A DNA stretch of 64,000 bases from a virus: positions 5,216 through 69,215 of the IMG/VR virus record IMGVR_UViG_3300033145_001255. One strand, 5' to 3'. How positions within the stretch are numbered: position 1 is the first letter of the stretch; the number at the start of each line of letters is the position of its first letter. The notes under the pieces are model-generated. The model saw nothing but the letters and a program-made list of their open reading frames with translations. It made no database searches and had not been told where the DNA came from. Below are positions 1 to 64,000 of this stretch, in pieces. Position numbers and translations under genes: made by a program.

Positions 1-45
1 GAAGTATTTGTTCGAGTTGCGGCGCGCAAACAAGAATTAATTTAT

Positions 46-241
46 TTCTAACGCCTGCGGCGGTATAGCCCTAACACGTCGCCCAAAGCTTAATCTTCCT
101 TTCGGTCTGCGGACACGAAACGAAGTTAAGCTTACATAAATTCCATTGGCTCGGTCTGGTTCAGTGGAATTTAATGTGCGCCATATTCGGAGCTTGGATT
201 CAAGCGTCTCGAAGAAGGCGCGGATTCGGAGGTTGATGAAC
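46..241 (+). ncRNA. Structured RNA leader, copy A (three-way junction candidate)
   Basis: Homologous to 22980-23176. Stems AAGCTTAA/TTAAGCTT, TTTCG/CGAAA, GTC/GAC and TAAATTCCATTG/CAGTGGAATTTA, closed by CGCCCA/TGTGCG. G-U pairs favour the + strand. Confidence 0.5.
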
Positions 242-367
242 ATGAGTTTGAAAACAGATGTAGTATGTCAGTGTTGCGGTTGTTTAACTAATAATCCTGT
301 GCCTGTTGGCAGGCATAATATTTGCCAGACATGTGCTGATTTAAAATTACCATGGGTGGTCGCATGA
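242..367 (+). CDS. 41-aa Cys-rich zinc-finger-like micro-protein
   Basis: GGAGGTTGATGAAC leader directly before ATG 242. MSLKTDVVCQCCGC...CQTC. Its stop overlaps the next ATG (ATGA). Confidence 0.55.
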   Translation: MSLKTDVVCQCCGCLTNNPVPVGRHNICQTCADLKLPWVVA

Positions 368-480
368 TAGTCAATCGCAAATACATGCGCCAGTTCAAAG
401 ACTATAACTGGAACACCAGGAATGATATCCTCGACATGGTAAGTACGCAGTGCGTGCATAACATATTCAGCAGTAATTGA
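364..480 (+). CDS. 38-aa micro-protein, copy A
   Basis: MIVNRKYMRQFKDYNWNTRNDILDMVSTQCVHNIFSSN. 26/38 identical to 23177-23293, with many synonymous differences. Confidence 0.7.
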   Translation: MIVNRKYMRQFKDYNWNTRNDILDMVSTQCVHNIFSSN

Positions 481-518
481 TTCTGCTTTATTTTTTTTAT
501 ATTTAAATGATAAGCGCC
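437..518 (+). repeat. 82-bp exact direct repeat (copy at 23250-23331) containing a hairpin and T8 terminator-like tract
   Basis: Base-by-base comparison of TGGTAAGTACG...GATAAGCGCC. Confidence 0.9.
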
Positions 519-590
519 AATAGACCTTGGCTCGATTGGTGAGGGCGCAATCATACGCGCCCTGTCAACCAGTGCCATTGGCTCGGGCGC
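514..590 (+). repeat. Two copies of the ~35-bp GCGCC...TTGGnnn-GGGCGC element (514-548, 557-590)
   Basis: Same architecture at 23327, 45929, 56305 and 61811. Confidence 0.7.
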
Positions 591-708
591 GCAATAACAA
601 TAAAAAGATATCCACTAATATACTACTGTTCATAAACTCTGAAATGGCAGGGGTTGTTTTCGCTTCCTCACCGAAGTTTTTGCCCCTGCTTTTCTTATCA
701 CAAAAACA

Positions 709-725
709 GAACTTATAAATACTAC
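709..725 (+). promoter_or_regulatory. Archaeal TATA promoter (TTATAAATAC) for a leaderless portal mRNA
   Basis: About 30 nt upstream of ATG 746. The same TATAAATAC box precedes 23405 and occurs at ~31745. Confidence 0.65.
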
Positions 726-745
726 TAAACTATAAAGTTACTTCT

Positions 746-1990
746 ATGTCGTTATATTCCAGGTTTTCTCAGTTCGCGCGCAATTTCAGCAAGACTCAAC
801 CAAAGGCATTAATCACGTCAGGCCCGAACCTGAACGAGTTCTCAATGAGCGACCAGAAAAACGAACGGATATCAATGGAGGACCTAGAGAAATGGTATAT
901 CAAAAGCCCGCTGGTATTCTCGTCAATCAATATCTTCTCGGATATGTGTTTCGGTAAGGGCGGGTACTGCAAGTCTGACGACCCGGAAGCTGAGAAACTA
1001 TGCGAGCGCTCGGTACAGGTAACGAGTTTCAAGCCGACTACTATATCGTGTATCGGTCATACAATTCTATACGGTCAGGCATTCCAGGAGATACTGTGGT
1101 CGAACGAGGGCGAGGGCACAGAGATTGAAGGCTATGTACTAATGGACCCGAAGTCAATCGAGCCTAAGTGGGATAACCATGCGACCATACTCCGTTACGA
1201 GCAGAAGATTGAAGGCGCTATTGACCATGACAAAGCGCCTAAATGGATTATCTACGAAGAGAACGAGGACGGGACAGTGGGCGAGAAGAACCAGAACCCA
1301 TCTATGATATATTATCGGTTCTTTCGGATAGCAGACAACATGCGCGGTATCGGATTTGTCGAGCCGATTTTTCGGAAACTGGAAATATACGAAGATATCC
1401 TGTTATCTACTAAGGAGATATTCCACAAGTTCGCGTATCCGATGATGCATATAACCAGTAGTTCCGCAAAGTCTAAGTCGGAGATGGATAACTTGACGAA
1501 GATGTTCAGAGGATTCTGGCGCAAGTCATTCCACGCGACAGGCGAGTCTATCAAGTTTAATCTGCTGAGTGCAAACAGTAAGATCCCGCAGCTTAAAGGC
1601 GAGCGAGAGTCTATTCTGGACGAAATCATTACCGGCTTACGGATACCTAAGCCATTCTTATTAGGCAAGTCAGAATCTTCTGGCTTGGGCCAGGGTGATA
1701 TCAAAACTCTACGCGAGAATATAGCAACAGAAGTTTCAATGCTGCAACCGAAATTATCTCAGATAATCGAGGAACAGATTTTCAAGCCATTACTGGCGAA
1801 GAATGATATCAATGCAACTGTCAAGTGGAACTGGCATCCTGTCCGCGCTAAGGACGAGGCAGCTGAGATTGATATTACTATCAAGAAAATCAAGGAAATC
1901 TCAGACGCGAAGATGGCCGGGCTTATGACAGACGAGCAAGGGCAGGCAGCGTTCGATAAATACGTAGAGAACAAAAAAGACACGGTGTAA
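746..1990 (+). CDS. Portal protein
   Basis: 414 aa, first gene of the head block. Portal-like segments: LYGQAFQEI, MDPKSI, DNMRGIG..EP, ITGLRIPKPFLLG, IEEQIFKPLL. Confidence 0.85.
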   Translation: MSLYSRFSQFARNFSKTQPKALITSGPNLNEFSMSDQKNERISMEDLEKWYIKSPLVFSSINIFSDMCFGKGGYCKSDDPEAEKLCERSVQVTSFKPTTISCIGHTILYGQAFQEILWSNEGEGTEIEGYVLMDPKSIEPKWDNHATILRYEQKIEGAIDHDKAPKWIIYEENEDGTVGEKNQNPSMIYYRFFRIADNMRGIGFVEPIFRKLEIYEDILLSTKEIFHKFAYPMMHITSSSAKSKSEMDNLTKMFRGFWRKSFHATGESIKFNLLSANSKIPQLKGERESILDEIITGLRIPKPFLLGKSESSGLGQGDIKTLRENIATEVSMLQPKLSQIIEEQIFKPLLAKNDINATVKWNWHPVRAKDEAAEIDITIKKIKEISDAKMAGLMTDEQGQAAFDKYVENKKDTV

Positions 1991-1994
1991 AATC

Positions 1995-4919
1995 ATGACG
2001 ACCAAGACAAGAGGAATATACATTGAACCAGCACATGCAAAGCTTATACACAATAATAGCAAGAACCTTATCATCAAGGATAAATTCTTCAAGATAAACC
2101 AGGATGATATGGTATTGATTACAACCGAGAACGGGCAGGACAAGGCATTAGGCATGATAAGACTGCAACGGCCTGCATCTATCAACATTAAAGAGTTCAA
2201 GCAATACCGGAAATATCACAAAATTTCAGACGAGACCAGGCGCAGCCAGTGGCCGCACGCGCAGAAGCTATTCGCGTATAAGGTCAAGCAATACTGCGGG
2301 TTCCAGTCACCGAAAGACATAGACGTTATAGTGCATAACGATATTGTAAGTGATGTAAATCTATCTGCTAAGCGCAACATCAATATAAAGGTATCAGATT
2401 ACACGCCCGCCAATATCCCGGACGACAGGCTTAAGTCCGATTTCAGGCAGCTATGCGCTATCAGTACCCGCCGCCAGACAAGGTTTTCAAATGATGATAT
2501 CATACTGCTCGGCAGGAAGATAATGCCGGAGCTGATGAGGCGCGGCATAAAGTTCAATAAGACCGGCATGCAGCCTGCAACCTTAAAGTTAATCAACAAG
2601 ATTACCAACGATAAAGAGTTCAACATGAAATTCAACTTCAATGCCGACAAGCCGAAATCAGACGGCGAGAATTATTCAACTGCATTAAAGTACGACCTGT
2701 CAGACATCAAAGACATGGACGGGTTCAGGCAGATAGAACACGCGGAAACAACTGAGGGGCAAGACCAGCACACATACGACCTGTACTTCGCAGGTAACGA
2801 GTACTGGCTTGCAGATGATAGTATAATCAAATGGCGCAGTCTGAAAGACAGACCGCACGAGGCAGTCGAGGAATGGCACAGGATTACCGGGCTGAGGTTG
2901 AAGCTTGAAGATTGCGCGCAATACGACGCAGGCTATATCGTACACGACCCCGACAAGATATACGACAATGCATCAGCATACATCATATCCAACCCTGACG
3001 AGTGCGGGTTCCTCAAAGAAGCAAGTCCCATATCAATACCTGTCTTCGTCCCGGAAGACAAGGCAGACATTGTAAAGGACTGGCATCTCGAAGACCTGCG
3101 CGTCCTGAAGAAAGGCACAGCTCAGGAATACGAGGGCTATTCAATCAAGTGGACTGGCGACGAGGTAGAGATTATAGATATCAAGCCGGCAGCGAAGATT
3201 GAATCTGAGTTCTCCAAGTGCCGGATATTCACCAGGAGCACAATCGAGCTGGACTTCATCAAGCCCACCAAGCCATATCTCGATATGGACGCGCATGTAT
3301 CCAACGAGTTCTTCGTACTGGAAGACATGAAAGACTTTGACTACACGAACAAGACTCTTGAAAAGAAATACGACGGGCAGCGCCTGCAAATCCATAAGCG
3401 CGGTAACTCGGTCAAGTGCTATACTGCCTACGGCAACCAGATATCACTCAACAAGCTTGGTAATATCCCGAACGAAATCCGGGCAATAAACTCACATGCA
3501 TTCATACTGGACGGCGAGCTGATACTGCCGAACTTAGACCGTGATTACGTGCATGACGCGGTTACAACCGAAGGCTCGGACGAGTTGGAATACCGAGTAT
3601 TCGATATCCTGCAGGTAAATGATTCACGTTTGATAGATAAACCTCTATGCCAGCGCAGGCAAATCTTAGAGCGACTTCCACCTTCGTCGCATGTAAAGGT
3701 TTCGCCTGCGCTCAAAGTCACCAAGGACAATATCAAGGGCATGCTAAAGGAAATCCACAAGCGCGGCTACGAGGGCGCGGTCATCAAGGATACAAACTCT
3801 CTATACCAGGACAGGAAGGCATGGCATAAGTTTGTATTCATTACCAACTACCTGAAAAAGACAGAGGACATGCAGAACATGACAGAAGACGAGTCAAGGG
3901 ATTATAGGATTACACTTAATAGATTAGACCGCAAGCTGCGCGAGGGCAAGCGCATACCGATGGCAGTAACAGAACTATACGAGCAAAATACTATCATCCA
4001 GAATAATTCTGCCAAGCCGATAAGCGCGCCTAAGTTTACACTCACACGCAGGTTCTGCTGGTGGTATCACCCCAAGAAGAAGAAGCGCACCCGTAACAGT
4101 AAGGACTATCACCTTAAGATGGAATGCCCGTCTGCCTATAAGTTCCATCTCGATAAGAACCCGCAGACTGATACCGAGATAAGCGCTACTGCATTCACAG
4201 AAGGCGGTAAGTATTTCAGGCCCGGCGAATATCAGCCGGGAACAGACCTCAACCAAGACAATCAGGAATCAGTACATATCGAGAAGATATGCGAGGGCGG
4301 GTTCGACATGATCCAAGAAGAGCAGGACATGATGGAGATTAAGTTCAAGGGCAGGAAGTTCAATGGCACGTTCATCTTCAAGCGCAACGGCGAGACATGG
4401 ACCATGACGAAAGTCACCAAGAGCAAACAGCTAAGTAAATTACAGTTCGGGTTCAAGGATTTCAGGAACACCACAAGCCCCGTACTGGCGAATGATATCA
4501 AGTTCCCGTATAGACGCAGGACAATCGCATTCGCGCCCGGGTTCTGGCATCATACAGTATATACATGGGACATCATCAAGGAAGCGGCAATGAAGATGAA
4601 AGGAATACCAATGGTGATGGAACATTCAGACGAGATACTGGACGATTTGGGTACTGTTACTGACGTGTTCATCAACGAGCAAGACCAGCGCATCGAGGTC
4701 GAGTTCGAGTTGATAGACACTGTCAACGGCAAGGACGCGGCTATACTATTGGAGAACGGCAAGATACCTGCTGTCTCGGTCGCATTAGAGGAATGGAGTG
4801 ACGAGATAGACGGCAAGAACACATGCACGCAGATAGTCGGGTTCGGGCATGTAGCGCTGGTGAAATATCCCGAATGCGCGCCGGCACTGATATGCGACAA
4901 GGACGGGACTTGCGGTTAG
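1995..4919 (+). CDS. Multidomain protein: ASCH-like + ATP-dependent ligase adenylation domain + LigD-phosphoesterase-like + C-terminal prohead protease
   Basis: Ligase motifs EKKYDGQR, ILDGELI, YRVFDIL, EGAVIK, WHK. C-terminal APGFW..IPMVMEH..LGTV..PAVSV..HVALVKYP is typical of capsid maturation proteases. Lies between portal and scaffold/MCP. Confidence 0.8.
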   Translation: MTTKTRGIYIEPAHAKLIHNNSKNLIIKDKFFKINQDDMVLITTENGQDKALGMIRLQRPASINIKEFKQYRKYHKISDETRRSQWPHAQKLFAYKVKQYCGFQSPKDIDVIVHNDIVSDVNLSAKRNINIKVSDYTPANIPDDRLKSDFRQLCAISTRRQTRFSNDDIILLGRKIMPELMRRGIKFNKTGMQPATLKLINKITNDKEFNMKFNFNADKPKSDGENYSTALKYDLSDIKDMDGFRQIEHAETTEGQDQHTYDLYFAGNEYWLADDSIIKWRSLKDRPHEAVEEWHRITGLRLKLEDCAQYDAGYIVHDPDKIYDNASAYIISNPDECGFLKEASPISIPVFVPEDKADIVKDWHLEDLRVLKKGTAQEYEGYSIKWTGDEVEIIDIKPAAKIESEFSKCRIFTRSTIELDFIKPTKPYLDMDAHVSNEFFVLEDMKDFDYTNKTLEKKYDGQRLQIHKRGNSVKCYTAYGNQISLNKLGNIPNEIRAINSHAFILDGELILPNLDRDYVHDAVTTEGSDELEYRVFDILQVNDSRLIDKPLCQRRQILERLPPSSHVKVSPALKVTKDNIKGMLKEIHKRGYEGAVIKDTNSLYQDRKAWHKFVFITNYLKKTEDMQNMTEDESRDYRITLNRLDRKLREGKRIPMAVTELYEQNTIIQNNSAKPISAPKFTLTRRFCWWYHPKKKKRTRNSKDYHLKMECPSAYKFHLDKNPQTDTEISATAFTEGGKYFRPGEYQPGTDLNQDNQESVHIEKICEGGFDMIQEEQDMMEIKFKGRKFNGTFIFKRNGETWTMTKVTKSKQLSKLQFGFKDFRNTTSPVLANDIKFPYRRRTIAFAPGFWHHTVYTWDIIKEAAMKMKGIPMVMEHSDEILDDLGTVTDVFINEQDQRIEVEFELIDTVNGKDAAILLENGKIPAVSVALEEWSDEIDGKNTCTQIVGFGHVALVKYPECAPALICDKDGTCG

Positions 4920-4926
4920 AATAAAA

Positions 4927-6591
4927 ATGGGAGTGGTTGAAATGGCTATCAACAGGATTCTTGGCGGGGGATTGTTCGCGTTATTAGTAATTGCACTTAT
5001 TGCGCATGCAGTAGATTATCCTATGACGCCGAAGGCTAACATCGACATGCAAGACCATGAGATTCAGAATGTATCTACTATGTACGTTGACGTCCTGAAT
5101 GTCTCGAACTCTACCAACATGCCTATCAATTGGACGATGTTGCAGAACTTCCCGCCATGCTCGTCTACTGGCTATGCCATTACATGTCTTGGTGATTCGC
5201 TCACGTCTACTTATTTCGGGCTTGACGGCGCGACATTCATGGAGGACTTCAATGCGATGGGCTATTCACTTTTCAACTTGACCAACGTAACCGCTGATAT
5301 CCTGACTGACGGGACAATGCAATGCACGGGCGGGGATTGTATAGACATAGACGACTTGAACGCGACAGAATCATATCTGACAAGATTAGTCACATCATTC
5401 ATACAGCTATCAGGAATGTTTGAGACAGATGTTGATGTAGGTGGTAATAATATCGACAATGCAACAAACATTACCGTAACAGGCAACTTCAAAGTAAACG
5501 AATACATATTGAACTCGTCACACATACCAGACCATAACGGGCATAGTATATCTAAGACCTTCGAGCATATCATCAACCGCGGTAAGGCATCAGCTGTGAC
5601 AGTCGCGCTAACAGGCGGGCTCGGTATCAACTGGACAGCAGGCGAGATATACGACACATCAACAGATACATTCATAAAGACTACAGCAGGCAGCGGTAAT
5701 CTAAACGATAACGTAGTGAATTATCTTAAGTGGGTTAGCGGGACAGGACTTACAATTACTACTTCATCTTCTTCAAGCAATGAGATACAGATTGCCACAT
5801 TCTCAACTTATGCAGGGGTAATAAATACATTCAGGGAACATAGCCTCATAAGTGAATCTATTGCAGATACAAGACGCGGGTTAAGAATAGCATTTCCTAT
5901 TCGTATCATAAGCGGGATGGCAGTTACAGAAGATGCAAATGTTACTTACGACCTTGACGTTTCAATGAGCGCAGGCGAAGCAATCAAAGACGGTATAGAG
6001 AGGAAGACCCCGTCGGCGATTGATTCGAGGACAACCCCATTAATAAGGCATTTCCATACCGGCGGCGTGTGGGACTATGATACTAATGTAGAAATCAGCA
6101 CTACTCACTACGACGACGGGAATAATCTCGTAGCAATACCTGGCAATAAATGGGCTAAGGCATATTTCATATTCATGAACGGGAAGTTAGGATTTATATT
6201 CCCGAATGAGTATTTCAATAACGAAGCGCAAGCGCAGGACGCGGCATTGCCTGCAATCCCTCCCGGGCTAAGTTTAATCCCGAAACTGACTGCAATAGTA
6301 TATAAATCTAGTGTAAGCGATTTCAACGAAGTTACATGGCAGGATATCAGACCGGGCATAAGCGAGGAATCATTCAATATAGTTACAGACCACGGCGCAT
6401 TAGCAGGACTCGGTGACGACGACCATCCACAATATCTATTAGTTGACGGTACGCGCAACATGACAGGAACCCTAGTGATGTCAGATGCAGGCGCGCAGGT
6501 AAACACAACAATGATTTCTTCCGGCGGTAATGTCGGATGCTGCGGCATGAACGACGATTACTCGTTATCGTGTACTGCTGGCGCGTGCTAA
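4927..6591 (+). CDS. Signal-peptide-bearing fibre/adhesin-like protein, paralog of 26284-28596
   Basis: Hydrophobic N-terminus ending AHA, DHGALAGLGDDDHPQY fibre-type motif, many NxS/T sequons, N- and C-termini shared with 26284. Confidence 0.55.
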   Translation: MGVVEMAINRILGGGLFALLVIALIAHAVDYPMTPKANIDMQDHEIQNVSTMYVDVLNVSNSTNMPINWTMLQNFPPCSSTGYAITCLGDSLTSTYFGLDGATFMEDFNAMGYSLFNLTNVTADILTDGTMQCTGGDCIDIDDLNATESYLTRLVTSFIQLSGMFETDVDVGGNNIDNATNITVTGNFKVNEYILNSSHIPDHNGHSISKTFEHIINRGKASAVTVALTGGLGINWTAGEIYDTSTDTFIKTTAGSGNLNDNVVNYLKWVSGTGLTITTSSSSSNEIQIATFSTYAGVINTFREHSLISESIADTRRGLRIAFPIRIISGMAVTEDANVTYDLDVSMSAGEAIKDGIERKTPSAIDSRTTPLIRHFHTGGVWDYDTNVEISTTHYDDGNNLVAIPGNKWAKAYFIFMNGKLGFIFPNEYFNNEAQAQDAALPAIPPGLSLIPKLTAIVYKSSVSDFNEVTWQDIRPGISEESFNIVTDHGALAGLGDDDHPQYLLVDGTRNMTGTLVMSDAGAQVNTTMISSGGNVGCCGMNDDYSLSCTAGAC

Positions 6592-6622
6592 GCAATAGCT
6601 TTATTAACACGTTCCAACCTAT

Positions 6623-7240
6623 ATGCGCCGCATGACAAACCCAGACTTATTTGGAGATACAACCGACGGAGCCGCAGGTATTGCGGCTATGGCAGAAGCT
6701 ATAAAGGGAATCCAGAACTCAGTCTCAAAACTTGCTGAAAAAGTTGACGATATAACCAAGAAGAAAAAAGTCGACGACGAAGACTCCGAGCCAGGTCTTC
6801 CAGGCAAGATGCAGGCAGAGTTCGAGAAAACGATTTCCGAACAAAAAGAGAAACTCGAGCAGTTCGAGAAGGATCAGGAAGCGCTCAAAACCGAGCTAGG
6901 CACATTCCAGGCAAAAGAACATACAGAACATATTGCAGGCATTGTTGACGCTCAGTTCGAGAAAGGACTCATAACAGAAGACAAGAAAGTCGCAAGCGCT
7001 GAATCCCTAAAGGACTTCACGAAAGAACAGTTGACCGCGTTCGGTAAACAGATAGAACTCATGAACAGCGAGCCAACCAAGAGCAAGGCCTTCAAGCAAT
7101 CCGAGCCAGGCAGTGCAGGCGCAGCAGGCGCAGCAACAGACGCAGCCAAGCTCGAAGCCAAGAAGAAAGAGTTTAGCGCAATGGGACTCAAACCCGAGAC
7201 CGCTGAGTTAATGAAAGCAATGGAGGTCGAGGCCGTATGA
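6623..7240 (+). CDS. Capsid scaffolding protein
   Basis: Coiled-coil, charged and Ala-rich, upstream of cement and MCP. True start probably ATG 6632, ~30 nt after a TTTATTAA box. Confidence 0.65.
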   Translation: MRRMTNPDLFGDTTDGAAGIAAMAEAIKGIQNSVSKLAEKVDDITKKKKVDDEDSEPGLPGKMQAEFEKTISEQKEKLEQFEKDQEALKTELGTFQAKEHTEHIAGIVDAQFEKGLITEDKKVASAESLKDFTKEQLTAFGKQIELMNSEPTKSKAFKQSEPGSAGAAGAATDAAKLEAKKKEFSAMGLKPETAELMKAMEVEAV

Positions 7241-7659
7241 GTGAAGGACTAGTAATCGGATACCAGACAACTTCTGACACTGTGCCAATCAAAGTGAACA
7301 AGATAGTAGTCCGTAACTCGTCAGGCGATGTACTGGCGACAACTGTTGCAGCAGCAGATACACCTATAGTCGGTGTGACCCAGGGCGCGGTAGCGGCAAG
7401 GACAACAGCCTCTCAGAAGGACATACCTGTAAAGATGCAGGGCTTGGCGCGAGTACCGAAACCAACTGACTTGGCAATGAAAGTAGGATTCATTGTGACT
7501 ACAAACGGTACGACTACCGTTGGAACAGGTGACGGCTCGACTGTCATCATGGCAACAACAGCTACAACTCTCGGCGGCGGATACAACACGCTCGGCAGGG
7601 TAGCGAAAGATGCAGCGACAACAGACACGGAAGTTCTGATTGCGCTGAACATAAGATAA
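7237..7659 (+). CDS. Capsid cement/decoration protein
   Basis: 140 aa, Thr/Ala/Gly/Val-rich with IVGV..V.MQG..LGRV pattern, directly before MCP. Confidence 0.6.
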   Translation: MSEGLVIGYQTTSDTVPIKVNKIVVRNSSGDVLATTVAAADTPIVGVTQGAVAARTTASQKDIPVKMQGLARVPKPTDLAMKVGFIVTTNGTTTVGTGDGSTVIMATTATTLGGGYNTLGRVAKDAATTDTEVLIALNIR

Positions 7660-7666
7660 GGAGGAG

Positions 7667-8551
7667 ATGAAAATGTCAGACTACAATATTAAAAACTTCT
7701 CCGCTATCGTCGATACGTCACAGCTACCTACCAAATTATCGGAAGGCATTAAAGCTGCTGCAATCGAGAGATTGATGGAGGTAGTACTGCTTAGGAAACA
7801 TTTCTATGTAGACACAGGCACAATGGACGAGGGTTCAACCACCTTTACCTACAATGTGATGGACAGGTCTACAGCAGCTTACGACAGGGTACAGGGCACA
7901 GACGTCACACTCGATAACGAGGACGTGAGCGAGAGTTCCGTGACTGTCTCTGAGATTACGAAAGGATTCTCAATGTCATGGCCGGCAGACAATCTAAAGA
8001 AAATCAACCTGCGCGTCGCCAAGACAAAGGAATACGTCAATCTCGTCAAAGACCGCGAGGACTTGAAGATTGCGACTGCACTGATAGCATCAGGCGCGCT
8101 AACGTCAACTGTCTCCGCGAGCGCGGCACTGAGCGCGTCAGACGCCAACCCTATCAAGAACATCAAGGAAGCCAAGAGAAAGGTAAGAGCGCTGATGGGC
8201 GGCCAGAACCCGAACTTACTGTTAATCGAAGATGAGAATCTCGAAGAGCTTGCAGTCATTGTCGGGTCGAACGACTGGTACAAGATGACCGAAGAGTCAG
8301 TGCGCACAGGCGAACTGCCTACATTCATGGGCTTGAAGATTGTGGCACTACCAACAGGCAAACTCACACACGGAACAGCAGTTGTATGTATGGGCGGGCC
8401 TAACGGATGCTTGCATCTCGGTCAGGCGCATGATACTCGAATCAAGATATTCGACGACCCCAAGAAACACGCGACAGAAGTGCACGTGTACGAGCGCGTA
8501 GTACCGGCAGTTATCCGGGCCGATGCGGGAGCCAAAATCACAGGATGGTAA
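7667..8551 (+). CDS. Major capsid protein (HK97 fold)
   Basis: 294 aa, GGAGG RBS, REDLKI..AL, PNLLLI, GELPTFMGLKIV, C-terminal YERV.PAVIRADAGAKITG. Confidence 0.85.
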   Translation: MKMSDYNIKNFSAIVDTSQLPTKLSEGIKAAAIERLMEVVLLRKHFYVDTGTMDEGSTTFTYNVMDRSTAAYDRVQGTDVTLDNEDVSESSVTVSEITKGFSMSWPADNLKKINLRVAKTKEYVNLVKDREDLKIATALIASGALTSTVSASAALSASDANPIKNIKEAKRKVRALMGGQNPNLLLIEDENLEELAVIVGSNDWYKMTEESVRTGELPTFMGLKIVALPTGKLTHGTAVVCMGGPNGCLHLGQAHDTRIKIFDDPKKHATEVHVYERVVPAVIRADAGAKITGW

Positions 8552-8588
8552 GTTTGCCATCCCTGTATTTATACGGAAGTGATTATGA

Positions 8589-9059
8589 ATGCCACACGGA
8601 GGAATAACAACTAAGCGCAAGTTCGAGCGTCAGGCGCAGGATTCATCTCCTGAACTCGCGTCAGCGGCTATTGACCGCGACGAGGTAGAGGCAGAACTGC
8701 ATACCAGACGGATAATCGTCCAGCAGACAGCAGACTCTGTAACATCATACCTCGACCCGGTAGGATACCCGATAACCATAACGGAAGTCGGGCTGATAGG
8801 CAAGTCTGACACATCGCCGACAACCACCACAACCGCGTACCTGTCTGCCGACCTGAACCTGATCGACTCGAATCTCGTTGCCACAACCACAATACTGACA
8901 GCGCAGATATCAGCCACTACATCCAGCAAAATCTACAACGAGACAACAACAGGTGTTGCCCAGGCAGTAGCGGCAAACGAGCAGCTATCGGTTACATGGG
9001 ACGCGACAACGAACGTGGACGACGGGGCAAGCCTGTGCATCCAGTACACAGTAGACTAA
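8589..9059 (+). CDS. Putative virion structural protein
   Basis: Thr-rich beta-type sequence directly after MCP. Confidence 0.4.
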   Translation: MPHGGITTKRKFERQAQDSSPELASAAIDRDEVEAELHTRRIIVQQTADSVTSYLDPVGYPITITEVGLIGKSDTSPTTTTTAYLSADLNLIDSNLVATTTILTAQISATTSSKIYNETTTGVAQAVAANEQLSVTWDATTNVDDGASLCIQYTVD

Positions 9060-9083
9060 AACTATATAAACATGTAAGTCCAA

Positions 9084-9440
9084 GTGAACTGTATGCCAGT
9101 TATTAAGAGCTTGAAAGTGCGCGTATATTGCGGACCTAAATTTGAAAAGCTCTGGCTTAAGAAAGGAGAATCTATGATGATCCGGCCAGAGCAGATTTCT
9201 TTTTTTCAGAAACTTCTCGACAGCAACGACATGGTACTTCTCGATAAACCAAGCGCGCTTGAATTAAGTAATGACTCGACACTCGTCGAATCTGTTTCGC
9301 CAGCGCCCGTACATTGTCCTGTTGTGACAATGCATGAGATGGCGCCAGCCAAAAAAGAGAACAAACCCGTAACAGGCATCGAGCTTCCTAAAATTAACTT
9401 AAAAAAAAACAAATTCAAGCACAAGGGCAAGCGCAAGTGA
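9084..9440 (+). CDS. Hypothetical protein with basic C-terminus
   Basis: ORF with an upstream TATATAAA box. Confidence 0.4.
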   Translation: MNCMPVIKSLKVRVYCGPKFEKLWLKKGESMMIRPEQISFFQKLLDSNDMVLLDKPSALELSNDSTLVESVSPAPVHCPVVTMHEMAPAKKENKPVTGIELPKINLKKNKFKHKGKRK

Positions 9441-9603
9441 CCGAGCTTCCGTTCATGAAGATTCTTAATAAGTATGACGAGCTTAACTCTCGTTCTGAAT
9501 CGTGGCGCGTGTGGAATATCTCTACATTCTCGGATAAGGCGCGCCTATGTATTGGCATACTAAGAGAAAGATATATAAAGGTGTAAGTTTACTAGAGTTT
9601 ACT

Positions 9604-10218
9604 ATGGGAAACTTATTATATTCCGATTATGAAAGCATTGATTTCATGGGCGCAAACTGTACGTGTTCTAGCGGAACTATCAACAGGCGCTATAAAGACA
9701 TTGTTAAGCTAAGCGATAAAGAATGTATCGTCACACTTGACGGCAAGGATATTACTTCTCAGACAAGGATAGAAAATCATGACGTTGTATTCTTAGGCAC
9801 AGTGTTTAATCATGACTCGATAACTATTTATTATAAGGACAAGTGCAACAGACAAATCAAGTTCAATGCGTGGGACGAGAAGGGCAAGCGCATGATTCTA
9901 TGGGATGATATTGAAGCGATAGAGCGCGACCGGGTTTGGCTGCGCGGCTCTCAGCAGTTCACGGCTTTTGTCAAGCTGTTGCAGTTAATAGGACGAAAAG
10001 ATAAAGGTTCAAAAGAGATTTGTGAAGGCGACATTCTGGAATCTTCAAATGGACTAAAGTGTATTGTAATCTGGAATGATTATACATTATCATTTCTTGC
10101 TAAGTATCCATATCATAATGGATTTAGGCTCGATAATATTTTTGAGGATTATGATAAAGAGGATTATCTAATAATCGGAAACAGATACCAAGACAAGGAG
10201 AAGATGCATAATGAGTGA
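9604..10218 (+). CDS. Small beta-domain (like 25716/26020) fused to a YopX domain
   Basis: IKFNAWD..LLQLIGRKDKGSKEICEGDIL..IIGNRYQD is a YopX signature. TATATAAA ~30 nt upstream favours ATG 9604 over 9547. Confidence 0.7.
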   Translation: MGNLLYSDYESIDFMGANCTCSSGTINRRYKDIVKLSDKECIVTLDGKDITSQTRIENHDVVFLGTVFNHDSITIYYKDKCNRQIKFNAWDEKGKRMILWDDIEAIERDRVWLRGSQQFTAFVKLLQLIGRKDKGSKEICEGDILESSNGLKCIVIWNDYTLSFLAKYPYHNGFRLDNIFEDYDKEDYLIIGNRYQDKEKMHNE

Positions 10219-10705
10219 ACCGCTAGATATATTCAGAATTGAAGAAATATTACCTAAAGTAATTCGACATAAATTTCCAAATGATTCTAAGCTTATCCAG
10301 AATCACTTTGATATAGATTATAAAACGCGCAACGTAGGCGGCTTTAATAAATCGGATATTGTTATAAGCTACAACATAAAGCAAGTAGTGACATTAGACC
10401 CAGAGGTTATTATGGATGCGCGCAACAAACCCGCACTAATTCAATCTTTCATACTGAACAGTTTCGAGAAATTGATATACGAAATCAAGAGACAGATGTT
10501 ATTGACTGTAAAAAAAAGGTTCCAACTTAAACAGTTTTACGCGAGTTACAAGAGTACAGGACAGATGGATATTAAGTTTGTAGAAGATGTAACTGTTGAC
10601 GAAGGAGTGATTATAATTCACCCTGAAACACTAAACGAACTTAGAAGGAGTTCGCTTTACGGCGAGCAGATACTTGAAATTAAAAACGGAGAAGACCAGA
10701 AATGA
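10211..10705 (+). CDS. Hypothetical protein
   Basis: 164-aa ORF overlapping both neighbours. Confidence 0.5.
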   Translation: MSEPLDIFRIEEILPKVIRHKFPNDSKLIQNHFDIDYKTRNVGGFNKSDIVISYNIKQVVTLDPEVIMDARNKPALIQSFILNSFEKLIYEIKRQMLLTVKKRFQLKQFYASYKSTGQMDIKFVEDVTVDEGVIIIHPETLNELRRSSLYGEQILEIKNGEDQK

Positions 10706-10833
10706 AACCTCTTGACGGGCACATGAAATGCCAGAAGGATATGCTGTTCGTACTGGACAAGCTAAAAGTCCACCCGCGCGAGAGCAATAACTCGGCACTG
10801 TGCAGGCTGATGTTCGGGACTACGGAGTTGTAG
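10702..10833 (+). CDS. Small archaeal ribbon-helix-helix-like protein
   Basis: 43 aa, LDKLKVHPRES...LCRL motif, ATGA overlap with the upstream gene. Confidence 0.5.
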   Translation: MKPLDGHMKCQKDMLFVLDKLKVHPRESNNSALCRLMFGTTEL

Positions 10834-10934
10834 AATTATGATATCTTTGGATGAATGGGGATTTTTTGCAGCAGGGATGACGTTTGGTTTATCGGTCGCC
10901 GTAATCATACTGGATCCAGCCGGATTGCGAAGAA

Positions 10935-11366
10935 ATGGGGATTAATATGGATACAAGCGAGAAATATATCGAGATGTGCAAGCAAGCGAAAGAGATACAG
11001 GACTCTTGGAAAACTCACTGCGGGGATACTGTAACTTGTGACAATCCCAAAGATGGACGTATAGTAATTGTTATTACGGGTCAAAAGGATTTAGACAGAG
11101 ATTGCGAATTTCTTGATGTAATTTTTCCACATTCTTACGGACAAAATAGAGATTATAAAAGAAAAGACTTGATGGTATATCTACCACGCCAGGACCAACT
11201 GCAAGAAATGATTGGCGACTTCTCGACATGCTTACAGATTATGATTGATTTCCCGCCAGGAATATATATGGCTGACTCAGGCGAGCAATTATGGCTTAGT
11301 AAACTTATGGAAATCAAGTATCGGAAACTATGGGACGAGGGCAAGAGCGAGTGGGTGGATATCTGA
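10935..11366 (+). CDS. Hypothetical protein, paralog of 60572-61021
   Basis: Shared YI.MC..+KEIQ, P.QD.LQ.MI, E..WL...M and WD..W motifs. Confidence 0.65.
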   Translation: MGINMDTSEKYIEMCKQAKEIQDSWKTHCGDTVTCDNPKDGRIVIVITGQKDLDRDCEFLDVIFPHSYGQNRDYKRKDLMVYLPRQDQLQEMIGDFSTCLQIMIDFPPGIYMADSGEQLWLSKLMEIKYRKLWDEGKSEWVDI

Positions 11367-11624
11367 TGGAACTTATAGGTTGGACGTTAATCGAATGGGG
11401 TACATTCATTGTTACAATAGTAATTGGAATCATTTCGGCAAAAGTAATATTCGGAACTATGAACAAACTGAAGTTTGAAAATATAGCAGCTAAGTATTGG
11501 TTTATATTTAAAATCATAATGATAACCGCAATTTATTTCATTGTCATATTTTCGATAATGGTGGTAATAACGAGGTTTTTATTATGATGGACGAGGGCAA
11601 GAGCGAGTGGGTGGATATCTGATG
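11333..11624 (+). repeat. 36-bp exact direct repeat (11333-11368, 11589-11624) flanking a membrane-protein ORF (11366-11587)
   Basis: GGACGAGGGCAAGAGCGAGTGGGTGGATATCTGATG occurs twice. Confidence 0.9.
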
Positions 11625-11709
11625 TTTGATACTATATTGCAGGCAGTACTCGAAACCATTGGATTGATTATTGGAGTAGCTATGGGTATCGTTATAGCAA
11701 ATTGTATAA

Positions 11710-12825
11710 TTGATTGGTTGGAGAAGAGATGATATGACAAACAAACTAAACTTCTGCTATTGCGCGTATAACGTCTTCTCGGACATATTTGATGCAGACC
11801 CAAATATGAGCGGTTGCTATCAGTGGATACGAGCATTCAACGGCAAGGCAATGAACCTGCGCGATTTCTATAAGGACAAGAAAGGACTGCCAAAAGCATG
11901 CCGGTCAGACCAGAGATTACTGCGCAAGGAAATCAAGGCTCGAATAGAGGAGTTCGACGTCGTCATGGTAAATTCTGATCCTGCGGATTGCAGGCTCATG
12001 CAGGAACTCAGAGAAATACTCGGGCATAACTCGTCAACGCAATTAGTCCTGAACCAAGACCATGCACCTGAACTATGGGCTGGCGCCTACGAGTTCCCGC
12101 AGGATTTCAAGGAACCGATATTCGCGGCTGATAAAGTATTCGCAACCAGCCCGACAGCGCAGAAGTGCATGCAGGCATTGGTCGGGTTCGATTCAAAGAC
12201 CAAAATCCATCTATGCCCGCACCCATGCGAGACTCACGTCATCAAGCATATGCGCTCGGTGTTCGAGTCAGACCACTTACTGGTGTTCTGGCATCGTTAC
12301 GGCGGGGGTGAGAACTTCCTGCCCTATATAGTTGCCAGTCAGTGTTATGATAATGTTACCCTGTGCGGGCATATGGAAGGAGACGACAAGCACCTGCGTA
12401 GGACGCGTTGTACTTTCAAGCAGGTGATACCTGCATTGAACTATCCTTCATTTGTTAAACTGCTCGTCGAGGCTAAGTTCGCGTTCGAGCCGTTCCAGAG
12501 CTATAGCTTCGGGCGCAATACCTGTGACTCGGCAGCAGTTGGCTTGCCGGTGGTCGGCAACAGGAACATATATTCCATGCAGATAAACTATCCCATGACC
12601 TGCGTTGACCCGTATGACGCGACAAAGATATACGCGCTGTTCGACAGGTTGAAGAAAGACCCTGCGTTCTACTCGGACGTTTCGCAAGTTGCGAGCTTCA
12701 ATAGCAATTACTTCGGGCATGATATGTGCAGACAGAGGTTCATGGCAATGCTGGAATCTGACAAGCCGAGCATGGTCGAGAACGTGGAGAAGCACGCTAT
12801 GAGAGGGGAGGCTGATGCGTTATGA
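11710..12825 (+). CDS. Glycosyltransferase (GT-B-like), paralog of 31825-32766
   Basis: C-terminal EPFQSYSFGRNTCDSAAVGLPVVG is a GT-B nucleotide-binding motif. VLNQDH and PHPCETH are shared with the paralog. Confidence 0.7.
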   Translation: MIGWRRDDMTNKLNFCYCAYNVFSDIFDADPNMSGCYQWIRAFNGKAMNLRDFYKDKKGLPKACRSDQRLLRKEIKARIEEFDVVMVNSDPADCRLMQELREILGHNSSTQLVLNQDHAPELWAGAYEFPQDFKEPIFAADKVFATSPTAQKCMQALVGFDSKTKIHLCPHPCETHVIKHMRSVFESDHLLVFWHRYGGGENFLPYIVASQCYDNVTLCGHMEGDDKHLRRTRCTFKQVIPALNYPSFVKLLVEAKFAFEPFQSYSFGRNTCDSAAVGLPVVGNRNIYSMQINYPMTCVDPYDATKIYALFDRLKKDPAFYSDVSQVASFNSNYFGHDMCRQRFMAMLESDKPSMVENVEKHAMRGEADAL

Positions 12826-13488
12826 ATTCTAAAACTAAACTTACGATTGTAAATGATAAAGATGATGACCGCCGTCTAATAAGAATTGATATCGAACTAA
12901 AAGAAGATTTGAAAAAAGGATATCATCGGTTTGATATTGCTGATTGCATCAGTTTACGCGACGTTGAGTGCGGCCTGACTTATCTTGATTTAGTTCCAGA
13001 AGTAAAGAAGAAGAAACCTGCATGCGCTAAGGAGGCTGATGCGTTATGAATGAACTAAAGATATATTGCGTACTAATTCAACTTGGACTGACATATGTGA
13101 TAATTGGCATTTCCAAATGCATTTCTTCGCAGGGTGCATTTGTCCTAACAATCGCGACGATTGGAGTCATAGGAGGACTTATTGATATGGTAATTGATCG
13201 TTATTCAAATTGCAATATTTCACTTCTTACATGTTTATTTTGGCCGCTGACTCTAATATGGATTTTTTCAAGAATATCAGAAGATGAGGAGGCTGATTCG
13301 TTATGATATCTGAAATAATAACACTCGTATTATCTCTGCTGTTGGGCTTTGCCCTGCTCGGGATTGTAGTTGCCGTATGCGGGACAGTGTTTGTAATTAC
13401 GTTGATTTATTCGCTTAACATAATAGAGAATATTCTTGATTGGGTGAATGAGAAACTCGAAAAGAAGAAGGATAATGATGCGTTATGA
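12807..13488 (+). repeat. Four GGAGGCTGATGCGTTATGA-type gene-junction repeats joining ORFs 12822-13049, 13046-13306 and 13303-13488
   Basis: Copies at 12807, 13031, 13288 and ~13470. ORFs end EADAL/EADAL/EADSL/DNDAL. Confidence 0.8.
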
Positions 13489-13698
13489 TAGACCACATTA
13501 CCAACGCCAAGAACATAAACGAGCTGCCGAGTTTCGACGCTGACGATTATCCAAAGATATCGCGCTCTGACCTGCGCTCGTTTGGAATCTCGAAAGTCAA
13601 GCAGTTGCGCGCAAAGTATGATTCAGATGTGTTTGACTCTGTGGCAGAAGTAGTAGGCGCTGATAAGATGCTAAAGATAATATTCAATTTAAGCGAGG

Positions 13699-14544
13699 AT
13701 GATATCCGTGAAGATTAAGACCAGAACAGAATTAAAGGATGGCGATATCAAGCCGGAAGCGTTTGTAGGATTGCCTCTGAAATATAAAGGCAAAACTGTC
13801 GGCAAATGCGTTGCTGCGCAATATACTAACGGCGAAGGCTTCGCTGAAATGGAATATGAAATATCAGACAAAGAAATCATGAAAGAACTTACCACTGGTA
13901 ATAAGGGTGGCAAGTCTATTGAATTTGATAATATATCATTGCCAATGCAGATTCCAGAACTATCGACAGCCAGCAAGCCATTCAAGCAGGCGCGCATCAA
14001 GATAGTCCTATCGTTAGTCTATGACTTCATGCAGGTCCCGTATGTAAAAAGCCTGATGAACCTAAAGAAGCCGGGCTATACCAACCTCGACATATCGCGC
14101 GGACCGCAGATACTCGCAATGAACAATTCAATGAGTGACTTCGAGGACTACGACGCTATCTTATTGACTGAGTGGGACCATGACTTCGAGCCGGACGCGC
14201 TCGAGAAACTATGGAACATGAACGTGCCTGTTGCCAGTGCATTGTTCAAGTCGAGAAATGGCGACCATAACTGGCTATTGATAGACGAGTCAGGCGAGGA
14301 GAACATGTACGTGTCGCCAGTAAGCATGACAGACCCGTTCAGGATTGACTGTACTGGCTTGGGTTTTATGCTGATAAGGAAAGAAGTATTGGCGAAGATA
14401 GGCAGGCCTATATTCAAGCCGTTCCTGGAACTGCATAATAATATTGACAGGCAGCTATGCCGCGATATCAAGACGGCGGGCTTTGATGTGATGATCAACC
14501 CGCAAGTCAGGCTCGGGCACTACGGCACGGAGAGGATTTTTTGA
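13699..14544 (+). CDS. GT-A/GT2-like glycosyltransferase with an extra N-terminal domain
   Basis: ILLTEWDH (DxD-like), TGLGFMLIRKEVL, D..LCRD.K.AGF.V..NP.V.LGH. N-terminus resembles 15346-15612. Confidence 0.65.
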   Translation: MISVKIKTRTELKDGDIKPEAFVGLPLKYKGKTVGKCVAAQYTNGEGFAEMEYEISDKEIMKELTTGNKGGKSIEFDNISLPMQIPELSTASKPFKQARIKIVLSLVYDFMQVPYVKSLMNLKKPGYTNLDISRGPQILAMNNSMSDFEDYDAILLTEWDHDFEPDALEKLWNMNVPVASALFKSRNGDHNWLLIDESGEENMYVSPVSMTDPFRIDCTGLGFMLIRKEVLAKIGRPIFKPFLELHNNIDRQLCRDIKTAGFDVMINPQVRLGHYGTERIF

Positions 14545-14809
14545 TGAATCTTAAAAGCGAGAAAGAAGAAGTAGACTTCAAGAAAGAACGCGAATTTGGT
14601 GGTACGGAAGCGCCGCCAAAAACAACGCGCGACAAGGTAGAGGCATGGCTAAAGGCAATGCCGAAAGAACTTATACTTTCCAGTGGTGTTGAGTTAAGGA
14701 AAATAACAACAACAGAACAATCAGTAGATGAACGTACACCATTTATTGTTGACAATGGGTACGAGATTACAATGAACTTCAAGACCGCGACATGGGAGGA
14801 AGATTTGAA

Positions 14810-15349
14810 ATGAAAACGCTAGAAGATTTACGAGAAAGTGAACCCGCAGTAGGAATACTGTTTTCAGAAAGACTTAAAATTAATAGGGCAGCAACAGTGT
14901 TATCCGAACAGGAAACAAAAGCGTATAATGCAGGATTCAAGAAAGGCAATGATGCACTGTGGTTTGAAGCGAGACAGTCAGCGATAAGGCAAGTCAAATT
15001 ATTAAATAAGATTCTTGTTATGGTTCCGCATAGCACGGTGAATACTTCTATTGATGGAACACATTATAGACCTATTTACGAATTATTAAATCACGAAACA
15101 GATATCTCTGACAGTCATTTAGGTAGTTATGCAAAAAGAAATAAAATATCTAAAGAGGATGCATTGCGAAAACTAAATAATATTATGGTTGTCATCTCTG
15201 AGAAAAAGAAAGAGCAGGAGATGCTTATGGCTTTATTCGGATTAAAAAGAGAAGAAGAAGATTTCGGAAACGAAACATTCTTGCACGTTGAGACTCTCAG
15301 AGATTATCTGATTAAATTTAACAATATAAGTGAGGCTGATTTGAAATGA
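14810..15349 (+). CDS. Hypothetical protein of a paralog family (with 13485-13718 and 51860-52147)
   Basis: KTL.D/Q, R..AI...K and F(N/D)I...DL motifs. Confidence 0.5.
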   Translation: MKTLEDLRESEPAVGILFSERLKINRAATVLSEQETKAYNAGFKKGNDALWFEARQSAIRQVKLLNKILVMVPHSTVNTSIDGTHYRPIYELLNHETDISDSHLGSYAKRNKISKEDALRKLNNIMVVISEKKKEQEMLMALFGLKREEEDFGNETFLHVETLRDYLIKFNNISEADLK

Positions 15350-15801
15350 GGATTTCAACTATAGCTGAATTAAATATTTGTGTTGACCCACAAGCGTTTA
15401 TAGGTCTACCTCTAATGTGGAAAGGTGTAGATAGAGGTATTGTGTTGGCAGCACATTATATCCGCGACACAGATAAAATTACCATCGAAACAGAAGTAAC
15501 CGACAAAGAAATGATTAAAGAGATTGATAAGGGACTCATAGAAAAGTTGAAGGTATTGGATAGGCATAACTTAACTCAATCAGAAATATATGATATTATT
15601 AAATTAACATAAGCGAGGCTGATTTAAAATGACCGTCTGCAACCTATGCGGCTACGACAACGAGAAGCCAATAGGGCGCGTAGCCGAGGACTCGAAGGAA
15701 GGAGAAGATGTGGCAGTTACATTAAACGACAATGGCTTGAAGGCAATGTTTTGCCTTAAGGGTCACATGAAAGACAAGATGAAGAAGACGAGGATATCAT
15801 T

Positions 15802-16863
15802 ATGAAAACAGCAATAGTAATACCGACAATCAAGACAGTACCAGACTGCATACTCACATTAAATGCAGATATAATCATAGTACGCGACAAGGGCAGACCA
15901 CAACAAAGCGACGAGTTCGATACAATCACAAAGCGCAAGCAATGGCTAAACAAGCACGTAGGTTTCGCGCCTGATTTCCTGTTGAGGAAGCAGGGCGACA
16001 GCGCAAGGAACTTCGGGCTATTAGTGGCATACCAGCGCGGCTATGACAGAGTAATCTCGATGGACGATGATGTCGAGGTCAAGGACGGGTTCCTGACAAG
16101 TCATAATGTTGGCAAGACAGATTCGGAATTATCCAGTATTGCATCGTGTAAGTTTCTGGATGTCATGGATTATATGGATGTTGATACTGAGAGTAATATC
16201 AAGCAACGCGGATATCCATTCGAGCTTAGAGATGAACATTCAGATTCGTTCAATTCAACGAGGAAGGGCAACGTAAAGATGAATATAGGGCTATGGTCTG
16301 GCATACCAGACTGCGGCGCGATTGATAAGATACTCGGCATTGACTGGAAGTGCAAGTGCGATCTCAAAGAGCAGATAGCAATACCTATCGGCACAGACGC
16401 GGCTACATGCACAATGAACCTGAGCATGACGAGAGATGTCATTCCCGCTTTCTACCAGCCGGACATGGGAGTAGAAATAATGCCTGGCATGAAGCTTGAC
16501 AGATTCGGCGATATGTGGGCTGGATACATCCTAAAGAAACTCATAGACATCAAGGGCGATATCATGACATTTGGAGCGCCCGTAGTCGAGCATCTGAAAG
16601 AGGGCGAGCTGAATAAAGAACTCGTAGGCGAGTATGTCGGCAATATGATGTATCGTGATTTTAGGGATATTGTTGACATATCAATTTCGCGTGTACGTGA
16701 AGATAGTTATCTGAATATGTATAAGGAATTTGTGTACGAGTTCAGTGAACGCGCAAGTAACATATGTACTCGACCTGATGCTTATCTTAAATATTTCCAG
16801 TTACTATCGCGCAATATGCTAGTCTGGATTAAGTGCATCGAGATGATAGACGAGGGGAATTGA
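15802..16863 (+). CDS. Reversibly glycosylated polypeptide / UDP-arabinopyranose mutase-like (GT75 family)
   Basis: IVIPTI, SARNFG, SMDDD, RGYPF, GLWSGIPD, MNL..RDVIPAFY, RFGDMWAG, FGAPVVEH are RGP family motifs. Confidence 0.8.
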   Translation: MKTAIVIPTIKTVPDCILTLNADIIIVRDKGRPQQSDEFDTITKRKQWLNKHVGFAPDFLLRKQGDSARNFGLLVAYQRGYDRVISMDDDVEVKDGFLTSHNVGKTDSELSSIASCKFLDVMDYMDVDTESNIKQRGYPFELRDEHSDSFNSTRKGNVKMNIGLWSGIPDCGAIDKILGIDWKCKCDLKEQIAIPIGTDAATCTMNLSMTRDVIPAFYQPDMGVEIMPGMKLDRFGDMWAGYILKKLIDIKGDIMTFGAPVVEHLKEGELNKELVGEYVGNMMYRDFRDIVDISISRVREDSYLNMYKEFVYEFSERASNICTRPDAYLKYFQLLSRNMLVWIKCIEMIDEGN

Positions 16864-16864
16864 C

Positions 16865-17317
16865 ATGGAAAAACATAAATTGAAATGTAAGAACTGTGGA
16901 GAGAGAGCGAACGTGGTTGAGATTTGTCCTGATGCTAACGACGAGTATTTCTGCTCGCAGGAATGCATTGACAAAATCAACAGCAAAGAAGGGCGCGCTT
17001 ATCGTCTGCTCGGCGTGTTCGCGCTGAATGATGATGGCTCGACAGGCAAGAGATTGAGCAGGCAAGAGACAACTTACGACGACGACCTTAAGCTATTGGC
17101 GAAGTTCAAACCAAGCCTACTATTGAGAATCGGGTGGTGGATGACAGGCAAGGCAGATTCGTTGGCATCACAGGGAGACTTACAGTATAACTTAGATAAA
17201 ATCCATAAGCCAAACCCTGACGAGATTGATTTCCTAAAGGCATACTATGCCAAGCGCGAACTCGACAGGCGGGCACGCAATCAGAAGAAGTTTATCGAGG
17301 GCTTGAAGAAGAAGTGA
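16865..17317 (+). CDS. Zn-finger (CxxC...FCSxxC) hypothetical protein
   Basis: CKNC and FCSQEC. Confidence 0.5.
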   Translation: MEKHKLKCKNCGERANVVEICPDANDEYFCSQECIDKINSKEGRAYRLLGVFALNDDGSTGKRLSRQETTYDDDLKLLAKFKPSLLLRIGWWMTGKADSLASQGDLQYNLDKIHKPNPDEIDFLKAYYAKRELDRRARNQKKFIEGLKKK

Positions 17318-18420
17318 TTATAATGGAAAGGCAACCAGTGAAAGTAGAGAAAGTAGATAATGGCGTATTACGGTGGTTCAAATGCGAGTCATGCGGTAAA
17401 ACATCAGAAGACTGGATAGATACAAAAACCTCTAACTGCTTTGCTAATACTGGCCTATGTCATAGGTGTTATTATGATAGCCTAAAACCAATCCAGGGAT
17501 TCACGCTGATAGCAGAAAAAGATATGATTAAAGTTCCATACCGAACTGTCGGAAAAGAGAAGGAGGAGAACATTATGGACAAGATGATAAAAGGAATAAG
17601 CAAAGTCCTAAACCCGAAGAAGCAGGGCAAGACCGCGCGCGAGGACAAGTGCGTGGTAATCGGGCATATGGGTGAAGTTGGTTCTGCGCTAAAGAAGATG
17701 ATTGAAGGAGCAGACTATTGGTGCGCAGGCTTCGACCTAAGCTGCAGCGAGAAGATAGCTAACGATACCGAAGTAAAGTTCATGCACATAACCATCCCGT
17801 ACATCAACCAGAAGCAGTTCACAAGCGCAGTTCTTGGCTACGCAAAAGAAATCAAGCCTGAGATAATGATAATACACTCGACAGTCATCCCGGGCACAAC
17901 TAGACACATCCGAAAGCAGATGGAGAAATGGGCTGGCAGGCCTCAGCTCGCATACTCGCCATGCAGGGGCCAGCATACTAAGCTCATGGAAGACTTCAAG
18001 CGCTACGACAAGTGGGTTGCCAGCGAGCAGAAATGCAGGGAGTCTGTTGAGTTCCATCTCAAACATCTCGGCATGCGCGCTATCGGATTCTCAGACAGGC
18101 AATGGGAACATCTCGAAGTCAGCAAGCTTATAGACACAAGCCAGTACGGGATACTCATCACATACGCGCAGGTTGCCAACAGGCTCGCCAGTAAATACAA
18201 TGTTCCTTATAGTATGGTGCGCGACTTCATGAGCCAGACAAACGAGCTATACAATAACAGGCCAGATATAACCCCCGGCTATGTGGGCGGTAAGTGCGTG
18301 AGGCAGAACATAGACCTACTAAAGCGCATCATGCCGCACGAGCTATGGCGTGTATTCGAGCAGAGCAACAGACAGCGCGCTAAGGAGTTGGGCTTAAGCC
18401 CGGACGAGATGAAAGAGTAA
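17314..18420 (+). CDS. NDP-sugar dehydrogenase (UDP-glucose/GDP-mannose/UDP-ManNAc dehydrogenase-like) with N-terminal Zn-finger extension
   Basis: VIGHMGEVG Rossmann motif, IIHSTVIPGTT, YSP, EVSKL, PGYVGGKC catalytic Cys. Confidence 0.8.
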   Translation: MIIMERQPVKVEKVDNGVLRWFKCESCGKTSEDWIDTKTSNCFANTGLCHRCYYDSLKPIQGFTLIAEKDMIKVPYRTVGKEKEENIMDKMIKGISKVLNPKKQGKTAREDKCVVIGHMGEVGSALKKMIEGADYWCAGFDLSCSEKIANDTEVKFMHITIPYINQKQFTSAVLGYAKEIKPEIMIIHSTVIPGTTRHIRKQMEKWAGRPQLAYSPCRGQHTKLMEDFKRYDKWVASEQKCRESVEFHLKHLGMRAIGFSDRQWEHLEVSKLIDTSQYGILITYAQVANRLASKYNVPYSMVRDFMSQTNELYNNRPDITPGYVGGKCVRQNIDLLKRIMPHELWRVFEQSNRQRAKELGLSPDEMKE

Positions 18421-19313
18421 ATCATAGTTAAGGCCAGCCACCTTAACGGCGTAGAGTTTAGGGTTGGTTAATCTCCCTCCATACCCTAAACCCTACATTA
18501 TTGTTACGAGAATAAATAACTATCGGATGGTGGAAATTATGAGAGAGTTTATGGCAATGGATGTTTCAGAGACAGTCAAGATGACAAAGAACGCGCAGGA
18601 CGAGCTTGTACGCGCCAAGAAGTTCAAGACAAATTTCCTTAACGGCGATTTGATTAAGATTACTGTAACAGAAGAAAATGTAGAAAATTGCAGTTTCACA
18701 ATAGGAGACAGGTACGACTTCAAGGCAATCGAGACGCAGAAGAAACTAAAGGTGAAGAAGAAAGATGACTCTTGAAGATGATGAACGCGCACGCGTATAG
18801 CATAGCATAAGACTAAATTATGAATGAAATAGGAGATGAAGAATGATGGAACTAGTATGGTGCTGCACAGTAGATGTGCTTGATGACTTGAAGAGAATAA
18901 TGGAACAGGAGTTGAAAGAATGAAACCCGATTTGGAAGCTAAACTTAAAGAGGCAGAAAGAGTATCCAAAGAAATTGAAGAGATTGATTCATTGTCTGCT
19001 GATTTAAAGTCATGCAAGCGTGTGAGCAAGAAGATGAACAACAGATTTATAGCGATATTGACAGGTGATAATAAATGACAACTTCAGAACAGAAATTGTC
19101 TGGCGAGTTCGACGCGAAAGTATGGACTGAGGAATTTGTGAAGATGGTAAAGGCAAAGCCAGAAATAGCAACAGACGAAGGCACAATGCTCGGCTGGTTC
19201 GCGAATGCAATCATGACGGGTTACGACAAGCGCGCCAGTGAGGAAGAGCTTGAAGAGTTCCCATCTGAGTCAGTACGGGCGCGCAACAAGGCAGGCTCGG
19301 ATATGGACGAGAG

Positions 19314-20210
19314 ATGGTGTCCGTGGAAGAAAGATATATGCAGGAGATGATTGATATGAAGACGACAATAATTTATCATAGGGACATGGATGGAATTGCA
19401 TCAGCAGTTATAGCACAAAGAAAATATCCAGATGCAGAATTAAGATGTATTGACTACAATGAACGTGCAGATTTCGAGTTTGGAAATTTACATGACAACA
19501 GAATAGTCATTGTAGATTTCTCATTCGATAATGAAACTATGAGTATGTTGCACAGAAAGGCAGGAGAATTAATCTGGATAGACCACCATAAAACAGCCAA
19601 AGAGATGAGCGCCTGGGATTCAAAAATACCTGGCAAACGGTCAATAGATGAAGCTGCTTGTAAATTGACATGGCAGTACTTCAATAAAGAAGATGTGCCT
19701 TATGCTATTGAACTTATTGCTGATTGGGATATGTGGCTGTTCAAGTTCAAAGAAGACACGAAAGCATTTCACGAATATTGCAACCTGTTTGATATTGAAG
19801 ACATAGGAGACATAATCCAATTATCTAATCTGCTACTGGTTGGAAACAGAGGGGTGATTGATGACTGCATCAAAGAAGGAATAACTCTCTTGAAATACAA
19901 ACTAGCGCACGTTAAACGCATCGTGAAAAAAGGGCGTATGTTACAGAATGAATCGGGTATCATGACATTTGAAGTTATGTGCCCTCTATTCATATCGGAC
20001 ATCGGCGATTATATTCTTAAGACTTATGCTGGTGTTGACATTGCCATAATCAAACAACGAGTCTGGAACGACAAGAAAGATATTTGGGATGAGATTGTTT
20101 CTCTACGCAGCAGGAAAGATAGTGACGTGGATGTATCTCTGATTGCCAAAGAGCGCGGTGGTGGCGGGCATAAACACGCAGCAGGTTATGTTGTGTTTTG
20201 GAGGGATTGA
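19314..20210 (+). CDS. DHH/DHHA1 family phosphoesterase
   Basis: IIYHRDMDG, VDFS, WIDHH, SLRS, GGGGHKHAAG. True start probably ~19347-19356. Confidence 0.9.
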   Translation: MVSVEERYMQEMIDMKTTIIYHRDMDGIASAVIAQRKYPDAELRCIDYNERADFEFGNLHDNRIVIVDFSFDNETMSMLHRKAGELIWIDHHKTAKEMSAWDSKIPGKRSIDEAACKLTWQYFNKEDVPYAIELIADWDMWLFKFKEDTKAFHEYCNLFDIEDIGDIIQLSNLLLVGNRGVIDDCIKEGITLLKYKLAHVKRIVKKGRMLQNESGIMTFEVMCPLFISDIGDYILKTYAGVDIAIIKQRVWNDKKDIWDEIVSLRSRKDSDVDVSLIAKERGGGGHKHAAGYVVFWRD

Positions 20211-20508
20211 TATGATTAAGAAATTCAGGAAGAAACCAGTGATAATTGAAGCAATACAATGGGACGGAACAGAACAATCTGCACTAGAAATTGTAAGATG
20301 GATGAACGGTAACTCTACTCGATTTGAACGAGTTGCTAAAGGCTTGGCTAAAACTTGTGTTGAAATCGGGAAAATAAACATACATACAAAAGAAGGAGTT
20401 ATGACTGCGATTCCTTATAACTGGGTTATCAAAGGCATAGTAGGTGAATTTTATCCTTGTCGTGCAGACATATTCGCGCAGACTTACGAGCCAGTGGAGG
20501 ACGAGTAG
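20143..20508 (+). CDS. Conserved viral protein (KFRKKPV..EAIQW...GEFYPC..DIF..TY family)
   Basis: Recognisable motif. True start probably ATG ~20212. Confidence 0.7.
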   Translation: MPKSAVVAGINTQQVMLCFGGIDMIKKFRKKPVIIEAIQWDGTEQSALEIVRWMNGNSTRFERVAKGLAKTCVEIGKINIHTKEGVMTAIPYNWVIKGIVGEFYPCRADIFAQTYEPVEDE

Positions 20509-21099
20509 ATGAACAAAATTTCAACGGATGATTTAGCCCCGTGTCACATGCCATTCTTCAAGCGCCACATAGATCCACTGCGCAAGCAATACCCGAACTT
20601 CAAGATACTGGCGTTCACTACGCCAGACTGGAATTACACAATCCCGAAAGGCGAGGAAGATACAGACAATAACATCCTTACAAACGAGAAGTTCCAGAGG
20701 TTCTGTAAGAGCAGGAAGGACTGGCTATACTTAGGCATGCATGGCTATCACCACACCGAGAACTTCACAGGCTTGAAGGCAGACATGCAACCGCTATTCG
20801 ACCATGCCCGCAAGTGTCTCGACTTCATGGCAGATAAAGGCGCGTCTGTCGTCAATGCCTTCAAGGTCCCTTTTTATCACTGGAACGAGAGCGCGGCGTT
20901 ATGCGCCAAGCAGGCAGGGTTCAGGTGGTTCTATATAACTAACGGCGTGATAGACCTAGATACATTTAGATTCTATTCGCGCGCTGAGCTCGGGCTTGTT
21001 GACTCGCACACCAACCCCAAGAAAGATGTTAATCTTGTTGACAGGATAGACCTGCAACCGTTCAGGTTTATAGATGATATGTTCGAGGTGATTAGATGA
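20509..21099 (+). CDS. Polysaccharide-deacetylase-like protein (NodB fold)
   Basis: STDD, LGMHGYHH, FKVPF and late HT metal-binding pattern. Confidence 0.6.
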   Translation: MNKISTDDLAPCHMPFFKRHIDPLRKQYPNFKILAFTTPDWNYTIPKGEEDTDNNILTNEKFQRFCKSRKDWLYLGMHGYHHTENFTGLKADMQPLFDHARKCLDFMADKGASVVNAFKVPFYHWNESAALCAKQAGFRWFYITNGVIDLDTFRFYSRAELGLVDSHTNPKKDVNLVDRIDLQPFRFIDDMFEVIR

Positions 21100-21697
21100 A
21101 CTGGAAATGTTTTTTATTCGGGCATAAAAAAGAAGTTGCCGAAGATATAATCAAGCGGCGCTTCAATAGATGCGCGAGATGCAAGACTAAATTACCGTAT
21201 GATGGGCTAATTGTAAATCAAAATTGTTATAATAACTTCATGCTGCTGTCATTCCATCTAGATACTTTTGAGAATAAGTATAACATCAGAGTAAACAGCT
21301 TATCGTCATTACGTTTAGAAACTAAAATAATTCGCTTTCATGGCGAGTGTATTGACAAATATTCTGAATGGGTATCAGGAAATAGAAGCAATACTATAGT
21401 ATATCAATTTATAACTATTGATTCTGTAAACAGGCGCCACTTCATCAGGCACAATACGATTAGTCTTATAGCGCTTAATAGCACTGTGCTTGAAGACTTG
21501 ACATCAACCGCAGATATGGTGGCGCGTGATGTATTTGCATGCTATAACAATGCAGTGATGATAGCAAAGAAAGACATGACAACCGATTTTTATATCAATG
21601 ACATCAGGCAGTTAAGACCTATGAACGTGCCAGCTGCGAAAGAACTGAATCATGATGCGTTGCCAGTTGAAATAGAATATGTTTAGGAGATGATTAA

Positions 21698-22282
21698 ATG
21701 ACTGACCAAGACACAGACTTCAATGACTTCTTCGACGAGATAGAACTGACTTACGAACAGCGAGTCACACTCAAGGCATACAATTACTTCTTCACAATGG
21801 AGCGGATAGTCCTGACTATGAAGAAGACAGCGAGCATACTGGACGTGGGCTGCGCCGACGGTATGTTCTACCAGCACTTGCGCGACGAGCAGTTCACAGG
21901 CATTATAGACGGGGTCGAGATTTCGCCGAAGGGCAGGAAGGAATACTATAAACGCCACCCGAAAGATACTGTACTGTTTGATAGCATTGACAATATCCAG
22001 GGCAAGTATGATATCGTGACGGCCCTGCAGACACTGGAACACCAGGCGAAACCAGAAGAGCTATTGAAGAAGATGTACGACTGCGCTAAGCACATGGTAA
22101 TCTTCACAGTCCCGAACAACGACTCCATCAAGAGCAAGACCCACAGGTCGGTCATCGGCTATTACAAGGTCTGCGAGATGTGCGAGTCGTTATGCGCGAA
22201 AGACTATCACATCTATATGATCAACCGCGACAGGAAATTCGCGCCTGACATGACATGTCTCGGAGTGGTGATTCTCAAATGA
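21698..22282 (+). CDS. Class I SAM-dependent methyltransferase, paralog of 32763-33368
   Basis: ILDVGCADG, GVEIS, YDIV, QTLEH, FTVPN. Confidence 0.85.
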   Translation: MTDQDTDFNDFFDEIELTYEQRVTLKAYNYFFTMERIVLTMKKTASILDVGCADGMFYQHLRDEQFTGIIDGVEISPKGRKEYYKRHPKDTVLFDSIDNIQGKYDIVTALQTLEHQAKPEELLKKMYDCAKHMVIFTVPNNDSIKSKTHRSVIGYYKVCEMCESLCAKDYHIYMINRDRKFAPDMTCLGVVILK

Positions 22283-22764
22283 CACACCAGATAATCCCGT
22301 CTGTCCTGCAGGACGAGCAGCAAGATAGGTTTACATGGTCCGAGTTCGCGGCCATGTTCTTGATACTTGTCGCCGCGTCACTGCTCGGTAATATACTGTT
22401 CACTGCGCTATATGTCACAGACGCGTCAGACCATAAATACCAGTTCGAGAAGATAGCCCGTAACGTGGCAGGCGACTACGAATATGAGATACATGTATTC
22501 GACTGCTCGGAATTTTCTGAGGAGTTATATCACAGGCTGATAGAGGCGGGCTATGAGCATGTGCGAGTAGAGGGCGGGTGCATGCCTGACAAGAACAACA
22601 GCGCAACCGCAGACTATGACGCGTGTCATGCCTGGGTTGTGCTTACGCTCGGGCATGAAGAGATATTCATCGAGTCTGTAACGGGTGCTATCAAGACGAA
22701 GGCACACTACAGGAAGAACTTCCCATTTATCAATCACATAGTCAAATCAAGCGAGGCGATATAA
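22255..22764 (+). CDS. Membrane-anchored transglutaminase/papain-like cysteine protease
   Basis: N-terminal TM helix, FDCSEFS, HAWVV, FIE catalytic triad pattern. Confidence 0.65.
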   Translation: MSRSGDSQMTHQIIPSVLQDEQQDRFTWSEFAAMFLILVAASLLGNILFTALYVTDASDHKYQFEKIARNVAGDYEYEIHVFDCSEFSEELYHRLIEAGYEHVRVEGGCMPDKNNSATADYDACHAWVVLTLGHEEIFIESVTGAIKTKAHYRKNFPFINHIVKSSEAI

Positions 22765-22979
22765 TGGAAATGAAAGAGCATATCCTGAACACGATTAAGG
22801 CAAGCCCGCACAGGGACGAGGACGGCTGGGTAAGTTCGTACTACTTGGCGAAAGACGCTAAAGTTTCAAATACAACTATCATGATGCGCGCCTCTGACCT
22901 GGCACTAGACGGCAAGCTCGAGCGCAAGGAAGAGACTGTCAAGAACGTGCGCAGGATTATGTGGCGGGTCAAGTTGTAG
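22764..22979 (+). CDS. Winged-helix DNA-binding protein
   Basis: 71 aa, LAKDAKVSNTTI HTH followed by a wing. Confidence 0.55.
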   Translation: MEMKEHILNTIKASPHRDEDGWVSSYYLAKDAKVSNTTIMMRASDLALDGKLERKEETVKNVRRIMWRVKL

Positions 22980-23176
22980 TTCTAATGCGCAAGCGCAATC
23001 TAGCCCTAGATCCGTCTGGCAAAGCTTAATCCCCCTTTCGGTCTGCGGACACGAAACGCGGTTAAGCTTACATAAAATCATTTGGTTCAGTCTGGTGAAG
23101 ATGATTTTAATGCCAGCCATATTCGGAGATTAACTGAGCCGCAAGCGGCTTTAGTAAAACGAATTGGTGATGAGAC
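22980..23176 (+). ncRNA. Structured RNA leader, copy B
   Basis: CTGGCA/TGCCAG closing stem, AAGCTTAA/TTAAGCTT and TAAAATCATTT/AGATGATTTTA. Covaries with copy A. Confidence 0.5.
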
Positions 23177-23293
23177 ATGAGTGTGAACAGGGAGTACATG
23201 GAGAAGTTTAAGGATTACAGTTGGGCTAGTTCCAACATGATACACGCATTGGTAAGTACGCAGTGCGTGCATAACATATTCAGCAGTAATTGA
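23177..23293 (+). CDS. 38-aa micro-protein, copy B
   Basis: MSVNREYMEKFKDYSWASSNMIHALVSTQCVHNIFSSN, preceded by a TTGGTGA SD-like sequence. Confidence 0.7.
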   Translation: MSVNREYMEKFKDYSWASSNMIHALVSTQCVHNIFSSN

Positions 23294-23404
23294 TTCTGCT
23301 TTATTTTTTTTATATTTAAATGATAAGCGCCTTAAGACCTTGGCTCGATTGGTGAGGGCGCAGAAGCAAAACTATAAATACAACCTCGACATAAAGTAGA
23401 GTCT

Positions 23405-23848
23405 ATGAGCGTAGCAGCAGACCAGCTTCTAAGATGGGCACTGAACTTCCATCACCCTGACTTCAAAGAGATATGGATTAAACATAAAGAAGCATCACTA
23501 GCAACTGGCGTGCAATCATTTGATATTGATATATCCAAACTAGGCACGACAAGAATAGTCAAGGAAGTAAGAATCTCTGTCGGGGCAGACGGCTCGGAAC
23601 AGGGCGCTGGTTCATACGCGCAGTTCCATAATAAAGCAACAGCACCATCAGGCGACGACTTGACACCTGGCACGTCAACTACACTGATGGGCGAGGCATA
23701 TTTCATCAACGATACTTCTGATACATGTCTCAAGATGAAATTCAAGCGCATTAAAGAAACGATACTAGACAAGCAATATATCTATATGAACCATGCCAAA
23801 GGCTCGTCAGCAGATGTATATGTATCACTTCTGATAATGTATAAATAA
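23405..23848 (+). CDS. Putative virion protein
   Basis: TATAAATAC promoter upstream. First gene of the second structural block. Confidence 0.45.
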   Translation: MSVAADQLLRWALNFHHPDFKEIWIKHKEASLATGVQSFDIDISKLGTTRIVKEVRISVGADGSEQGAGSYAQFHNKATAPSGDDLTPGTSTTLMGEAYFINDTSDTCLKMKFKRIKETILDKQYIYMNHAKGSSADVYVSLLIMYK

Positions 23849-23880
23849 TTATATATACTGGCTAATACTATTTTCTATTC

Positions 23881-25194
23881 ATGTACTGCACAATCACGGA
23901 AGTAAGGAACTCAATCAACCTCGAAGCAGAGGAACCAGACGACGATATCATAACAGACTTCATCGAGCGGGCAGACGCGGAGATAGATCTCTGGAACTCG
24001 GGCGACGCCGCCAACCATACAGACTCGATTGAATACTCGCTCAACAGGTCAGTCTATAAGCTCAACCACGATTTCAAGAAAGTGCGCGCAGTCAGAATAG
24101 CAATCAATACCCTGGACGAGTTCAACGAGAATAACATCATAGCCAATGCCTACGTGGAGTCCGCGTCCAACGGCGAGGATGTAGACTGGTGGACGGACGA
24201 GGCAGGCACAGGCGATACACTGGCATGGTCGCAGGACTACTCGTTCACAATGGACAGGTCATTGAAGATTACCAAGGCCGCGGCTGTAAACTCGTACTGG
24301 GAGTCAGACGGTCAGTCTGTTAAAACAACTGCCGAGTTCCGGGCATCAGCCAGAATAAAAGTAGATGCCAACACAACCGGCAAGGCATACCTCAAACTCG
24401 TGTTCGAGGACACGGCAGGCACAGCTATCAAGACATTCACATCCGAGGCAGTAAGCCAGGAGATAACACAGCCGTCAAGTGCGTCGGTAATCGCGTGCGT
24501 GTCAGACTCGACATCAGACACAACGCAGGTAATGACTGTCGAAGGCACAGCCAACGGCATAAACACAGTCGAGACAGTCGAGCTTACCGGCACAGACTCG
24601 GTATCTACCGCAAACTCGTTCAGCTACATCAGGGGCATACGCAAGTCGTCAGACAGCGCAGGCACAGTAACAGCCACAAGCAATTCAGGCGCGGTAACAA
24701 ACGCGACCTTCACCGCCAAGCAGTCAGAGAAGTCAGACTGGATTAAGGCAGAGGTCGAGGGCAGTGCCAGCCCGGAAGGGTACGTGGCTAAATTGCAGTT
24801 CTACGTCTCGTCGAGTGCAACCACAGGCTCGGCATACGCAGACTCGTTCACACTCAAACAGCGCAACTTCAAGCCATTATACGCTACGCGCGAGATTAAG
24901 CTATATGAAACCTATACTGATAATGTTCAGTTTGAAGTTGATTACACGCGCTCGGAGAGATCCAAGCTGGTCAGGCAATTATCTAAAGACCTGGCCTCAT
25001 TCTACATCATCGGCTTGCATTTCGGGATTGAGACTTCGTGCAAGTCTTACGACGATATGCGCATGAGATTCTACGGCGGGAAACTGGCAAGCCCGAAACT
25101 GGTTGTCATATTCCTGCGCATAGAAGACAACAAGACGCAGCTATTGAAATACGATAATATCTGTACTGACTATGTAATGGGCGAGTCACCATGA
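23881..25194 (+). CDS. Head-tail adaptor/connector with inserted carbohydrate-binding (CBM4-like) domain
   Basis: MYCTITEVR...DDIITDFIERADAEID N-terminus and LVRQLSKDLAS C-terminus of connectors. Internal SLKIT..FRASARIK..W....AYADSF jelly-roll pattern. Confidence 0.6.
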   Translation: MYCTITEVRNSINLEAEEPDDDIITDFIERADAEIDLWNSGDAANHTDSIEYSLNRSVYKLNHDFKKVRAVRIAINTLDEFNENNIIANAYVESASNGEDVDWWTDEAGTGDTLAWSQDYSFTMDRSLKITKAAAVNSYWESDGQSVKTTAEFRASARIKVDANTTGKAYLKLVFEDTAGTAIKTFTSEAVSQEITQPSSASVIACVSDSTSDTTQVMTVEGTANGINTVETVELTGTDSVSTANSFSYIRGIRKSSDSAGTVTATSNSGAVTNATFTAKQSEKSDWIKAEVEGSASPEGYVAKLQFYVSSSATTGSAYADSFTLKQRNFKPLYATREIKLYETYTDNVQFEVDYTRSERSKLVRQLSKDLASFYIIGLHFGIETSCKSYDDMRMRFYGGKLASPKLVVIFLRIEDNKTQLLKYDNICTDYVMGESP

Positions 25195-25682
25195 CAGCCA
25201 ACGACCATATCAGGCTCGCCGTCCGGGGCTTAAGAGACGACCTGCGCAAGCTGACAGACCCGATTTCCACGACGCGTAAAGGCTCGTGGATTATTATCGG
25301 CAGGCATTGTAACAAGGACGCGCAGACCCCGCAGGTCTATATCAGGATGACAGACGAGCAGCCGGGCGAGCAGTACCAGGGCTCGGGCCCGAGAAGCTAC
25401 AGGCCGATTATCCAGCTGGATATCAGGGTGCGCGACCAGACCAAAGGCACTGTAAATTCTGTGGAATATACCGGCCATGAACTGCAACTGGCAATCTTCG
25501 ACTTGGTGAGCAACAGGATAGACTCGCACAACAAGGAACTGCAAGTCACAGACGGGGCAGTACAGAGGACAGCGTATAACTTTATATGGCGGGTAAGCGC
25601 GGGATACTGCGCGTACGACGAGAAGACGCAGAGCTGGACTATGAAGCCGACCTATATGTGCCACAAGCACAAGCCGACATAA
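25191..25682 (+). CDS. Tail terminator/completion protein
   Basis: 163 aa after the connector, with PQVYI and IQLDIRV patterns. Confidence 0.45.
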   Translation: MTANDHIRLAVRGLRDDLRKLTDPISTTRKGSWIIIGRHCNKDAQTPQVYIRMTDEQPGEQYQGSGPRSYRPIIQLDIRVRDQTKGTVNSVEYTGHELQLAIFDLVSNRIDSHNKELQVTDGAVQRTAYNFIWRVSAGYCAYDEKTQSWTMKPTYMCHKHKPT

Positions 25683-25715
25683 ACTATTTATATGATATGA
25701 TTCTAAGATGATATT

Positions 25716-25979
25716 ATGAACTTCGGCGGAATTACAATGTTGTTGAAGCGCAAGCGCACAGACTTACCTAATCGCGTATATTCCGGTTCTGATTGTACTG
25801 GCAGCAATAACGCAAAGGGCAGGACACTGACACATACCCATATCCTCGGCGACAACCACCTGGTGATTGTTGGCAGGGCGGTAATGATGGAAGGAATAGA
25901 CTATACTGTGTCAGATTGTGTTGTGACCTTTACAGAGATAGAGATTAGTAATTCAGATAAAATCATGTTACATTGCTAA
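25716..25979 (+). CDS. Small beta-domain protein (paralog of 26020-26278)
   Basis: GSDCTGS..R.LT...G....DYT....VTF...I.N.D.I motif. Confidence 0.55.
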   Translation: MNFGGITMLLKRKRTDLPNRVYSGSDCTGSNNAKGRTLTHTHILGDNHLVIVGRAVMMEGIDYTVSDCVVTFTEIEISNSDKIMLHC

Positions 25980-26019
25980 CCCATAGATTTAAATACTACT
26001 TCTATTTATATTATGTAAG

Positions 26020-26278
26020 TATGACAGGCAATCCAGGACAGTGCGGGATATACAGAAATTCTACTCCTCCTCCACTCGAACATACGGGAACTGAATGTAC
26101 TGGCTCTGACAAGGCAGCTGACCGCGTACTGACAATCGCGCGCGAGACCACGCCCGACATGCAGGTACTGGCAGGCGGCAAGCCACTGGCGAGAGATACA
26201 GAATACACTGCCACCGGCAAGACAATAACATTCCTCGTCAAGATATACAATACAGATAATATAGTTGTGAGGGTCTGA
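26020..26278 (+). CDS. Small beta-domain protein (paralog of 25716-25979)
   Basis: GTECTGS..R.LT...G....EYT....ITF...I.N.D.I. TTTAAATA box upstream of ATG 26020. Confidence 0.55.
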
Positions 26279-26283
26279 TACTT

Positions 26284-28596
26284 ATGGCATTCAAAAAAAT
26301 ATTTATTCATTTCACGGTTGCGCTGGTGATGTTCGCCGCGCTCGCTCTGGCAGTAAATTACCCTATGACGCCGAAGGCCGACATCGACCTTCAAGGTCAT
26401 CAGCTTCTCAATGCCGGTAATGTGACTGGCAATATCTCGTGGAAGAGTATCGACGACTGGCCGCCTAACTGCTCGGCTGGCTATTACGTGTCGGGGCTGG
26501 ATGACTCGGTGACATGCACTGACTCTGGCATGGTTGGAAGTACGTGGACAGATTCGCAGAACGCATCAGATAAGAATCTTACTGGTGTTAATGTGCTTGA
26601 AGCGGATGAATTTAATATGGTTCTATACGTTCCAGAAGGAGGTACCGATATGGACATACGAGCCAAGATAGAGGAATGTAATGTTTCGGGAGTTCAATCG
26701 TGTAAAATAATAATCCCTAAAGGTACGTTTAATGTTACTGATCAGATAGTGCCTTTGGAGAATATGACTATTGAAGGGGCAGGTATGGGAATAACTATAC
26801 TAAAAGCAATAAATACGATTGATGAAGCAGTAATTATTCCAAAAACATGGGGTGGGACAAATAGGGAAAGGATAACACTAAGAGATTTCACAATAGATAT
26901 GGATAATTATCAATATCATGGTATTCTGTTGCGTTATGCGAAATACAGTACTGTAGAGAACATCGAAATTAAGAACTCTAATGGGAGCGCATTGTATGTC
27001 AGTTCAGGTACGTGGTATTCTTATTTCAATAATATTCATATACTTGATAATGCTGATGGTTTTGGATTATATCTTGACACATCACACTACAATCGTTACA
27101 ACAACATTCATATAAAAGGCGGTGCAGTTGATGGTTTAGTTGTTAGACAAGCTCGCAATAATGTGTTTACTAATTTTATAATCTCAAATACTGGAAAAGG
27201 TCAAAGTGCAGGTTATGGTTATGGTCATGGTGTACGTGTTATAGACAATGCACGGGAAAATACTTTTGTGAACTTTAAGATATATGATACGTTTGCTAAT
27301 GGTTTCAGACTAAATGGAGGGTATGGGAATGTCGTTATTGGTGCAAATATAATGGATACGGGTAGTACGGGTATCCGATTAAAAGAAGCAGCATATTCAA
27401 CAATATCTTCGTGTTATGTTAGAAATTCAACTCATGCAATTCATGTTTCTGGTGATTATAATACTGTTGTCGGAAATACATTTAAAAGTATGAGAGATAC
27501 ACCGATATATCTAAGTCCAGATTCACCTTATGATTCAGAAAATAATATCATTTCGAGTAACGTTATTTGGAATAATGTTTCTACAGAACCTTTATATTAT
27601 GGTATTCATTTAGCTTCTGGTTGTGATGATAATACAATTATTGGAAATAAAATATCTGGATATAACACTTCAATGATTTATGATTTAGGAGACGATACAT
27701 TTATTGTTAATGAAGGAACTCTTAAAGCAACAAGTGCCGAAATTTCATCTATTGATACTGATGATATAATATCTTCAATTATATACGATAAAACTACTCA
27801 GGGTGTTCAACTTGCAATGAACTTCAATAATGGTAGTGTATATGGCTCTTCGATACTGGATTCATCTTCAGAAAATCATCACGGAATAGTTCATAATGCT
27901 ATTCATAATTCTACAGGGGGATTCAATGGAGGGGGTGTATTTGATTTTGATGGAATTGACGATTATATTGAGATAACCAATGCTGCCGGATTCAACACGA
28001 GTATTACCGGAGAATTAACATTATCTGCGTGGGTGTACCCTCGTGGTTTTGGAGATGCTTTTGGAGGTATGATATCAAAAGGGAGCGGTGTACCTATATG
28101 TTATGCTTTTGCGCATGTGGATACTACGGCAGAATTATATTTCTCATATCGTGATGGTGGTGGATGGCATGATGTTAATAGCGGATTGTATATGCAACAA
28201 GATAAGTGGAATTACATTGCAGTATCTTTTAATGGGACAAATGTAACATTTATAGTCAATGATACTTTTGTTGTTAAACCTTATTTACATACTCTTCCTA
28301 CCTCAACGGGAAGTGTATTTATCGGGCATAACAACGTTAATTACTTTGATGGATTGATAGATGAGGTAGAAATATCTGACCAAGCAATTTCAACAGACAT
28401 ATTACTAGCAAAATATAGAACTCAGAAAGAAAACCCAAACTCATTCGTCTCCCAAAAAAACATCAAAGTAAACACAACAGCAATCTACCCGCAGAATGAC
28501 ATAAACTATGGAACTCACAATTTCACAATGACTGCATCAGATGGAACAATCGGAAACTGTGGAATGTTACCAGACAAAACAATACAATGTAGTTAG
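26284..28596 (+). CDS. Signal-peptide-bearing adhesin/depolymerase: pectate-lyase-like beta-helix + LamG domain
   Basis: IEGAGMGITILKA, repeated N..I..N.I rungs, FDFDGIDDYI, TLSAWVYP, WNYIAVSF, FDGLIDEV. Confidence 0.8.
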   Translation: MAFKKIFIHFTVALVMFAALALAVNYPMTPKADIDLQGHQLLNAGNVTGNISWKSIDDWPPNCSAGYYVSGLDDSVTCTDSGMVGSTWTDSQNASDKNLTGVNVLEADEFNMVLYVPEGGTDMDIRAKIEECNVSGVQSCKIIIPKGTFNVTDQIVPLENMTIEGAGMGITILKAINTIDEAVIIPKTWGGTNRERITLRDFTIDMDNYQYHGILLRYAKYSTVENIEIKNSNGSALYVSSGTWYSYFNNIHILDNADGFGLYLDTSHYNRYNNIHIKGGAVDGLVVRQARNNVFTNFIISNTGKGQSAGYGYGHGVRVIDNARENTFVNFKIYDTFANGFRLNGGYGNVVIGANIMDTGSTGIRLKEAAYSTISSCYVRNSTHAIHVSGDYNTVVGNTFKSMRDTPIYLSPDSPYDSENNIISSNVIWNNVSTEPLYYGIHLASGCDDNTIIGNKISGYNTSMIYDLGDDTFIVNEGTLKATSAEISSIDTDDIISSIIYDKTTQGVQLAMNFNNGSVYGSSILDSSSENHHGIVHNAIHNSTGGFNGGGVFDFDGIDDYIEITNAAGFNTSITGELTLSAWVYPRGFGDAFGGMISKGSGVPICYAFAHVDTTAELYFSYRDGGGWHDVNSGLYMQQDKWNYIAVSFNGTNVTFIVNDTFVVKPYLHTLPTSTGSVFIGHNNVNYFDGLIDEVEISDQAISTDILLAKYRTQKENPNSFVSQKNIKVNTTAIYPQNDINYGTHNFTMTASDGTIGNCGMLPDKTIQCS

Positions 28597-28745
28597 ATTT
28601 ATAGGTGCGAATCTCATTGAGAGCTTTATTCTAAGGTGAAAAAGATGCTGAAAACAATCGACAAAATCATGACCGGAATGTTCGCACTAGTATGCGTGGG
28701 CGCGTGGTATGTATCTGGATTACTCGAAGGACAAGAGGAATACGA

Positions 28746-29732
28746 TTAATACCTCTTAACCTTATCCATTGCCTCGACTATATCTGATTTATTTATGTGT
28801 GCATAATGCGCGGGCATGTTCGAGTTCTTAGACCAGTTCATAATCTTCTTGACAACTGCATCAGAATGTACCTTGAACAATCTAGTTGCTGCGGTGTGCC
28901 TGAACATATGCGGGTGAATCCTATAGTCCAGACCTGCCAGCTTGACAGCTGCGTGCAGGCATTGCAGGAAATGACTATAAGAATAATTGAATACATACTC
29001 GTCCTGATCCAACTTATCAATGTACTTCTTGAACTCGTCCACATACAGCGCAATGTAATACAGATACTTACCGTCACTCTTGCTCTTAGTGCGCTTGCCG
29101 CGAGTGTATATCCACGCGCATTTATAGCCAAACAGTCGAGGAGGCAGTTCAATACCGAACAGCTTGCGTTTGACGTATTGGATATTCTCAGGTATGATAT
29201 TGTATAGTTCTGTCACGCGCATGCCAGTTGAGAACAAGACCTTAGTCATCATGCCTAGCGCAGGGTTCGGCATGTTCTTGTATATCTTCTTGAAGTCTGA
29301 ATAGCTTACTACCTTGCCATACTCGTCTGAGTCGGGGTTGTCGTCCCGGACATTAGGCATTATCTTGATCAGGCTGTTGACTTCTTTGGTGCGCGCCTCG
29401 TCTGCCAATAGGTTCAGATAAGAACGTATGAACAACTGCATGGCTATCTTGGTCCCTGTCAGATATTTAGATTCAACTATCTTTCTATTAAGTTCTATAA
29501 GCTCATTAGCAGATAAGTCTTTCATGTTGTCAGACGGATATACTCGCATGACACGCTTGAACGCGCCCATGTGCTTAAGTATGGTAGGTAGTTTCCGATG
29601 TCTGCCAACCTGCCATGACTCGTAGGTGTTCCAGTCCTTGAAGTTTTTTTTGGACACGTCACGCGCTAGTTGCGCCTTCTGGTTTTCAAACCTTGCGTCC
29701 ATGTAATGAATGTCTCTGATATCGTTTTTCAT
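28746..29732 (-). CDS. Tyrosine recombinase/integrase
   Basis: STGMRVTEL, K, HPHMFRHTAAT, W..NS.MPAHY catalytic set. Confidence 0.9.
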   Translation of the reverse strand: MKNDIRDIHYMDARFENQKAQLARDVSKKNFKDWNTYESWQVGRHRKLPTILKHMGAFKRVMRVYPSDNMKDLSANELIELNRKIVESKYLTGTKIAMQLFIRSYLNLLADEARTKEVNSLIKIMPNVRDDNPDSDEYGKVVSYSDFKKIYKNMPNPALGMMTKVLFSTGMRVTELYNIIPENIQYVKRKLFGIELPPRLFGYKCAWIYTRGKRTKSKSDGKYLYYIALYVDEFKKYIDKLDQDEYVFNYSYSHFLQCLHAAVKLAGLDYRIHPHMFRHTAATRLFKVHSDAVVKKIMNWSKNSNMPAHYAHINKSDIVEAMDKVKRY

Positions 29733-29767
29733 AATATCTCTTGTGACCGAAACTTTAATATACTGGT

Positions 29768-30184
29768 GTGTACCATAACCATGTAATGGAATACAAAGAA
29801 GAAAAGATAGGTATTACAATCCTGATGATAATAGCCGCGCTAGTAGGCGCAGGCTCATCAACTCTCCTGACCGAAGATCAGTTCAAGGACGGGTTTGTAT
29901 GCTCGTCAACAGGTGATGCCAAGTTCTGCACCGGCAACGAGAAACATCCCGCGCCATTATCAGGCTCGTTATCTTCATGCTACTGGACAGATGAAGCCGG
30001 CAAGGGCAGGAGAACATCTTGCAGTGAGGGCTACTGGCAGGGGCTGGACGAGTACTGCGAGATTAACAATGTAGACCCTAAGTCTGTAATCATGGGCATG
30101 GCAAACGAGCCAGTCCAGAGTTATACGGGCAGGGCTAAGACCGAGACTTGCACGCCGGGAGATCCGCGCTGTGTTGCTGACTAG
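29768..30184 (+). CDS. Secreted Cys-rich protein
   Basis: N-terminal hydrophobic helix and multiple Cys. Start probably 29786, after a TTTAATATA box. Confidence 0.55.
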   Translation: MYHNHVMEYKEEKIGITILMIIAALVGAGSSTLLTEDQFKDGFVCSSTGDAKFCTGNEKHPAPLSGSLSSCYWTDEAGKGRRTSCSEGYWQGLDEYCEINNVDPKSVIMGMANEPVQSYTGRAKTETCTPGDPRCVAD

Positions 30185-31419
30185 TTCCAGAGAAAAGTCA
30201 CGTTATCTTCTTCGTAAGTTTTGTTATGCCAGTGCATAGATTCTTCATAATAGATAATATCATAAACAGAACCGTTAGCGTAATAAAGGATTCCTGTATC
30301 ATTATACATCATATGCGTAGTCCACTCACCAATACACCATTGGTTATCTTCCGCGCACAGCCCGTCGCACACGTCGGGATGGTCGGCAATGAACTGCTCG
30401 ACAAGCTCGTCTGCGCAGTCGAGTACTAGCCGTTCCTGCGGGCAGCTCTCGGACATGGACTGCGGCGTGAAGATAAAGACTATGATTAATGTTATTATTA
30501 TTCCAATCATGAATCCCTTATTGACATCTTCCATCTAATCACCCTCGTTCAGTTCCTCGCACTCGAGGCAATACGCGCCCTCGAACCCGCACGGGATTTC
30601 GTGGCATGTCGCGTTATACATTGTTATGTACTTCCATTCTTTGCCGCCAGCATTATAATGCAATGTTGCGCTTCTTATGTTGTCGTCCGGCGCAGCAGTC
30701 CATAACTCAGACAGCGGAATCTTTGTTGTATGTTCTTGACCTGTGACATCTATACCTTCTTCTAGATCGTCCGGCGCAGTAGTCCAATTCTCACTAAAAT
30801 TTATCATTTGTATTCCGCCAGAAGCAGATATTATTCCTGCATCTTCATCTGTGCATCCGAGCGCGAGCATGACGAGCGCCAGCACGAGTATAAGTTTTGG
30901 ATTCATTCAATTACCTCTACATTATAATCAATCAGCTTAACACATGCTGAGAGATGTTTATTACAATCTGTTAGTAGATGAGAACATTTCTGAGAAGTTT
31001 CCACACAGCTTTGTGTTATCTCGATAGCATCACGAGTATTTTTAATACACGGCTCTGTCAATAATTTGTTTGTTACCATGCTTCCAATCGAAAGCGAAAG
31101 GCAGATTATAATCACTAACCAATACCATTTTATTTCCATCTGTTCATCAACTCCTTTTAGTTTTTCAATCACAGTATTTATTTATCAAATCAGCATCACG
31201 AAAGCAGTGCATTGCATTACCGTGTCCTTCTCCGACAAAATAGCAGATCACTTTATCACTGCAATATGTGATGACAACGTAATTATATTTTACACTGCCG
31301 TCTATTGTTCTTATGCTCTGCGCTTCATTAGGTCCAATCGTGATGACCATAGCTAATATACATACAATGAATCCAATTACAATACCCATTGATCCAATGA
31401 TTACTATTGTTCTGTTCAT
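30181..31419 (-). other. Cluster of four small membrane-anchored/lipoprotein genes (30181-30534, 30535-30906, 30903-31172, 31165-31419)
   Basis: Each has an N-terminal TM helix. 30535-30906 has a lipobox-like LALGC. GGAGTTGATGAAC leaders occur on the - strand. Confidence 0.6.
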
Positions 31420-31510
31420 CCGTTCATCAACTCCTTAAGTTTTTTCTATGCCGGTTGCGAGGCGCGCAAGTCGCAACCACGTACGCGCCTGCCAGCATGT
31501 CGAATAGGTA

Positions 31511-31693
31511 TTACAACAATGATTTCTTATTGAGATCTTCTTCTTCACTATCATTAATATTCCAGCGCCGTGTTAAGTCATCACGTTTCTTATGCTCGTC
31601 AAGCCTGCGCTGCACGAACCGAGACAGGTTGATATCCTTGTCAGTCACGTACTTGTCCTGCGCGTCTGTGATTGTGATGTGCTTTTCTTTCAT
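31511..31693 (-). CDS. Ribbon-helix-helix regulator
   Basis: KHITITDAQDKYV...INLSRFVQRRL, with an upstream TTTATAA box on the - strand. Confidence 0.65.
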   Translation of the reverse strand: MKEKHITITDAQDKYVTDKDINLSRFVQRRLDEHKKRDDLTRRWNINDSEEEDLNKKSLL

Positions 31694-31824
31694 AGTCTAT
31701 TATAGACATGATAGACTTTATAAACCTTTGCATCATAGAAAATTATAAATACTACTGCGCGCTAAGAATAACTTAATGACATCAAAGCATGTCAGATTTT
31801 TGCACCTGTTGAGGCGCATGACCT

Positions 31825-32766
31825 ATGAAGTACCTATTTACAGCTAAGCGGATTTTTGAAGAATTACTCAATACCAATCCTCAGCCCACAGGCTCGTACC
31901 AGTGGTTCAAGGTCATGAAAGGAGACATCCTAAACTTCCAGCAGGTCGAGGATTTCGAGAAGTACGACGTCGTTCATATCAACATGACGCAATACGACCA
32001 GCCTTATGTGCAGGACATCCGCACGAAACTAAAGAACTCGTCCACTAAGATAGTACTCAACCAAGACCACGTACCGCAGACGTGGGACAAGGCATTCATG
32101 CACCCGCTAACAATGCGCCAGGCATTCGAGCTGGGCGACTATGTATTCGCGACTACACCGCAGGCGCAGTCAATGTTACAGGCGCTCATGCCGAAAGACA
32201 GGAAAGTACACATGATGCCGCACCCCTGCGAGACACACATCCTTAAGAAGTTGAAATTTACCGGCTACGGCAAGGTCAATCACATGCTCATCATGTATCA
32301 CGTCTATGACAATCCTGTATTCCACCCGTTCTTCGCGACCTACGATCAGGGCATCACAACCGCGCTCGTAAACTATTTCCCGGAGAACGACCCGCGCACC
32401 AAGGCGACCACTGCCATGTATGACCATGCCTATCCGTCTGTCGCGTTCCCGGAATGGCTAAGGATGCTATCTGAGTGCAAGCTGATCTACGAGCCTTATA
32501 CCTGCCATTCGTTCGGCAGGATGTCGTGCGAGAGCGCGTGCCTGAAAGTACCGTGTGTGGGCTCGGACACTGTCGGCTCGATGCAGAGGCTATACCCAAA
32601 CACGTCAGGCTCGATATGGGACGGCATGAAGATGCGCAGCTTAATAAGCAAGGTCTTGACTAATGTTAGTTTCAGGGACGAGATTGTCGAGCACGCGTAT
32701 GATACAGTCGAGTATTATAATTTCAAGAACAGCAAAGAGAGGTTCATGGAGATGATTGAATCATGA
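31825..32766 (+). CDS. Glycosyltransferase (GT-B-like), paralog of 11710-12825
   Basis: SFGRMSCESACLKVPCVGS, VLNQDH, PHPCETH. Confidence 0.7.
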   Translation: MKYLFTAKRIFEELLNTNPQPTGSYQWFKVMKGDILNFQQVEDFEKYDVVHINMTQYDQPYVQDIRTKLKNSSTKIVLNQDHVPQTWDKAFMHPLTMRQAFELGDYVFATTPQAQSMLQALMPKDRKVHMMPHPCETHILKKLKFTGYGKVNHMLIMYHVYDNPVFHPFFATYDQGITTALVNYFPENDPRTKATTAMYDHAYPSVAFPEWLRMLSECKLIYEPYTCHSFGRMSCESACLKVPCVGSDTVGSMQRLYPNTSGSIWDGMKMRSLISKVLTNVSFRDEIVEHAYDTVEYYNFKNSKERFMEMIES

Positions 32767-33368
32767 CAGACGACCTACTAAACGCGGATTTCGAGAAGCA
32801 TTTCGGCAAGTCCAGCCCTGAGCCTAACTTAGAGGCGCGCATGAGCAACCCGGACTATCGGTTCATCTGGTGCTTAAATCAGATAGCAGGCAAGACAGTA
32901 CTGGACGTGGGCTGCGCAGACGGGCAGTTCCTTAAGATGATGAAGGCAGTTGACCTCGAGCCTGAGGGCTATGACATGAGTTCAAAGGCGAGAATTTCAG
33001 CGCAGAAAAACGCCAATGTCCCTATCTATTCCGCACTGGATATCATCAGAGCTGCGAGCTTTGACACGGTAGTATCACTGCAAACAATAGAGCATGTAGA
33101 TAAGCCGGAAGTATTCCTAAAAGATATAGGTGCTAAAGCAAAGGACATGATAATATTTACAACCCCTATCGAGAACGCGCTGCCAGACCCAATGCACAAG
33201 CACGGGTTCACAGTCTATTCCATCAACTCGTTAGTGACGCAGGTGTTCGGCGAGGATGCAGACTTTGATATATACTATCTCAACAAGTTCCAAGAAGGGC
33301 TGGCGCCTAACCTGTTCGGAGTTGTTATCAGGCTAAATAAAACGGAGGGAGAAAAGAATGACAGCTGA
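32763..33368 (+). CDS. Class I SAM-dependent methyltransferase
   Basis: VLDVGCADG, FDTVVSLQTIEH, FTTP. Confidence 0.85.
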   Translation: MTDDLLNADFEKHFGKSSPEPNLEARMSNPDYRFIWCLNQIAGKTVLDVGCADGQFLKMMKAVDLEPEGYDMSSKARISAQKNANVPIYSALDIIRAASFDTVVSLQTIEHVDKPEVFLKDIGAKAKDMIIFTTPIENALPDPMHKHGFTVYSINSLVTQVFGEDADFDIYYLNKFQEGLAPNLFGVVIRLNKTEGEKNDS

Positions 33369-33696
33369 AATATTCAAGACCGGTCACAAACCCGGTAAGG
33401 GCAGATACGTGTGCGTGGCATGCAAGGAAGACTTATATCTGGATGACGATACTGACAGGCTGCCGCCATGCGCGTGCAAGGGCGTGGAGTTCACAAGAGA
33501 AGACAGGCCAGCCCCGAAAGCACAGAAACCCAAGCCTGCCAAAGACCAGATTAAAATCTCAGCGCAGGAGGGCGGGCGATTCTCGTCCAACCGCGACGGG
33601 GTACATATAGACTTCACTCTCGACAAGGGCGAGAACATAATCACTAAGGCGCAGTACGAGCTATGCAAGGACGCGCCCGGCATTAAAAAACAATAA
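33358..33696 (+). CDS. Zinc-ribbon protein
   Basis: KTGHKPGKGRYVCVAC...LPPCAC. Confidence 0.6.
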   Translation: MTAEIFKTGHKPGKGRYVCVACKEDLYLDDDTDRLPPCACKGVEFTREDRPAPKAQKPKPAKDQIKISAQEGGRFSSNRDGVHIDFTLDKGENIITKAQYELCKDAPGIKKQ

Positions 33697-33712
33697 TCGG
33701 AGATGATATTTT

Positions 33713-34714
33713 ATGACAGGCACAGCAATTTCAAAACCAGAAATGGGATATAACGGATTACTACAGTTCGGGGTCGAGTCGAGCTACGGCAAGGCAGTAG
33801 ATGCCACAAGGAGATTGGCGTACGTGCGCCCGTCAGACCCGGAGATCTCAAACTCTCTGGACACAGAAAGATTCCTGGCGAACAACGGCAGGGACATACC
33901 AACGCCACTGATGGGAAACCTGGACATCGCGTTCTCGTTCGAGCAGCGCGCGTCAGAGATGACATTATTGAAGTATGTCCTGGGCACAGTCTCGTCAAGT
34001 ACAGGCGCGCCAACTTATACGCATACCCTGACACCTGCCAATACTGTCAAGTCACTTACCATGTGGACCGGGCTGGATACTGATACTAACCGCATGAAGA
34101 GGCTTGGCGGCTGCAAGATAGGCAGATATTCACTGTCAGGCTCGGAGGGCGCGCCCTGGGTAGAAAGGTTTGACATGATAGTATCGCACCCGAAATACTC
34201 GACGACTGTGACTTCATTATCGCAGACAACTGTAAGACCGTTTGAATGGTTCGACTCTAAATTTGAATGGTCATACGAAGGCTCGACCTATACAGAGATA
34301 CCGCATGTGCGCGGATTCGAGATGGTGTATGACAATGACCTGCGCGGCGAGCGATACCTGGCGACTTATGATAATGTTCCTAAGAGATGTATCAACGCTT
34401 GCCATGAAGGTGTTCGCGCTTATGCACTTACACTGACAAAGGACTTCACAGACATTACCGAGTTCACTCAGTTCTTGGGCTCGTCAACAGCCGCAGCTAC
34501 TACGCCGAAGGTAACGCCGAAGAAAGGCAAGCTAAAGCTCACACTAACAAGAAGCGCGACTGATAATGTCGTGGTCGAGTTCACAAGCGTCTACATAGAT
34601 AACCCTGGCTGGCGCAACCCTGACGCTGCCGGACCTGTCCAGTACAATCTAGTCATGGTCGGTGAGACACTCGGCAGTGTGGTCGTGACTAACACGACAG
34701 CCTCGTTTTGGTAG
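33713..34714 (+). CDS. Major tail tube protein
   Basis: FGVESSYG, LKYVLG..S...YTHTLTP, SLT, GCKI..SL pattern, upstream of chaperones and TMP. Confidence 0.75.
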   Translation: MTGTAISKPEMGYNGLLQFGVESSYGKAVDATRRLAYVRPSDPEISNSLDTERFLANNGRDIPTPLMGNLDIAFSFEQRASEMTLLKYVLGTVSSSTGAPTYTHTLTPANTVKSLTMWTGLDTDTNRMKRLGGCKIGRYSLSGSEGAPWVERFDMIVSHPKYSTTVTSLSQTTVRPFEWFDSKFEWSYEGSTYTEIPHVRGFEMVYDNDLRGERYLATYDNVPKRCINACHEGVRAYALTLTKDFTDITEFTQFLGSSTAAATTPKVTPKKGKLKLTLTRSATDNVVVEFTSVYIDNPGWRNPDAAGPVQYNLVMVGETLGSVVVTNTTASFW

Positions 34715-34771
34715 TCTGGTGCAACGCGCCATACTACATATAGTATATTGGGAGATGGAGATTGATAGAAG

Positions 34772-35262
34772 ATGGATTACATGCAAGAGACAAAGGATTA
34801 CACATTTAAGAGAATCAATAAGACAGTCAAGATAGGGCGCGTCACAGCTCATCAGTTCCTAAGCTCGGCGCAGTCTAATGTACCGTTCCCAGTATTGGCG
34901 ATGGTCAAGATGTCGGAAGCTGAACGCAACGAACTGTTGAAGAAGATAACGTTCCCGGAATACCTGGACTACGCGCAGACTGCTAACGCGTTCAACGGCA
35001 ACCTGCCGGAAGAGGAAATGGAAAAAAAGTAAAAGGCTATGAAGGGTATGTGCTGCTGACATTCCTCGAGCGCTGGAACAAATCTCCTGACGAAGTACGC
35101 AGGCAGAGCATGACAGATATATTCATTGTCATGAAGCGTCTTGAATGGGAGAAAGAGGAAGCAGACAAGAAGCGCAAGGAAGTTGAGGACAAGAACAAGC
35201 GCGCAGCAGACACGTCCGACAGCAGGCGCAGGATGGATACATTGATGAAGCAGATGAGATGA
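34772..35262 (+). CDS. Tail assembly chaperone pair (34772-35032 and 35050-35262) joined by a -1 frameshift
   Basis: Slippery A AAA AAG at 35023-35029 right before TAA. The -1 frame is open into the second ORF (KVKGYEGYVLLTF...). Confidence 0.75.
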
Positions 35263-35266
35263 TACT

Positions 35267-36718
35267 ATGAACTCAGCTTACGACGTACTCGATATGGGCA
35301 AGAAAGGATTTGAATGGCTATTCGAGTCAGAGATAAAGATAGGCAGGTATTTGATGACTGGTGGTACTTCCGCTAAGCCTACTTCTATGGATTGCATCAT
35401 GACCGCTATGAACTTTGTCGGGATAAGTTCTGCTGCCAAGATAGGGAAGCTCGGCTGGAAGATACTGATGAAGAAACCTATCGGCGTTATAGGTAAACTC
35501 GTACCGTTCGGCGCTAAGGAGATAGGTATTACTGGCGCAGCTATGGGCTATGGCGCTTTGACAAAGGGCTCAGAGCGCGGTGTGGCAGAAGCTTACTGGG
35601 GTCCGTCCGGCATGGCGCCAATGGCTATCTGGGGCGGTGTCAAGGAATCGGCAGAGGCACTGACGAAACCGATTGGCGCGGCATTACGTGGCGGTCATCT
35701 CGACCTGGCAGAGCAAGGCATTGCCAATGCCCGTGAACAGCGCAAGAAGATAGTTGCATTACAGAAACTTACCGAACCTCTTACACCGGAAGTAGGACCA
35801 GTCGGCGAATGGGCTATCAAGAGTCTCGACAGGACAATAGCGAAATACCAGAAGTCTCTTGACCATGCCAAATATGTCATGCCGAACATCAAGCACCAAC
35901 AGGAACAGCTTGACGAAGAACAGCGCGCTAAGCAATCCAACATCAAAGCGCTCGAGAGTTATAACGACGAGCTTAACAAACTTAACACAATCGAGCAGCG
36001 GGTATTGAAAGCGCGGTTCACAACTCCCGCGGAGATAGGCGGCATAAAAGTTGACTCGGAACTGGCGGCTATGGAATCTGTCTGGGGGCAGAACATGGAT
36101 ATGATGACAACTGAACGGGCAATGCTGATAAGAGCAGATCCATACGCCAGGCATAAAGGCATGGTATCTGCTGAGAACCTGCACTCTAAAGGCGCTAAAT
36201 TACAGATAGCCAAACTCAATCTTGGGTTCGTGCGCGCAACTACAGGCACAGAATCCAAAGACAGGGCAATGGTGGCATTACAGCAGGCTCATGCGCAGGA
36301 ACAGTTAAGGTCTGCGCAGTCTGAACTTGGTATCGAGACCGAGAGACAGAAAGCAGAAGCTGGCGATACGCTTGCCGTTGCACTTGAAAAACAGCAGTTA
36401 TTATTCCAGGCGTCGCAGATTGATTTCCAGTTGGCATATTCCATGCAGCATGAGCTTGTCATGATGACGCACGCCAAACAGCAGGACGCATCAAGCGAGC
36501 AGCCCAAGACACTCGAAGCAGTCAAGGACAAGCTAACAGAGTTATGGGCTGAACAGTCTACTCTCGAAACATCTGTGACAGATTACGCGAGCAAGATAAA
36601 AGGCAATGAGGAAACTGCTGTAGGCTATGCCAAGCAGTTAGTAGAACTGGAAAAGGAATATATCGACCCGCTGGAATTGTCAATGAGCGAGTTGAATAAT
36701 TTGATAAGGATGATGTGA
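35267..36718 (+). CDS. Tape-measure-like protein 1
   Basis: Follows the chaperones. Ala/Gly-rich and coiled-coil. C-terminal half paralogous to 36715-38838. Confidence 0.6.
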   Translation: MNSAYDVLDMGKKGFEWLFESEIKIGRYLMTGGTSAKPTSMDCIMTAMNFVGISSAAKIGKLGWKILMKKPIGVIGKLVPFGAKEIGITGAAMGYGALTKGSERGVAEAYWGPSGMAPMAIWGGVKESAEALTKPIGAALRGGHLDLAEQGIANAREQRKKIVALQKLTEPLTPEVGPVGEWAIKSLDRTIAKYQKSLDHAKYVMPNIKHQQEQLDEEQRAKQSNIKALESYNDELNKLNTIEQRVLKARFTTPAEIGGIKVDSELAAMESVWGQNMDMMTTERAMLIRADPYARHKGMVSAENLHSKGAKLQIAKLNLGFVRATTGTESKDRAMVALQQAHAQEQLRSAQSELGIETERQKAEAGDTLAVALEKQQLLFQASQIDFQLAYSMQHELVMMTHAKQQDASSEQPKTLEAVKDKLTELWAEQSTLETSVTDYASKIKGNEETAVGYAKQLVELEKEYIDPLELSMSELNNLIRMM

Positions 36719-38838
36719 TTATGGCAGAAAGACCTGGACGTGGATTTTATAAAGGAATAACTTATACAGATTTTACTGAGATGGGAATGTCGCAGGCATA
36801 TGATGAATCATTCTTATTTCCAAGAAAGTTTCCGCAACAAAGTACATTTCCATCAAAGAAAAGCTTTGAAGAATATCAGAGATTATTATCTGGTACAAAA
36901 TCATTGAACAAAGATAGAAAATGGCTTAATGCATTAGATATTCGTTCTGATGTATTATATGGAAAAGGTGGTCCTTCATCTTACGGCAATCGAATAACCA
37001 ATCAAGTTTTTTCATATCGCGCAGAAGATATGATTGAAAAGATTAAACCTTCCTATTCTACCACCGGCGCAACTTTAGCTGATACTATGCCACGAACAGC
37101 GGCGCGCATGAGTCGAGCGGATATATCCCGCCAATTACCAAAATATATTAATGCAGGAGAATTAGATTCGCGATTGACATCGACGTTGGATTCATTGAAA
37201 GGAAATAAATATCCCCGTGATTATTCTGGTAGAAGAGTTCTTGATTTCTTTGGCAAAGGCGAATCATACCTACAACAAAAACCCAGAGAGATTGTAGACT
37301 ACTGGTCAACACGCGGCGCGTCAGACGTTACCGAGAAAGGCGCCGGAATCCTATCGCGCTTAAAGGGCATGATACCTGGCGGTGGTAGTGCAGGCGCATT
37401 AGGCAAGACCTACGGCGATTATTACAAGGACATACCCGGTGGTGCAGCGAGCAAGGGATTGGGAACATCAGGCAAGCTTGCGATAGCAGGAATTGTAGCT
37501 GGTTTAGCTACTATGGCGCTTACCACATCACCGAAAGGCAGAGAGGCAATAGAGACAGCAACTGGCGTTGAGGGCACGGAAGCATTAAGCCCGTTCAGAC
37601 GCGTTACAGCGCAGGCAATGTGGGGCGGGATTGAAGAGAAACCGCAAGTAGTCGGCATGCAGACTTACATGGCAATGACTAAAGGGTATAACGATATCGC
37701 GGCAGGAGGCTTCAAGGAACTGCGCAGACAGACCGCGGAGAGCACAACCTTTCTGCAGAAGTACGGGCAGGAAAACGAGATTATGACACAGGCAATGACG
37801 CAGTTCAATGACTCGATGATAAAGTCTATTGATATTGGCGAGGCAGTCAACAAGCGCGAGATGGAACGCAAGCGAATAATCGAGACTACCAAGCCAGTAC
37901 GCGACCAGCTAAACCAGTCTCTCGACAATGAGAATATATTGATGGAAGCCAACAGGCGCGAACTGAAATACAAGCAGCAAGACCTGCAGCAAGTTGAGGG
38001 CACAATCGGCAAGCTCATGGGCGCACGGTTCCAGACCGGCGCGGAGATTGGCGGAGTACAGGTATCCAGCCAGCTTGGCGGCGAGAAGCACATGTGGGAC
38101 TTGCAGAAGAATATGTTAGAGGCGCAGAGGGCGCAGTTATTAGCGCCTGATCCATACTCGCAATATAACCAGATGGTCGGTTCTGAGCGGATGGCAGGCG
38201 GCGCTGGTAGGGTCGGAGTTGCGCAGGCTAACTTATCTTTTGTGACAGCCGCATCTGGCACGTCTGCTAAGGACAGGGCAATGGTGGCAGTCCAGCAGCT
38301 GCGGGCAGAAGAGCAGTTACGTTCGGCGCAGGCAGGACTTGACATCGAGACAGAACACCAGCGCGCGCAAGCGGCAGACATCACAGGTCAAGCTTACGAG
38401 AACGCGTCTAAAGCATTTAATATCGCGCAGTTGGATATGCAGCTGACATACGGTAATATGGAGAAGCAGTTGCAGTTCTTTGTGGCGGCTCATCAGGACG
38501 CGGCTAATATCAAGGACGGGATACCCGGGTCGCTGGGCGCAATCGAGACAATGCTTAAATCTACATGGGCAAGCCAGACAGACTTAAACGATTCCATTGA
38601 CGGGTTGAAGACATCCATATCAGGCAATGATGAATCAATAGCTGCATTCAAGGAGAACCTGCGCGACCTGAAAGAGAACGGGGTCGATTATCTTAACGCA
38701 TCTCTGCGCGAACATAACAGGCTGAGAGAAGACCGGGAAGGCTACTCGCCGCTTACAGATGACGCGCCAGATCTCGTAGATGCGCCGACTTTCAATCCAA
38801 GCGCAGAAGAAATAAAGACATCGGGGTATTTGGTATGA
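36715..38838 (+). CDS. Tape-measure-like protein 2
   Basis: TM segment (LAIAGIVAGLATMAL) and coiled coil. Shares ARF.T.AEIGG, DPY and KDRAMVA.QQ...EQLRSAQ with protein 1. Confidence 0.65.
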   Translation: MIMAERPGRGFYKGITYTDFTEMGMSQAYDESFLFPRKFPQQSTFPSKKSFEEYQRLLSGTKSLNKDRKWLNALDIRSDVLYGKGGPSSYGNRITNQVFSYRAEDMIEKIKPSYSTTGATLADTMPRTAARMSRADISRQLPKYINAGELDSRLTSTLDSLKGNKYPRDYSGRRVLDFFGKGESYLQQKPREIVDYWSTRGASDVTEKGAGILSRLKGMIPGGGSAGALGKTYGDYYKDIPGGAASKGLGTSGKLAIAGIVAGLATMALTTSPKGREAIETATGVEGTEALSPFRRVTAQAMWGGIEEKPQVVGMQTYMAMTKGYNDIAAGGFKELRRQTAESTTFLQKYGQENEIMTQAMTQFNDSMIKSIDIGEAVNKREMERKRIIETTKPVRDQLNQSLDNENILMEANRRELKYKQQDLQQVEGTIGKLMGARFQTGAEIGGVQVSSQLGGEKHMWDLQKNMLEAQRAQLLAPDPYSQYNQMVGSERMAGGAGRVGVAQANLSFVTAASGTSAKDRAMVAVQQLRAEEQLRSAQAGLDIETEHQRAQAADITGQAYENASKAFNIAQLDMQLTYGNMEKQLQFFVAAHQDAANIKDGIPGSLGAIETMLKSTWASQTDLNDSIDGLKTSISGNDESIAAFKENLRDLKENGVDYLNASLREHNRLREDREGYSPLTDDAPDLVDAPTFNPSAEEIKTSGYLV

Positions 38839-39197
38839 CAGAGATTACATCAGTTACACTTGAGCAGTCCGGCACGACAGTAACAATGAATACTGTATCA
38901 GCGCGCAAGCCAAAGACACCGATACTCGGCAAGATGGCAATCTACGGCGGGACTGAGATTGTGCAGGTTATCGGGTCACGAACCAAGGTCATAACACTGG
39001 CTGTCACATTGAAGGGCGCAGACAAGGATACTGACAAGGCGGCGCTTGAAGCCATGCGCGACTCGCTGGCAGTAGCAACATATAATGATACCGAGGAAGG
39101 AGATGTAGATGTGTTCGTTGACTGCGAGTTCCCGCATATCGGGGGCACAGAGCCGGTATTCTATAAAGGGCGCGTAACGTGTACGAGGGCTGACTAG
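38835..39197 (+). CDS. Distal tail-like protein
   Basis: 120 aa directly after TMP, ITL.VTL.G...D.AALEA pattern. Confidence 0.45.
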   Translation: MTEITSVTLEQSGTTVTMNTVSARKPKTPILGKMAIYGGTEIVQVIGSRTKVITLAVTLKGADKDTDKAALEAMRDSLAVATYNDTEEGDVDVFVDCEFPHIGGTEPVFYKGRVTCTRAD

Positions 39198-39198
39198 T

Positions 39199-42100
39199 AT
39201 GAATGATTACATTAAGGTACTTGGAGTATTGGTGTTTCTGGCTTCTGCCAGTGCAGTCTACATCGTCTTCGAGGACGCAGGAGTTAAGATGCGCATAGAT
39301 AACGACGTGTCAAAGTTCTATGTCCAGGACGGGCGCTGGCTCATATCGGGCGAGGAAAGGAATAAACTATACTCTGGCTCTAAGTTAGTTTATAAGGACG
39401 CGCGAAATGTCGAGCGCAATGAGGTCTATGACGGACTGAAAGGAACCATCACGCGCAGGACTCCATACAAGAACGGGGCTATGATATTGGATACCTACGA
39501 GTTCGACGGGGCATTGGAGGCTGTCGAGGATTTCCCGGTTGCGCATACCATTGAGATATTCGATGCCAAGGGTTTGATATACATGTACGAGGTCAAGCGG
39601 CTGGTATACACAGGCGCGAGTGTATGGGATGTCACAAGCCCGCAGAGTTTCGGGCGCAATATGAAAGTAGAGTTTGACGATGGCTATTATTACTCGTCCA
39701 TCTACAAATACAAGAACAAGGACGAGGGCAGGCTATGGGTGAAGTATAGAATCACAGAGGATTATGTCAAGCTGGACATGAGGCTGTTTGATCCTATCAT
39801 CAGCGAGAATTGGTGCTATCAGGAAACTGCAACAACTTCAACCTCGTGTGGCGGGCTGGACTCCGGCAACTATTCTTTTGAAATTGATTATATGTATATT
39901 AATTATTCTAAACCAGTATATGCATTATCTGATAGTGTCTGGCGTGTTAAGCATGGCGCTCTGAGCGCATATAATATCTCGATACCTACAGATTGCTGGG
40001 ACTACGATTCATCATTTCTGATATTTAAGTTTGACTCTGATTTTGAATTTAATGTGCGCGGAAATTCTACTCCTTTCTGCTATAACGGTTCATGGAAACA
40101 AATCGGTACTAATTCATATAGTGCTTGCGGTGATGCACATTACGGCGGCGCGGGGCAAGACCAGGCAAAGACGTATGACGGAGATTGGGATACTGCCGCT
40201 GGCGAGATAGGTGTAGTCATGGACTGGCGAGACACATTAACCTCATGTGGAACTTACGCATATATCTATGAAGATGCAATGTGGTGGCACATGCAGGATC
40301 TTAAACTATATTTGAATGGAACATCAAGCGACAGGTATTATGAATATGGAAGTTATGCTAATTTAACTGTTGATACTAATACTGCCGAAAACGTCTGGCT
40401 CGACATAGACGCGCCCGGCTACGGCGTGAACTATACTAACAGTTCAACCGGTTACTTGGAATATGATTTCCTGACGTTCTCGGGGCTGGACAAGTTCAAC
40501 GATACTGACAGCGCGCAGAACCATACTGCCAATGGCTCGTTCTATTTCACCTTGAATAAGTATGATGTACTGGACTATGCCTATGTGAACCTGACAGGAT
40601 ATAGTATGATTGAATTAGGTGGTGGCAACGCCGTTGACCCACCGTATGGCACACCTACGAGTAGTGGATCTATAATAGATTATAATAATAACATTTCAAT
40701 ATCTGGTACTGTCACTAAATATGAAGTTGCATGCAACGTGCCCGGTGAATTTAAATTAAAGATATTTAGAGCAAATGGTACTCATTATGTTTTTATCGGG
40801 GATGATACTGAAACGCTTAGCGTCGGTATTCATAATTATACATCAAGTATAGATGTTCAGAAAGGCGATCTGATTGGATGTTTCATGCCTGATACTAGTA
40901 TGAAAGTGGAACGATATTCAAGTGGAACGATAAAATATGTTTCACTACAGGACGTAAATACTTCTGCTTATGGAGATTGGAGTACCAATAATGGATTTGC
41001 ACTTGCTGTCAGAGTCTATGTTGACGAACATATTTATCCTGCCGATCTCAAGCTCGACGTGGGCGACGACGGCACGGACGATATCGTTCTGACCGGCTCT
41101 TTGAATGATATTACTGTCTGGCTCGACGAGGTTGACAACACGACCGCCAAGAACCTGACATATACACAGGCAGGAGGGCAGATAGTGTATCTCGATATCT
41201 ACCAGAGCTCGACTGTCGATTATACCAAGATGAACTTCACCGGTCATGAGCATTACGGCGATACAGACCTTGAAGATGGCTACTCATGCAGCGGTACATT
41301 TCACGGCAGTCATCAGTGCATTCTTGCAGTTGACGAAGATTGGTCTACTTATGCAGACGCATTTGACGCCTCGACGTGCTACATCTATACGAGCTATACT
41401 ACACTCGGCGGTGCGGATATAAATCTTACGGCTAAAGTCCGATGCTGGAATGATGTAGGAATAACAGATTCGGATAGGTTCAATATTTCATGCTGGAACT
41501 TTACGAGTACGGCATGGAGCGAGATTGCCAATAAGAAGACTATGGGCTGCGGTACCGGCAGTCCGAGTGTTTTGAATTACACTCACGAACTCGATTCGTC
41601 GTGCGAGTCAGATGGTGATGTCAGATTCAAATATTATCTTTATTCAAAAGAAGGAGGATCTGAACAACTGTATGAGGATAAGGTTACTGCAAAGAGTTAT
41701 CCGCAAAATATCTCTTTCGATACCGGCAATGACCTGCACATAGATTATACGGGTACTACCGCGCTCACGACCGAGACACAGATAGACCTGAACACAACCG
41801 CTATCCAGGACTGGATCGACGACGAATGCTCGACTGTGCCGTGCGCTGTGCCAATCTCGATTTATACGCAGACGTCTGGCATAATCGAGCTGACGGATGT
41901 TGACGTGCGCAGTACAATAGACAACCCACTCGCGCTCGATATTGACCCGATGAATACATTTTTGGACAAGCCGATGGTGTTCAGGAATTACAGTACGATA
42001 ACTGACGTGCTGATGAACGCGACAGAATCATTCTCGCACATAACAGAATTTCAATACGGCGGGACCAATATAATATCCGGTGAGTTTACAGGCGAGTTTT

Positions 42101-43320
42101 GGGGCTTTACATGGAACGGGTCTGGATGGTCTGCGAACAATTCGCTGGTTGCCGGATTGCCGGACGCTGGTTTCTATTCCAGCCCGCATGTGTTCTATCT
42201 CGATAATTATTATTGGTTGATGCTCGGTAATTATGATGATACGCCTGGATATAGGTTCAAAACATATAGGTGGTCTGGTTCTAATTGGGCTGCTAATACC
42301 TCGATTGACGACGGGCTGAACTTCTCGTGCAATGCGCAATATACATCTGTCGAGACTTATAACCTGTCAGGTGATTTCTGCCTGTTCAGGGTGTGCAGGG
42401 ATAATGTGCCTTATGTCAATACCTACATCTGGAACGGTTCAGGTTGGGATACGAGCGCGACATGGGATGCAGGCCTGTATCAGGAAGCGACTTATTCAAC
42501 ACCGGAGATATTCGAGGTTGATTCTGTAACTTATATGTTGACATCAAGAACTGACGGCGCTGTTCAGAAGCGCGCCCTGTATATCTTGTCAGGCCAGACT
42601 TGGACAGAAGATACTACTCTTTATGATATAGAACAGCCAACATTGGCGGGTTATGTCAGGCACAGTGTAATTGATATCTCAGGAACTAAATATCTACTGG
42701 ACGGAAACTATGACCAGCATCCGACAAATTATAGACCTAATGGATATATTATTGATGAATCTGATTATCAGGTTCCTGTTAGCTTTACAGCAGATACATT
42801 GGGCACTCTCGGGCTCGCAGGCCAGAACATATCATACTTCGGCTCGAAAGCCATTAATGTAACAGCGCATAACGACGACTCGTCTTATACAGATTCACAT
42901 TTAATCAACGTGCGCTACGACAACTACACATCAGACTATCCGTACCAGTCTGACTATCTCACGTTCTGGCTGCCGCACGGCAATGCAAAGAACATCGAGC
43001 CGGTAGGCCAGACTTATTTCCAGAACGGGACAGATATAGAATCAACAACGTCATGGGACTGGAACTGGAACCTGTCAATATCTTTGAACCAATCGCTCGA
43101 CTCGTGCCTCGCGCTGACAGTCAAGAACTCGACAGATGATTCAGATGCGGGGCAGGTAATAAATACAACCGCCCGTACATTATGGGAAATCAATAAGATG
43201 GACATGTTCGGGCTGGACTGGTATCTGGACGCTACAGACTGCAATCGGTCAGTACTTGGAATCTATAAGTTCTATCCGAAATTTGAATCTAACTGCGCGG
43301 AGTGTGTGCCGATATGGTGA
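39199..43320 (+). CDS. Large signal-peptide-bearing multidomain adhesin/surface glycoprotein-like protein
   Basis: 1373 aa, hydrophobic N-terminus, very many NxS/T sequons, beta-propeller-like WNGSGW repeats, paired Cys. Confidence 0.55.
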   Translation: MNDYIKVLGVLVFLASASAVYIVFEDAGVKMRIDNDVSKFYVQDGRWLISGEERNKLYSGSKLVYKDARNVERNEVYDGLKGTITRRTPYKNGAMILDTYEFDGALEAVEDFPVAHTIEIFDAKGLIYMYEVKRLVYTGASVWDVTSPQSFGRNMKVEFDDGYYYSSIYKYKNKDEGRLWVKYRITEDYVKLDMRLFDPIISENWCYQETATTSTSCGGLDSGNYSFEIDYMYINYSKPVYALSDSVWRVKHGALSAYNISIPTDCWDYDSSFLIFKFDSDFEFNVRGNSTPFCYNGSWKQIGTNSYSACGDAHYGGAGQDQAKTYDGDWDTAAGEIGVVMDWRDTLTSCGTYAYIYEDAMWWHMQDLKLYLNGTSSDRYYEYGSYANLTVDTNTAENVWLDIDAPGYGVNYTNSSTGYLEYDFLTFSGLDKFNDTDSAQNHTANGSFYFTLNKYDVLDYAYVNLTGYSMIELGGGNAVDPPYGTPTSSGSIIDYNNNISISGTVTKYEVACNVPGEFKLKIFRANGTHYVFIGDDTETLSVGIHNYTSSIDVQKGDLIGCFMPDTSMKVERYSSGTIKYVSLQDVNTSAYGDWSTNNGFALAVRVYVDEHIYPADLKLDVGDDGTDDIVLTGSLNDITVWLDEVDNTTAKNLTYTQAGGQIVYLDIYQSSTVDYTKMNFTGHEHYGDTDLEDGYSCSGTFHGSHQCILAVDEDWSTYADAFDASTCYIYTSYTTLGGADINLTAKVRCWNDVGITDSDRFNISCWNFTSTAWSEIANKKTMGCGTGSPSVLNYTHELDSSCESDGDVRFKYYLYSKEGGSEQLYEDKVTAKSYPQNISFDTGNDLHIDYTGTTALTTETQIDLNTTAIQDWIDDECSTVPCAVPISIYTQTSGIIELTDVDVRSTIDNPLALDIDPMNTFLDKPMVFRNYSTITDVLMNATESFSHITEFQYGGTNIISGEFTGEFWGFTWNGSGWSANNSLVAGLPDAGFYSSPHVFYLDNYYWLMLGNYDDTPGYRFKTYRWSGSNWAANTSIDDGLNFSCNAQYTSVETYNLSGDFCLFRVCRDNVPYVNTYIWNGSGWDTSATWDAGLYQEATYSTPEIFEVDSVTYMLTSRTDGAVQKRALYILSGQTWTEDTTLYDIEQPTLAGYVRHSVIDISGTKYLLDGNYDQHPTNYRPNGYIIDESDYQVPVSFTADTLGTLGLAGQNISYFGSKAINVTAHNDDSSYTDSHLINVRYDNYTSDYPYQSDYLTFWLPHGNAKNIEPVGQTYFQNGTDIESTTSWDWNWNLSISLNQSLDSCLALTVKNSTDDSDAGQVINTTARTLWEINKMDMFGLDWYLDATDCNRSVLGIYKFYPKFESNCAECVPIW

Positions 43321-43582
43321 AGACAATCTGCGTGCGCTGCGGAGTTCAGGGCGAGATACCTGACAATGAAGTTGACATCAAGAGCTTGGATAAGATGGCG
43401 CGCTTGTCGTTCGAGGCAGGGATACTAAGAGTTGTATGTGATGAATGCGACGACACTGTTTGACTTGTATTTGATATTATTACTGGTATGTTTACTGGCA
43501 GTTGTTGCAGGATTATGCGCAGGCTATTACATGTGTATGACGAAAGAAACAATATTCGAGAAGTATAAGAGGAAGATGCGCA

Positions 43583-45109
43583 ATGGTTTCACGAACTAAG
43601 AACGGGATAGTATTCCAGCAGCCGGACTATCGCTATCCGAAACTGGCAGTTGAGATAGACGGCGAGGATGTGACATCGTACGTGCATGCGCATAACGTCG
43701 TGCGTAGATGTAATGGTGGCGTGTGCAGTGCCGGCATTACACTTGTCAACCACAAGGCGCGCTATACAAATAAATGGACTGGCGCGGAAGTTGTCAAGGT
43801 CTATCATGATTATGTAGACGCATCTCACCAAGTCTTCGAGGGCAGGATGGACGAGGGCGCTCTGGGCGCCGGCATGTCAGGCTTGACGTTCAATGTATTC
43901 GCGCGCGATTACGGGGTCGAGGCATTGGAGAATCCTGTCTATAAGTTCTGGACTTCGCCTGTTACCTGCGATACGGTCTTCAAGGCATTGGTTGACGAGT
44001 ATATGACAGGCTATACATATACCGGCGTTGAGGCAATGACCGAGACTATGCAGCCTGAATGGGAGGGTGTCATGCTATGGCAATGCCTGAAAGAGATAGC
44101 CGAGAAATGCGGGGCTTTGTTCTACTGCGGTGATCATACTCACGGATGGCGCGACTGGCAATTATTCAAGTCCGGGTCGCGCACATGCCTGGACGAGATG
44201 ATATCATTGAAAGGCAATATTAGCAGGTTCAATAATAAGTGGAGTATCCTGCCTATCAAGAACTTTGTGACTGTGCAGGCGCAGTCTGTCGAGGGGTTGC
44301 CGCTATACAGGTCTGCTGAGAATCTTATCTCGCAGAATACTTACTGGAAGAAATGGAAGTCCATCACCGAAAGTAATATACGCGGTAATGACTATTGCCA
44401 GGCGCGGGCAGATACTTATCTGGACGAGAACGACGATAAGAAATTCTACGGCGACTTCCAGTCCATATCACTGCCTAACCTATTGCCGGGCAGTCAGATG
44501 CTGGTGATAGCGCCCGAATGCGAGGTTGTCGGCTATAAGACAATCAGGAAGTTTTCATTAAGCCAGTCAGGCGCAAGCCCGTACACGACTATGGCAAGCT
44601 TCGATGATATCAATAAGATAACTTTGATTAAGAGTTTGATAGATACGCGCAGGGATGTGACGAATATCCAGGCGCGCAGCAATCCCTACGGCATGAAGCA
44701 CGGCTACTTATACAAGTTCTGGAAGTATGATACTGACGACAAGCAGGTCGACGATTCCTCGCAGCTTGACTCGTCATCTTCTGATGTCGAGGTCTATGAG
44801 AAGCAGTTGGTATCTTCGGTGTCTGGCGGGACTGGTACTGCGATACTGGGCTCGCATACGCACAGCTCGGATATCGAGAGTATTGTTCTTAAGGTGCGCA
44901 CTAACTACCGCAATAACGAGATTGGCTCATGCAAGGCGTATGTCTCGATTGATAACAAGCTCACATATACGCAGGTCAATCCGGGCTCGAAATACACTGC
45001 TGCTGATTTAGGCTCGACTGGCAAGATAATCAATGCCAAGATAGAGTATCATCCAGACGCGGCTAATACTGTTCCTCGTTTTGCTGCGCTCGGATTATAT
45101 TTCTCGTAG
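43583..45109 (+). CDS. Baseplate hub/tail tip protein
   Basis: VEIDGEDVT, VFEGRMD, ARDY, L.EIAE..G..FY, N.V.V, ARA..YL and P.L.PG patterns of hub proteins. Confidence 0.6.
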   Translation: MVSRTKNGIVFQQPDYRYPKLAVEIDGEDVTSYVHAHNVVRRCNGGVCSAGITLVNHKARYTNKWTGAEVVKVYHDYVDASHQVFEGRMDEGALGAGMSGLTFNVFARDYGVEALENPVYKFWTSPVTCDTVFKALVDEYMTGYTYTGVEAMTETMQPEWEGVMLWQCLKEIAEKCGALFYCGDHTHGWRDWQLFKSGSRTCLDEMISLKGNISRFNNKWSILPIKNFVTVQAQSVEGLPLYRSAENLISQNTYWKKWKSITESNIRGNDYCQARADTYLDENDDKKFYGDFQSISLPNLLPGSQMLVIAPECEVVGYKTIRKFSLSQSGASPYTTMASFDDINKITLIKSLIDTRRDVTNIQARSNPYGMKHGYLYKFWKYDTDDKQVDDSSQLDSSSSDVEVYEKQLVSSVSGGTGTAILGSHTHSSDIESIVLKVRTNYRNNEIGSCKAYVSIDNKLTYTQVNPGSKYTAADLGSTGKIINAKIEYHPDAANTVPRFAALGLYFS

Positions 45110-45149
45110 AACCAAAACACTTATATACTGGTTCGTCCATTTAGGGAGT

Positions 45150-45347
45150 ATGACTTATCAACCAACTAAGACAGTGACTCGGGGCGCGTACAGCTTTCTA
45201 TTGACAGGCGCTTCTTCACTTGCAGGCATGCTACTGTTTATACCTGAGATGTGCAACGATCCATATACAATGAGCGCTATCGCGGCTATCGGGACAGGGC
45301 TTACCAGGATGATAGCTAACTTTGCCAAACATCACAACGATGCGTGA
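45150..45347 (+). CDS. Holin-like two-TM protein
   Basis: Two hydrophobic helices at the end of the tail block. TTATATA box ~29 nt upstream of ATG 45150. Confidence 0.45.
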   Translation: MTYQPTKTVTRGAYSFLLTGASSLAGMLLFIPEMCNDPYTMSAIAAIGTGLTRMIANFAKHHNDA

Positions 45348-45616
45348 ACGCTATGTCTGACCGTGAATTACTGGAACGTATAGTGAAGGTAGATGAAGAT
45401 ATAGCTCGTACTATGAAGCGGCTCGATACTAGTTTCGACAGGCGCATGGAACCCATCAGGATTCAGATGGAATATAACCAGAAAATAATATTTAAGATTA
45501 TCATACCTATTGTTGTCGGGCTTGTGCTTTTGGTTGCGGCTTCTTCTGAGCCTGGCTCGACTGTTGTTAGCGGCGCGGGTAATGTGATTAAGAGCTTTGT
45601 CGGGCAGGGAATATAG
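45344..45616 (+). CDS. Coiled-coil + TM membrane protein (lysis-associated?)
   Basis: Charged N-terminus then a TM helix. Confidence 0.4.
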   Translation: MNAMSDRELLERIVKVDEDIARTMKRLDTSFDRRMEPIRIQMEYNQKIIFKIIIPIVVGLVLLVAASSEPGSTVVSGAGNVIKSFVGQGI

Positions 45617-45619
45617 TGG

Positions 45620-46050
45620 CTTCTGGTAATACGGAGAGTGTTTCACGCAAACCCAAACTGCACCCCGAGGGGCCAGCCCCCGTTTGGGTTGCGACGGACA
45701 GTTCAATTACTTATTATCATGCGCGCTCTTGTTACGCAAATCGACTTAGGCACAATGGGTCGGGCGTAACTGACCTGTGCATGGGCGAGTCAGGCACGCC
45801 CCTATGCGAGCTTCGTGCCTAAGTAACGATTTCTGTTTCTCGACTGCGTTTCCTTGCACTATTCCATTGGTTCCTGCGTCTCCTACGTCAAGAACCAGTC
45901 ATGCGAGCGCATCAATCTTTATCCATTACGCCCTAGTGACTTGATGATATTGGCTCGGGCGAGAGATAGCGCCTGCGGCGAGTATGACAACGGACTCATC
46001 CTGCGCGCCGGCAGTGATTATCTAGCCCATCTTCTATGAAGTTTATTTCA
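45620..46050 (-). ncRNA. Candidate ~430-nt structured non-coding RNA
   Basis: Nested long helices with G-U pairs on the - strand. No credible ORF. TATA-like TTCATAAATA upstream at ~46097-46106. Confidence 0.5.
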
Positions 46051-46240
46051 ATTCATTTATGCGCACCTCTGGATATGCAATTGTTTTCAAGCGGTCTATT
46101 TATGAAGTTGGTTCAGACTGCACCCTAACTATATTCTAATTTCGGCTAGCTATGCGTGGGCTCGGGCTAGCTCGAAATCAGATATAGCCAGGGCGCACCC
46201 AATGGCGCATGAAAAAAATTGCACTTGGAGGTGCTTGAAT

Positions 46241-46615
46241 ATGAATGTGAAAGTAAACTTTGGCGATGATGGAAATGTAATAATCCCTGCAGGCTTGCCG
46301 CGCGGGACAATCAAAAAGTCATTCTGTAAGGATGACAGTTATTTTATGAGGTCTGGATTCTCTGAGATTCCGCAGCCGATGTTCGCGGATGGTCGCGAGG
46401 TCGAGGTTGAAGTGCGCGGTGTTGCGGTTCCTCGACAGGTCTTGCACAAGGATAAAATCATAGAGTCGTTTGAGGCATGGGAAATGTTCGGTGAACATAA
46501 CCAAATGATGCCCGTTGCAGTAGACATCAACAAGCTGATGGTTCTCTGCGAGGTTCACTCGTTTGTCGCGCAGATTGAGTCTGACGCGCGCAGAATTGGA
46601 GGTCTATTATTTTAG
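46241..46615 (+). CDS. Hypothetical protein, first of the early region
   Basis: GGAGGTG RBS upstream of ATG 46241. Confidence 0.55.
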   Translation: MNVKVNFGDDGNVIIPAGLPRGTIKKSFCKDDSYFMRSGFSEIPQPMFADGREVEVEVRGVAVPRQVLHKDKIIESFEAWEMFGEHNQMMPVAVDINKLMVLCEVHSFVAQIESDARRIGGLLF

Positions 46616-46767
46616 GCGTCACTGCCTAAATTTCTTTTTTTTATCTTTGTGAAAAAAAAATAAATTGTTTATGAGGTGAATGAAGATGTATATGATATAT
46701 AACCTAACTCAGTTGGCAGGCGCGTTGATAATAATAATTATCGGCATGGTCATGTGAATGATTATTC

Positions 46768-46801
46768 TATCGGCAAGGCACGTATTGGTAAAGCATATAT
46801 G
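46768..46801 (+). promoter_or_regulatory. Promoter with upstream motif TATCGGCAAGG(C/T)ACGTAT (second copy 53802-53835)
   Basis: Two near-identical 34-mers ending TAAAG(C/T)ATATATG, each 36 nt before an ATG. Confidence 0.65.
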
Positions 46802-47341
46802 CTGCTGTCGGTATTAAATAAATACGAGGTGTAAACTATGGACAAAGTGAAGGTGTGGTTTAAGACATACAAAAGGATTGAAGTTACAGACGATGATGAG
46901 AATCCAACTTATCGTGAAGAAGGAAAGATGAATGTTGAAACAATGGATTATAATGTCGAATTTCTGCGCGATTGGGTTGGAATGAAATCAGTTCAACATG
47001 GAGAAGACGGTGGTTCTTTCGATGTTGTTTGTATTACTAATATGGACGACAGCATCATTGATGGATGGAAAGGTATGGTTAAATAAGGAGTTGGTGAACT
47101 ATGAAGAAAATAAATATGAAAAAAGATCTGAAAAATATCTTCTATAACAAGAAAGTTATAGAAGCAAAACCACCGAGCATTGCGGGGGAAAAATTCTACT
47201 TTGCCTTTGAAGTAGAACTGTTGGAACTGAATAGTGGGATTATTGGCAATCTTACAAATTTAGCAAAGACTCATGATATGGTATTGTCATGGGCATATAA
47301 TAGAGGTAAGTTGAGATTTGCCTTTATATAATGGTGAACAA

Positions 47342-48139
47342 ATGAAAAACAATAAAGTAGGTGAACTAATCGAGTCTGCGCAGGCTCAGTTACTCGAGAA
47401 GATAAAGGACGGCGCGACAATAGAAAAGGTCAGGTCATTCCTGGACATAAGCGCAAGCTTCTGTAATTACAGTTTCAGGAACCAGATACTGATATGGTCG
47501 CAGAACAGGAAAGCTACGCGCGTTGCAGGATTCCATTCATGGAAGAAATTGGGGCGCAGTATAACAGCAGGATCCAGAAGTATAAAGATAATCGCGCCAT
47601 GCCCGTACACGAAGAAAGACGCGGACGGCATCGAGGAAGAGTATATCAACTTCCGGGCAGTCTCTGTATTCGATGTCGAGCAGACACACGGCAGGGAATT
47701 GCCTGACATCTGCGACGTGCAGGGCAATTCAGAAGCAGATACATTAGATGATACTGTGAAGTATGCTGAACTATCGGGCGCGAAGGTCGAGTTCTGCAAG
47801 ACAGGGCGCGCTGACGGCTGGGTTGACGGCAACAGTGACATATCAATCAGTGACAACATGGCGCCCAACAAGCAGCTGATAACATTGTTCCATGAACTGT
47901 CGCATATCAGGCTCGGTCATATCGGCTCGAAAGAGGATAAGCAGAAGAAAGAAATTGAGGCTGAGGTCTGCGCGTATGTGGTCTCGAAACACTTCGGGAT
48001 TGACGCGAAGTCAGAGGAATATCTCTTGACATACAAAGCCGAAGACGAGCAGATAATGGACGCGTTCTCGCATGCCACTAAGACAGCAGGCGCGATAATT
48101 GCAGGGGTCGAGCAGCAGCGTGTTGCCTGCTCTGCTTAA
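47342..48139 (+). CDS. ardC: ArdC-like antirestriction protein (ssDNA-binding N-domain + HExxH zincin domain)
   Basis: YSFRNQILI..Q..AT.VAGF.SWKKLGR, VFDVEQT.G, TLFHELSH, EIEAE. Confidence 0.8.
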   Translation: MKNNKVGELIESAQAQLLEKIKDGATIEKVRSFLDISASFCNYSFRNQILIWSQNRKATRVAGFHSWKKLGRSITAGSRSIKIIAPCPYTKKDADGIEEEYINFRAVSVFDVEQTHGRELPDICDVQGNSEADTLDDTVKYAELSGAKVEFCKTGRADGWVDGNSDISISDNMAPNKQLITLFHELSHIRLGHIGSKEDKQKKEIEAEVCAYVVSKHFGIDAKSEEYLLTYKAEDEQIMDAFSHATKTAGAIIAGVEQQRVACSA

Positions 48140-48260
48140 TGCAATTTATTTTTTTTTAGACTGGGTAGAAAAAAAATAAATTTGAGGTGAATGTTATGGA
48201 TGAAAATATGAACGGCCTTGATGAGTATGCGCACATCGTATATAAACAGGAGAGGATGTT

Positions 48261-48599
48261 ATGACTCTGCATAACGGTCAGAAAAAGTTATATAAATTAT
48301 TCAATGAGAATAAAAAAACAGTTGCATACAGACCTGTCAGGTGGGGAAAAACTTTTCTGCTTGCGCATATTGCAGTTGAACAAATCAATAAGGGCAAAGT
48401 TGTTTACATCGGTACAAATGAACATCTAAAAGATGAAATTGATTATATGCTGTCCGAACAGAATATAAAATATCGTGGAACTCAAATCTTGATGCGTGAT
48501 GAATATATTGGAAAGGATGTCGATGTCTGTTTGCTCATGTCAGATAAATGTCCTTATCCTGTTGAATGTAAGAAAATTTTTAGGTTGTGTTTATTATGA
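48261..48599 (+). CDS. Short P-loop-like protein (helicase/terminase-type fragment)
   Basis: LHNGQ...RWGKT. Only 112 aa. Confidence 0.45.
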   Translation: MTLHNGQKKLYKLFNENKKTVAYRPVRWGKTFLLAHIAVEQINKGKVVYIGTNEHLKDEIDYMLSEQNIKYRGTQILMRDEYIGKDVDVCLLMSDKCPYPVECKKIFRLCLL

Positions 48600-49292
48600 G
48601 TTCGGAAGTCTATGTTATGTTGCTGATTGCATTGATGGGTGGGATGTTGTTCTACCTTATTATGATTGCACTTATTGAATACCAAAATGAAAAAGAAAAG
48701 AAGCGTGCAATAGAGATATCAGACGATGAGTTTGATAAGTCAATGAACTGCGGCGGCTTACCTGTAGGTTTGCCATGTAATGACAAGACATGCGCGCATT
48801 ACAATCTATGCAAAGCAATAACAGGTTAATGCAATTTATTTTTTTTTAGACTGGGTAGAAAAAAAAACAAATTTGGAGTTGGTGAACATGAAAGTAACAG
48901 TAGAAATGAACGACGGTGCGCATGTGCGTACAGGCGCTATGAAACCTTTTGATGCAGTGCATGCATTATTGAGAGGCGCGACAATCAGGATGGGTGGCTG
49001 TGTATGAAGCCGAACAACGAGCGCATCCGTGAGTTGCAGGCTTTGATGTCGGCTAACTCGCGCAGGAACAACGAGATATTCCAGAAGACAGACCATCTCG
49101 ACCAGCATATCCTGTTTGATAATATCAGGATTAAGGACGAGATTGGCAGGCTGTCGTCTGCGAAGAATATGGACGTGTCGGCATTGGCTTGATATTGGCA
49201 TCTCCAAACGCGGGCGTGCAAGCGCCCGCATTATTATCTTATTTCGCGCTGCTGACTCTATGAAGTTGGCGCGGCGCGGGGAGTTGAAAACT

Positions 49293-49694
49293 ATGAAAGA
49301 AATGGTAGATGAATTGAAAACACAACGAGTTGAACTTGAAGATGCAAAAGAAGAATACAAATCAGAAATGATTAAGTTCGACGAAGATCATAAAAAGCTT
49401 ATTGAAAAAAAGATTGAGTTACAGAAATCAATGTCTGACTTGGTAATTAATATCCAGACAGCCGCGCTCAAAGAGTACAAAGAGACAGAGAACAAGAAAC
49501 CATATCCGGGAATCGGCATACGCGTGATACCTAAACTCGAATATGACGAGGGCAATGCTATGGCGTGGGCTAAGAAACATGACCTGGCATTATGTCTCGA
49601 CAAGCGCGCGTTCGAGAACTTGGCAAAGACGCAGCCATTTGATTTTGTTAAGATTAAGGATAACCCGAAGGTAACTATCTCAGCTAACCTCTAA
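49293..49694 (+). CDS. Coiled-coil protein, Gp157/Gam-like
   Basis: Coiled coil then K.YPGIGIR...YD...A.AWA...LDK.AF. Confidence 0.45.
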   Translation: MKEMVDELKTQRVELEDAKEEYKSEMIKFDEDHKKLIEKKIELQKSMSDLVINIQTAALKEYKETENKKPYPGIGIRVIPKLEYDEGNAMAWAKKHDLALCLDKRAFENLAKTQPFDFVKIKDNPKVTISANL

Positions 49695-50241
49695 GCAAAT
49701 TTATTTTTTTACTATGGGTAGAAAAAAATAAATCTGGTATGGCCGGATAAAGGAGTTGGTGAACAATGAAAGAAGAAAACGATTTGAGAAAAGTGTGCAA
49801 CGGGCTAGGCGTGCGCCACCTGAACACAGACAGGATAGAGTATCAGCGCACACATCTGCTGGAAAGCCCTATGGCATTCCTGGCAAGAGAGACAGGGGTT
49901 GATTTTATATGACCTCTGAGACTGGCTATGATTTGGCGCGGGGTCTGCTCGCGCTTGTTAATCCGAGTATGGATGAGGAAGATTGATATGTTCAACAGAA
50001 TAGTTAGAGGACTGTCGCAGGGCGAGCTTGACAAGCTCACGGACAGTCAGCTAGAAACATATAACCACAGGCTTGATTGTTTAAGGCATGGGAGTATGAG
50101 CGCATGAAAGCAGAACACTACATACTAAGCAAGACCATCCGCATCACGGGAATCGCAGATGCGGATGTTCATAACATCAAGAGCGCGCTTGCCATGTGCG
50201 GCGTGCCAGTTAAGACTGCAAAATTCGGAGGTTGTTGAACT

Positions 50242-50664
50242 ATGAGAACATTCAGGACAATGTTGGTGAGAGAAGGGTCGGGCGTAGAGAAAGCAGATAA
50301 TGCAAGCTGTATCGCTAAGTTGTGTTCGGACATGCAAGACTTAGACCATGAAGAGTTCCGTGTGTTGATGTTGTCATCTCGTAATGAAGTAATCGGCAAG
50401 CAGACAGTAAGCATGGGTACATTGGATCAGACTTTAATCCATCCGCGTGAAGTGTTCAAGGCTGCTATTCTCGCCAGTGCCGCAGGTATAATCTTGGTGC
50501 ATAACCATCCAAGCGGTGACTCGAAGCCGAGTGAAGATGATAAATCTGCAACCAGAAAATTGAACAAGGCATCGGAGATATTGGGTATCGAATTGTTAGA
50601 CCATTTGATTATCGGTTGTGGTAATCACACGTCTTTAAAAGAAGAAGGATTAATGGGGTGTTGA
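50242..50664 (+). CDS. radC: RadC-like JAB/MPN domain protein
   Basis: EEFRVL, HPREVFK.A, VHNHPSGD..PSEDD, LLDHLII. Confidence 0.9.
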   Translation: MRTFRTMLVREGSGVEKADNASCIAKLCSDMQDLDHEEFRVLMLSSRNEVIGKQTVSMGTLDQTLIHPREVFKAAILASAAGIILVHNHPSGDSKPSEDDKSATRKLNKASEILGIELLDHLIIGCGNHTSLKEEGLMGC

Positions 50665-51420
50665 ACTATGAACCAGCGAGTACAGAACGAGATGCGCGAC
50701 ATGACTCAAAAGGAGTTGCGCGAAGTTGAAGAGGAAGCCAGACGGTTATTGTTTCTTTCAAAAAGTATGAAACTTGGAGGTTGTTGAATATGTATAAACG
50801 AGAAGTGATAGAGAAAGAGATAGATGATACATTGATTATGGGTACTGACCCTGCTGAACGTACAGCGCAAGCGTTATCCGCATTGGCAATGCTTGAGTAC
50901 AACAAGCAATATGGACAGAAGGTGATGGATTGATGGAAGACAATACATTCGCAGCTGCATGCTATAACGAGAACTCGACAGACGAGTTGATAGATGCATT
51001 GCTTCAAAACAGCGCAGATGAATACGACTGCAAGCAATGGAGTATTTCTCCTACGAAATGGAGGAAAGATATTGCAGAAGCATTGCGCGAGAAAATAAAA
51101 GACATGGAGGAGAAGTAGTATGACAGAAAAAACATTTGAGCAAGTCCTAGAAGAAGAATGCGAGGACGATGCTTACGAGCACGCAATGGACGACAAGGCA
51201 GAGGAGAAGCGCAAGCTCGCGCAAGAGGTAGAGCATGAGGATGATTGATATGCAGATGCAACTAGGCGATCTCGTAAAGCCCAAGCGCAATGAGCCGGAA
51301 CCAGAAGACGAGGAGAACGAGGGCGCGGTTGCATGGCAGCCTGATAAGAAGTATTGAATTTATTTTTTTATAATGGGTAGAAAAAAATAAATCCTTATCG
51401 AAGGATGGAGTTGGTGAACA

Positions 51421-51876
51421 GTGAGTGGAAAATACAAAGTAGAAACCGTCGTAATGAAGGTCGATGAGAAAGTGACTAAGCAGGGCAAGAAGTATCAGCG
51501 CATACAGACTACGCAGGATAACTTCTGGCGCTCGAACTTCGGCGACAAGCTGGAAGAAGGCGACAGGATATCATGCGAGTTCGAGGATACCGAGCAGGGA
51601 TATCACAATATGGGTAGTGCCAAGAAGCTAGGCAAACTCGCTATCCCGAAAGACAAGCCAGAACCAAAGGCAGACTTCAAGCAGGCGAGCAATATCAAGC
51701 CGCGCCCTGAACTGGCAGAACTGAAAGATGCAGCCAAGCAGATGTTCGGGGATAGTGCGAGCATAGTCCGTGAAGTGCTTGACGTCGATAAGTTGCCGCC
51801 AGACGCGCTTAGGTGCGTGAACTCTGTGTTCATCTTCATAACGAACCAGAGATATCCAAATGGAAAAAGGTATTGA
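51421..51876 (+). CDS. Putative OB-fold ssDNA-binding/annealing protein
   Basis: EKVTKQGKKY..I...W.S.F...EGD.I...F.....YHN OB-like pattern. Confidence 0.4.
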   Translation: MSGKYKVETVVMKVDEKVTKQGKKYQRIQTTQDNFWRSNFGDKLEEGDRISCEFEDTEQGYHNMGSAKKLGKLAIPKDKPEPKADFKQASNIKPRPELAELKDAAKQMFGDSASIVREVLDVDKLPPDALRCVNSVFIFITNQRYPNGKRY

Positions 51877-52952
51877 GGTGATACTAACGAAAACATTAAA
51901 ACAAATTCAGAATGACACAGCAGAAGAACATAACTGTATGCCTACACAATTCACTCCGTTTATAGATGCATTGCGTAAGGAAGCTATTGACGAATTGGAA
52001 TCGCTACGAAAATATTATCCTGCATATATGATTGACCCGTCAATAGATATAGATTGCCTGCCTGATACAAAAAATGTAACTATAATGAAATTGCTGATTC
52101 GAATATTTGATATCAAACCAGATGAACTGATAAACATGGGCGGTTAAGATGTTAGGCAAAGACTGGAAGGCATGGGCGCGCAAGTTGCCCGTGCAGGCAT
52201 TGAAATCATACTGTGACGCGCTCGCAAGTCTGCACCCGCTAATCAAGGAACAGTTCGAGGGGTTGGAGACTGTGCATGGTATCTTGCAGTTGGAGATGCG
52301 CAGAAGGTTCAAGAAACAGGAGGATGAAGATTATGAATAATGAAAGTGTTGATAAGATAAAAGAGATTCGATGTTTGATAGATAAAGCGCAGGATATCTA
52401 CAATGCGTTACCTGATGAAGATCAAAACGAAATCTTCAAAGAACATCATGAGAATTATAGTATGGGCTATTGTTTGAGATGGGGTTTAACTGCGGCTGAT
52501 GATATAATACGTTTATGTCAAGAGGCAAAGCAATGAACCCGACAATGCTAGCCTATGTCAGCAAGCACGGGCATTACGACAAGTTCGTAGCGCTCGCGGT
52601 CCTCTGGCACCAAGCACATCCACATGTTGACATGCACGATATCTCAGAGGGCATGGCGCATAGGTTCAACGAGTTCCTGTGCGGTCAGCCGCAGACTCTG
52701 CACATACCAGACAATAAAGACTTATGCGCAATGTTTCTTTTGGTAGAACATGTGCGCATCTACAGCGGGCTGAGTATGGCTCGGTTGAGCGCGTATTAAA
52801 AAAATATATGGAGTTGGTGAACGTGAATTTGAAAGACAGAGAAACATTTGCATGTGATTTAATCGCTGCTATTGATTGTGGTGAAGTTGAAAACTCAGAG
52901 GAAGCTAAACAGTTTGCTCGGGACTATTGAATAATAAATGGAGTTGGTGAAC

Positions 52953-53351
52953 GTGAAGAACATAAACAAAGCAGCTACGGCTGTGATGAATAAATTAGTT
53001 GAAGGATTGAGCATGACAAATTCGCATAAGAAGATAAATAATTCCAGTGCGTTTATGCCTGTAACAATCGAGCGCATAGGAGACATATCAGGCAATAGGT
53101 GTTTTAGTGTGGCTCATTACTACGAGCAGAACGGCGACTTGATGCGCGACCCGGAAGTGACATTTGTGCAGATAGATGACAGGTTCGTACCGCTTACATT
53201 CACGCAGGATAATCTCGGTATATATCGGGAATCTGTTGTCTATGAATCAGGTGTGTTCAAAGGTTATTATCCGAAAGAGCAGAGCAGCCTCACAAGCTTC
53301 TCGAATATGTGGATGAAGAATATCGGCTGCCAGCAAGGCATAACTGCGTGA
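52953..53351 (+). CDS. Conserved mobile-element hypothetical protein
   Basis: FMP..IE.IG..SVAHYYEQNGDLMRDPE..F...F..MW..NI motif. Confidence 0.65.
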   Translation: MKNINKAATAVMNKLVEGLSMTNSHKKINNSSAFMPVTIERIGDISGNRCFSVAHYYEQNGDLMRDPEVTFVQIDDRFVPLTFTQDNLGIYRESVVYESGVFKGYYPKEQSSLTSFSNMWMKNIGCQQGITA

Positions 53352-53356
53352 TTGTA

Positions 53357-53731
53357 ATGTCAGATTCAATAAACATAGAATACCTGTCAGTCGACCTCGA
53401 GAAGAACGAGTGCAACATGGACGACTTACTCAGAATCGAGCGCGCGTTGAAGCTCAACGTCAAAGGGGCGCGCAAGTTCGGCTCGGTATGGGTTGTGTAT
53501 GTAAATTGCTATAACGTCTGGGTTGATGTCGAGAAGAAGATTGCCAGCTGCGAGTGTATAGACTTCAACAAGCACAGCATGCGCAAGCCATGCAAGCATA
53601 TCTATGCAGCTGTGTTCTACGCAATGGCGAGGCAGGACATGACGAGCGCGCATCATTACACTTTGAATAGGTTGGGCGTTGATGCCTGGACTCAGCATTG
53701 TGAGAGCCAGGCAATCGAGGTAGTTGCATAA
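53357..53731 (+). CDS. SWIM zinc-finger protein
   Basis: SCECIDF...PCKHIYA. Confidence 0.8.
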   Translation: MSDSINIEYLSVDLEKNECNMDDLLRIERALKLNVKGARKFGSVWVVYVNCYNVWVDVEKKIASCECIDFNKHSMRKPCKHIYAAVFYAMARQDMTSAHHYTLNRLGVDAWTQHCESQAIEVVA

Positions 53732-53871
53732 TATATCGGCACATTAGCAAAGCAACAGACAGTCTATAAGGCTTTGCTGTGTCCTAAATTAAAATTTAGG
53801 ATATCGGCAAGGTACGTATGCATAAAGTATATATGAGAGTAAAACAAAATTAAAATGGAGTTGATGAATGA

Positions 53872-54168
53872 ATGGATAAGATTAAGTTTGGTGGAAAAGA
53901 GTTACTGGTGAAGTATAGCCATCTACGCGCTAAAAGCAAAGACAAAAAAACAGTTCTGGAAAAGGGCGGCGTTACGCTTGCGCGTGTTTATATAGACTTA
54001 CCAGAGACAGAGTATATTGAGGGGATTGCCAGTTGCAGTCCACTGGATAACTTCTCGAAGAAGCGCGGCAGGACAATCGCTCTCGGCAGGTTGAAGAAAG
54101 AGCTGCGCATGAACGAGGCTAAGTATCTGAAAATGATAGGTGATGTTGGTGAACCAAAAAACAAATGA
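53872..54168 (+). CDS. Conserved viral protein (G.A.CSP.DNF.KKRGR.IALGR)
   Basis: Recognisable motif. Confidence 0.6.
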   Translation: MDKIKFGGKELLVKYSHLRAKSKDKKTVLEKGGVTLARVYIDLPETEYIEGIASCSPLDNFSKKRGRTIALGRLKKELRMNEAKYLKMIGDVGEPKNK

Positions 54169-56366
54169 AGATATATGGGAGAGTTATGCGGGCAAGACTA
54201 TAAACGCTAAGAACGATGTCTTTGAGATGATGAATCTCGCCCGTGCATCTGAACGCAAGCGCATCCGGGACGAGTGCAAGGAAAAACGATTTGAAGTTGA
54301 ACTGCCGGATAGCGACGGTTGGGTCAAGGTCGTCAACCCGGAAGATATTGACATGTGGAAAGATTAAATATAAGGAGTTGGTGAACGAATGACAGAAAAG
54401 AAAAACGGAATTACCGCGCTGTGCGAGGCGCTCGAGGAGTCAGGCAAGCTCGAGGAGATCCAGCAGTCTATGCGCGAGCAAAAGCTTGATAAGGAAATGC
54501 GAAGGTTGAGGAGGAGTTGTCGATGAACCGCGAACAGATACTCGACATGAAAGCAAAGATGGCAAAGCGCGGCAACTGGAAAGAGGTCCAGCGACTGAAC
54601 AAGATGTTGACGTGGTGTCCTAAATGAAAGACAAAACTAAATGCCCTAAAGATGCCGACGAAACAACTATACGTATGTGTAATGCTGTATTTCATGGTAA
54701 ACACTACGCCTGGGGGTGTACCCGCAAAGCAGGACATAAAGGCAAACATCACGCTCACGCGGCAGATGGCACATGCTGCAAGGTGTGGTAAGATGATACC
54801 TCCAATGATATGTTCTAAATGCGGAAAGGTAGAACCGTATTGCCTGTGCGCGGGCTTGTGCATCCACTGTTTTGTTGGTGGTTCATCATGAAACAATACT
54901 ACAAGCTAGGCGAGATATGCCCGGGGCTCGGCTCGTCGTGCGAGGGCAGGTGCAGATGGGATAAAGAGAAGCAAGCATTTGAATGCGCGCTTTTCAAGAA
55001 AACTAAGTAGAAGAGGTGATACAACTTGGATACAAGAGATGAAATCGAATTAAGCGAATGTATAGATCGTGAGACTATAAGAACAAAGAATACTATTATC
55101 ACCGCGATTAACAACTCTGAAAAGAGTATTGATAAAGACATCTTAGCTGAGCGAAAGAGAATAATACGGTTAATACGAAAATGTGAATGAATGCGCACTG
55201 TTCAAGCCAAAAGAGTTATCGCCTGATAGTATCCGCTTTGGGCGCGCGAAAAAATAGGAGTTGATGAATATGTCAAAACAAAACAATGATTTTCCAGAAT
55301 GGGAAGAATTAGATAAATTCATAATAAATGATCATAGACCAAAAAAGATGGAGAAGAAACTAATTGAAGCTGCTCGCAAATGGCTTCCTTACGCTTTAAA
55401 AGGACGTCATGGTACGGCTTCATATGGTGATTATTTATGGACTTTCTGTGTTAAATTAGAACAGGAAAGAATATGGAATTTTCCAGAGTTTTCACTTGGT
55501 ATGAAATATGGTATTACTTCAAGGAATCCAAGCAGAGATGCTAATCCTTATAATGAACGTTCACGACATCGAAGTTGGGATTGTGGATATATTCTGGGTT
55601 TAGAAAAAAAAAGGAGTTGATGAATATGGAAATATATACGAAAACAATAAGAGATAATCTCGGAATCGAGAGCCTGATGATATACGAGAAGGGCAGGATG
55701 GAAACGCCGCTGGTCGTGCTCGACTGGCTCGGGCTGAAAGATTTACTGGTAGAACTTCCCAATAATAAAATGCTTTCGACCATTAAGCAGTCTCGCCCTG
55801 CGGTAATCGAGGAATTGAAGAAGGAGATTGATTCCCTTGAATAAGAAAGTATTAATCCAGATTACGACTGGCGACTGTTACGATAAATCCGTAACAGACA
55901 AAGGCGGCAAGCCATTTACTTCCGTTGATTATGGCTGTCGTTTAGATGGTTGTGCAGGACAATATGGTGGCGCAAGCCCATGCAATAACGAGGAACAAGT
56001 CCAGCGAGCAGTCAAGAACGCGCGCGAAACAATCAATCAAGAAGGAGATATTGTTGTCTTTGAAGACCTGCGCGTCAGGCAGACGGGGTTGATGTGTTAT
56101 GCAAACTAAAACATATACAGAATATATGGTCTGTTCTTACGAGGGCGAGAATCATTTCGAGACAAGATATACAGAAGAACTCGATGATGTACCACGCGTT
56201 ATCAGATGCATGCAAGATGATTACAAATTGCGAAAACTATACCCGAATAGCTTTGTCTATAAGCTGTTTGAACGCAAGGTAACAAACTGGAAAAAGATTA
56301 ATCCGCGCCATTAGACCTCGGTTCAATTGGTGAGGGCGCGGGAAAATTCAAACCCGAATGTGAGAG

Positions 56367-56975
56367 CTAGACATTAGCCACGATACTGCGCGCTTGTTTC
56401 TCGATAATGAATATGTCCGAGTGGTCGTATGTGCTCAGGCTCGCCAGTGACGAGTGACCAGTTAATTTCTGGATGTCCTCGTATGGCATGCCGCGCGACT
56501 TGCAGTATGTAATAAAGAAGTGACGGAACGAGTGGCACATGACACATTTCTTTATGCCTGCCATCTTTGCGTACTTGGCTGGCAATCTTTGCAGGGCGCG
56601 GTATGACTTGCGCCTGAAGATATGATCTTCCGGCCCGAGCTTGTATTTCTTGATGTGCCTCTGTATCAATAGCATAGTGCCGGGGTCGAGGAACGCCAGC
56701 TTGCGCCTGTATGACCTGCGCTTCAAGATGAATGTCTCGAACGAGTTTGTATTGAAATCGAAGTCCTGTACTATCACGCCGTACTTCCATTTATGCTCGC
56801 GCTTGATATAGAGCCCGTATAGTTCGCCGAGCCTGCGCCCGCACTTGCGCAGTACTCTTAAGAACATATAGTCGAACGCGTCTGTTGCCCGGGCATGTTG
56901 CAGGATGGAGTCTATCTCTGCTCGGGTTAACGGGGTCGGGGCTTGCTTCGGCATGATAGTCACAACATCCGGCAT
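56367..56975 (-). CDS. Small catalytic-domain-only tyrosine recombinase
   Basis: CGRRLGEL, LKRR, CHSFRH, LTGHSS, TY.H. 202 aa. Confidence 0.9.
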   Translation of the reverse strand: MPDVVTIMPKQAPTPLTRAEIDSILQHARATDAFDYMFLRVLRKCGRRLGELYGLYIKREHKWKYGVIVQDFDFNTNSFETFILKRRSYRRKLAFLDPGTMLLIQRHIKKYKLGPEDHIFRRKSYRALQRLPAKYAKMAGIKKCVMCHSFRHFFITYCKSRGMPYEDIQKLTGHSSLASLSTYDHSDIFIIEKQARSIVANV

Positions 56976-57869
56976 ACAACATAGGCTATCATGCCCGCAA
57001 CAATGACAAGTGCAATATAGAAATCTGCAACTTGAACTGGATTAGTCTCCGTTATTTGAATCTCAGGGTCGCATAAGGGATTTGACTTCTTTGAACTCTC
57101 ACATTTCTTGGCTGGTTTCATTGTATCACAACGCATGTTTCAGGCAATACCAGAAGTCATCAAACTTCTCCATACATATTCCATATTGCCAGTATGAATA
57201 ATACATACCTAGCGCTATCATTATTACTAGAAGTGCAGCCATAATCAAATCGTTTTTTTCTATTTTCATTTCATCACATGTCCTGTGTTTTTTTTAATAA
57301 ATTATTTCAACCTTTTTGCTATAGTAGTCAACTTGATCATTTACTATATGCACAGTCCAGCCGTCCTCTCTTCCTTGTGGTACGGTATTCTGGCAGATTG
57401 TTAACTCAAATTTACTATGACCCAAATCATTATGCTCAACTAATCTTAAGAAATTACATGGCAGTTGTAGCTTCTTTCTATCTCTTGGATAATCTAGTTT
57501 AATTGGATTTGTAAGTATGTCTTTTATTTCTAATATTTTATTTCTTAGTTCTTTCATCATATCACGTCTCCTGTATTTCGATAGCAATAGCAATAGATTT
57601 CTTGCCTACTCTCTTGATAATCCTTATTGATGTTTCAACAGGTCCAACGAGCCCGCGCTCAATGTTATCCATGTTCTTGTTGATATCAAATCTCTCGATA
57701 GTCACATCTGTAGGAATCACTATGCCGAAGTCGTCTTTGATTCCCTTAAGAATCATCTCGTTCATCTTAACCTTGCTTACTGTCATTGCCATGTGTCACA
57801 CCTCAATACTAAATATATTTTACTTCGCGCGAATAACACCCGCGCTTTTCGTCGCGCTTGTACTCGTTT

Positions 57870-58160
57870 CCGCCCTCGGGAAAGGGGCGCTGTCATATAA
57901 TTATTATTATATGACAACTTTATTTTTATGGCTTTACTGATACCGATAAAAAATTATGTCGTTATCGCTATGTAGCGCCACTATTGAAACCGCTATCCCG
58001 TAGTCACGTTATATGCACTAAAGGTCTGTGCCTTGCGGGACTGCGTTTTGACTTTCGCTTCCTGTGGAACTTTTGGGTAGGTAGGCTTCCAGTGGAACAT
58101 TAGGTATTTGAAAATATAATATATGAAAGCTTTATAAACTCGGGTTTTGTTTGTTACTTA
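57870..58160. other. Candidate replication origin: two ORB-like boxes, a palindrome and AT-rich tracts
   Basis: GCTTCC(T/A)GTGGAAC at 58057-58070 and 58085-58098. TGTCATATAAT-TATT-ATTATATGACA at 57891-57916. Confidence 0.5.
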
Positions 58161-58165
58161 ATAGT

Positions 58166-58606
58166 TTAGTCCATCTCATCTAAATCCTTATCTGTTATTT
58201 CAATACAGTTTATCTTGTCGAAATCAGGACAGTCAAGTATTATGTGCAGGAATGGCATGTTGATTCTAGGACACAAGCCTCTAATGAACACATGACCTTT
58301 ATCGTTCTTGTACTTCCAGACTGGTATATTGAACTTGCAGTAACCCCACAATTTAATTTGCGCAGTCTGATTCGGAAATATGTTTATCTTAGTATCCGAA
58401 TCACCAATACGGTTAAATCCTTTAGGCATACCTAAAAAGAATTTACCTACATTGGGAACTTCCATTGTTCCAGCCACATGTTTGCTACAACTTAAATCGC
58501 CCTCAGACTCTTGCGCTTCAAAGCATTCCGTGTCGGACCCGCAGACGCAACCAGGGCATTGATACTTCTCTATAATCTCTTTATGTTTTTCATCTATGTT
58601 TATCAC
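58166..58606 (-). CDS. Cys-rich hypothetical protein
   Basis: YQCPGCVCGSD..C...CSKH.AGT...LGMPKGFNR. Confidence 0.6.
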   Translation of the reverse strand: MINIDEKHKEIIEKYQCPGCVCGSDTECFEAQESEGDLSCSKHVAGTMEVPNVGKFFLGMPKGFNRIGDSDTKINIFPNQTAQIKLWGYCKFNIPVWKYKNDKGHVFIRGLCPRINMPFLHIILDCPDFDKINCIEITDKDLDEMD

Positions 58607-58903
58607 CTATATCTTGTTCAAGTTTCTTGCGCGCCTTGGATGCTTGCACGATTGATATTATGTGCTCGCGGTTATTCTCGTAATACTCTCGAGCATAACA
58701 TGCGGCACATTGGACCCTACCTCCACGCACTCGATACGTGATTTTCCCGCACTTGCATCTAGGCGCGCATTGGTGGTTTGGTATTGTTGTCATTATGAAT
58801 AATAAACGGTGGGGGGTTCAAACCCCCGGATATACGATATAGTATCTTACCGCATACCGATATAAGATACCTTTACATCATCTCGTTTACAGACTCACCG
58901 TCA

Positions 58904-59569
58904 TTATGAATTTAGTAATTCCTCGACTTCCTTGATCATATCCTTGACAGACTTCTTGCGCGAGTAGATGTCAGGCGCGTATGTCTTGACTGCCTCGATG
59001 AACAGGCTGCGCGCATTGAAGCCAGATGGCGCGTTTACCATAACCCACTTGTTATCAATGTCTTTCCTGCAATAAACATTATCCTTGAAGTCGCTTAGCT
59101 TAACGACCAATAGCGCCAGGTAGAGTGTGTGCTTGTTTCGTTCTTCCATCCTGTTGTTAAGGGTGGCTGCTGGCGCGTAATCATGAAATGCGATAGTGTT
59201 ATCCGGTAGTGATTTGTCAGTATAGACATCTATCCCTAACAACTTCATGTCTGTTCTATGTATGTGCTTGTCTCTGTCTGAAATTACGTCAGATAAACCG
59301 GACAGCTTGACAGGTTCTGTACCCATCAATTCTTCATTCGGACAGCGCAGGTAATAATCAGGGTTCTTGAATGTCACAGCATTCTTATCTATGTTCGCAA
59401 CCTTTACATTGTGTCTCTGTTCGTCAAGACCTATTATCTGATAATGCTCGCCAACATGCATGTGCTCAATAATGTCTTTGACTTTTCCTTTCGGTATCCA
59501 TCTCTTCTTGCGCTCATCACATGCGAGCTTTATTCTCGTTGCAGTATCTTTGTCATACTTCATAATCAT
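58904..59569 (-). CDS. Hypothetical protein
   Basis: 221-aa ORF with GAGGT RBS. Confidence 0.5.
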   Translation of the reverse strand: MIMKYDKDTATRIKLACDERKKRWIPKGKVKDIIEHMHVGEHYQIIGLDEQRHNVKVANIDKNAVTFKNPDYYLRCPNEELMGTEPVKLSGLSDVISDRDKHIHRTDMKLLGIDVYTDKSLPDNTIAFHDYAPAATLNNRMEERNKHTLYLALLVVKLSDFKDNVYCRKDIDNKWVMVNAPSGFNARSLFIEAVKTYAPDIYSRKKSVKDMIKEVEELLNS

Positions 59570-59579
59570 AACCTCGTAA

Positions 59580-59650
59580 AGCCGGACACCAGACTCGAAC
59601 TGGTATTAATGCATTACAGGTGCATTTTCCTGCCATTGAAAGAGTCCGGC
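59580..59650 (-). tRNA. tRNA-Thr(UGU)
   Basis: GCCGGAC/GTCCGGC acceptor + U73, TTTC/GGAA D-stem, ATGCA-CCTGTAA-TGCAT anticodon arm, ACCAG-TTCGAGT-CTGGT T-arm. Confidence 0.85.
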
Positions 59651-59654
59651 ATGC

Positions 59655-59679
59655 TGCGGGAGGCAGGAGTCTAACCTGC
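59655..59679 (-). pseudogene. 3' fragment of a tRNA (Leu-like): T-arm + acceptor strand
   Basis: GCAGG-TTAGACT-CCTGC-CTCCCGC-A. No matching 5' half seen nearby. Confidence 0.55.
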
Positions 59680-59685
59680 GAACAG

Positions 59686-59916
59686 CTAACAGTTGTTTAC
59701 CTCGCGCGTGCATACGCAACTGTCGCATGCGCCCATACCACCCCATGATTTGTGCAGGCATTCGCAGTTACCCATATTATCACAGCCCGGCGTGTTTGTA
59801 TTATATGTCTCGGTATGTGTGCCGCATACCTCTTCAACACAACCGCTTATGGCAAGCACGGCAGTCAACAGCGCCACAAACAGAATACCTTTCATTAATA
59901 GATTCATCCATATCAC
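59686..59916 (-). CDS. Small Cys-rich lipoprotein
   Basis: Lipobox-like AISGC and eight further Cys. AGGTGA RBS. Confidence 0.65.
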   Translation of the reverse strand: MIWMNLLMKGILFVALLTAVLAISGCVEEVCGTHTETYNTNTPGCDNMGNCECLHKSWGGMGACDSCVCTREVNNC

Positions 59917-60065
59917 CTATATCGTATATTTAACATCGAAAAAAACGCGCGCCCAAACTTGGAACTTATCAGGCGATAACACTTCTTTGGATATCTAAGC
60001 GCGATTTCTTGTTTACATTACATTATGTACTTAACTTTAAATAGTTTACTTTACATTAAACAGGT

Positions 60066-60239
60066 ATGGTGCTAAAAAGAAATGGAGATAGTAAAGTTCC
60101 GTTGTCTGCCACGATAGATCCAGACGTCCGAGAATATCTTGAAGATAAGAGTGGAGATGAATCACTATCAAACTTAGTCAATAAAATACTTAAGGAAGCA
60201 ATGACATTAGACAAGCAAAGAGTACAGGAGGGAGATTAA
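60066..60239 (+). CDS. Ribbon-helix-helix regulator
   Basis: KVPLSATIDPDVREYL...SLSNLVNKILKEA. TTTAAATA box ~30 nt upstream. Divergent from the tRNA block. Confidence 0.7.
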   Translation: MVLKRNGDSKVPLSATIDPDVREYLEDKSGDESLSNLVNKILKEAMTLDKQRVQEGD

Positions 60240-60240
60240 A

Positions 60241-60582
60241 ATGGCAGACGCAAGCAAACTATTGAAGAACACATTCATGAGCTGGAAAGAGATTCCGACA
60301 CCGACAGTAGTTACAGTCATAGGCGCGGGCGGGTATTACCCTTCCAAGTTCAAGGACGAACAGCTGGCAGTAATCGTCAACTTCAAGGGCGTAGAGCGCA
60401 GATTGCCTATCAACGAATTTTCACTTAAAACAATTGCTATGGAAGTTGACTTTACAATGGAGACCAAGAACTGGGTCGGTAAGAGGTTGCAGTTGTCCAA
60501 GCGCAAGACTCAGCGCGGGGGCACGTTCACTATCAATGCCACACCATTCAAGAGACCGGAGATGAGGGCTATTGTCAGTTAA
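60241..60582 (+). CDS. Hypothetical protein, possible OB-fold SSB
   Basis: R.L.IN..S...IA....ET.NWVGK.L.L motif. Confidence 0.4.
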   Translation: MADASKLLKNTFMSWKEIPTPTVVTVIGAGGYYPSKFKDEQLAVIVNFKGVERRLPINEFSLKTIAMEVDFTMETKNWVGKRLQLSKRKTQRGGTFTINATPFKRPEMRAIVS

Positions 60583-61021
60583 TGAGAACGAGTACATTGC
60601 CATGTGCCTGGCGTCAAAGGAAATCCAGACCACCGGCAGGTTGCACGTAAGCTTCACAATACCGTATGAGTATGTCGGGCGCAGGTATTTCATTGATGGC
60701 CATGTAGTAACTATCATCCACGTAACCCCTCCCAAGATAAACTATACTTGTAATGGCTCGAATTATAGACTGTCGCGCCCTACATGGCATAAGCGCAATC
60801 CTAAATGGATCCCATCACAAGACGATTTACAGGGCATGATTGACAGGACAGCGCAGGTAACACTCGACAAGCTGGAAGATAGTTTCCCGCCTATCAAAAA
60901 GATAATGGTTGCATGGCGCAAGAAGTATCTACTCGGCAAGACAGACTGGCGCGAGGTATGGCTGAGATTGTATATGCATATAAACCATAACAAGACGTGG
61001 GACGGGAAGTGCTGGAAATGA
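60572..61021 (+). CDS. Hypothetical protein, paralog of 10935-11366
   Basis: Shared terminal motifs. Confidence 0.6.
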   Translation: MSVNENEYIAMCLASKEIQTTGRLHVSFTIPYEYVGRRYFIDGHVVTIIHVTPPKINYTCNGSNYRLSRPTWHKRNPKWIPSQDDLQGMIDRTAQVTLDKLEDSFPPIKKIMVAWRKKYLLGKTDWREVWLRLYMHINHNKTWDGKCWK

Positions 61022-61618
61022 AATGCGATTGCGCGGTAACAAGCACGTGTGTCCGGTATGCGAGAAGAAGAAAAAGGTGAAGAACTTATGAATGATGAAG
61101 ACATGCCTGATAATGTGCGACTGGCAGTTGAGCGAGACAAATTAATATATGGTGTCGGATATGCTGAAAAAAGCAGTGACGGGACATGGCGACACATACC
61201 TGCAAATACAATCATAATGAGTATGGCTAAACCCTGTAAGGTCAAACCAACGAATAAAGATATTGCAGAACTCACACAAGGACTTACGAATGTTATAAAA
61301 ATTATAGATGATTTCAATGCCAAAGATAAAGTTTAGTCACAGTTACCCCAAGTTGCACGGCCAGAAGCGCGCTAAGTTAATCCATGTGCGCAGGCTGGAA
61401 CAACCATTACACGAAGACCTGATAGAGTACGACACGCGCACAAGCACGGGCGAGTATTACGCGCTGCCGAAAGGGCTGTTGTTGCAGTTGATATTCGTGG
61501 GCGAGAAAGGGATTCCGTTCTGCACATTGCGCAGACATACTGCCAACAAGGAAGTGTACTACAGAGAATGTGAAGGTAAGGATTTCGAGGTTGTGATTAC
61601 TGATTATATAATACGGAG

Positions 61619-61801
61619 ATGACTGACATGACAGACAATGCAAGAGGAGAAGGACAAGGAGTAGGCGGCGCGCGCCAGGGCGACGGCGGGGCAAGTAAGT
61701 GCGTATGCCCTGACTGTGGCTGGGAAGGTCCGCACCTGCGAAACACGCCATGCGCTACGCAAGTATGCCCGAAATGCGGGACAAAACTGGTAGGGAAATA
61801 A
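61619..61801 (+). CDS. Small double zinc-ribbon protein
   Basis: Gly-rich start, CVCPDCG..H.R.TPC...CPKCG. Confidence 0.7.
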   Translation: MTDMTDNARGEGQGVGGARQGDGGASKCVCPDCGWEGPHLRNTPCATQVCPKCGTKLVGK

Positions 61802-62463
61802 TCCTACCTGGCGCCCAACTGACTCGGTGGAGTTGGTTCAGGGCGCAATCATCCTTAAAAAAACTAACAGGAGTTGATCTTATGGCAGACAGGACAAAGG
61901 ACTTTTCAATCGAGCAGGACATCAGGAAGAAAGAGTATATCAAGAAACACGGGCATGCAATACTCGAAGATATTGTAGGCGACGTGATAGTAAAGGATCC
62001 ATCCAAGATGAAGGTCGAGTTCAAGGACGGAACCAAAAAAACTATCCAGGAACTGTGCGCGCTAAACGAGCAAGTCACCAAGCTGCGCAAGTCAGGCATC
62101 AAGGACATGCTATTGGGATTGTTGGGTGTCAAGCAATAACTTATGTAAAGGTATTTAGAATGGAAATAGAAAAAGATATTGACCCTGAACTATGGATGAA
62201 CAAACCTCATTCGGCCACATTACTTAGAGAGAAAATCGCATATAAAATCGCCGATATGAAAGAGTTATACATAAAAAGCAGATTACGATATCCATTCTAC
62301 ATAATGCCATTCGCAAGGATTGCCGCTAAGTTTATTTTCGTTGTTGAAAAAAGACCAACACATTTTATTGGAGTTGGTATTGAAAAGAAAATTAGTATCG
62401 ACATTAATGTTATCGGCAATCCGCGCTACCCAAAATGGGTAAGTAAAATATTCATACGAGAGG

Positions 62464-62796
62464 ATGATTAAGATGACAGGACCTACAGCTGCGCGCACAT
62501 GGAAGTCTTACGAGTACCGGATAGCCAAGCTATTCGGCGGGACTCGCAACCCGCTGAGTGGCATGAACTCGAAACACACAGCAGCCGACATGATTCACCC
62601 GTCCATTTTCCTTGAATGTAAAATGAGGGCGCGTATCCCGTTCATGAAGACGTTTACAGACACGAAGAAATCTGCCAAGAAAGAGGGCAAGATGCCTATC
62701 GTCGTGTTCAAGGAGAAGTACCTTAAGACGAGTATCATAATGATGGACCTCGACGACTTCATGAAGCTCGTAGACGAGGATAAGATTAAACCGTAG
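62464..62796 (+). CDS. Holliday junction resolvase-like PD-(D/E)XK nuclease
   Basis: E..IA...G..R.PLSG..AD...FLECK...PIVV...MDLDDF. Confidence 0.7.
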   Translation: MIKMTGPTAARTWKSYEYRIAKLFGGTRNPLSGMNSKHTAADMIHPSIFLECKMRARIPFMKTFTDTKKSAKKEGKMPIVVFKEKYLKTSIIMMDLDDFMKLVDEDKIKP

Positions 62797-63496
62797 ATGA
62801 CTAACATGGCACGAAATGACAAGACTCTCGGCAAGTGGATAGCAACTACCACTGTAAATTCAACGACCATTAAAAGATATTCAAACGGATTCGCGATACA
62901 CAAGCGCGGTGAGTCCATTACAGAAAAGATTAAGTTCAAAGAGAAGACAACAACGCAAGACATGACAGATATAATTTCAGAAATATTGAAGAAGTGATAT
63001 TATGATAGATGACAAACCAATAAAGAAAATGACCTTCAAGCGCAATCTAACTAGAAAGGATTTTGATTTTATGAGAGATACGCTAGGTCTTAATATTATT
63101 GAAGAAGGAATAAGGCACGTAATGGTTCAGTTCGAGAATCAACTAGATTATCTTGCATTTGCAACTGCTAAAGATATTCACCAACATAAGGCAACCGTGA
63201 TTTCATCATGAAAAAGAAACACAAAAGTAATATAGTAAAAGAAATATCCATATTTTCGGTAGCTTGCCTAATCGCAATAATATGCATTGTTCTTACTGTG
63301 GGCTTCCCTTACATTAGCGAAAGGTATTACAATATATTTATTTATACGGCTTTAGTTTTGATGATACTTTTTACATTAGGTTATGATGAAATTTCTTCAA
63401 GACTCTGTTCAGAAGAAGGACCGTATGGAGATTTAAGCATTATGGTTGGACATGGAAATATGGTACTTGGAGAAATCAAAACAAAGAGGAAATCAA

Positions 63497-64000
63497 ATGA
63501 AGAAAAAACCAAAGAAACAGTCAACTGAAAAGGCAGTCGAGAAGGGCACGGGCAACCTTGCGCGTACTATCAAGAAGACGCGCCCTACCGCGAAGGGCAA
63601 GAGCAAAACCGCTATGCCGAAAGTTACAAAAGTTGTCAAACAGGTCAAGGAAAAAAAACCGAGCAGGAAAGAACTCATTGCACTTAAGGTTATTGCGCGC
63701 CGCGAGAAGGTCCGGCGGATGGTACTCGAAGGCAAGAACGGAGTTGCTATTGCGCGCATACTGGAAGTCAGCAGGAAGACAATAGTTGATGACCTTAGAA
63801 TATTGCGCCAGGAAGTCATGGGCTTCGTCGAGTCGAACGAGGAGTTCCTGACGAATATGATGACACACCACGCAGAGATTACGATACAACTAAATACAAT
63901 ACTTAACGAGGAATGCATTGTCATCAAGGGCGGCGAGGAACAACCAAGCGCGTTTCTGAAAGTCGAGTGCATAAAGGCAATGACGTCTGAGAACAAGGAG
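63497..64000 (+). CDS. Terminase small subunit-like HTH protein (runs off window)
   Basis: GAGGA RBS, ATG 63497, open to the window end. RREKVRRM..EG....IARILEVSRKTIVDDL HTH. Follows the resolvase region. Confidence 0.55.
   Translation, partial: MKKKPKKQSTEKAVEKGTGNLARTIKKTRPTAKGKSKTAMPKVTKVVKQVKEKKPSRKELIALKVIARREKVRRMVLEGKNGVAIARILEVSRKTIVDDLRILRQEVMGFVESNEEFLTNMMTHHAEITIQLNTILNEECIVIKGGEEQPSAFLKVECIKAMTSENKE

What the first reader, a model, noticed from the sequence alone, without database searches (positions are those of the whole stretch)
46..548. Duplicated unit: covarying three-way-junction RNA leader + conserved 38-aa micro-peptide + terminator, ahead of two structural operons
Seen: 46-548 and 22980-23361 are homologous. 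The leaders keep the same helices despite sequence change: closing stem CGCCCA/TGTGCG vs CTGGCA/TGCCAG; TAAATTCCATTG/CAGTGGAATTTA vs TAAAATCATTT/AGATGATTTTA; invariant AAGCTTAA..TTTCGGTCTGCGGACACGAAAC..TTAAGCTT arm; conserved loop TGGYTCRGTCTGGT. Downstream are 38-aa ORFs missed by the ORF track (364-480, 23177-23293), 26/38 identical, with nine synonymous changes in the first 25 codons (e.g. gtc/gtg, cgc/agg, aaa/aag). Copy A has an extra 41-aa Zn-finger ORF between leader and peptide. Inference: a riboswitch/attenuator-like or type-I toxin-antitoxin-like RNA-peptide module. I do not recognise the family.
Basis: partly seen in the sequence, partly recalled or inferred. Interest (0 to 1): 0.85.

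Follow-up and report, generated by a model that had tools for sequence, protein, structure and literature searches.

The report
Duplicated leader-hairpin small-gene cassette
A tailed virus carries two diverged copies of a small cassette (a folded leader, a 38-residue protein gene and a T-run), and the leader's main hairpin also sits in front of transposase and homing-endonuclease genes in other uncultured microbes, so it looks like a new, uncatalogued leader motif of selfish genes.

Summary
Window 46-549 and 22980-23362 are two copies of one module in a 69-kb terminally repeated tailed-virus genome. The 5' parts fold into the same three-way junction: 39 pairs, 6 changed on both sides, none broken. 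The 38-codon ORFs show a coding pattern, with 8, 9 and 18 differences at codon positions 1, 2 and 3, and 9 synonymous changes. No Rfam family matches.

New here: the junction's long arm is not private to this virus. Its 19-nt apical hairpin, set in a covarying rod, lies about 96 nt upstream of an IS200-like Y1 transposase gene in 18 of 22 metagenome loci. It also lies at the 5' end of an ORF-bearing insertion in the 23S rRNA gene of an Aenigmatarchaeota MAG. A weaker relative precedes a LAGLIDADG gene in another rRNA insertion.

Best reading (confidence 0.45): a sense-strand leader RNA hairpin, read by a host factor, that controls or processes the mRNA of small or selfish ORFs. The virus has two paralogous small-protein cassettes that carry it.

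A type-I toxin reading is not supported, because the peptides are hydrophilic. A riboswitch is unlikely. Function is inferred; no transcript data exist.

The parts
46..549 (+). Module copy A (about 504 nt): leader, 41-aa Zn-ribbon ORF, 38-aa ORF, T-run, GC hairpin
   Evidence: Alignment with copy B; repeat families D2 and D3; own-genome search.
52..62 (+). Small 5' hairpin (CGCC-TGC-GGCG). Copy B has GCGC-AA-GCGC at the same place (22987-22996).
   Evidence: Read. Present in the fold of copy B.
80..180 (+). Three-way junction, copy A: closing stem 80-85/175-180, arm 1 at 86-133, arm 2 at 138-173
   Evidence: Fold z-score -4.2. Two-copy consensus: 39 pairs, 6 compensated, 0 broken.
86..133 (+). 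Arm 1, the shared 'leader rod'. Apical hairpin at 100-120: lower stem, 3-bp upper stem, UGCG loop, bulged A at 115.
   Evidence: Model R1 scores 61.3 bits at 71-149 on the + strand and only 12.4 bits on the - strand. The same 19-mer occurs in 19 IS-type loci and in L034.
138..173 (+). Arm 2: 12-bp hairpin whose loop carries TTGGCTCGGTCTGG
   Evidence: Three of its pairs changed on both sides between the copies.
181..192 (+). Conserved 12-mer CCATATTCGGAG directly after the junction (copy B: 23117-23128)
   Evidence: In the fold of copy B it pairs with the ribosome-binding region of the peptide ORF (prediction only).
242..367 (+). 41-aa CxxC...CxxC ORF, present in copy A only. It is preceded by GGAGGTTGATGAAC, which resembles this genome's usual ribosome-binding motif.
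   Evidence: Translation. Motif families D10, D12, D13 and D17. Only a weak Pfam hit, E 0.069.
364..480 (+). 38-aa ORF, copy A (hydrophilic, pI 9.1)
468..498 (+). Weak hairpin that spans the stop codon, then a T8 run: the likely end of the transcript
   Evidence: Read. Not flagged by the scan.
514..548 (+). GC hairpin with loop motif TTGGCTCGATTGG. Further copies lie at 23327-23361 and 56305-56339; looser relatives lie at 556-592, about 45925-45961 and about 61811-61845.
   Evidence: Repeat family D6; motif list; sequences.
714..722 (+). TATAAATAC box, 23 nt before the portal gene's ATG (746)
   Evidence: Exact + strand matches at 714, 23373 and 31744 only. Each lies 23 nt before an ATG.
22980..23362 (+). 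Module copy B (about 383 nt): leader, 38-aa ORF, T-run, GC hairpin. It has no Zn-ribbon ORF.
23016..23116 (+). Three-way junction, copy B (arm 1 at 23022-23069, arm 2 at 23074-23109)
   Evidence: R1 scores 62.8 bits at 23007-23085.
23177..23293 (+). 38-aa ORF, copy B
23373..23381 (+). TATAAATAC box, 23 nt before the ATG at 23405
46112..46206 (+). Possible third, much diverged leader hairpin. It has the same lower stem and a 3'-side bulge, a different apex, a loop with TGGGCTCGG, and lies 25 nt before the ORF at 46202.
   Evidence: R1 gives only 12.7 bits, E 1.1. Sequence. Suggestive, not shown.

Best explanation
Each copy is a small gene cassette of a tailed virus, probably one that infects archaea.

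Its sense-strand transcript starts with a roughly 100-nt three-way-junction leader. The long arm of that leader belongs to an uncatalogued family of rod-like leader hairpins: covarying outer helices and a sequence-fixed apex of a UGCG-type tetraloop and a 3-bp stem over a bulged A. This family precedes ORFs of selfish elements, namely an IS200-like transposase and ORFs in rRNA insertions.

My reading is that the apex is the docking site of a trans-acting factor, most likely supplied by the host. Binding would set the stability, the processing or the translation of the mRNA that follows. In the virus that mRNA encodes a hydrophilic 38-aa protein (in copy A also a 41-aa zinc-ribbon protein) and ends at a T8 run.

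The GC hairpin and the TATAAATAC box that follow belong to the next transcription unit.

Shown: the duplication, the structure with covariation, the coding pattern of the ORF, the recurrence of the arm in other elements, and its strand specificity.

Inferred: that it acts as RNA, that a factor binds it, what the effect on expression is, and the archaeal host.
For: 1. Structure within the window. There are 39 pairs, 6 compensated, and none broken between two copies that differ in 21 of 109 columns.

2. Recurrence of the arm. The exact 19-mer gave 22 metagenome loci. In 18 of the 22, a Y1 transposase homologue (65-100% identical to the L008 protein) starts about 96 nt downstream on the same strand. 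L026 shows the same left end but is cut, and 3 of the 22 are chance hits. Pfam Y1_Tnp, E 3e-34, was tested on L008 only.

3. Covariation of the rod. On 15 distinct sequences, 92.3% of cells are paired against 76.7% in shuffles. Twelve of 20 pairs changed on both sides. None of 500 shuffles reaches the covariation score, and slid partners collapse to 27-54%.

4. The arm in an archaeal rRNA gene. In L034, an Aenigmatarchaeota MAG, the same apex lies about 50 nt inside a roughly 1.07-kb insertion in the 23S rRNA gene, 35 nt upstream of a 328-aa ORF.

5. Spread in that phylum. R1 over 101 genomes of the phylum hit 3 of 101. One hit, L064 (29 bits), lies 20 nt upstream of a LAGLIDADG_3 ORF (E 2e-19) inside an LSU rRNA insertion.

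6. No shared protein. No protein is shared between the window and the IS loci or the L034 ORF, and the virus has no Y1_Tnp. Any reader of the hairpin is therefore not encoded by the elements in common.

7. Strand. R1 scores 61-63 bits on the ORF strand and 12 bits on the other strand. In every context the arm is on the strand of the ORF that follows. Arm 2 holds G-U pairs.

8. The peptide is coding. Codon-position differences are 8, 9 and 18, with 9 synonymous changes. Both ATGs are preceded by a GGTG-type motif like the genome's usual ribosome-binding site.

9. Host hint. Three TATAAATAC boxes each lie 23 nt before an ATG with no Shine-Dalgarno motif between. This fits archaeal TATA-to-leaderless-start spacing, which is textbook knowledge recalled here. 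Portal homologues occur in 4 of 371 genomes of the same phylum, best E 7e-46.
Against: - There is no transcript evidence at all, so RNA versus single-stranded DNA is unresolved.
- The apex is invariant partly by construction, because the loci were found with an exact 19-mer. The two loci found by the model alone (L064, L065; 27-29 bits) have other apical loops.
- One contig of run X1 carries a T inserted after 105 together with C114A and A115C, which would pair the bulged A. The bulge may therefore not be essential.
- Only 3 of 101 sampled genomes of the phylum carry the arm.
- The host of the IS loci is unknown. The best transposase homologue in 301 genomes of the phylum is 44% identical, and no arm lies beside those homologues.
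- The coding signal of the peptide rests on a single pair of paralogues. No homologue was found anywhere.
- The 97% identity of the 3' 113 nt suggests gene conversion, so that part gives no independent comparison.
- No binding factor has been identified.
Confidence: 0.45

Rival explanations
1. Relic or non-autonomous derivative of a single-strand (IS200/IS605-type) transposon. On this view the hairpin works as single-stranded DNA for a Y1 HUH transposase, and the two modules are old transposed copies mobilised in trans.
For: - The arm is identical in its 19-nt apex to a hairpin inside the left end of an IS200-like element. That element has many insertion contexts: the flanks differ to the left of a shared boundary.
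- Tandem copies, and a right-end hairpin of the same kind as the first left-end hairpin, are seen in L007.
- The two window modules have sharp common boundaries.
- A bulged hairpin is the kind of target such enzymes read (recalled knowledge).
Against: - In the IS the arm is the second, internal hairpin. The subterminal hairpin and its right-end counterpart have a different sequence and are absent from the window modules (read).
- The virus genome has no Y1_Tnp.
- The same arm precedes ORFs in rRNA insertions with no transposase, one of them a LAGLIDADG ORF.
- The window copies are strongly diverged, with saturated synonymous sites, yet they keep the structure and the ORF.
Confidence: 0.12
2. 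Cis-acting control of the downstream structural operon. Either the leader makes RNA polymerase resistant to termination, or translation of the 38-codon ORF decides whether transcription stops at the T-run (leader-peptide attenuation).
For: - There are two copies per genome, each just ahead of a long + strand operon.
- The ORF's last codons and its stop lie within the weak hairpin before the T8 run, so a terminating ribosome would cover it (read).
- Further hairpins and T-runs lie between copy A and the portal gene (646-696).
Against: - Both operons, and a third one at 31744, have their own TATAAATAC box at a fixed 23 nt from an ATG. They therefore need no read-through.
- The arm also occurs where antitermination makes little sense, such as inside rRNA insertions and a transposon end.
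- No alternative antiterminator pairing was found.
- The ORF has no run of regulatory codons.
- If the host is archaeal, hairpin-dependent termination is not expected (recalled knowledge).
Confidence: 0.15
3. RNA-cutting element. The rod is a self-cleaving RNA, or the mark for a host endonuclease, that frees the following ORF from a longer precursor (pre-rRNA, read-through into a transposon, or a viral polycistron).
For: All three contexts are ORFs embedded in transcripts made for another purpose. In copy B no promoter-like box precedes the module, which follows directly on the stop of the gene upstream. In L034 and L064 the ORF's ATG lies 17-25 nt after the rod without a Shine-Dalgarno motif.
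Against: There is no match to any ribozyme family of Rfam. No cleavage data exist. The conserved apex is a plain, stable tetraloop hairpin with no evident catalytic core.
Confidence: 0.1
4. Type-I toxin-antitoxin-like module, or a metabolite riboswitch.
For: A small ORF lies behind a highly structured leader. A three-way junction is a common aptamer shape.
Against: - The peptides are hydrophilic, with no membrane segment.
- The antisense frames are not conserved.
- There is no Rfam riboswitch match.
- Outside this genome the junction is not kept; only one arm is.
Confidence: 0.05

Closest known systems
Left-end and 5'-UTR stem-loops of IS200 (post-transcriptional control of tnpA). Recalled from the literature; a passage of PMC12558985 only states that TnpA is post-transcriptionally regulated.
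   Same: Hairpins lie between the transposon's left end and tnpA. In the metagenome IS loci the arm sits between a first hairpin and a hairpin predicted to sequester the Shine-Dalgarno motif.
   Different: The arm is an extra element with its own fixed apex. It also occurs outside transposons, in rRNA insertions and in this virus. No sequence relation to any Rfam entry was found.
Archaeal rRNA insertions or introns that carry LAGLIDADG homing-endonuclease ORFs
   Same: L034 and L064 show the arm at the 5' end of ORF-bearing insertions in LSU rRNA genes.
   Different: The window modules lie between protein genes, carry no endonuclease domain, and no splice-type junction was identified. No group I intron model matched those loci.
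Free-standing selfish-gene cassettes in intergenic slots of tailed phages (recalled)
   Same: The module is a discrete insert with sharp borders just upstream of the portal gene. A distant relative's portal gene (L082) is preceded by a weakly HNH-like ORF in the same slot.
   Different: The ORFs here are 38 and 41 aa with no nuclease signature, and the 38-aa frame looks selected.
Phage RNA antiterminators that occur twice per genome (put-type; recalled)
   Same: Two diverged copies of a multi-stem RNA with compensatory changes, each ahead of an operon.
   Different: The operons have their own promoter-like boxes. The arm recurs in non-viral elements. No test was possible.
Type-I toxin-antitoxin loci
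   Same: A peptide of under 60 aa behind a folded leader.
   Different: The peptide is hydrophilic, and no antisense partner is evident.

Membership tests
Any Rfam 15 family | Covariance-model match at or near the gathering score | tested here: not met
   Whole window at gathering threshold: only a tRNA. Positions 1-760 at E up to 10: three chance-level hits of 9-16 bits. IS loci and L034, L064, L065: only rRNA or chance hits.
Leader-rod family defined here (model R1) | Two covarying outer helices around the fixed apical hairpin, on the strand of a downstream ORF | tested here: met
   61.3 and 62.8 bits for the two window copies, though both were among the sequences the model was built from. 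The ORF lies downstream on the same strand in both copies.
IS200/IS605 element or its non-autonomous derivative | Y1 (HUH) transposase available in the genome | tested here: not met
   PF01797 found nothing in the 69-kb genome at E up to 1; the controls responded.
IS200/IS605 element or its non-autonomous derivative | Subterminal hairpins of the same kind at both ends | tested here: not met
   The IS loci have a first hairpin with a CTAAAG centre, and a like hairpin at the right end in L007. Neither is present in the window modules. A fuzzy search found no second copy of the arm's apex in either module.
Type-I toxin-antitoxin | Small hydrophobic, membrane-active peptide | tested here: not met
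   GRAVY -0.70 and -0.36. AlphaFold gives two helices at low confidence, pLDDT 65.8.
Type-I toxin-antitoxin | Overlapping or nearby antisense RNA | not testable with these tools
   No RNA data. No sigma-70-like site on the antisense strand inside either ORF, which says little for an archaeal host.
Riboswitch | An aptamer whose junction and loops are conserved across taxa, joined to an expression platform | tested here: inconclusive
   Only arm 1 recurs outside this genome. Leaders in the IS loci and L034 fold as rods, not three-way junctions. There are too few relatives of the whole junction to judge.
Leader-peptide attenuator | A short ORF whose translation changes the formation of a terminator just downstream | tested here: inconclusive
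   The stop codon lies inside the weak hairpin before T8, but no alternative pairing or regulatory codons were found.
Group I intron or small self-cleaving ribozymes | Match to the conserved catalytic core | tested here: not met
   No such Rfam hit in the window modules or in L034, L064 or L065.

The most novel reading that the evidence does not exclude
The rod is a new kind of expression handle used by unrelated selfish elements of DPANN-type archaea and their viruses. It would be an RNA mark, self-cleaving or read by a host nuclease or RNA-binding protein, that lets an ORF buried in pre-rRNA, in a transposon end or in a viral polycistron be cut out or recruited as a translatable message. The virus would have captured it twice to drive two paralogous micro-proteins placed at the entry of its structural operons.
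Probability: 0.15. Interest if true: 0.85.

Novelty: new variant of a known kind. Interest (0 to 1): 0.6.

Why it matters
A 19-nt hairpin kept letter for letter in three unrelated kinds of mobile element points to a common reader in the host cell. The three are a Y1 transposon, ORF-bearing rRNA insertions of an Aenigmatarchaeota genome, and a tailed virus.

How selfish ORFs inside rRNA insertions and transposon ends of ultra-small archaea get expressed is not known. This motif gives a concrete handle to test that: a covariance model, defined contexts and a clear binding target.

It also links an orphan 69-kb virus to a candidate host phylum. The virus's portal has only three homologues among 5.8 billion clustered proteins.

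The module is real and structured, but it is neither a toxin-antitoxin pair nor a recognisable riboswitch.

Tried and rejected
Searches for relatives of the virus or the module that found nothing useful:
- GenBank phages, by DNA and by portal protein.
- Portal-based locus searches in viral, genome and metagenome contigs, with a single sequence and with a 4-sequence alignment. None was confirmed.
- Peptide-based locus search in viral contigs.
- Word search with the 42-aa form of the ORF: none.
- Profile search of 1.84 billion representatives: 2 hits, both long repeat proteins, taken as spurious.

DNA patterns in viral contigs:
- The 22-mer gave 0 loci.
- The 19-mer with a free loop base gave 1 chance hit.
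- A looser pattern gave 26 loci. None has the full arm by R1. L062 looks coding.

Genome-contig pattern: 7 loci, of which 6 are chance hits inside coding-looking DNA.

Shared proteins:
- IS-locus ORFs against the two modules: noise only.
- Window ORFs against the IS loci: none.
- The L034 ORF against the window and the IS loci: none.

Other negative results with model R1 or other tools:
- R1 beside distant transposase homologues: none.
- R1 beside portal homologues in the phylum: none.
- Promoter and terminator consensus scans flagged nothing relevant in either module.
- AlphaFold of the peptide was low confidence.

Sequencing runs: one DNA run (X1) with a small share of words, and no RNA holder listed. 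Laying X1 showed only short contigs 80-99% alike, which may come from either paralogue of relatives.

Literature:
- 'IS200, DPANN, transposase' (listing only).
- '23S rRNA, intron, DPANN, homing endonuclease' (listing only).
- The 14-nt apex string as DNA and as RNA: 0 papers.
- PMC12558985 was read as passages only and does not concern this motif.
- Supplements were not seen.

Considered and dropped:
- Hammerhead, HDV-like, K-turn and bulge-helix-bulge readings of the arm. These were judged by eye only, with no supporting Rfam hit.
- tRNA-like readings of the GC hairpins, judged by eye.
- The peptide as a remnant of the transposase N-terminus (no similarity).

Full report
WHAT THE WINDOW IS. 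The window is bases 5216-69215 of a 69,215-bp virus record with direct terminal repeats. It encodes a portal protein at 746-1990 and a 974-aa protein with an ATP-dependent ligase domain. It also encodes a tail-tube protein, two tyrosine recombinases, YopX- and ArdC-like proteins and one tRNA-Thr. It is therefore a tailed virus. It has no relative in GenBank phages. Its portal has only three homologues among 5.8 billion clustered proteins.

CHECK OF THE OBSERVATION. The two regions are homologous over sharply bounded stretches, 46-549 and 22980-23362. Conservation is uneven:
- 82% over the 119-nt leader core.
- About 55% over the first 25 codons of the small ORF.
- 97% over the last 113 nt, which hold the end of the ORF, the T-run and a GC hairpin.
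- Copy A has about 130 extra bases with a 41-aa CxxC...CxxC ORF. Its stop overlaps the start of the 38-aa ORF.

The consensus fold of the two leaders has 39 pairs, 6 changed on both sides and kept, 1 changed on one side, none broken. The copies differ in 21 of 109 columns. Single-sequence folds give z-scores of -4.2 and -2.4.

The small ORFs are 26 of 38 residues identical. Their diverged 25 codons differ at 8, 9 and 18 first, second and third positions, with 9 synonymous changes. The other frames hold stops, and the antisense ORFs are not conserved. Both ATGs are preceded by a GGTG-type motif that resembles the long ribosome-binding motif repeated through this genome. I take the ORF as coding, on the evidence of a single paralogue pair.

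WHAT THE LEADER IS RELATED TO. No Rfam family matches. An exact search for the 19-nt apex of the long arm in metagenome contigs gave 22 loci.
- Three of them (L013, L014, L023) are chance hits.
- In 18 of the 22, a homologue of one Y1 (IS200-like) transposase starts about 96 nt downstream on the same strand. Pfam was tested on L008: Y1_Tnp, E 3e-34.
- L026 has the same left end but is cut.

The sequence to the left of a shared boundary differs from locus to locus. L007 holds two copies in tandem, with a right-end hairpin of the same kind as the first left-end hairpin. Passenger genes differ too: a DNA methylase in L008 and small zinc-ribbon ORFs in L007. This is a transposon with many insertions. 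In it the arm is the second hairpin. It lies between a first, subterminal hairpin and a hairpin predicted to cover the Shine-Dalgarno motif of tnpA.

On 15 distinct sequences (2 from the window, L034 and 12 IS copies) the rod has 20 pairs. Twelve changed on both sides. Of all cells, 92.3% are paired against 76.7% in shuffles. None of 500 shuffles reaches the covariation score, and sliding the partners by one to three columns drops pairing to 27-54%. The seven apical pairs never vary, but that is partly because the loci were found with the exact apex. One IS copy (L007:259) has a different second loop base.

A scan of one genome per species gave seven hits; six look like chance matches in coding DNA. 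The seventh, L034, is from a MAG titled Candidatus Aenigmatarchaeota. There the arm lies about 50 nt inside a roughly 1.07-kb insertion in the 23S rRNA gene:
- The first 45 bases of L034 fit the printed archaeal LSU consensus around model positions 160-205.
- The rRNA resumes near L034:1118.
- The 5' end of the LSU lies upstream, as a 5.8S-type match in L035.
- The insertion carries a 328-aa ORF with no Pfam match.
- L034 also has CTTGGCTCGG just 5' of the arm. That 9-mer recurs in the window in the loop of arm 2 and in the GC hairpins.

A covariance model of the arm (R1) found only that one copy in the MAG. Over 101 genomes of the phylum it hit 3 of 101. The two new hits are weak (29 and 27.6 bits) and have other apical loops. 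They keep the lower stem, the 3'-side bulged A and A/U-rich outer helices.
- L064 lies within an LSU rRNA gene that has about 1.5 kb of extra sequence. The arm there is 20 nt upstream of a LAGLIDADG_3 ORF, E 2e-19.
- L065 lies upstream of a region with weak LAGLIDADG-like and winged-helix ORFs.

WHAT THE CONTEXTS SHARE. In every case the arm is on the strand of an ORF that starts 17 to about 100 nt downstream, and that ORF belongs to a selfish element. The elements share no protein with each other or with the virus, and the virus has no Y1 transposase. R1 scores 61-63 bits on the sense strand and 12 bits on the other strand. Within the virus genome only the two module copies score. A third hairpin at 46112-46206 has the same lower stem and bulge position but reaches only 12.7 bits.

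HOST. Three exact TATAAATAC boxes on the + strand each lie 23 nt before an ATG (746, 23405, 31776), with no Shine-Dalgarno motif between. The third ATG opens only a 23-codon frame. Internal genes use a long GGAG/GGTGA motif. This is the layout expected of archaeal TATA boxes with leaderless first genes. That expectation is textbook knowledge recalled here, not tested. Portal homologues occur in 4 of 371 genomes of the Aenigmatarchaeota-type phylum, best E 7e-46 plus 2e-21 for one 391-aa ORF. I did not run the same search on other phyla, so this is a hint and not an assignment.

MECHANISM. The fixed apex, the covarying stems, the strand specificity, the position before ORFs and the lack of any shared element-encoded protein fit best with a sense-RNA hairpin read by a host factor. 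That factor would set stability, processing or translation of the message behind it. In copy B the conserved 12-mer after the junction is predicted to pair with the ribosome-binding region of the peptide ORF. This would give the leader a way to gate translation, but it is a prediction from one sequence.

The peptide is hydrophilic, with two predicted helices at low confidence. Its role is unknown. Its placement at the entry of two structural operons suggests a late-phase regulator or assembly factor, which is speculation. I put 0.45 on this reading. The rivals, with what speaks for and against each, are listed in their own section. They are a single-strand transposon relic (0.12), operon antitermination or attenuation (0.15), an RNA-cutting element (0.10), and a toxin-antitoxin pair or riboswitch (0.05).

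LIMITS.
- There are no RNA data.
- Relatives of the whole module were not found. Run X1 gave only short contigs 80-99% alike. One of them carries three changes in the apex that would pair the bulged A.
- The family is defined from few lineages, and its apex is partly fixed by the way it was found.
- Insertion boundaries in the rRNA genes were read by eye against Rfam alignments.

NOVELTY. The motif is not in Rfam 15, and its 14-nt core string occurs in none of the searched papers. Structured leaders of transposase genes and ORF-bearing rRNA insertions are known kinds of thing. A single hairpin shared by these and by a virus is, as far as these searches go, undescribed. I rate it a new variant of a known kind, with interest 0.6.

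Noticed in passing
window 514-548, 556-592, 23327-23361, ~45925-45961, 56305-56339, ~61811-61845: A family of GC-stemmed intergenic hairpins whose loops carry TTGGYTCR. One sits between convergent genes next to a 202-aa tyrosine recombinase. The same 9-mer flanks the arm in L034. Function unknown: possibly an RNA 3'-end or protein-binding element.
   Followed up: partly
window 45830-46200: A roughly 370-nt stretch without a convincing ORF. It repeats pieces of the module's 5' end (ATTCTAA, CGCCTGCGGCG, CCCTAAC) and ends in a bulged hairpin 25 nt before the ORF at 46202. It may be a third, decayed leader.
   Followed up: partly
window 714, 23373, 31744: TATAAATAC boxes at a fixed 23 nt from an ATG. 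This suggests leaderless first genes and an archaeal-type promoter. The third ATG opens only a 23-codon ORF that overlaps the start of the 313-aa gene.
   Followed up: partly
window 46630-46666, 48136-48183, 48826-48873, 49698-49734, 51348-51395: Five copies of an A/T-run palindrome (T-run, GGGTAG-type centre, A-run) between small genes of the 46-52 kb region. They may be bidirectional terminators or early promoters.
   Followed up: no
window 47085-47115, 48863-48892, 49750-49780, 52798-52827, 55249-55272 and others: An unusually long, repeated ribosome-binding motif (GGAGTTGGTGAAC, then ATG) in front of many small genes.
   Followed up: no
window 5008-5071 and 26350-26413: An 81%-identical 64-nt stretch shared by the N-terminal parts of the 554-aa protein and the 770-aa beta-helix/lectin protein. 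It is probably a common adaptor module of two fibre or spike proteins.
   Followed up: no
window 12807-13490: Four small ORFs in a row joined by the same 21-nt junction (GGAGGCTGATGCGTTATGAAT type). This suggests a tandem paralogue array.
   Followed up: no
window 1995-4919: A 974-aa protein directly after the portal gene, with an ATP-dependent DNA ligase domain in its middle and a faint capsid-like C-terminus. This is an unusual fusion for that position.
   Followed up: no
L034 46-1120 (and L035): A roughly 1.07-kb insertion in the 23S rRNA gene of an Aenigmatarchaeota MAG, with a 328-aa ORF of no known family. No group I intron model matches.
   Followed up: partly
L007 188-1989; L008 2100-3640: An IS200-like transposon that carries passenger genes between tnpA and its right-end hairpin. 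The right end is translated as the same C-terminal tail (…GIRPTIL) of different passenger proteins. L007 holds tandem copies.
   Followed up: partly
L082 960-1000 and 1034-1447: In a genome of the same phylum, the portal homologue is preceded by a weakly HNH-like ORF. Further upstream lies a short stretch that looks like a tRNA T-arm (ARAGORN finds no tRNA), so this may be a provirus border.
   Followed up: partly

Follow-up and report, generated by a model that had tools for sequence, protein, structure and literature searches.

Co-oriented stem-loop sequences sharing a loop word at putative module junctions of an uncultured temperate tailed phage

The sites described here lie in an uncultured temperate tailed phage, known from a 69-kb record, within a window of 64,000 nt; no relatives of the phage were found, and it carries two integrase-family genes. 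A tyrosine recombinase of 202 aa is encoded on the minus strand at 56367-56975, and an integrase of 328 aa, with no S site nearby, at 28746-29732. Six sites (S1 to S6) had been proposed by a sequence-only reading, and every one of these strings was confirmed at its stated coordinates, all on the plus strand. S1 (514-548) is a canonical copy that reads GCGCC-AAT-AGACCTTGGCTCGATTGGTGAG-GGCGC; S2 (557-590), a weak look-alike, lies 8 nt 3' of it, and the portal gene 3' of the pair is devoid of any Shine-Dalgarno sequence. S3 (23327-23361), a canonical copy and paralogue of S1, ends 11 nt 5' of TATAAATA, and S4 (45929-45961), a weak look-alike of the form CGCCC...TTGGCTCGGGCG, is located in a gap of 585 nt that shows no convincing ORF. 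S5 (56303-56341, core 56305-56339) is canonical with a 7-bp clamp, includes TAG, the stop codon of ORF 56099-56314, and is found where two convergent operons meet, 27 nt from the stop of the small tyrosine recombinase, exactly as previously noted. S6 (61811-61846) is a strong hairpin of 15 pairs, two of them G-U, that contains GGAGTTGGT; it is situated between the plus-strand ORFs 61619-61801 and 61882-62139, 9 nt past the stop of the former and 35 nt before the ATG of the latter, and a crude ORF caller alternatively placed a weak minus-strand ORF across it. The proposed placement at boundaries stands to the extent that S1-S4 are outside called ORFs (cut-off of at least 60 aa), S5 is at a stop codon and S6 is between ORFs; the units themselves are drawn from gene order and motifs only, a basis on which the sites appear to mark module or transcription-unit junctions.

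Two of these loci belong to a duplicated region. A leader predicted as a three-helix RNA, L1 (60-199, plus strand), has a second hairpin at 139-173 with the loop TTGGCTCGGTCTGGTTCAG, and its paralogue L2 (22995-23135, plus strand) has the corresponding hairpin at 23075-23109 with the loop TTGGTTCAGTCTGGTGAAG. The duplicated element was modelled as a Y-shaped RNA of ~100 nt in which, between the two paralogues, 6 of the 40 predicted pairs are compensatory and none is broken; by this model, the leader element is an RNA structure. The duplicated cassette also carries a small ORF of 38 aa (364-480, plus strand; paralogue 23177-23293, 68% identity), whose end opens a 113-nt direct repeat (437-549 and 23250-23362, both plus strand), followed by a weak hairpin, TTTATTTTTTTT, a spacer and the site, S1 in the first copy and S3 at the end of the second. 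The copies differ only at 519-521 (AAT vs TTA), their identity stops one base past the site, and both S1 and S3 have TATAAATA downstream. Since S1 and S3 are inside one repeat, the six sites represent five loci rather than six independent copies.

The pattern GCGCCN{18,30}GGGCG gave nine matches, against 0.67 +/- 0.88 in dinucleotide shuffles (0/100 reached nine). Seven were on the plus strand: five of the reported sites (S1, S2, S3, S5 and S6) and, at 15967 and 16576, two look-alikes in coding sequence without TTGG words. The two minus-strand matches were reverse readings of the palindromic S2 and S6. S4, which starts with CGCCC, was picked up solely by a looser CGCC...GGGCG scan, whose eight plus-strand matches were S1-S6 and the same coding look-alikes. 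Because the genome is rich in the word GCGC (614 occurrences vs 170 expected from base composition), the GC clamp alone constitutes weak evidence. In single-sequence nhmmer searches, S1, S3 and S5 matched one another significantly (E 3.6e-5 to 7.6e-4), whereas S2, S4 and S6 were only one another's best non-self matches (E 1.8-11); the best match of S6 was S4 (E 1.8), and its likeness to S1, S3 and S5 was obtained via a trained model only. This HMM, built on S1, S3, S5 and S6 and run over 138 kb on both strands, returned S4 (E 0.6) and S2 (E 1.6) as its top two untrained matches. The earlier suggestion of a family of six holds for S1, S3 and S5 (E 4e-5 to 8e-4) and is weak for S2, S4 and S6 (E 0.6-7), and as these last three are not significantly like the canonical copies, the "family" may be heterogeneous.

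Kink-turns comprise a C-stem, a 3-nt bulge and tandem sheared G-A pairs. As a side observation, S1, S3 and S5 display the pattern GCGCC-N-NNA-GA-CC...GG-U-GA-GGGCGC, absent from S2, S4 and S6, which we record as a kink-turn lead only; the variable bases 519-521 would be the bulge, and the adjoining pair would be A-G or U-G, which is non-canonical.

Beyond the reported sites, at least four further plus-strand hairpins, together with the two leader hairpins, carry a shared word, T[T/G]GG[Y]TC[R]G or TTGGTGA[A/G]G, adjoining the 3' arm. Across the whole set at least six different stems carry it: GCGCC(C), CGCCC, GTTACGC, GGCTAGC, GCGGTCT, AAATTCCA and AAAATCAT. The hairpin at 45731-45770, S-like, has the stem GTTACGC with three G-U pairs and TGGGTCGG at the 3' arm (HMM E 4.2; fold -17.2 kcal, z -5.2, with 0/200 shuffles as good). 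Those at 46091-46121 (GCGGTCT...TTGGTTC/AGACTGC) and 46140-46177 (GGCTAGC...TGGGCTCGG/GCTAGC) fold weakly (-8.9 kcal, z -1.25) and well (-18.3 kcal, z -3.96), respectively. The fourth, also S-like, at 49243-49280 (CTGACTC, TATGAAGTTGG), has a terminator-like hairpin on its 5' side and runs at its 3' end into the ribosome-binding site of gene 49293, so that its distance to the downstream ribosome-binding motif is 0 nt; for S6 this distance is 24 nt. The sequence-only reading had pointed to the leader hairpin and the viral Shine-Dalgarno motif; these words do recur in the loops of both leader hairpins and in that motif, here extended to [A/T]GGAGTTG[G/A]TGAA[C/T], 0-2 nt 5' of the ATG or GTG of ~12 genes. 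The pattern TKGGYTCRG gave nine matches vs 2.46 +/- 1.41 (0/100 shuffles reached nine), eight of them on the plus strand and seven of these eight in non-coding elements, and TTGGYTCR gave 15 vs 7.32 +/- 2.61, with 8/9 plus-strand matches inside elements; both tests are partly circular because the patterns were written after the sites were seen. The requirement of a stem beside the word is lenient, given that 43% of control-motif matches passed it, and neither S6 nor the 45731 hairpin displays the word, which is base-paired in both. Altogether, at least 12 plus-strand stem-loops in non-coding gaps form one wider set that includes the six reported sites.

For every one of the 12 elements the plus strand gives the better fold, with a margin of at least 2.4 kcal/mol in 11, compared with 59% and 27%, respectively, of 70 control windows of 36 nt with a 5-bp clamp; a caveat to this bias is that four of the 12 were chosen by a script permitting G-T pairs on the plus strand. 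For the reported sites only, taken as five independent loci, four pass the 2.4 threshold (p ~0.02 by our own binomial estimate). Plus- and minus-strand energies were -11.1 and -8.7 kcal for S1, -22.2 and -16.3 kcal for S6, and -16.0 and -9.8 kcal for the 45731 hairpin, and S1 and S2 together can form a composite hairpin of 77 nt (-37.8 kcal, z -3.4). The hairpins of S1 and S3 are weak (-11.1 and -12.5 kcal/mol), S3 and S4 in context fold no better than shuffles (z -0.82 and 0.04), and in S1 and S3 it is the sequence that is kept rather than the stability. According to our own reading of the HMM alignment, the inner helix of S6 is absent from S1, and no common fold extends beyond the clamp; the clamp is constant in sequence and so has no covariation of its own. 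Strongly folding 44-nt windows (<= -14 kcal/mol) form 325 clusters genome-wide, both strands counted.

Our preferred reading, which we hold tentatively and at somewhat less than even confidence, is that the S set constitutes cis-acting RNA stem-loops at module junctions that show one word to a trans-acting factor. We infer that the sites are transcribed, act as RNA, are bound by such a factor and exert an effect. Each element would be closed by a helix, which in S1-S6 is the clamp GCGCC(C)/(G)GGCGC and elsewhere another stem; the word, U[U/G]GG[Y]UC[R]G or UUGGUGA[A/G]G in RNA letters, immediately precedes the 3' arm. The same word occupies the leader-RNA loop and overlaps the extended Shine-Dalgarno motif of early genes, and a single factor might recognise it on a hairpin scaffold. 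A phage-coded RNA-binding protein would be the favoured candidate, the alternative being the 3' end of 16S rRNA; its binding could control passage through the junction by acting on read-through or processing, on how stable the adjoining messages are, or on translation of the gene that follows, and S5 may additionally end the minus-strand recombinase operon. In favour of RNA stem-loops we count that the word is enriched and biased to one strand, together with the varied stems, the covariation of the leader, the plus-strand folding bias, the conservation of sequence rather than stability in S1 and S3, and the placement. Among the readings offered beforehand, those of RNA hairpins and of decoys for the leader motif appear to fit best, judging from the varied stems, the covarying leader and the plus-strand folding. 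A scan of 78 phage ORF products in nine protein-family searches identified no RNA-binding protein, and searches of the phage for N, Q and sigma genes were negative. Within the window, tRNA-Thr alone passed the Rfam gathering thresholds, and no S site did; at E<=5, region 1-800 yielded a single chance-level C/D-box match (sR32, 11.8 bits vs 40, E 2) and region 45550-46260 zero matches.

A point against RNA stem-loops is that the constant clamp blocks fit DNA recognition equally well, and the sites would then be duplex binding sites for a phage regulator, whether operators, activator sites or stoperator-like roadblocks that could halt RNA polymerase where a module begins, for example in a lysogen. 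We regard this as unlikely, although the GCGCC, GAC[C/T]T, TTGG... and GGGCGC blocks are constant in sequence without covariation, the clamp halves are ~30 bp apart (roughly three helical turns by our own arithmetic), the sites point in the direction of transcription at the entrances to modules, the phage is temperate with its two integrase-family genes, and S3, 11 nt 5' of TATAAATA, occupies the position expected of an activator for a promoter lacking a -35 box. The distance to TATAAATA varies, however (11 nt for S3 and 165 nt for S1), and a third TATAAATA (31744) has no site. Further, in the wider set it is the stems that vary and the loop word that stays, whereas a dyad operator would show the reverse; G-T pairs render the hairpins one-strand specific; and a separate, clearly palindromic operator-like repeat, TTATCGCCTGATA, is present at 55211 and 59967.

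It is likewise improbable that the sites are repeat DNA without a dedicated function, that is, REP-, MITE- or GC-cluster-like palindromes or leftovers of junctions, which could at most serve as points of homologous exchange between modules in the manner of PeSLs. The 113-nt cassette identity does halt where the site ends on its 3' side, likeness among the copies is partial, graded and modular, GCGC palindromic words and hairpins in general abound in the genome, and S1 has its left flank in common with S3 and the right-flank hexamer AATCAT in common with S6, which suggests flank shuffling. Against this, the copies number only about a dozen and are uniform in orientation, our own reading of the flanks revealed no target-site duplications, and the word is also found in the covarying leader RNA and beside ribosome-binding sites. 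Moreover, the phage encodes no Y1/RAYT transposase (PF01797 went unmatched at E<=1, the search covering the 69-kb phage record).

The view that the sites are plain transcription terminators or insulators, possibly bidirectional, is very doubtful. Their occurrence at module junctions, the location of S5 27 nt past the recombinase stop, the T content of the minus-strand tails (8 T in 12 nt for S5 and 6 in 12 for S1 and S3, these three sites only) and a consensus scan in which the minus reading of part of S1 is terminator-like would all fit. Nevertheless, on the plus strand none of the six sites has the GC-rich hairpin with immediate U tract of an intrinsic terminator, their tails showing 1-4 T in 12 nt, and the terminator-like class is near background (22 vs 16.0 +/- 3.5; 18 vs 15.7 +/- 4.3). 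S1 and S3 are already preceded by a hairpin and T8, no minus-strand genes upstream of them need termination, and termination leaves the conserved loop word unexplained.

Tyrosine-recombinase core sites have two inverted arms of 9-13 bp and a spacer of 6-8 bp, and integron attC sites, of 57-141 nt, carry the R''/R' boxes RYYYAAC and GTTRRRY and are used by IntI-type integrases. That the S sites are recombination sites of the small tyrosine recombinase or of the 328-aa integrase, including folded single strands of the attC kind, is hardly credible in spite of the nearness of S5 to the former, the break of cassette homology at the site edge and the resemblance of GCCCAAC ... GTT(CA)GGGC in S6 to attC boxes: the arms measure 5-7 bp with 21-25 nt between them (S6 has longer arms, but its centre is 4 nt and there are a 2-nt bulge and two G-T mismatches), attC-like words are confined to S6 in sites too short at 33-36 nt, a recombinase gene is near just 1/5 loci and the 328-aa integrase near none, and five co-oriented loci would entail lethal deletions of essential genes, such as the 22.8 kb between S1 and S3. 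In addition, the 202-aa recombinase scored 42 bits with the integron-integrase model (cut-off 265), and the contigs aligned over 1-20000, with fragmentary coverage, showed two joints, at 10831/10946 and 16121/16207, neither of them at S1/S2, the sole sites there. The recombinase option raised by the sequence-only reading therefore fits poorly, on account of arm geometry, lethal deletions and distance from recombinase genes.

Regarding known systems, TIGR arrays consist of tandem units in which box C (CCA) and box D (UG) flank two spacers of 8-12 nt; by our own reading, neither strand of S1-S6 fits this spacing, tandem arrangement is seen only for S1/S2, and the Nop domain of TIGR-Tas (PF01798) had no match at E<=1. 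REP and BIME elements of enterobacteria and pseudomonads are imperfect GC-rich palindromes of ~35 nt, extragenic, past stop codons and sometimes paired; they occur in many copies, have a conserved 5' head tetranucleotide, are mobilised by RAYTs and can stabilise upstream mRNA. The S sites resemble them as extragenic GC-rich palindromes of ~35 nt, paired once (S1+S2), and differ in lying in a phage, in 6-12 copies, all extragenic; no shared tetranucleotide outside the clamp was seen in the S-site flanks, and REPs are not known for a conserved loop word. Lambda boxB/nut, HK022 put and the multi-hairpin decoys CsrB/RsmZ each rely on one RNA-binding factor that reads a conserved single-stranded word, carried on hairpins that need not share a stem, and in put a structured leader RNA occurs in two copies ahead of terminators. 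A conserved word on hairpins with differing stems is likewise found here, as are a duplicated leader RNA (L1 and L2), as in put, and four hairpins clustered in one non-coding stretch (45.7-46.2 kb), as in CsrB, but there is no sequence or family relation to any of them. Stoperators are 13-bp sites in 20-30 copies, bound as duplex DNA by the repressor; the S sites are similarly asymmetric, of a single orientation relative to transcription and located in short gaps near stops and starts of a temperate phage, whereas stoperators are shorter, more numerous and without hairpin potential.

Stoperators are mentioned as mycobacteriophage L5 sites in PMC3203893, which describes the SAS of Cluster K mycobacteriophages as an asymmetric AGGAG motif 3-7 bp 5' of start codons, and the ESAS as 17-bp imperfect inverted repeats with a 4-13 bp spacer, always adjoining an SAS. 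Compared with that description, both systems have one-orientation repeats confined to the phage genome, an upstream stop codon can fall within the repeat, and an AGGAG-containing motif precedes starts, here GGAGTTG[G/A]TGAA at ~12 genes; the latter is an analogue only, since it differs from GGGATAGGAGCCC without sequence likeness (PMC3203893). Only S6 and the 49243 hairpin recall the ESAS (PMC3203893) as imperfect inverted repeats placed ahead of such a motif; S1-S5 differ in adjoining no ribosome-binding motif. The PeSL of T4-like phages, as presented in PMC4122927, is a composite of early promoter and terminator stem-loop; like the S sites, PeSLs are short repeated intergenic regulatory cassettes where unrelated gene blocks meet, and here the cassette identity ends one base past the site, one case in one genome. 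Unlike in PeSLs so described (PMC4122927), no plus-strand sigma-70-like promoter overlaps any S site, the sole sigma-70-like match overlapping them being on the minus strand at 578-550. The S hairpins are undescribed as sequences, and they join a repertoire of phage intergenic repeats that is already known.

The 64,000-nt window spans bases 5216-69215 of a virus record of 69,215 bp with a 114-bp terminal repeat, and its source is a tailed, probably temperate phage. Most genes lie on the plus strand, with limits taken from ORF lists and a crude in-house caller. Among the recognized genes are a large terminase that carries an intein (outside the window, L009 1513-3213; Intein_splicing and Hint matches at residues 399-540), the portal (746-1990), the major capsid protein (7667-8551), the tail tube (33713-34714), two minus-strand genes of the integrase family coding for 328 aa (28746-29732) and 202 aa (56367-56975, the small recombinase), and one tRNA gene in the window, tRNA-Thr. 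Bacterial-type genes are present as well (RadC, ArdC-N, DUF6908 and neighbours of RGP), and homologues of the portal protein numbered only 3 among 5.8 billion proteins. Immediately 3' of the portal, a 974-aa protein (1995-4919) carries at residues 443-612 the adenylation domain of an ATP-dependent DNA ligase, an unusual location for it. Sugar and nucleotide enzymes form a block at 15802-20210 (RGP-like glycosyltransferase, nucleotide-sugar dehydrogenase-like protein, DHH phosphoesterase) that may serve the modification of DNA or surface sugars, and two large proteins (554 and 770 aa; 4927-5298 and 26272-26607) are alike only in their first ~120 residues, the pattern expected of interchangeable fibre or spike proteins that share an adaptor.

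The sequence-only reading had described six co-oriented sites of 33-36 bp with inverted ends, and all six strings were found where it had put them, namely S1 (514-548), S2 (557-590), S3 (23327-23361), S4 (45929-45961), S5 (56305-56339) and S6 (61811-61846). The pattern of their closing helix, GCGCCN{18,30}GGGCG, matched 9 times against 0.67 expected, and none of 100 shuffles reached 9. The clamp alone is nevertheless little proof, because the genome is very rich in GCGC (614 occurrences against 170 expected from base composition in the whole genome) and 2 of the 7 plus-strand matches, at 15967 and 16576, are coding look-alikes devoid of the inner words. Genome-wide, CGCG is likewise in surplus (420 against 170), and GGCC occurs only 45 times, which suggests avoidance of a GGCC-cutting restriction system; the GCGC surplus is unexplained.

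Membership is graded. S1, S3 and S5 match one another in single-sequence searches (E 3.6e-5 to 7.6e-4), whereas S2, S4 and S6 matched only among themselves (E 1.8-11); a model built from S1, S3, S5 and S6 ranked S4 first (E 0.6) and S2 next (E 1.6) among untrained matches. S1 and S3 are not independent: each closes one copy of a 113-nt repeat whose copies differ solely at 519-521 (AAT vs TTA), inside the site, and whose identity ends one base past it. The observation is partly confirmed: the family is real, but it is small and graded, and it forms part of a larger set of word-bearing hairpins and of a duplicated regulatory cassette.

The inner words of the sites tell more than the clamp does. 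Using patterns that were composed after the sites had been seen, TKGGYTCRG gave 9 matches against 2.46 expected, 8 of them on the plus strand and 7 of these 8 in non-coding hairpins, and TTGGYTCR gave 15 against 7.32. Beyond the six sites, the word stands immediately 5' of the 3' arm in hairpins at 45731-45770 (-17.2 kcal/mol, z -5.2), 46091-46121 (weak), 46140-46177 (z -3.96) and 49243-49280 and in the two leader hairpins; stem sequences vary between the word-bearing elements. The leader elements themselves (60-199 and 22995-23135), which stand upstream of two late-gene blocks, form a predicted three-helix RNA of ~100 nt in which 6 of 40 predicted pairs are compensatory and none is broken, with CGGTCTG present in two loops; a search for a third copy found none, and comparison with Rfam gave no match.

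The 113-nt repeat is the tail end of the larger duplicated cassette, in which the leader element is followed by a 38-aa ORF (68% identity between copies), a weak hairpin whose loop carries a stop codon, TTTATTTTTTTT, the S site and finally TATAAATA. At three places, the last of these precedes an ATG by exactly 24 nt (714-746, 23373-23405 and 31744-31778); the two cassette copies precede the portal gene and gene 23405, both without a Shine-Dalgarno sequence, and the third ATG opens a frame of just 23 codons. TATAAATA equals the T4 late-promoter consensus, and it also resembles an archaeal TATA box placed ahead of leaderless starts. This exact spacing before ATGs lacking a Shine-Dalgarno sequence is one of two archaeal-looking traits of the phage, the other being that the best recombinase matches were to XerA_Arch, far below the cut-off.

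By gene order and motifs, the six sites, placed by the sequence-only reading at transcription-unit boundaries, fall in gaps or junctions. Not every junction has one: the convergent junction at 28.6 kb and the third TATAAATA both lack an S-like site. S1/S2 and S3 lie 3' of a terminator-like hairpin with a T-run and 5' of TATAAATA. A gap of 585 nt, which separates the tail genes from a small-gene block that includes ArdC-N/M78 and RadC, is occupied by S4 and three further hairpins. S5 contains the stop codon of the ORF at 56099-56314, where two convergent operons meet, both headed by the same inverted 45-nt promoter/operator region; S6 is located in an 80-nt gap, 24 nt 5' of a ribosome-binding motif. 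The inverted copies of the ~45-nt region (55211-55248 and 59946-59984) contain TTATCGCCTGATA and TTTGGGCGCGCG, and the 4.7 kb between them encloses the small recombinase and the tRNA. Near S1/S2, the best terminator-like site is a hairpin with CTTTTCTT at 648-700, whose loop contains CCTCACC, the exact complement of GGTGAGG in S1, 130 nt upstream; this could be an alternative pairing or chance. Between early genes, five AT-rich palindromic cassettes (46630, 48145, 48835, 49698 and 51357) with the layout T-run, AGACTGGGTAG-like centre, A-run and TAAAT could be promoter/terminator cassettes.

All 12 elements compared, 4 of which had been picked by a rule favouring plus-strand G-T pairs, fold better as plus-strand RNA than as the complement, 11 of them with a margin of 2.4 kcal/mol or more; of 70 control windows that have a 5-bp clamp, 59% fold better on the plus strand and 27% by that margin. 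For the six sites, which represent five loci, 4 of 5 loci pass the 2.4 kcal/mol threshold. Two G-U pairs occur in S6 and three in the 45731 hairpin. Stability by itself is not remarkable: the folds of S1 and S3 come to no more than -11 to -12.5 kcal/mol, whereas 325 clusters of 44-nt windows on both strands fold at -14 or better. The conserved feature is a sequence carried on a hairpin scaffold, and this points to a factor that recognizes it. We favour, tentatively and short of calling it probable, that the S sites act in cis as RNA hairpins that one factor reads at module junctions. The folding bias across all twelve elements argues for it; against it, the six sites have an invariant clamp that provides no covariation, the inner helix of S6 is not common to S1, and S3 and S4 fold in context no better than shuffles. 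The mechanism is inferred from sequence features. Sites for a regulator at the DNA level are an account that we consider unlikely. Functionless or recombination-prone repeats are likewise an unlikely account; even as mere junction scars, they would still mark the recombination points of this lineage. Plain terminators are very unlikely: 0 of 6 sites have a T-rich tail on the plus strand; on the minus strand, 8 of the 12 nt that come after S5 are T, and S5 may therefore end the recombinase operon. Recombinase sites, also offered by the sequence-only reading, are hardly credible, with arms too short and too far apart for the usual tyrosine-recombinase core site and an orientation in which active sites would delete essential genes.

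Other identities were tried and rejected. Only S6 recalls attC boxes. The words recall D- and T-loops, yet a tRNA model gave nothing at E<=5. A coding reading (...DLGSIGEG...) would make the three core differences between S1 and S5 synonymous, but in-frame stops stand immediately 5' of that frame at S1, S3, S4 and S5, and at S3 a stop lies within the frame as well. At S5, AAAAAG lies 6 nt 5' of the hairpin, as for a frameshift, but the -1 frame ends immediately.

The conserved ribosome-binding motif [A/T]GGAGTTG[G/A]TGAA[C/T] stands directly 5' of ~12 start codons of small early genes, with copies at 47087, 48875, 49752, 51407, 52810, 52940 and 54374 and variants at 231, 53858, 55258 and 55614; many other genes carry GGAG[G/A]TGAT. 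The 16S rRNA ends in ...AUCACCUCC, and against this end we read the motif as a Shine-Dalgarno sequence in extended form, GGAGuUG[G/A]U, in which G/A would stand opposite U. Such a reading accounts for the resemblance of the TTGGTGA word to the "viral SD", and leaves open that 16S rRNA, instead of a protein, reads the hairpin word.

As a broader model, which as a whole we regard as quite unlikely, a putative phage-coded protein would read U[U/G]GG[Y]UC[R]G on hairpins in three kinds of place, forming a small RNA regulon. The Y-shaped duplicated leader RNA would be a put/nut-type read-through device before the two late-gene blocks, the S hairpins would be gates at module junctions, and the stretch at 45.7-46.2 kb with its four hairpins would serve as decoy or sponge RNA; through its similarity to the extended Shine-Dalgarno sequence, the word would couple this control to early-gene translation. 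One common word here joins the covarying leader RNA, the ribosome-binding motif and the hairpins at junctions, and if one factor reads all three, the model would be compact and testable. Neither a sigma gene nor a Q gene was found in the phage; if true, the model would describe how modules are timed in a temperate phage that has neither a sigma factor of its own nor Q, and would also show how such cassettes promote module exchange.

No usable relative was found. Phage records searched by megablast (1-8000), tblastn (portal) and blastn (50-720) gave no match or chance matches (E>=0.06). Viral, metagenome and genome contigs gave no match to the portal protein or to its 4-sequence alignment, and neither the small-ORF alignment nor exact DNA patterns of the S sites and leader core matched viral contigs. 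TYGGYTCRATTGGTGAGGGCG matched eight loci (L010-L017), 5 in metagenome and 3 in genome contigs. Each lacks the GCGCC arm and translates as coding ...GSIGEG...; we rejected them as chance look-alikes, the eight matches in genes of other organisms arising because the same ...GSIGEG... peptide is encoded. The sequencing runs listed included no RNA run, and one DNA run with 7% of the sampled words gave only short pieces on 1-20000, uninformative at S1/S2.

Few parts of phage genomes are as poorly understood as repeated intergenic signals; recognition of SAS/ESAS, PeSLs and stoperators took years in each case, and some are still without a mechanism. TIGR arrays were ruled out by their description, as the box C/D spacing does not fit, and no Nop/Tas gene was found in the phage; no RAYT gene was found in it either. 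The closest known systems are SAS/ESAS, PeSLs, REPs and stoperators, and the S family belongs to none of them by sequence or tested defining features, ESAS being judged by description. The phage ribosome-binding motif, for its part, has its analogue in the SAS repeats that Cluster K mycobacteriophages carry.
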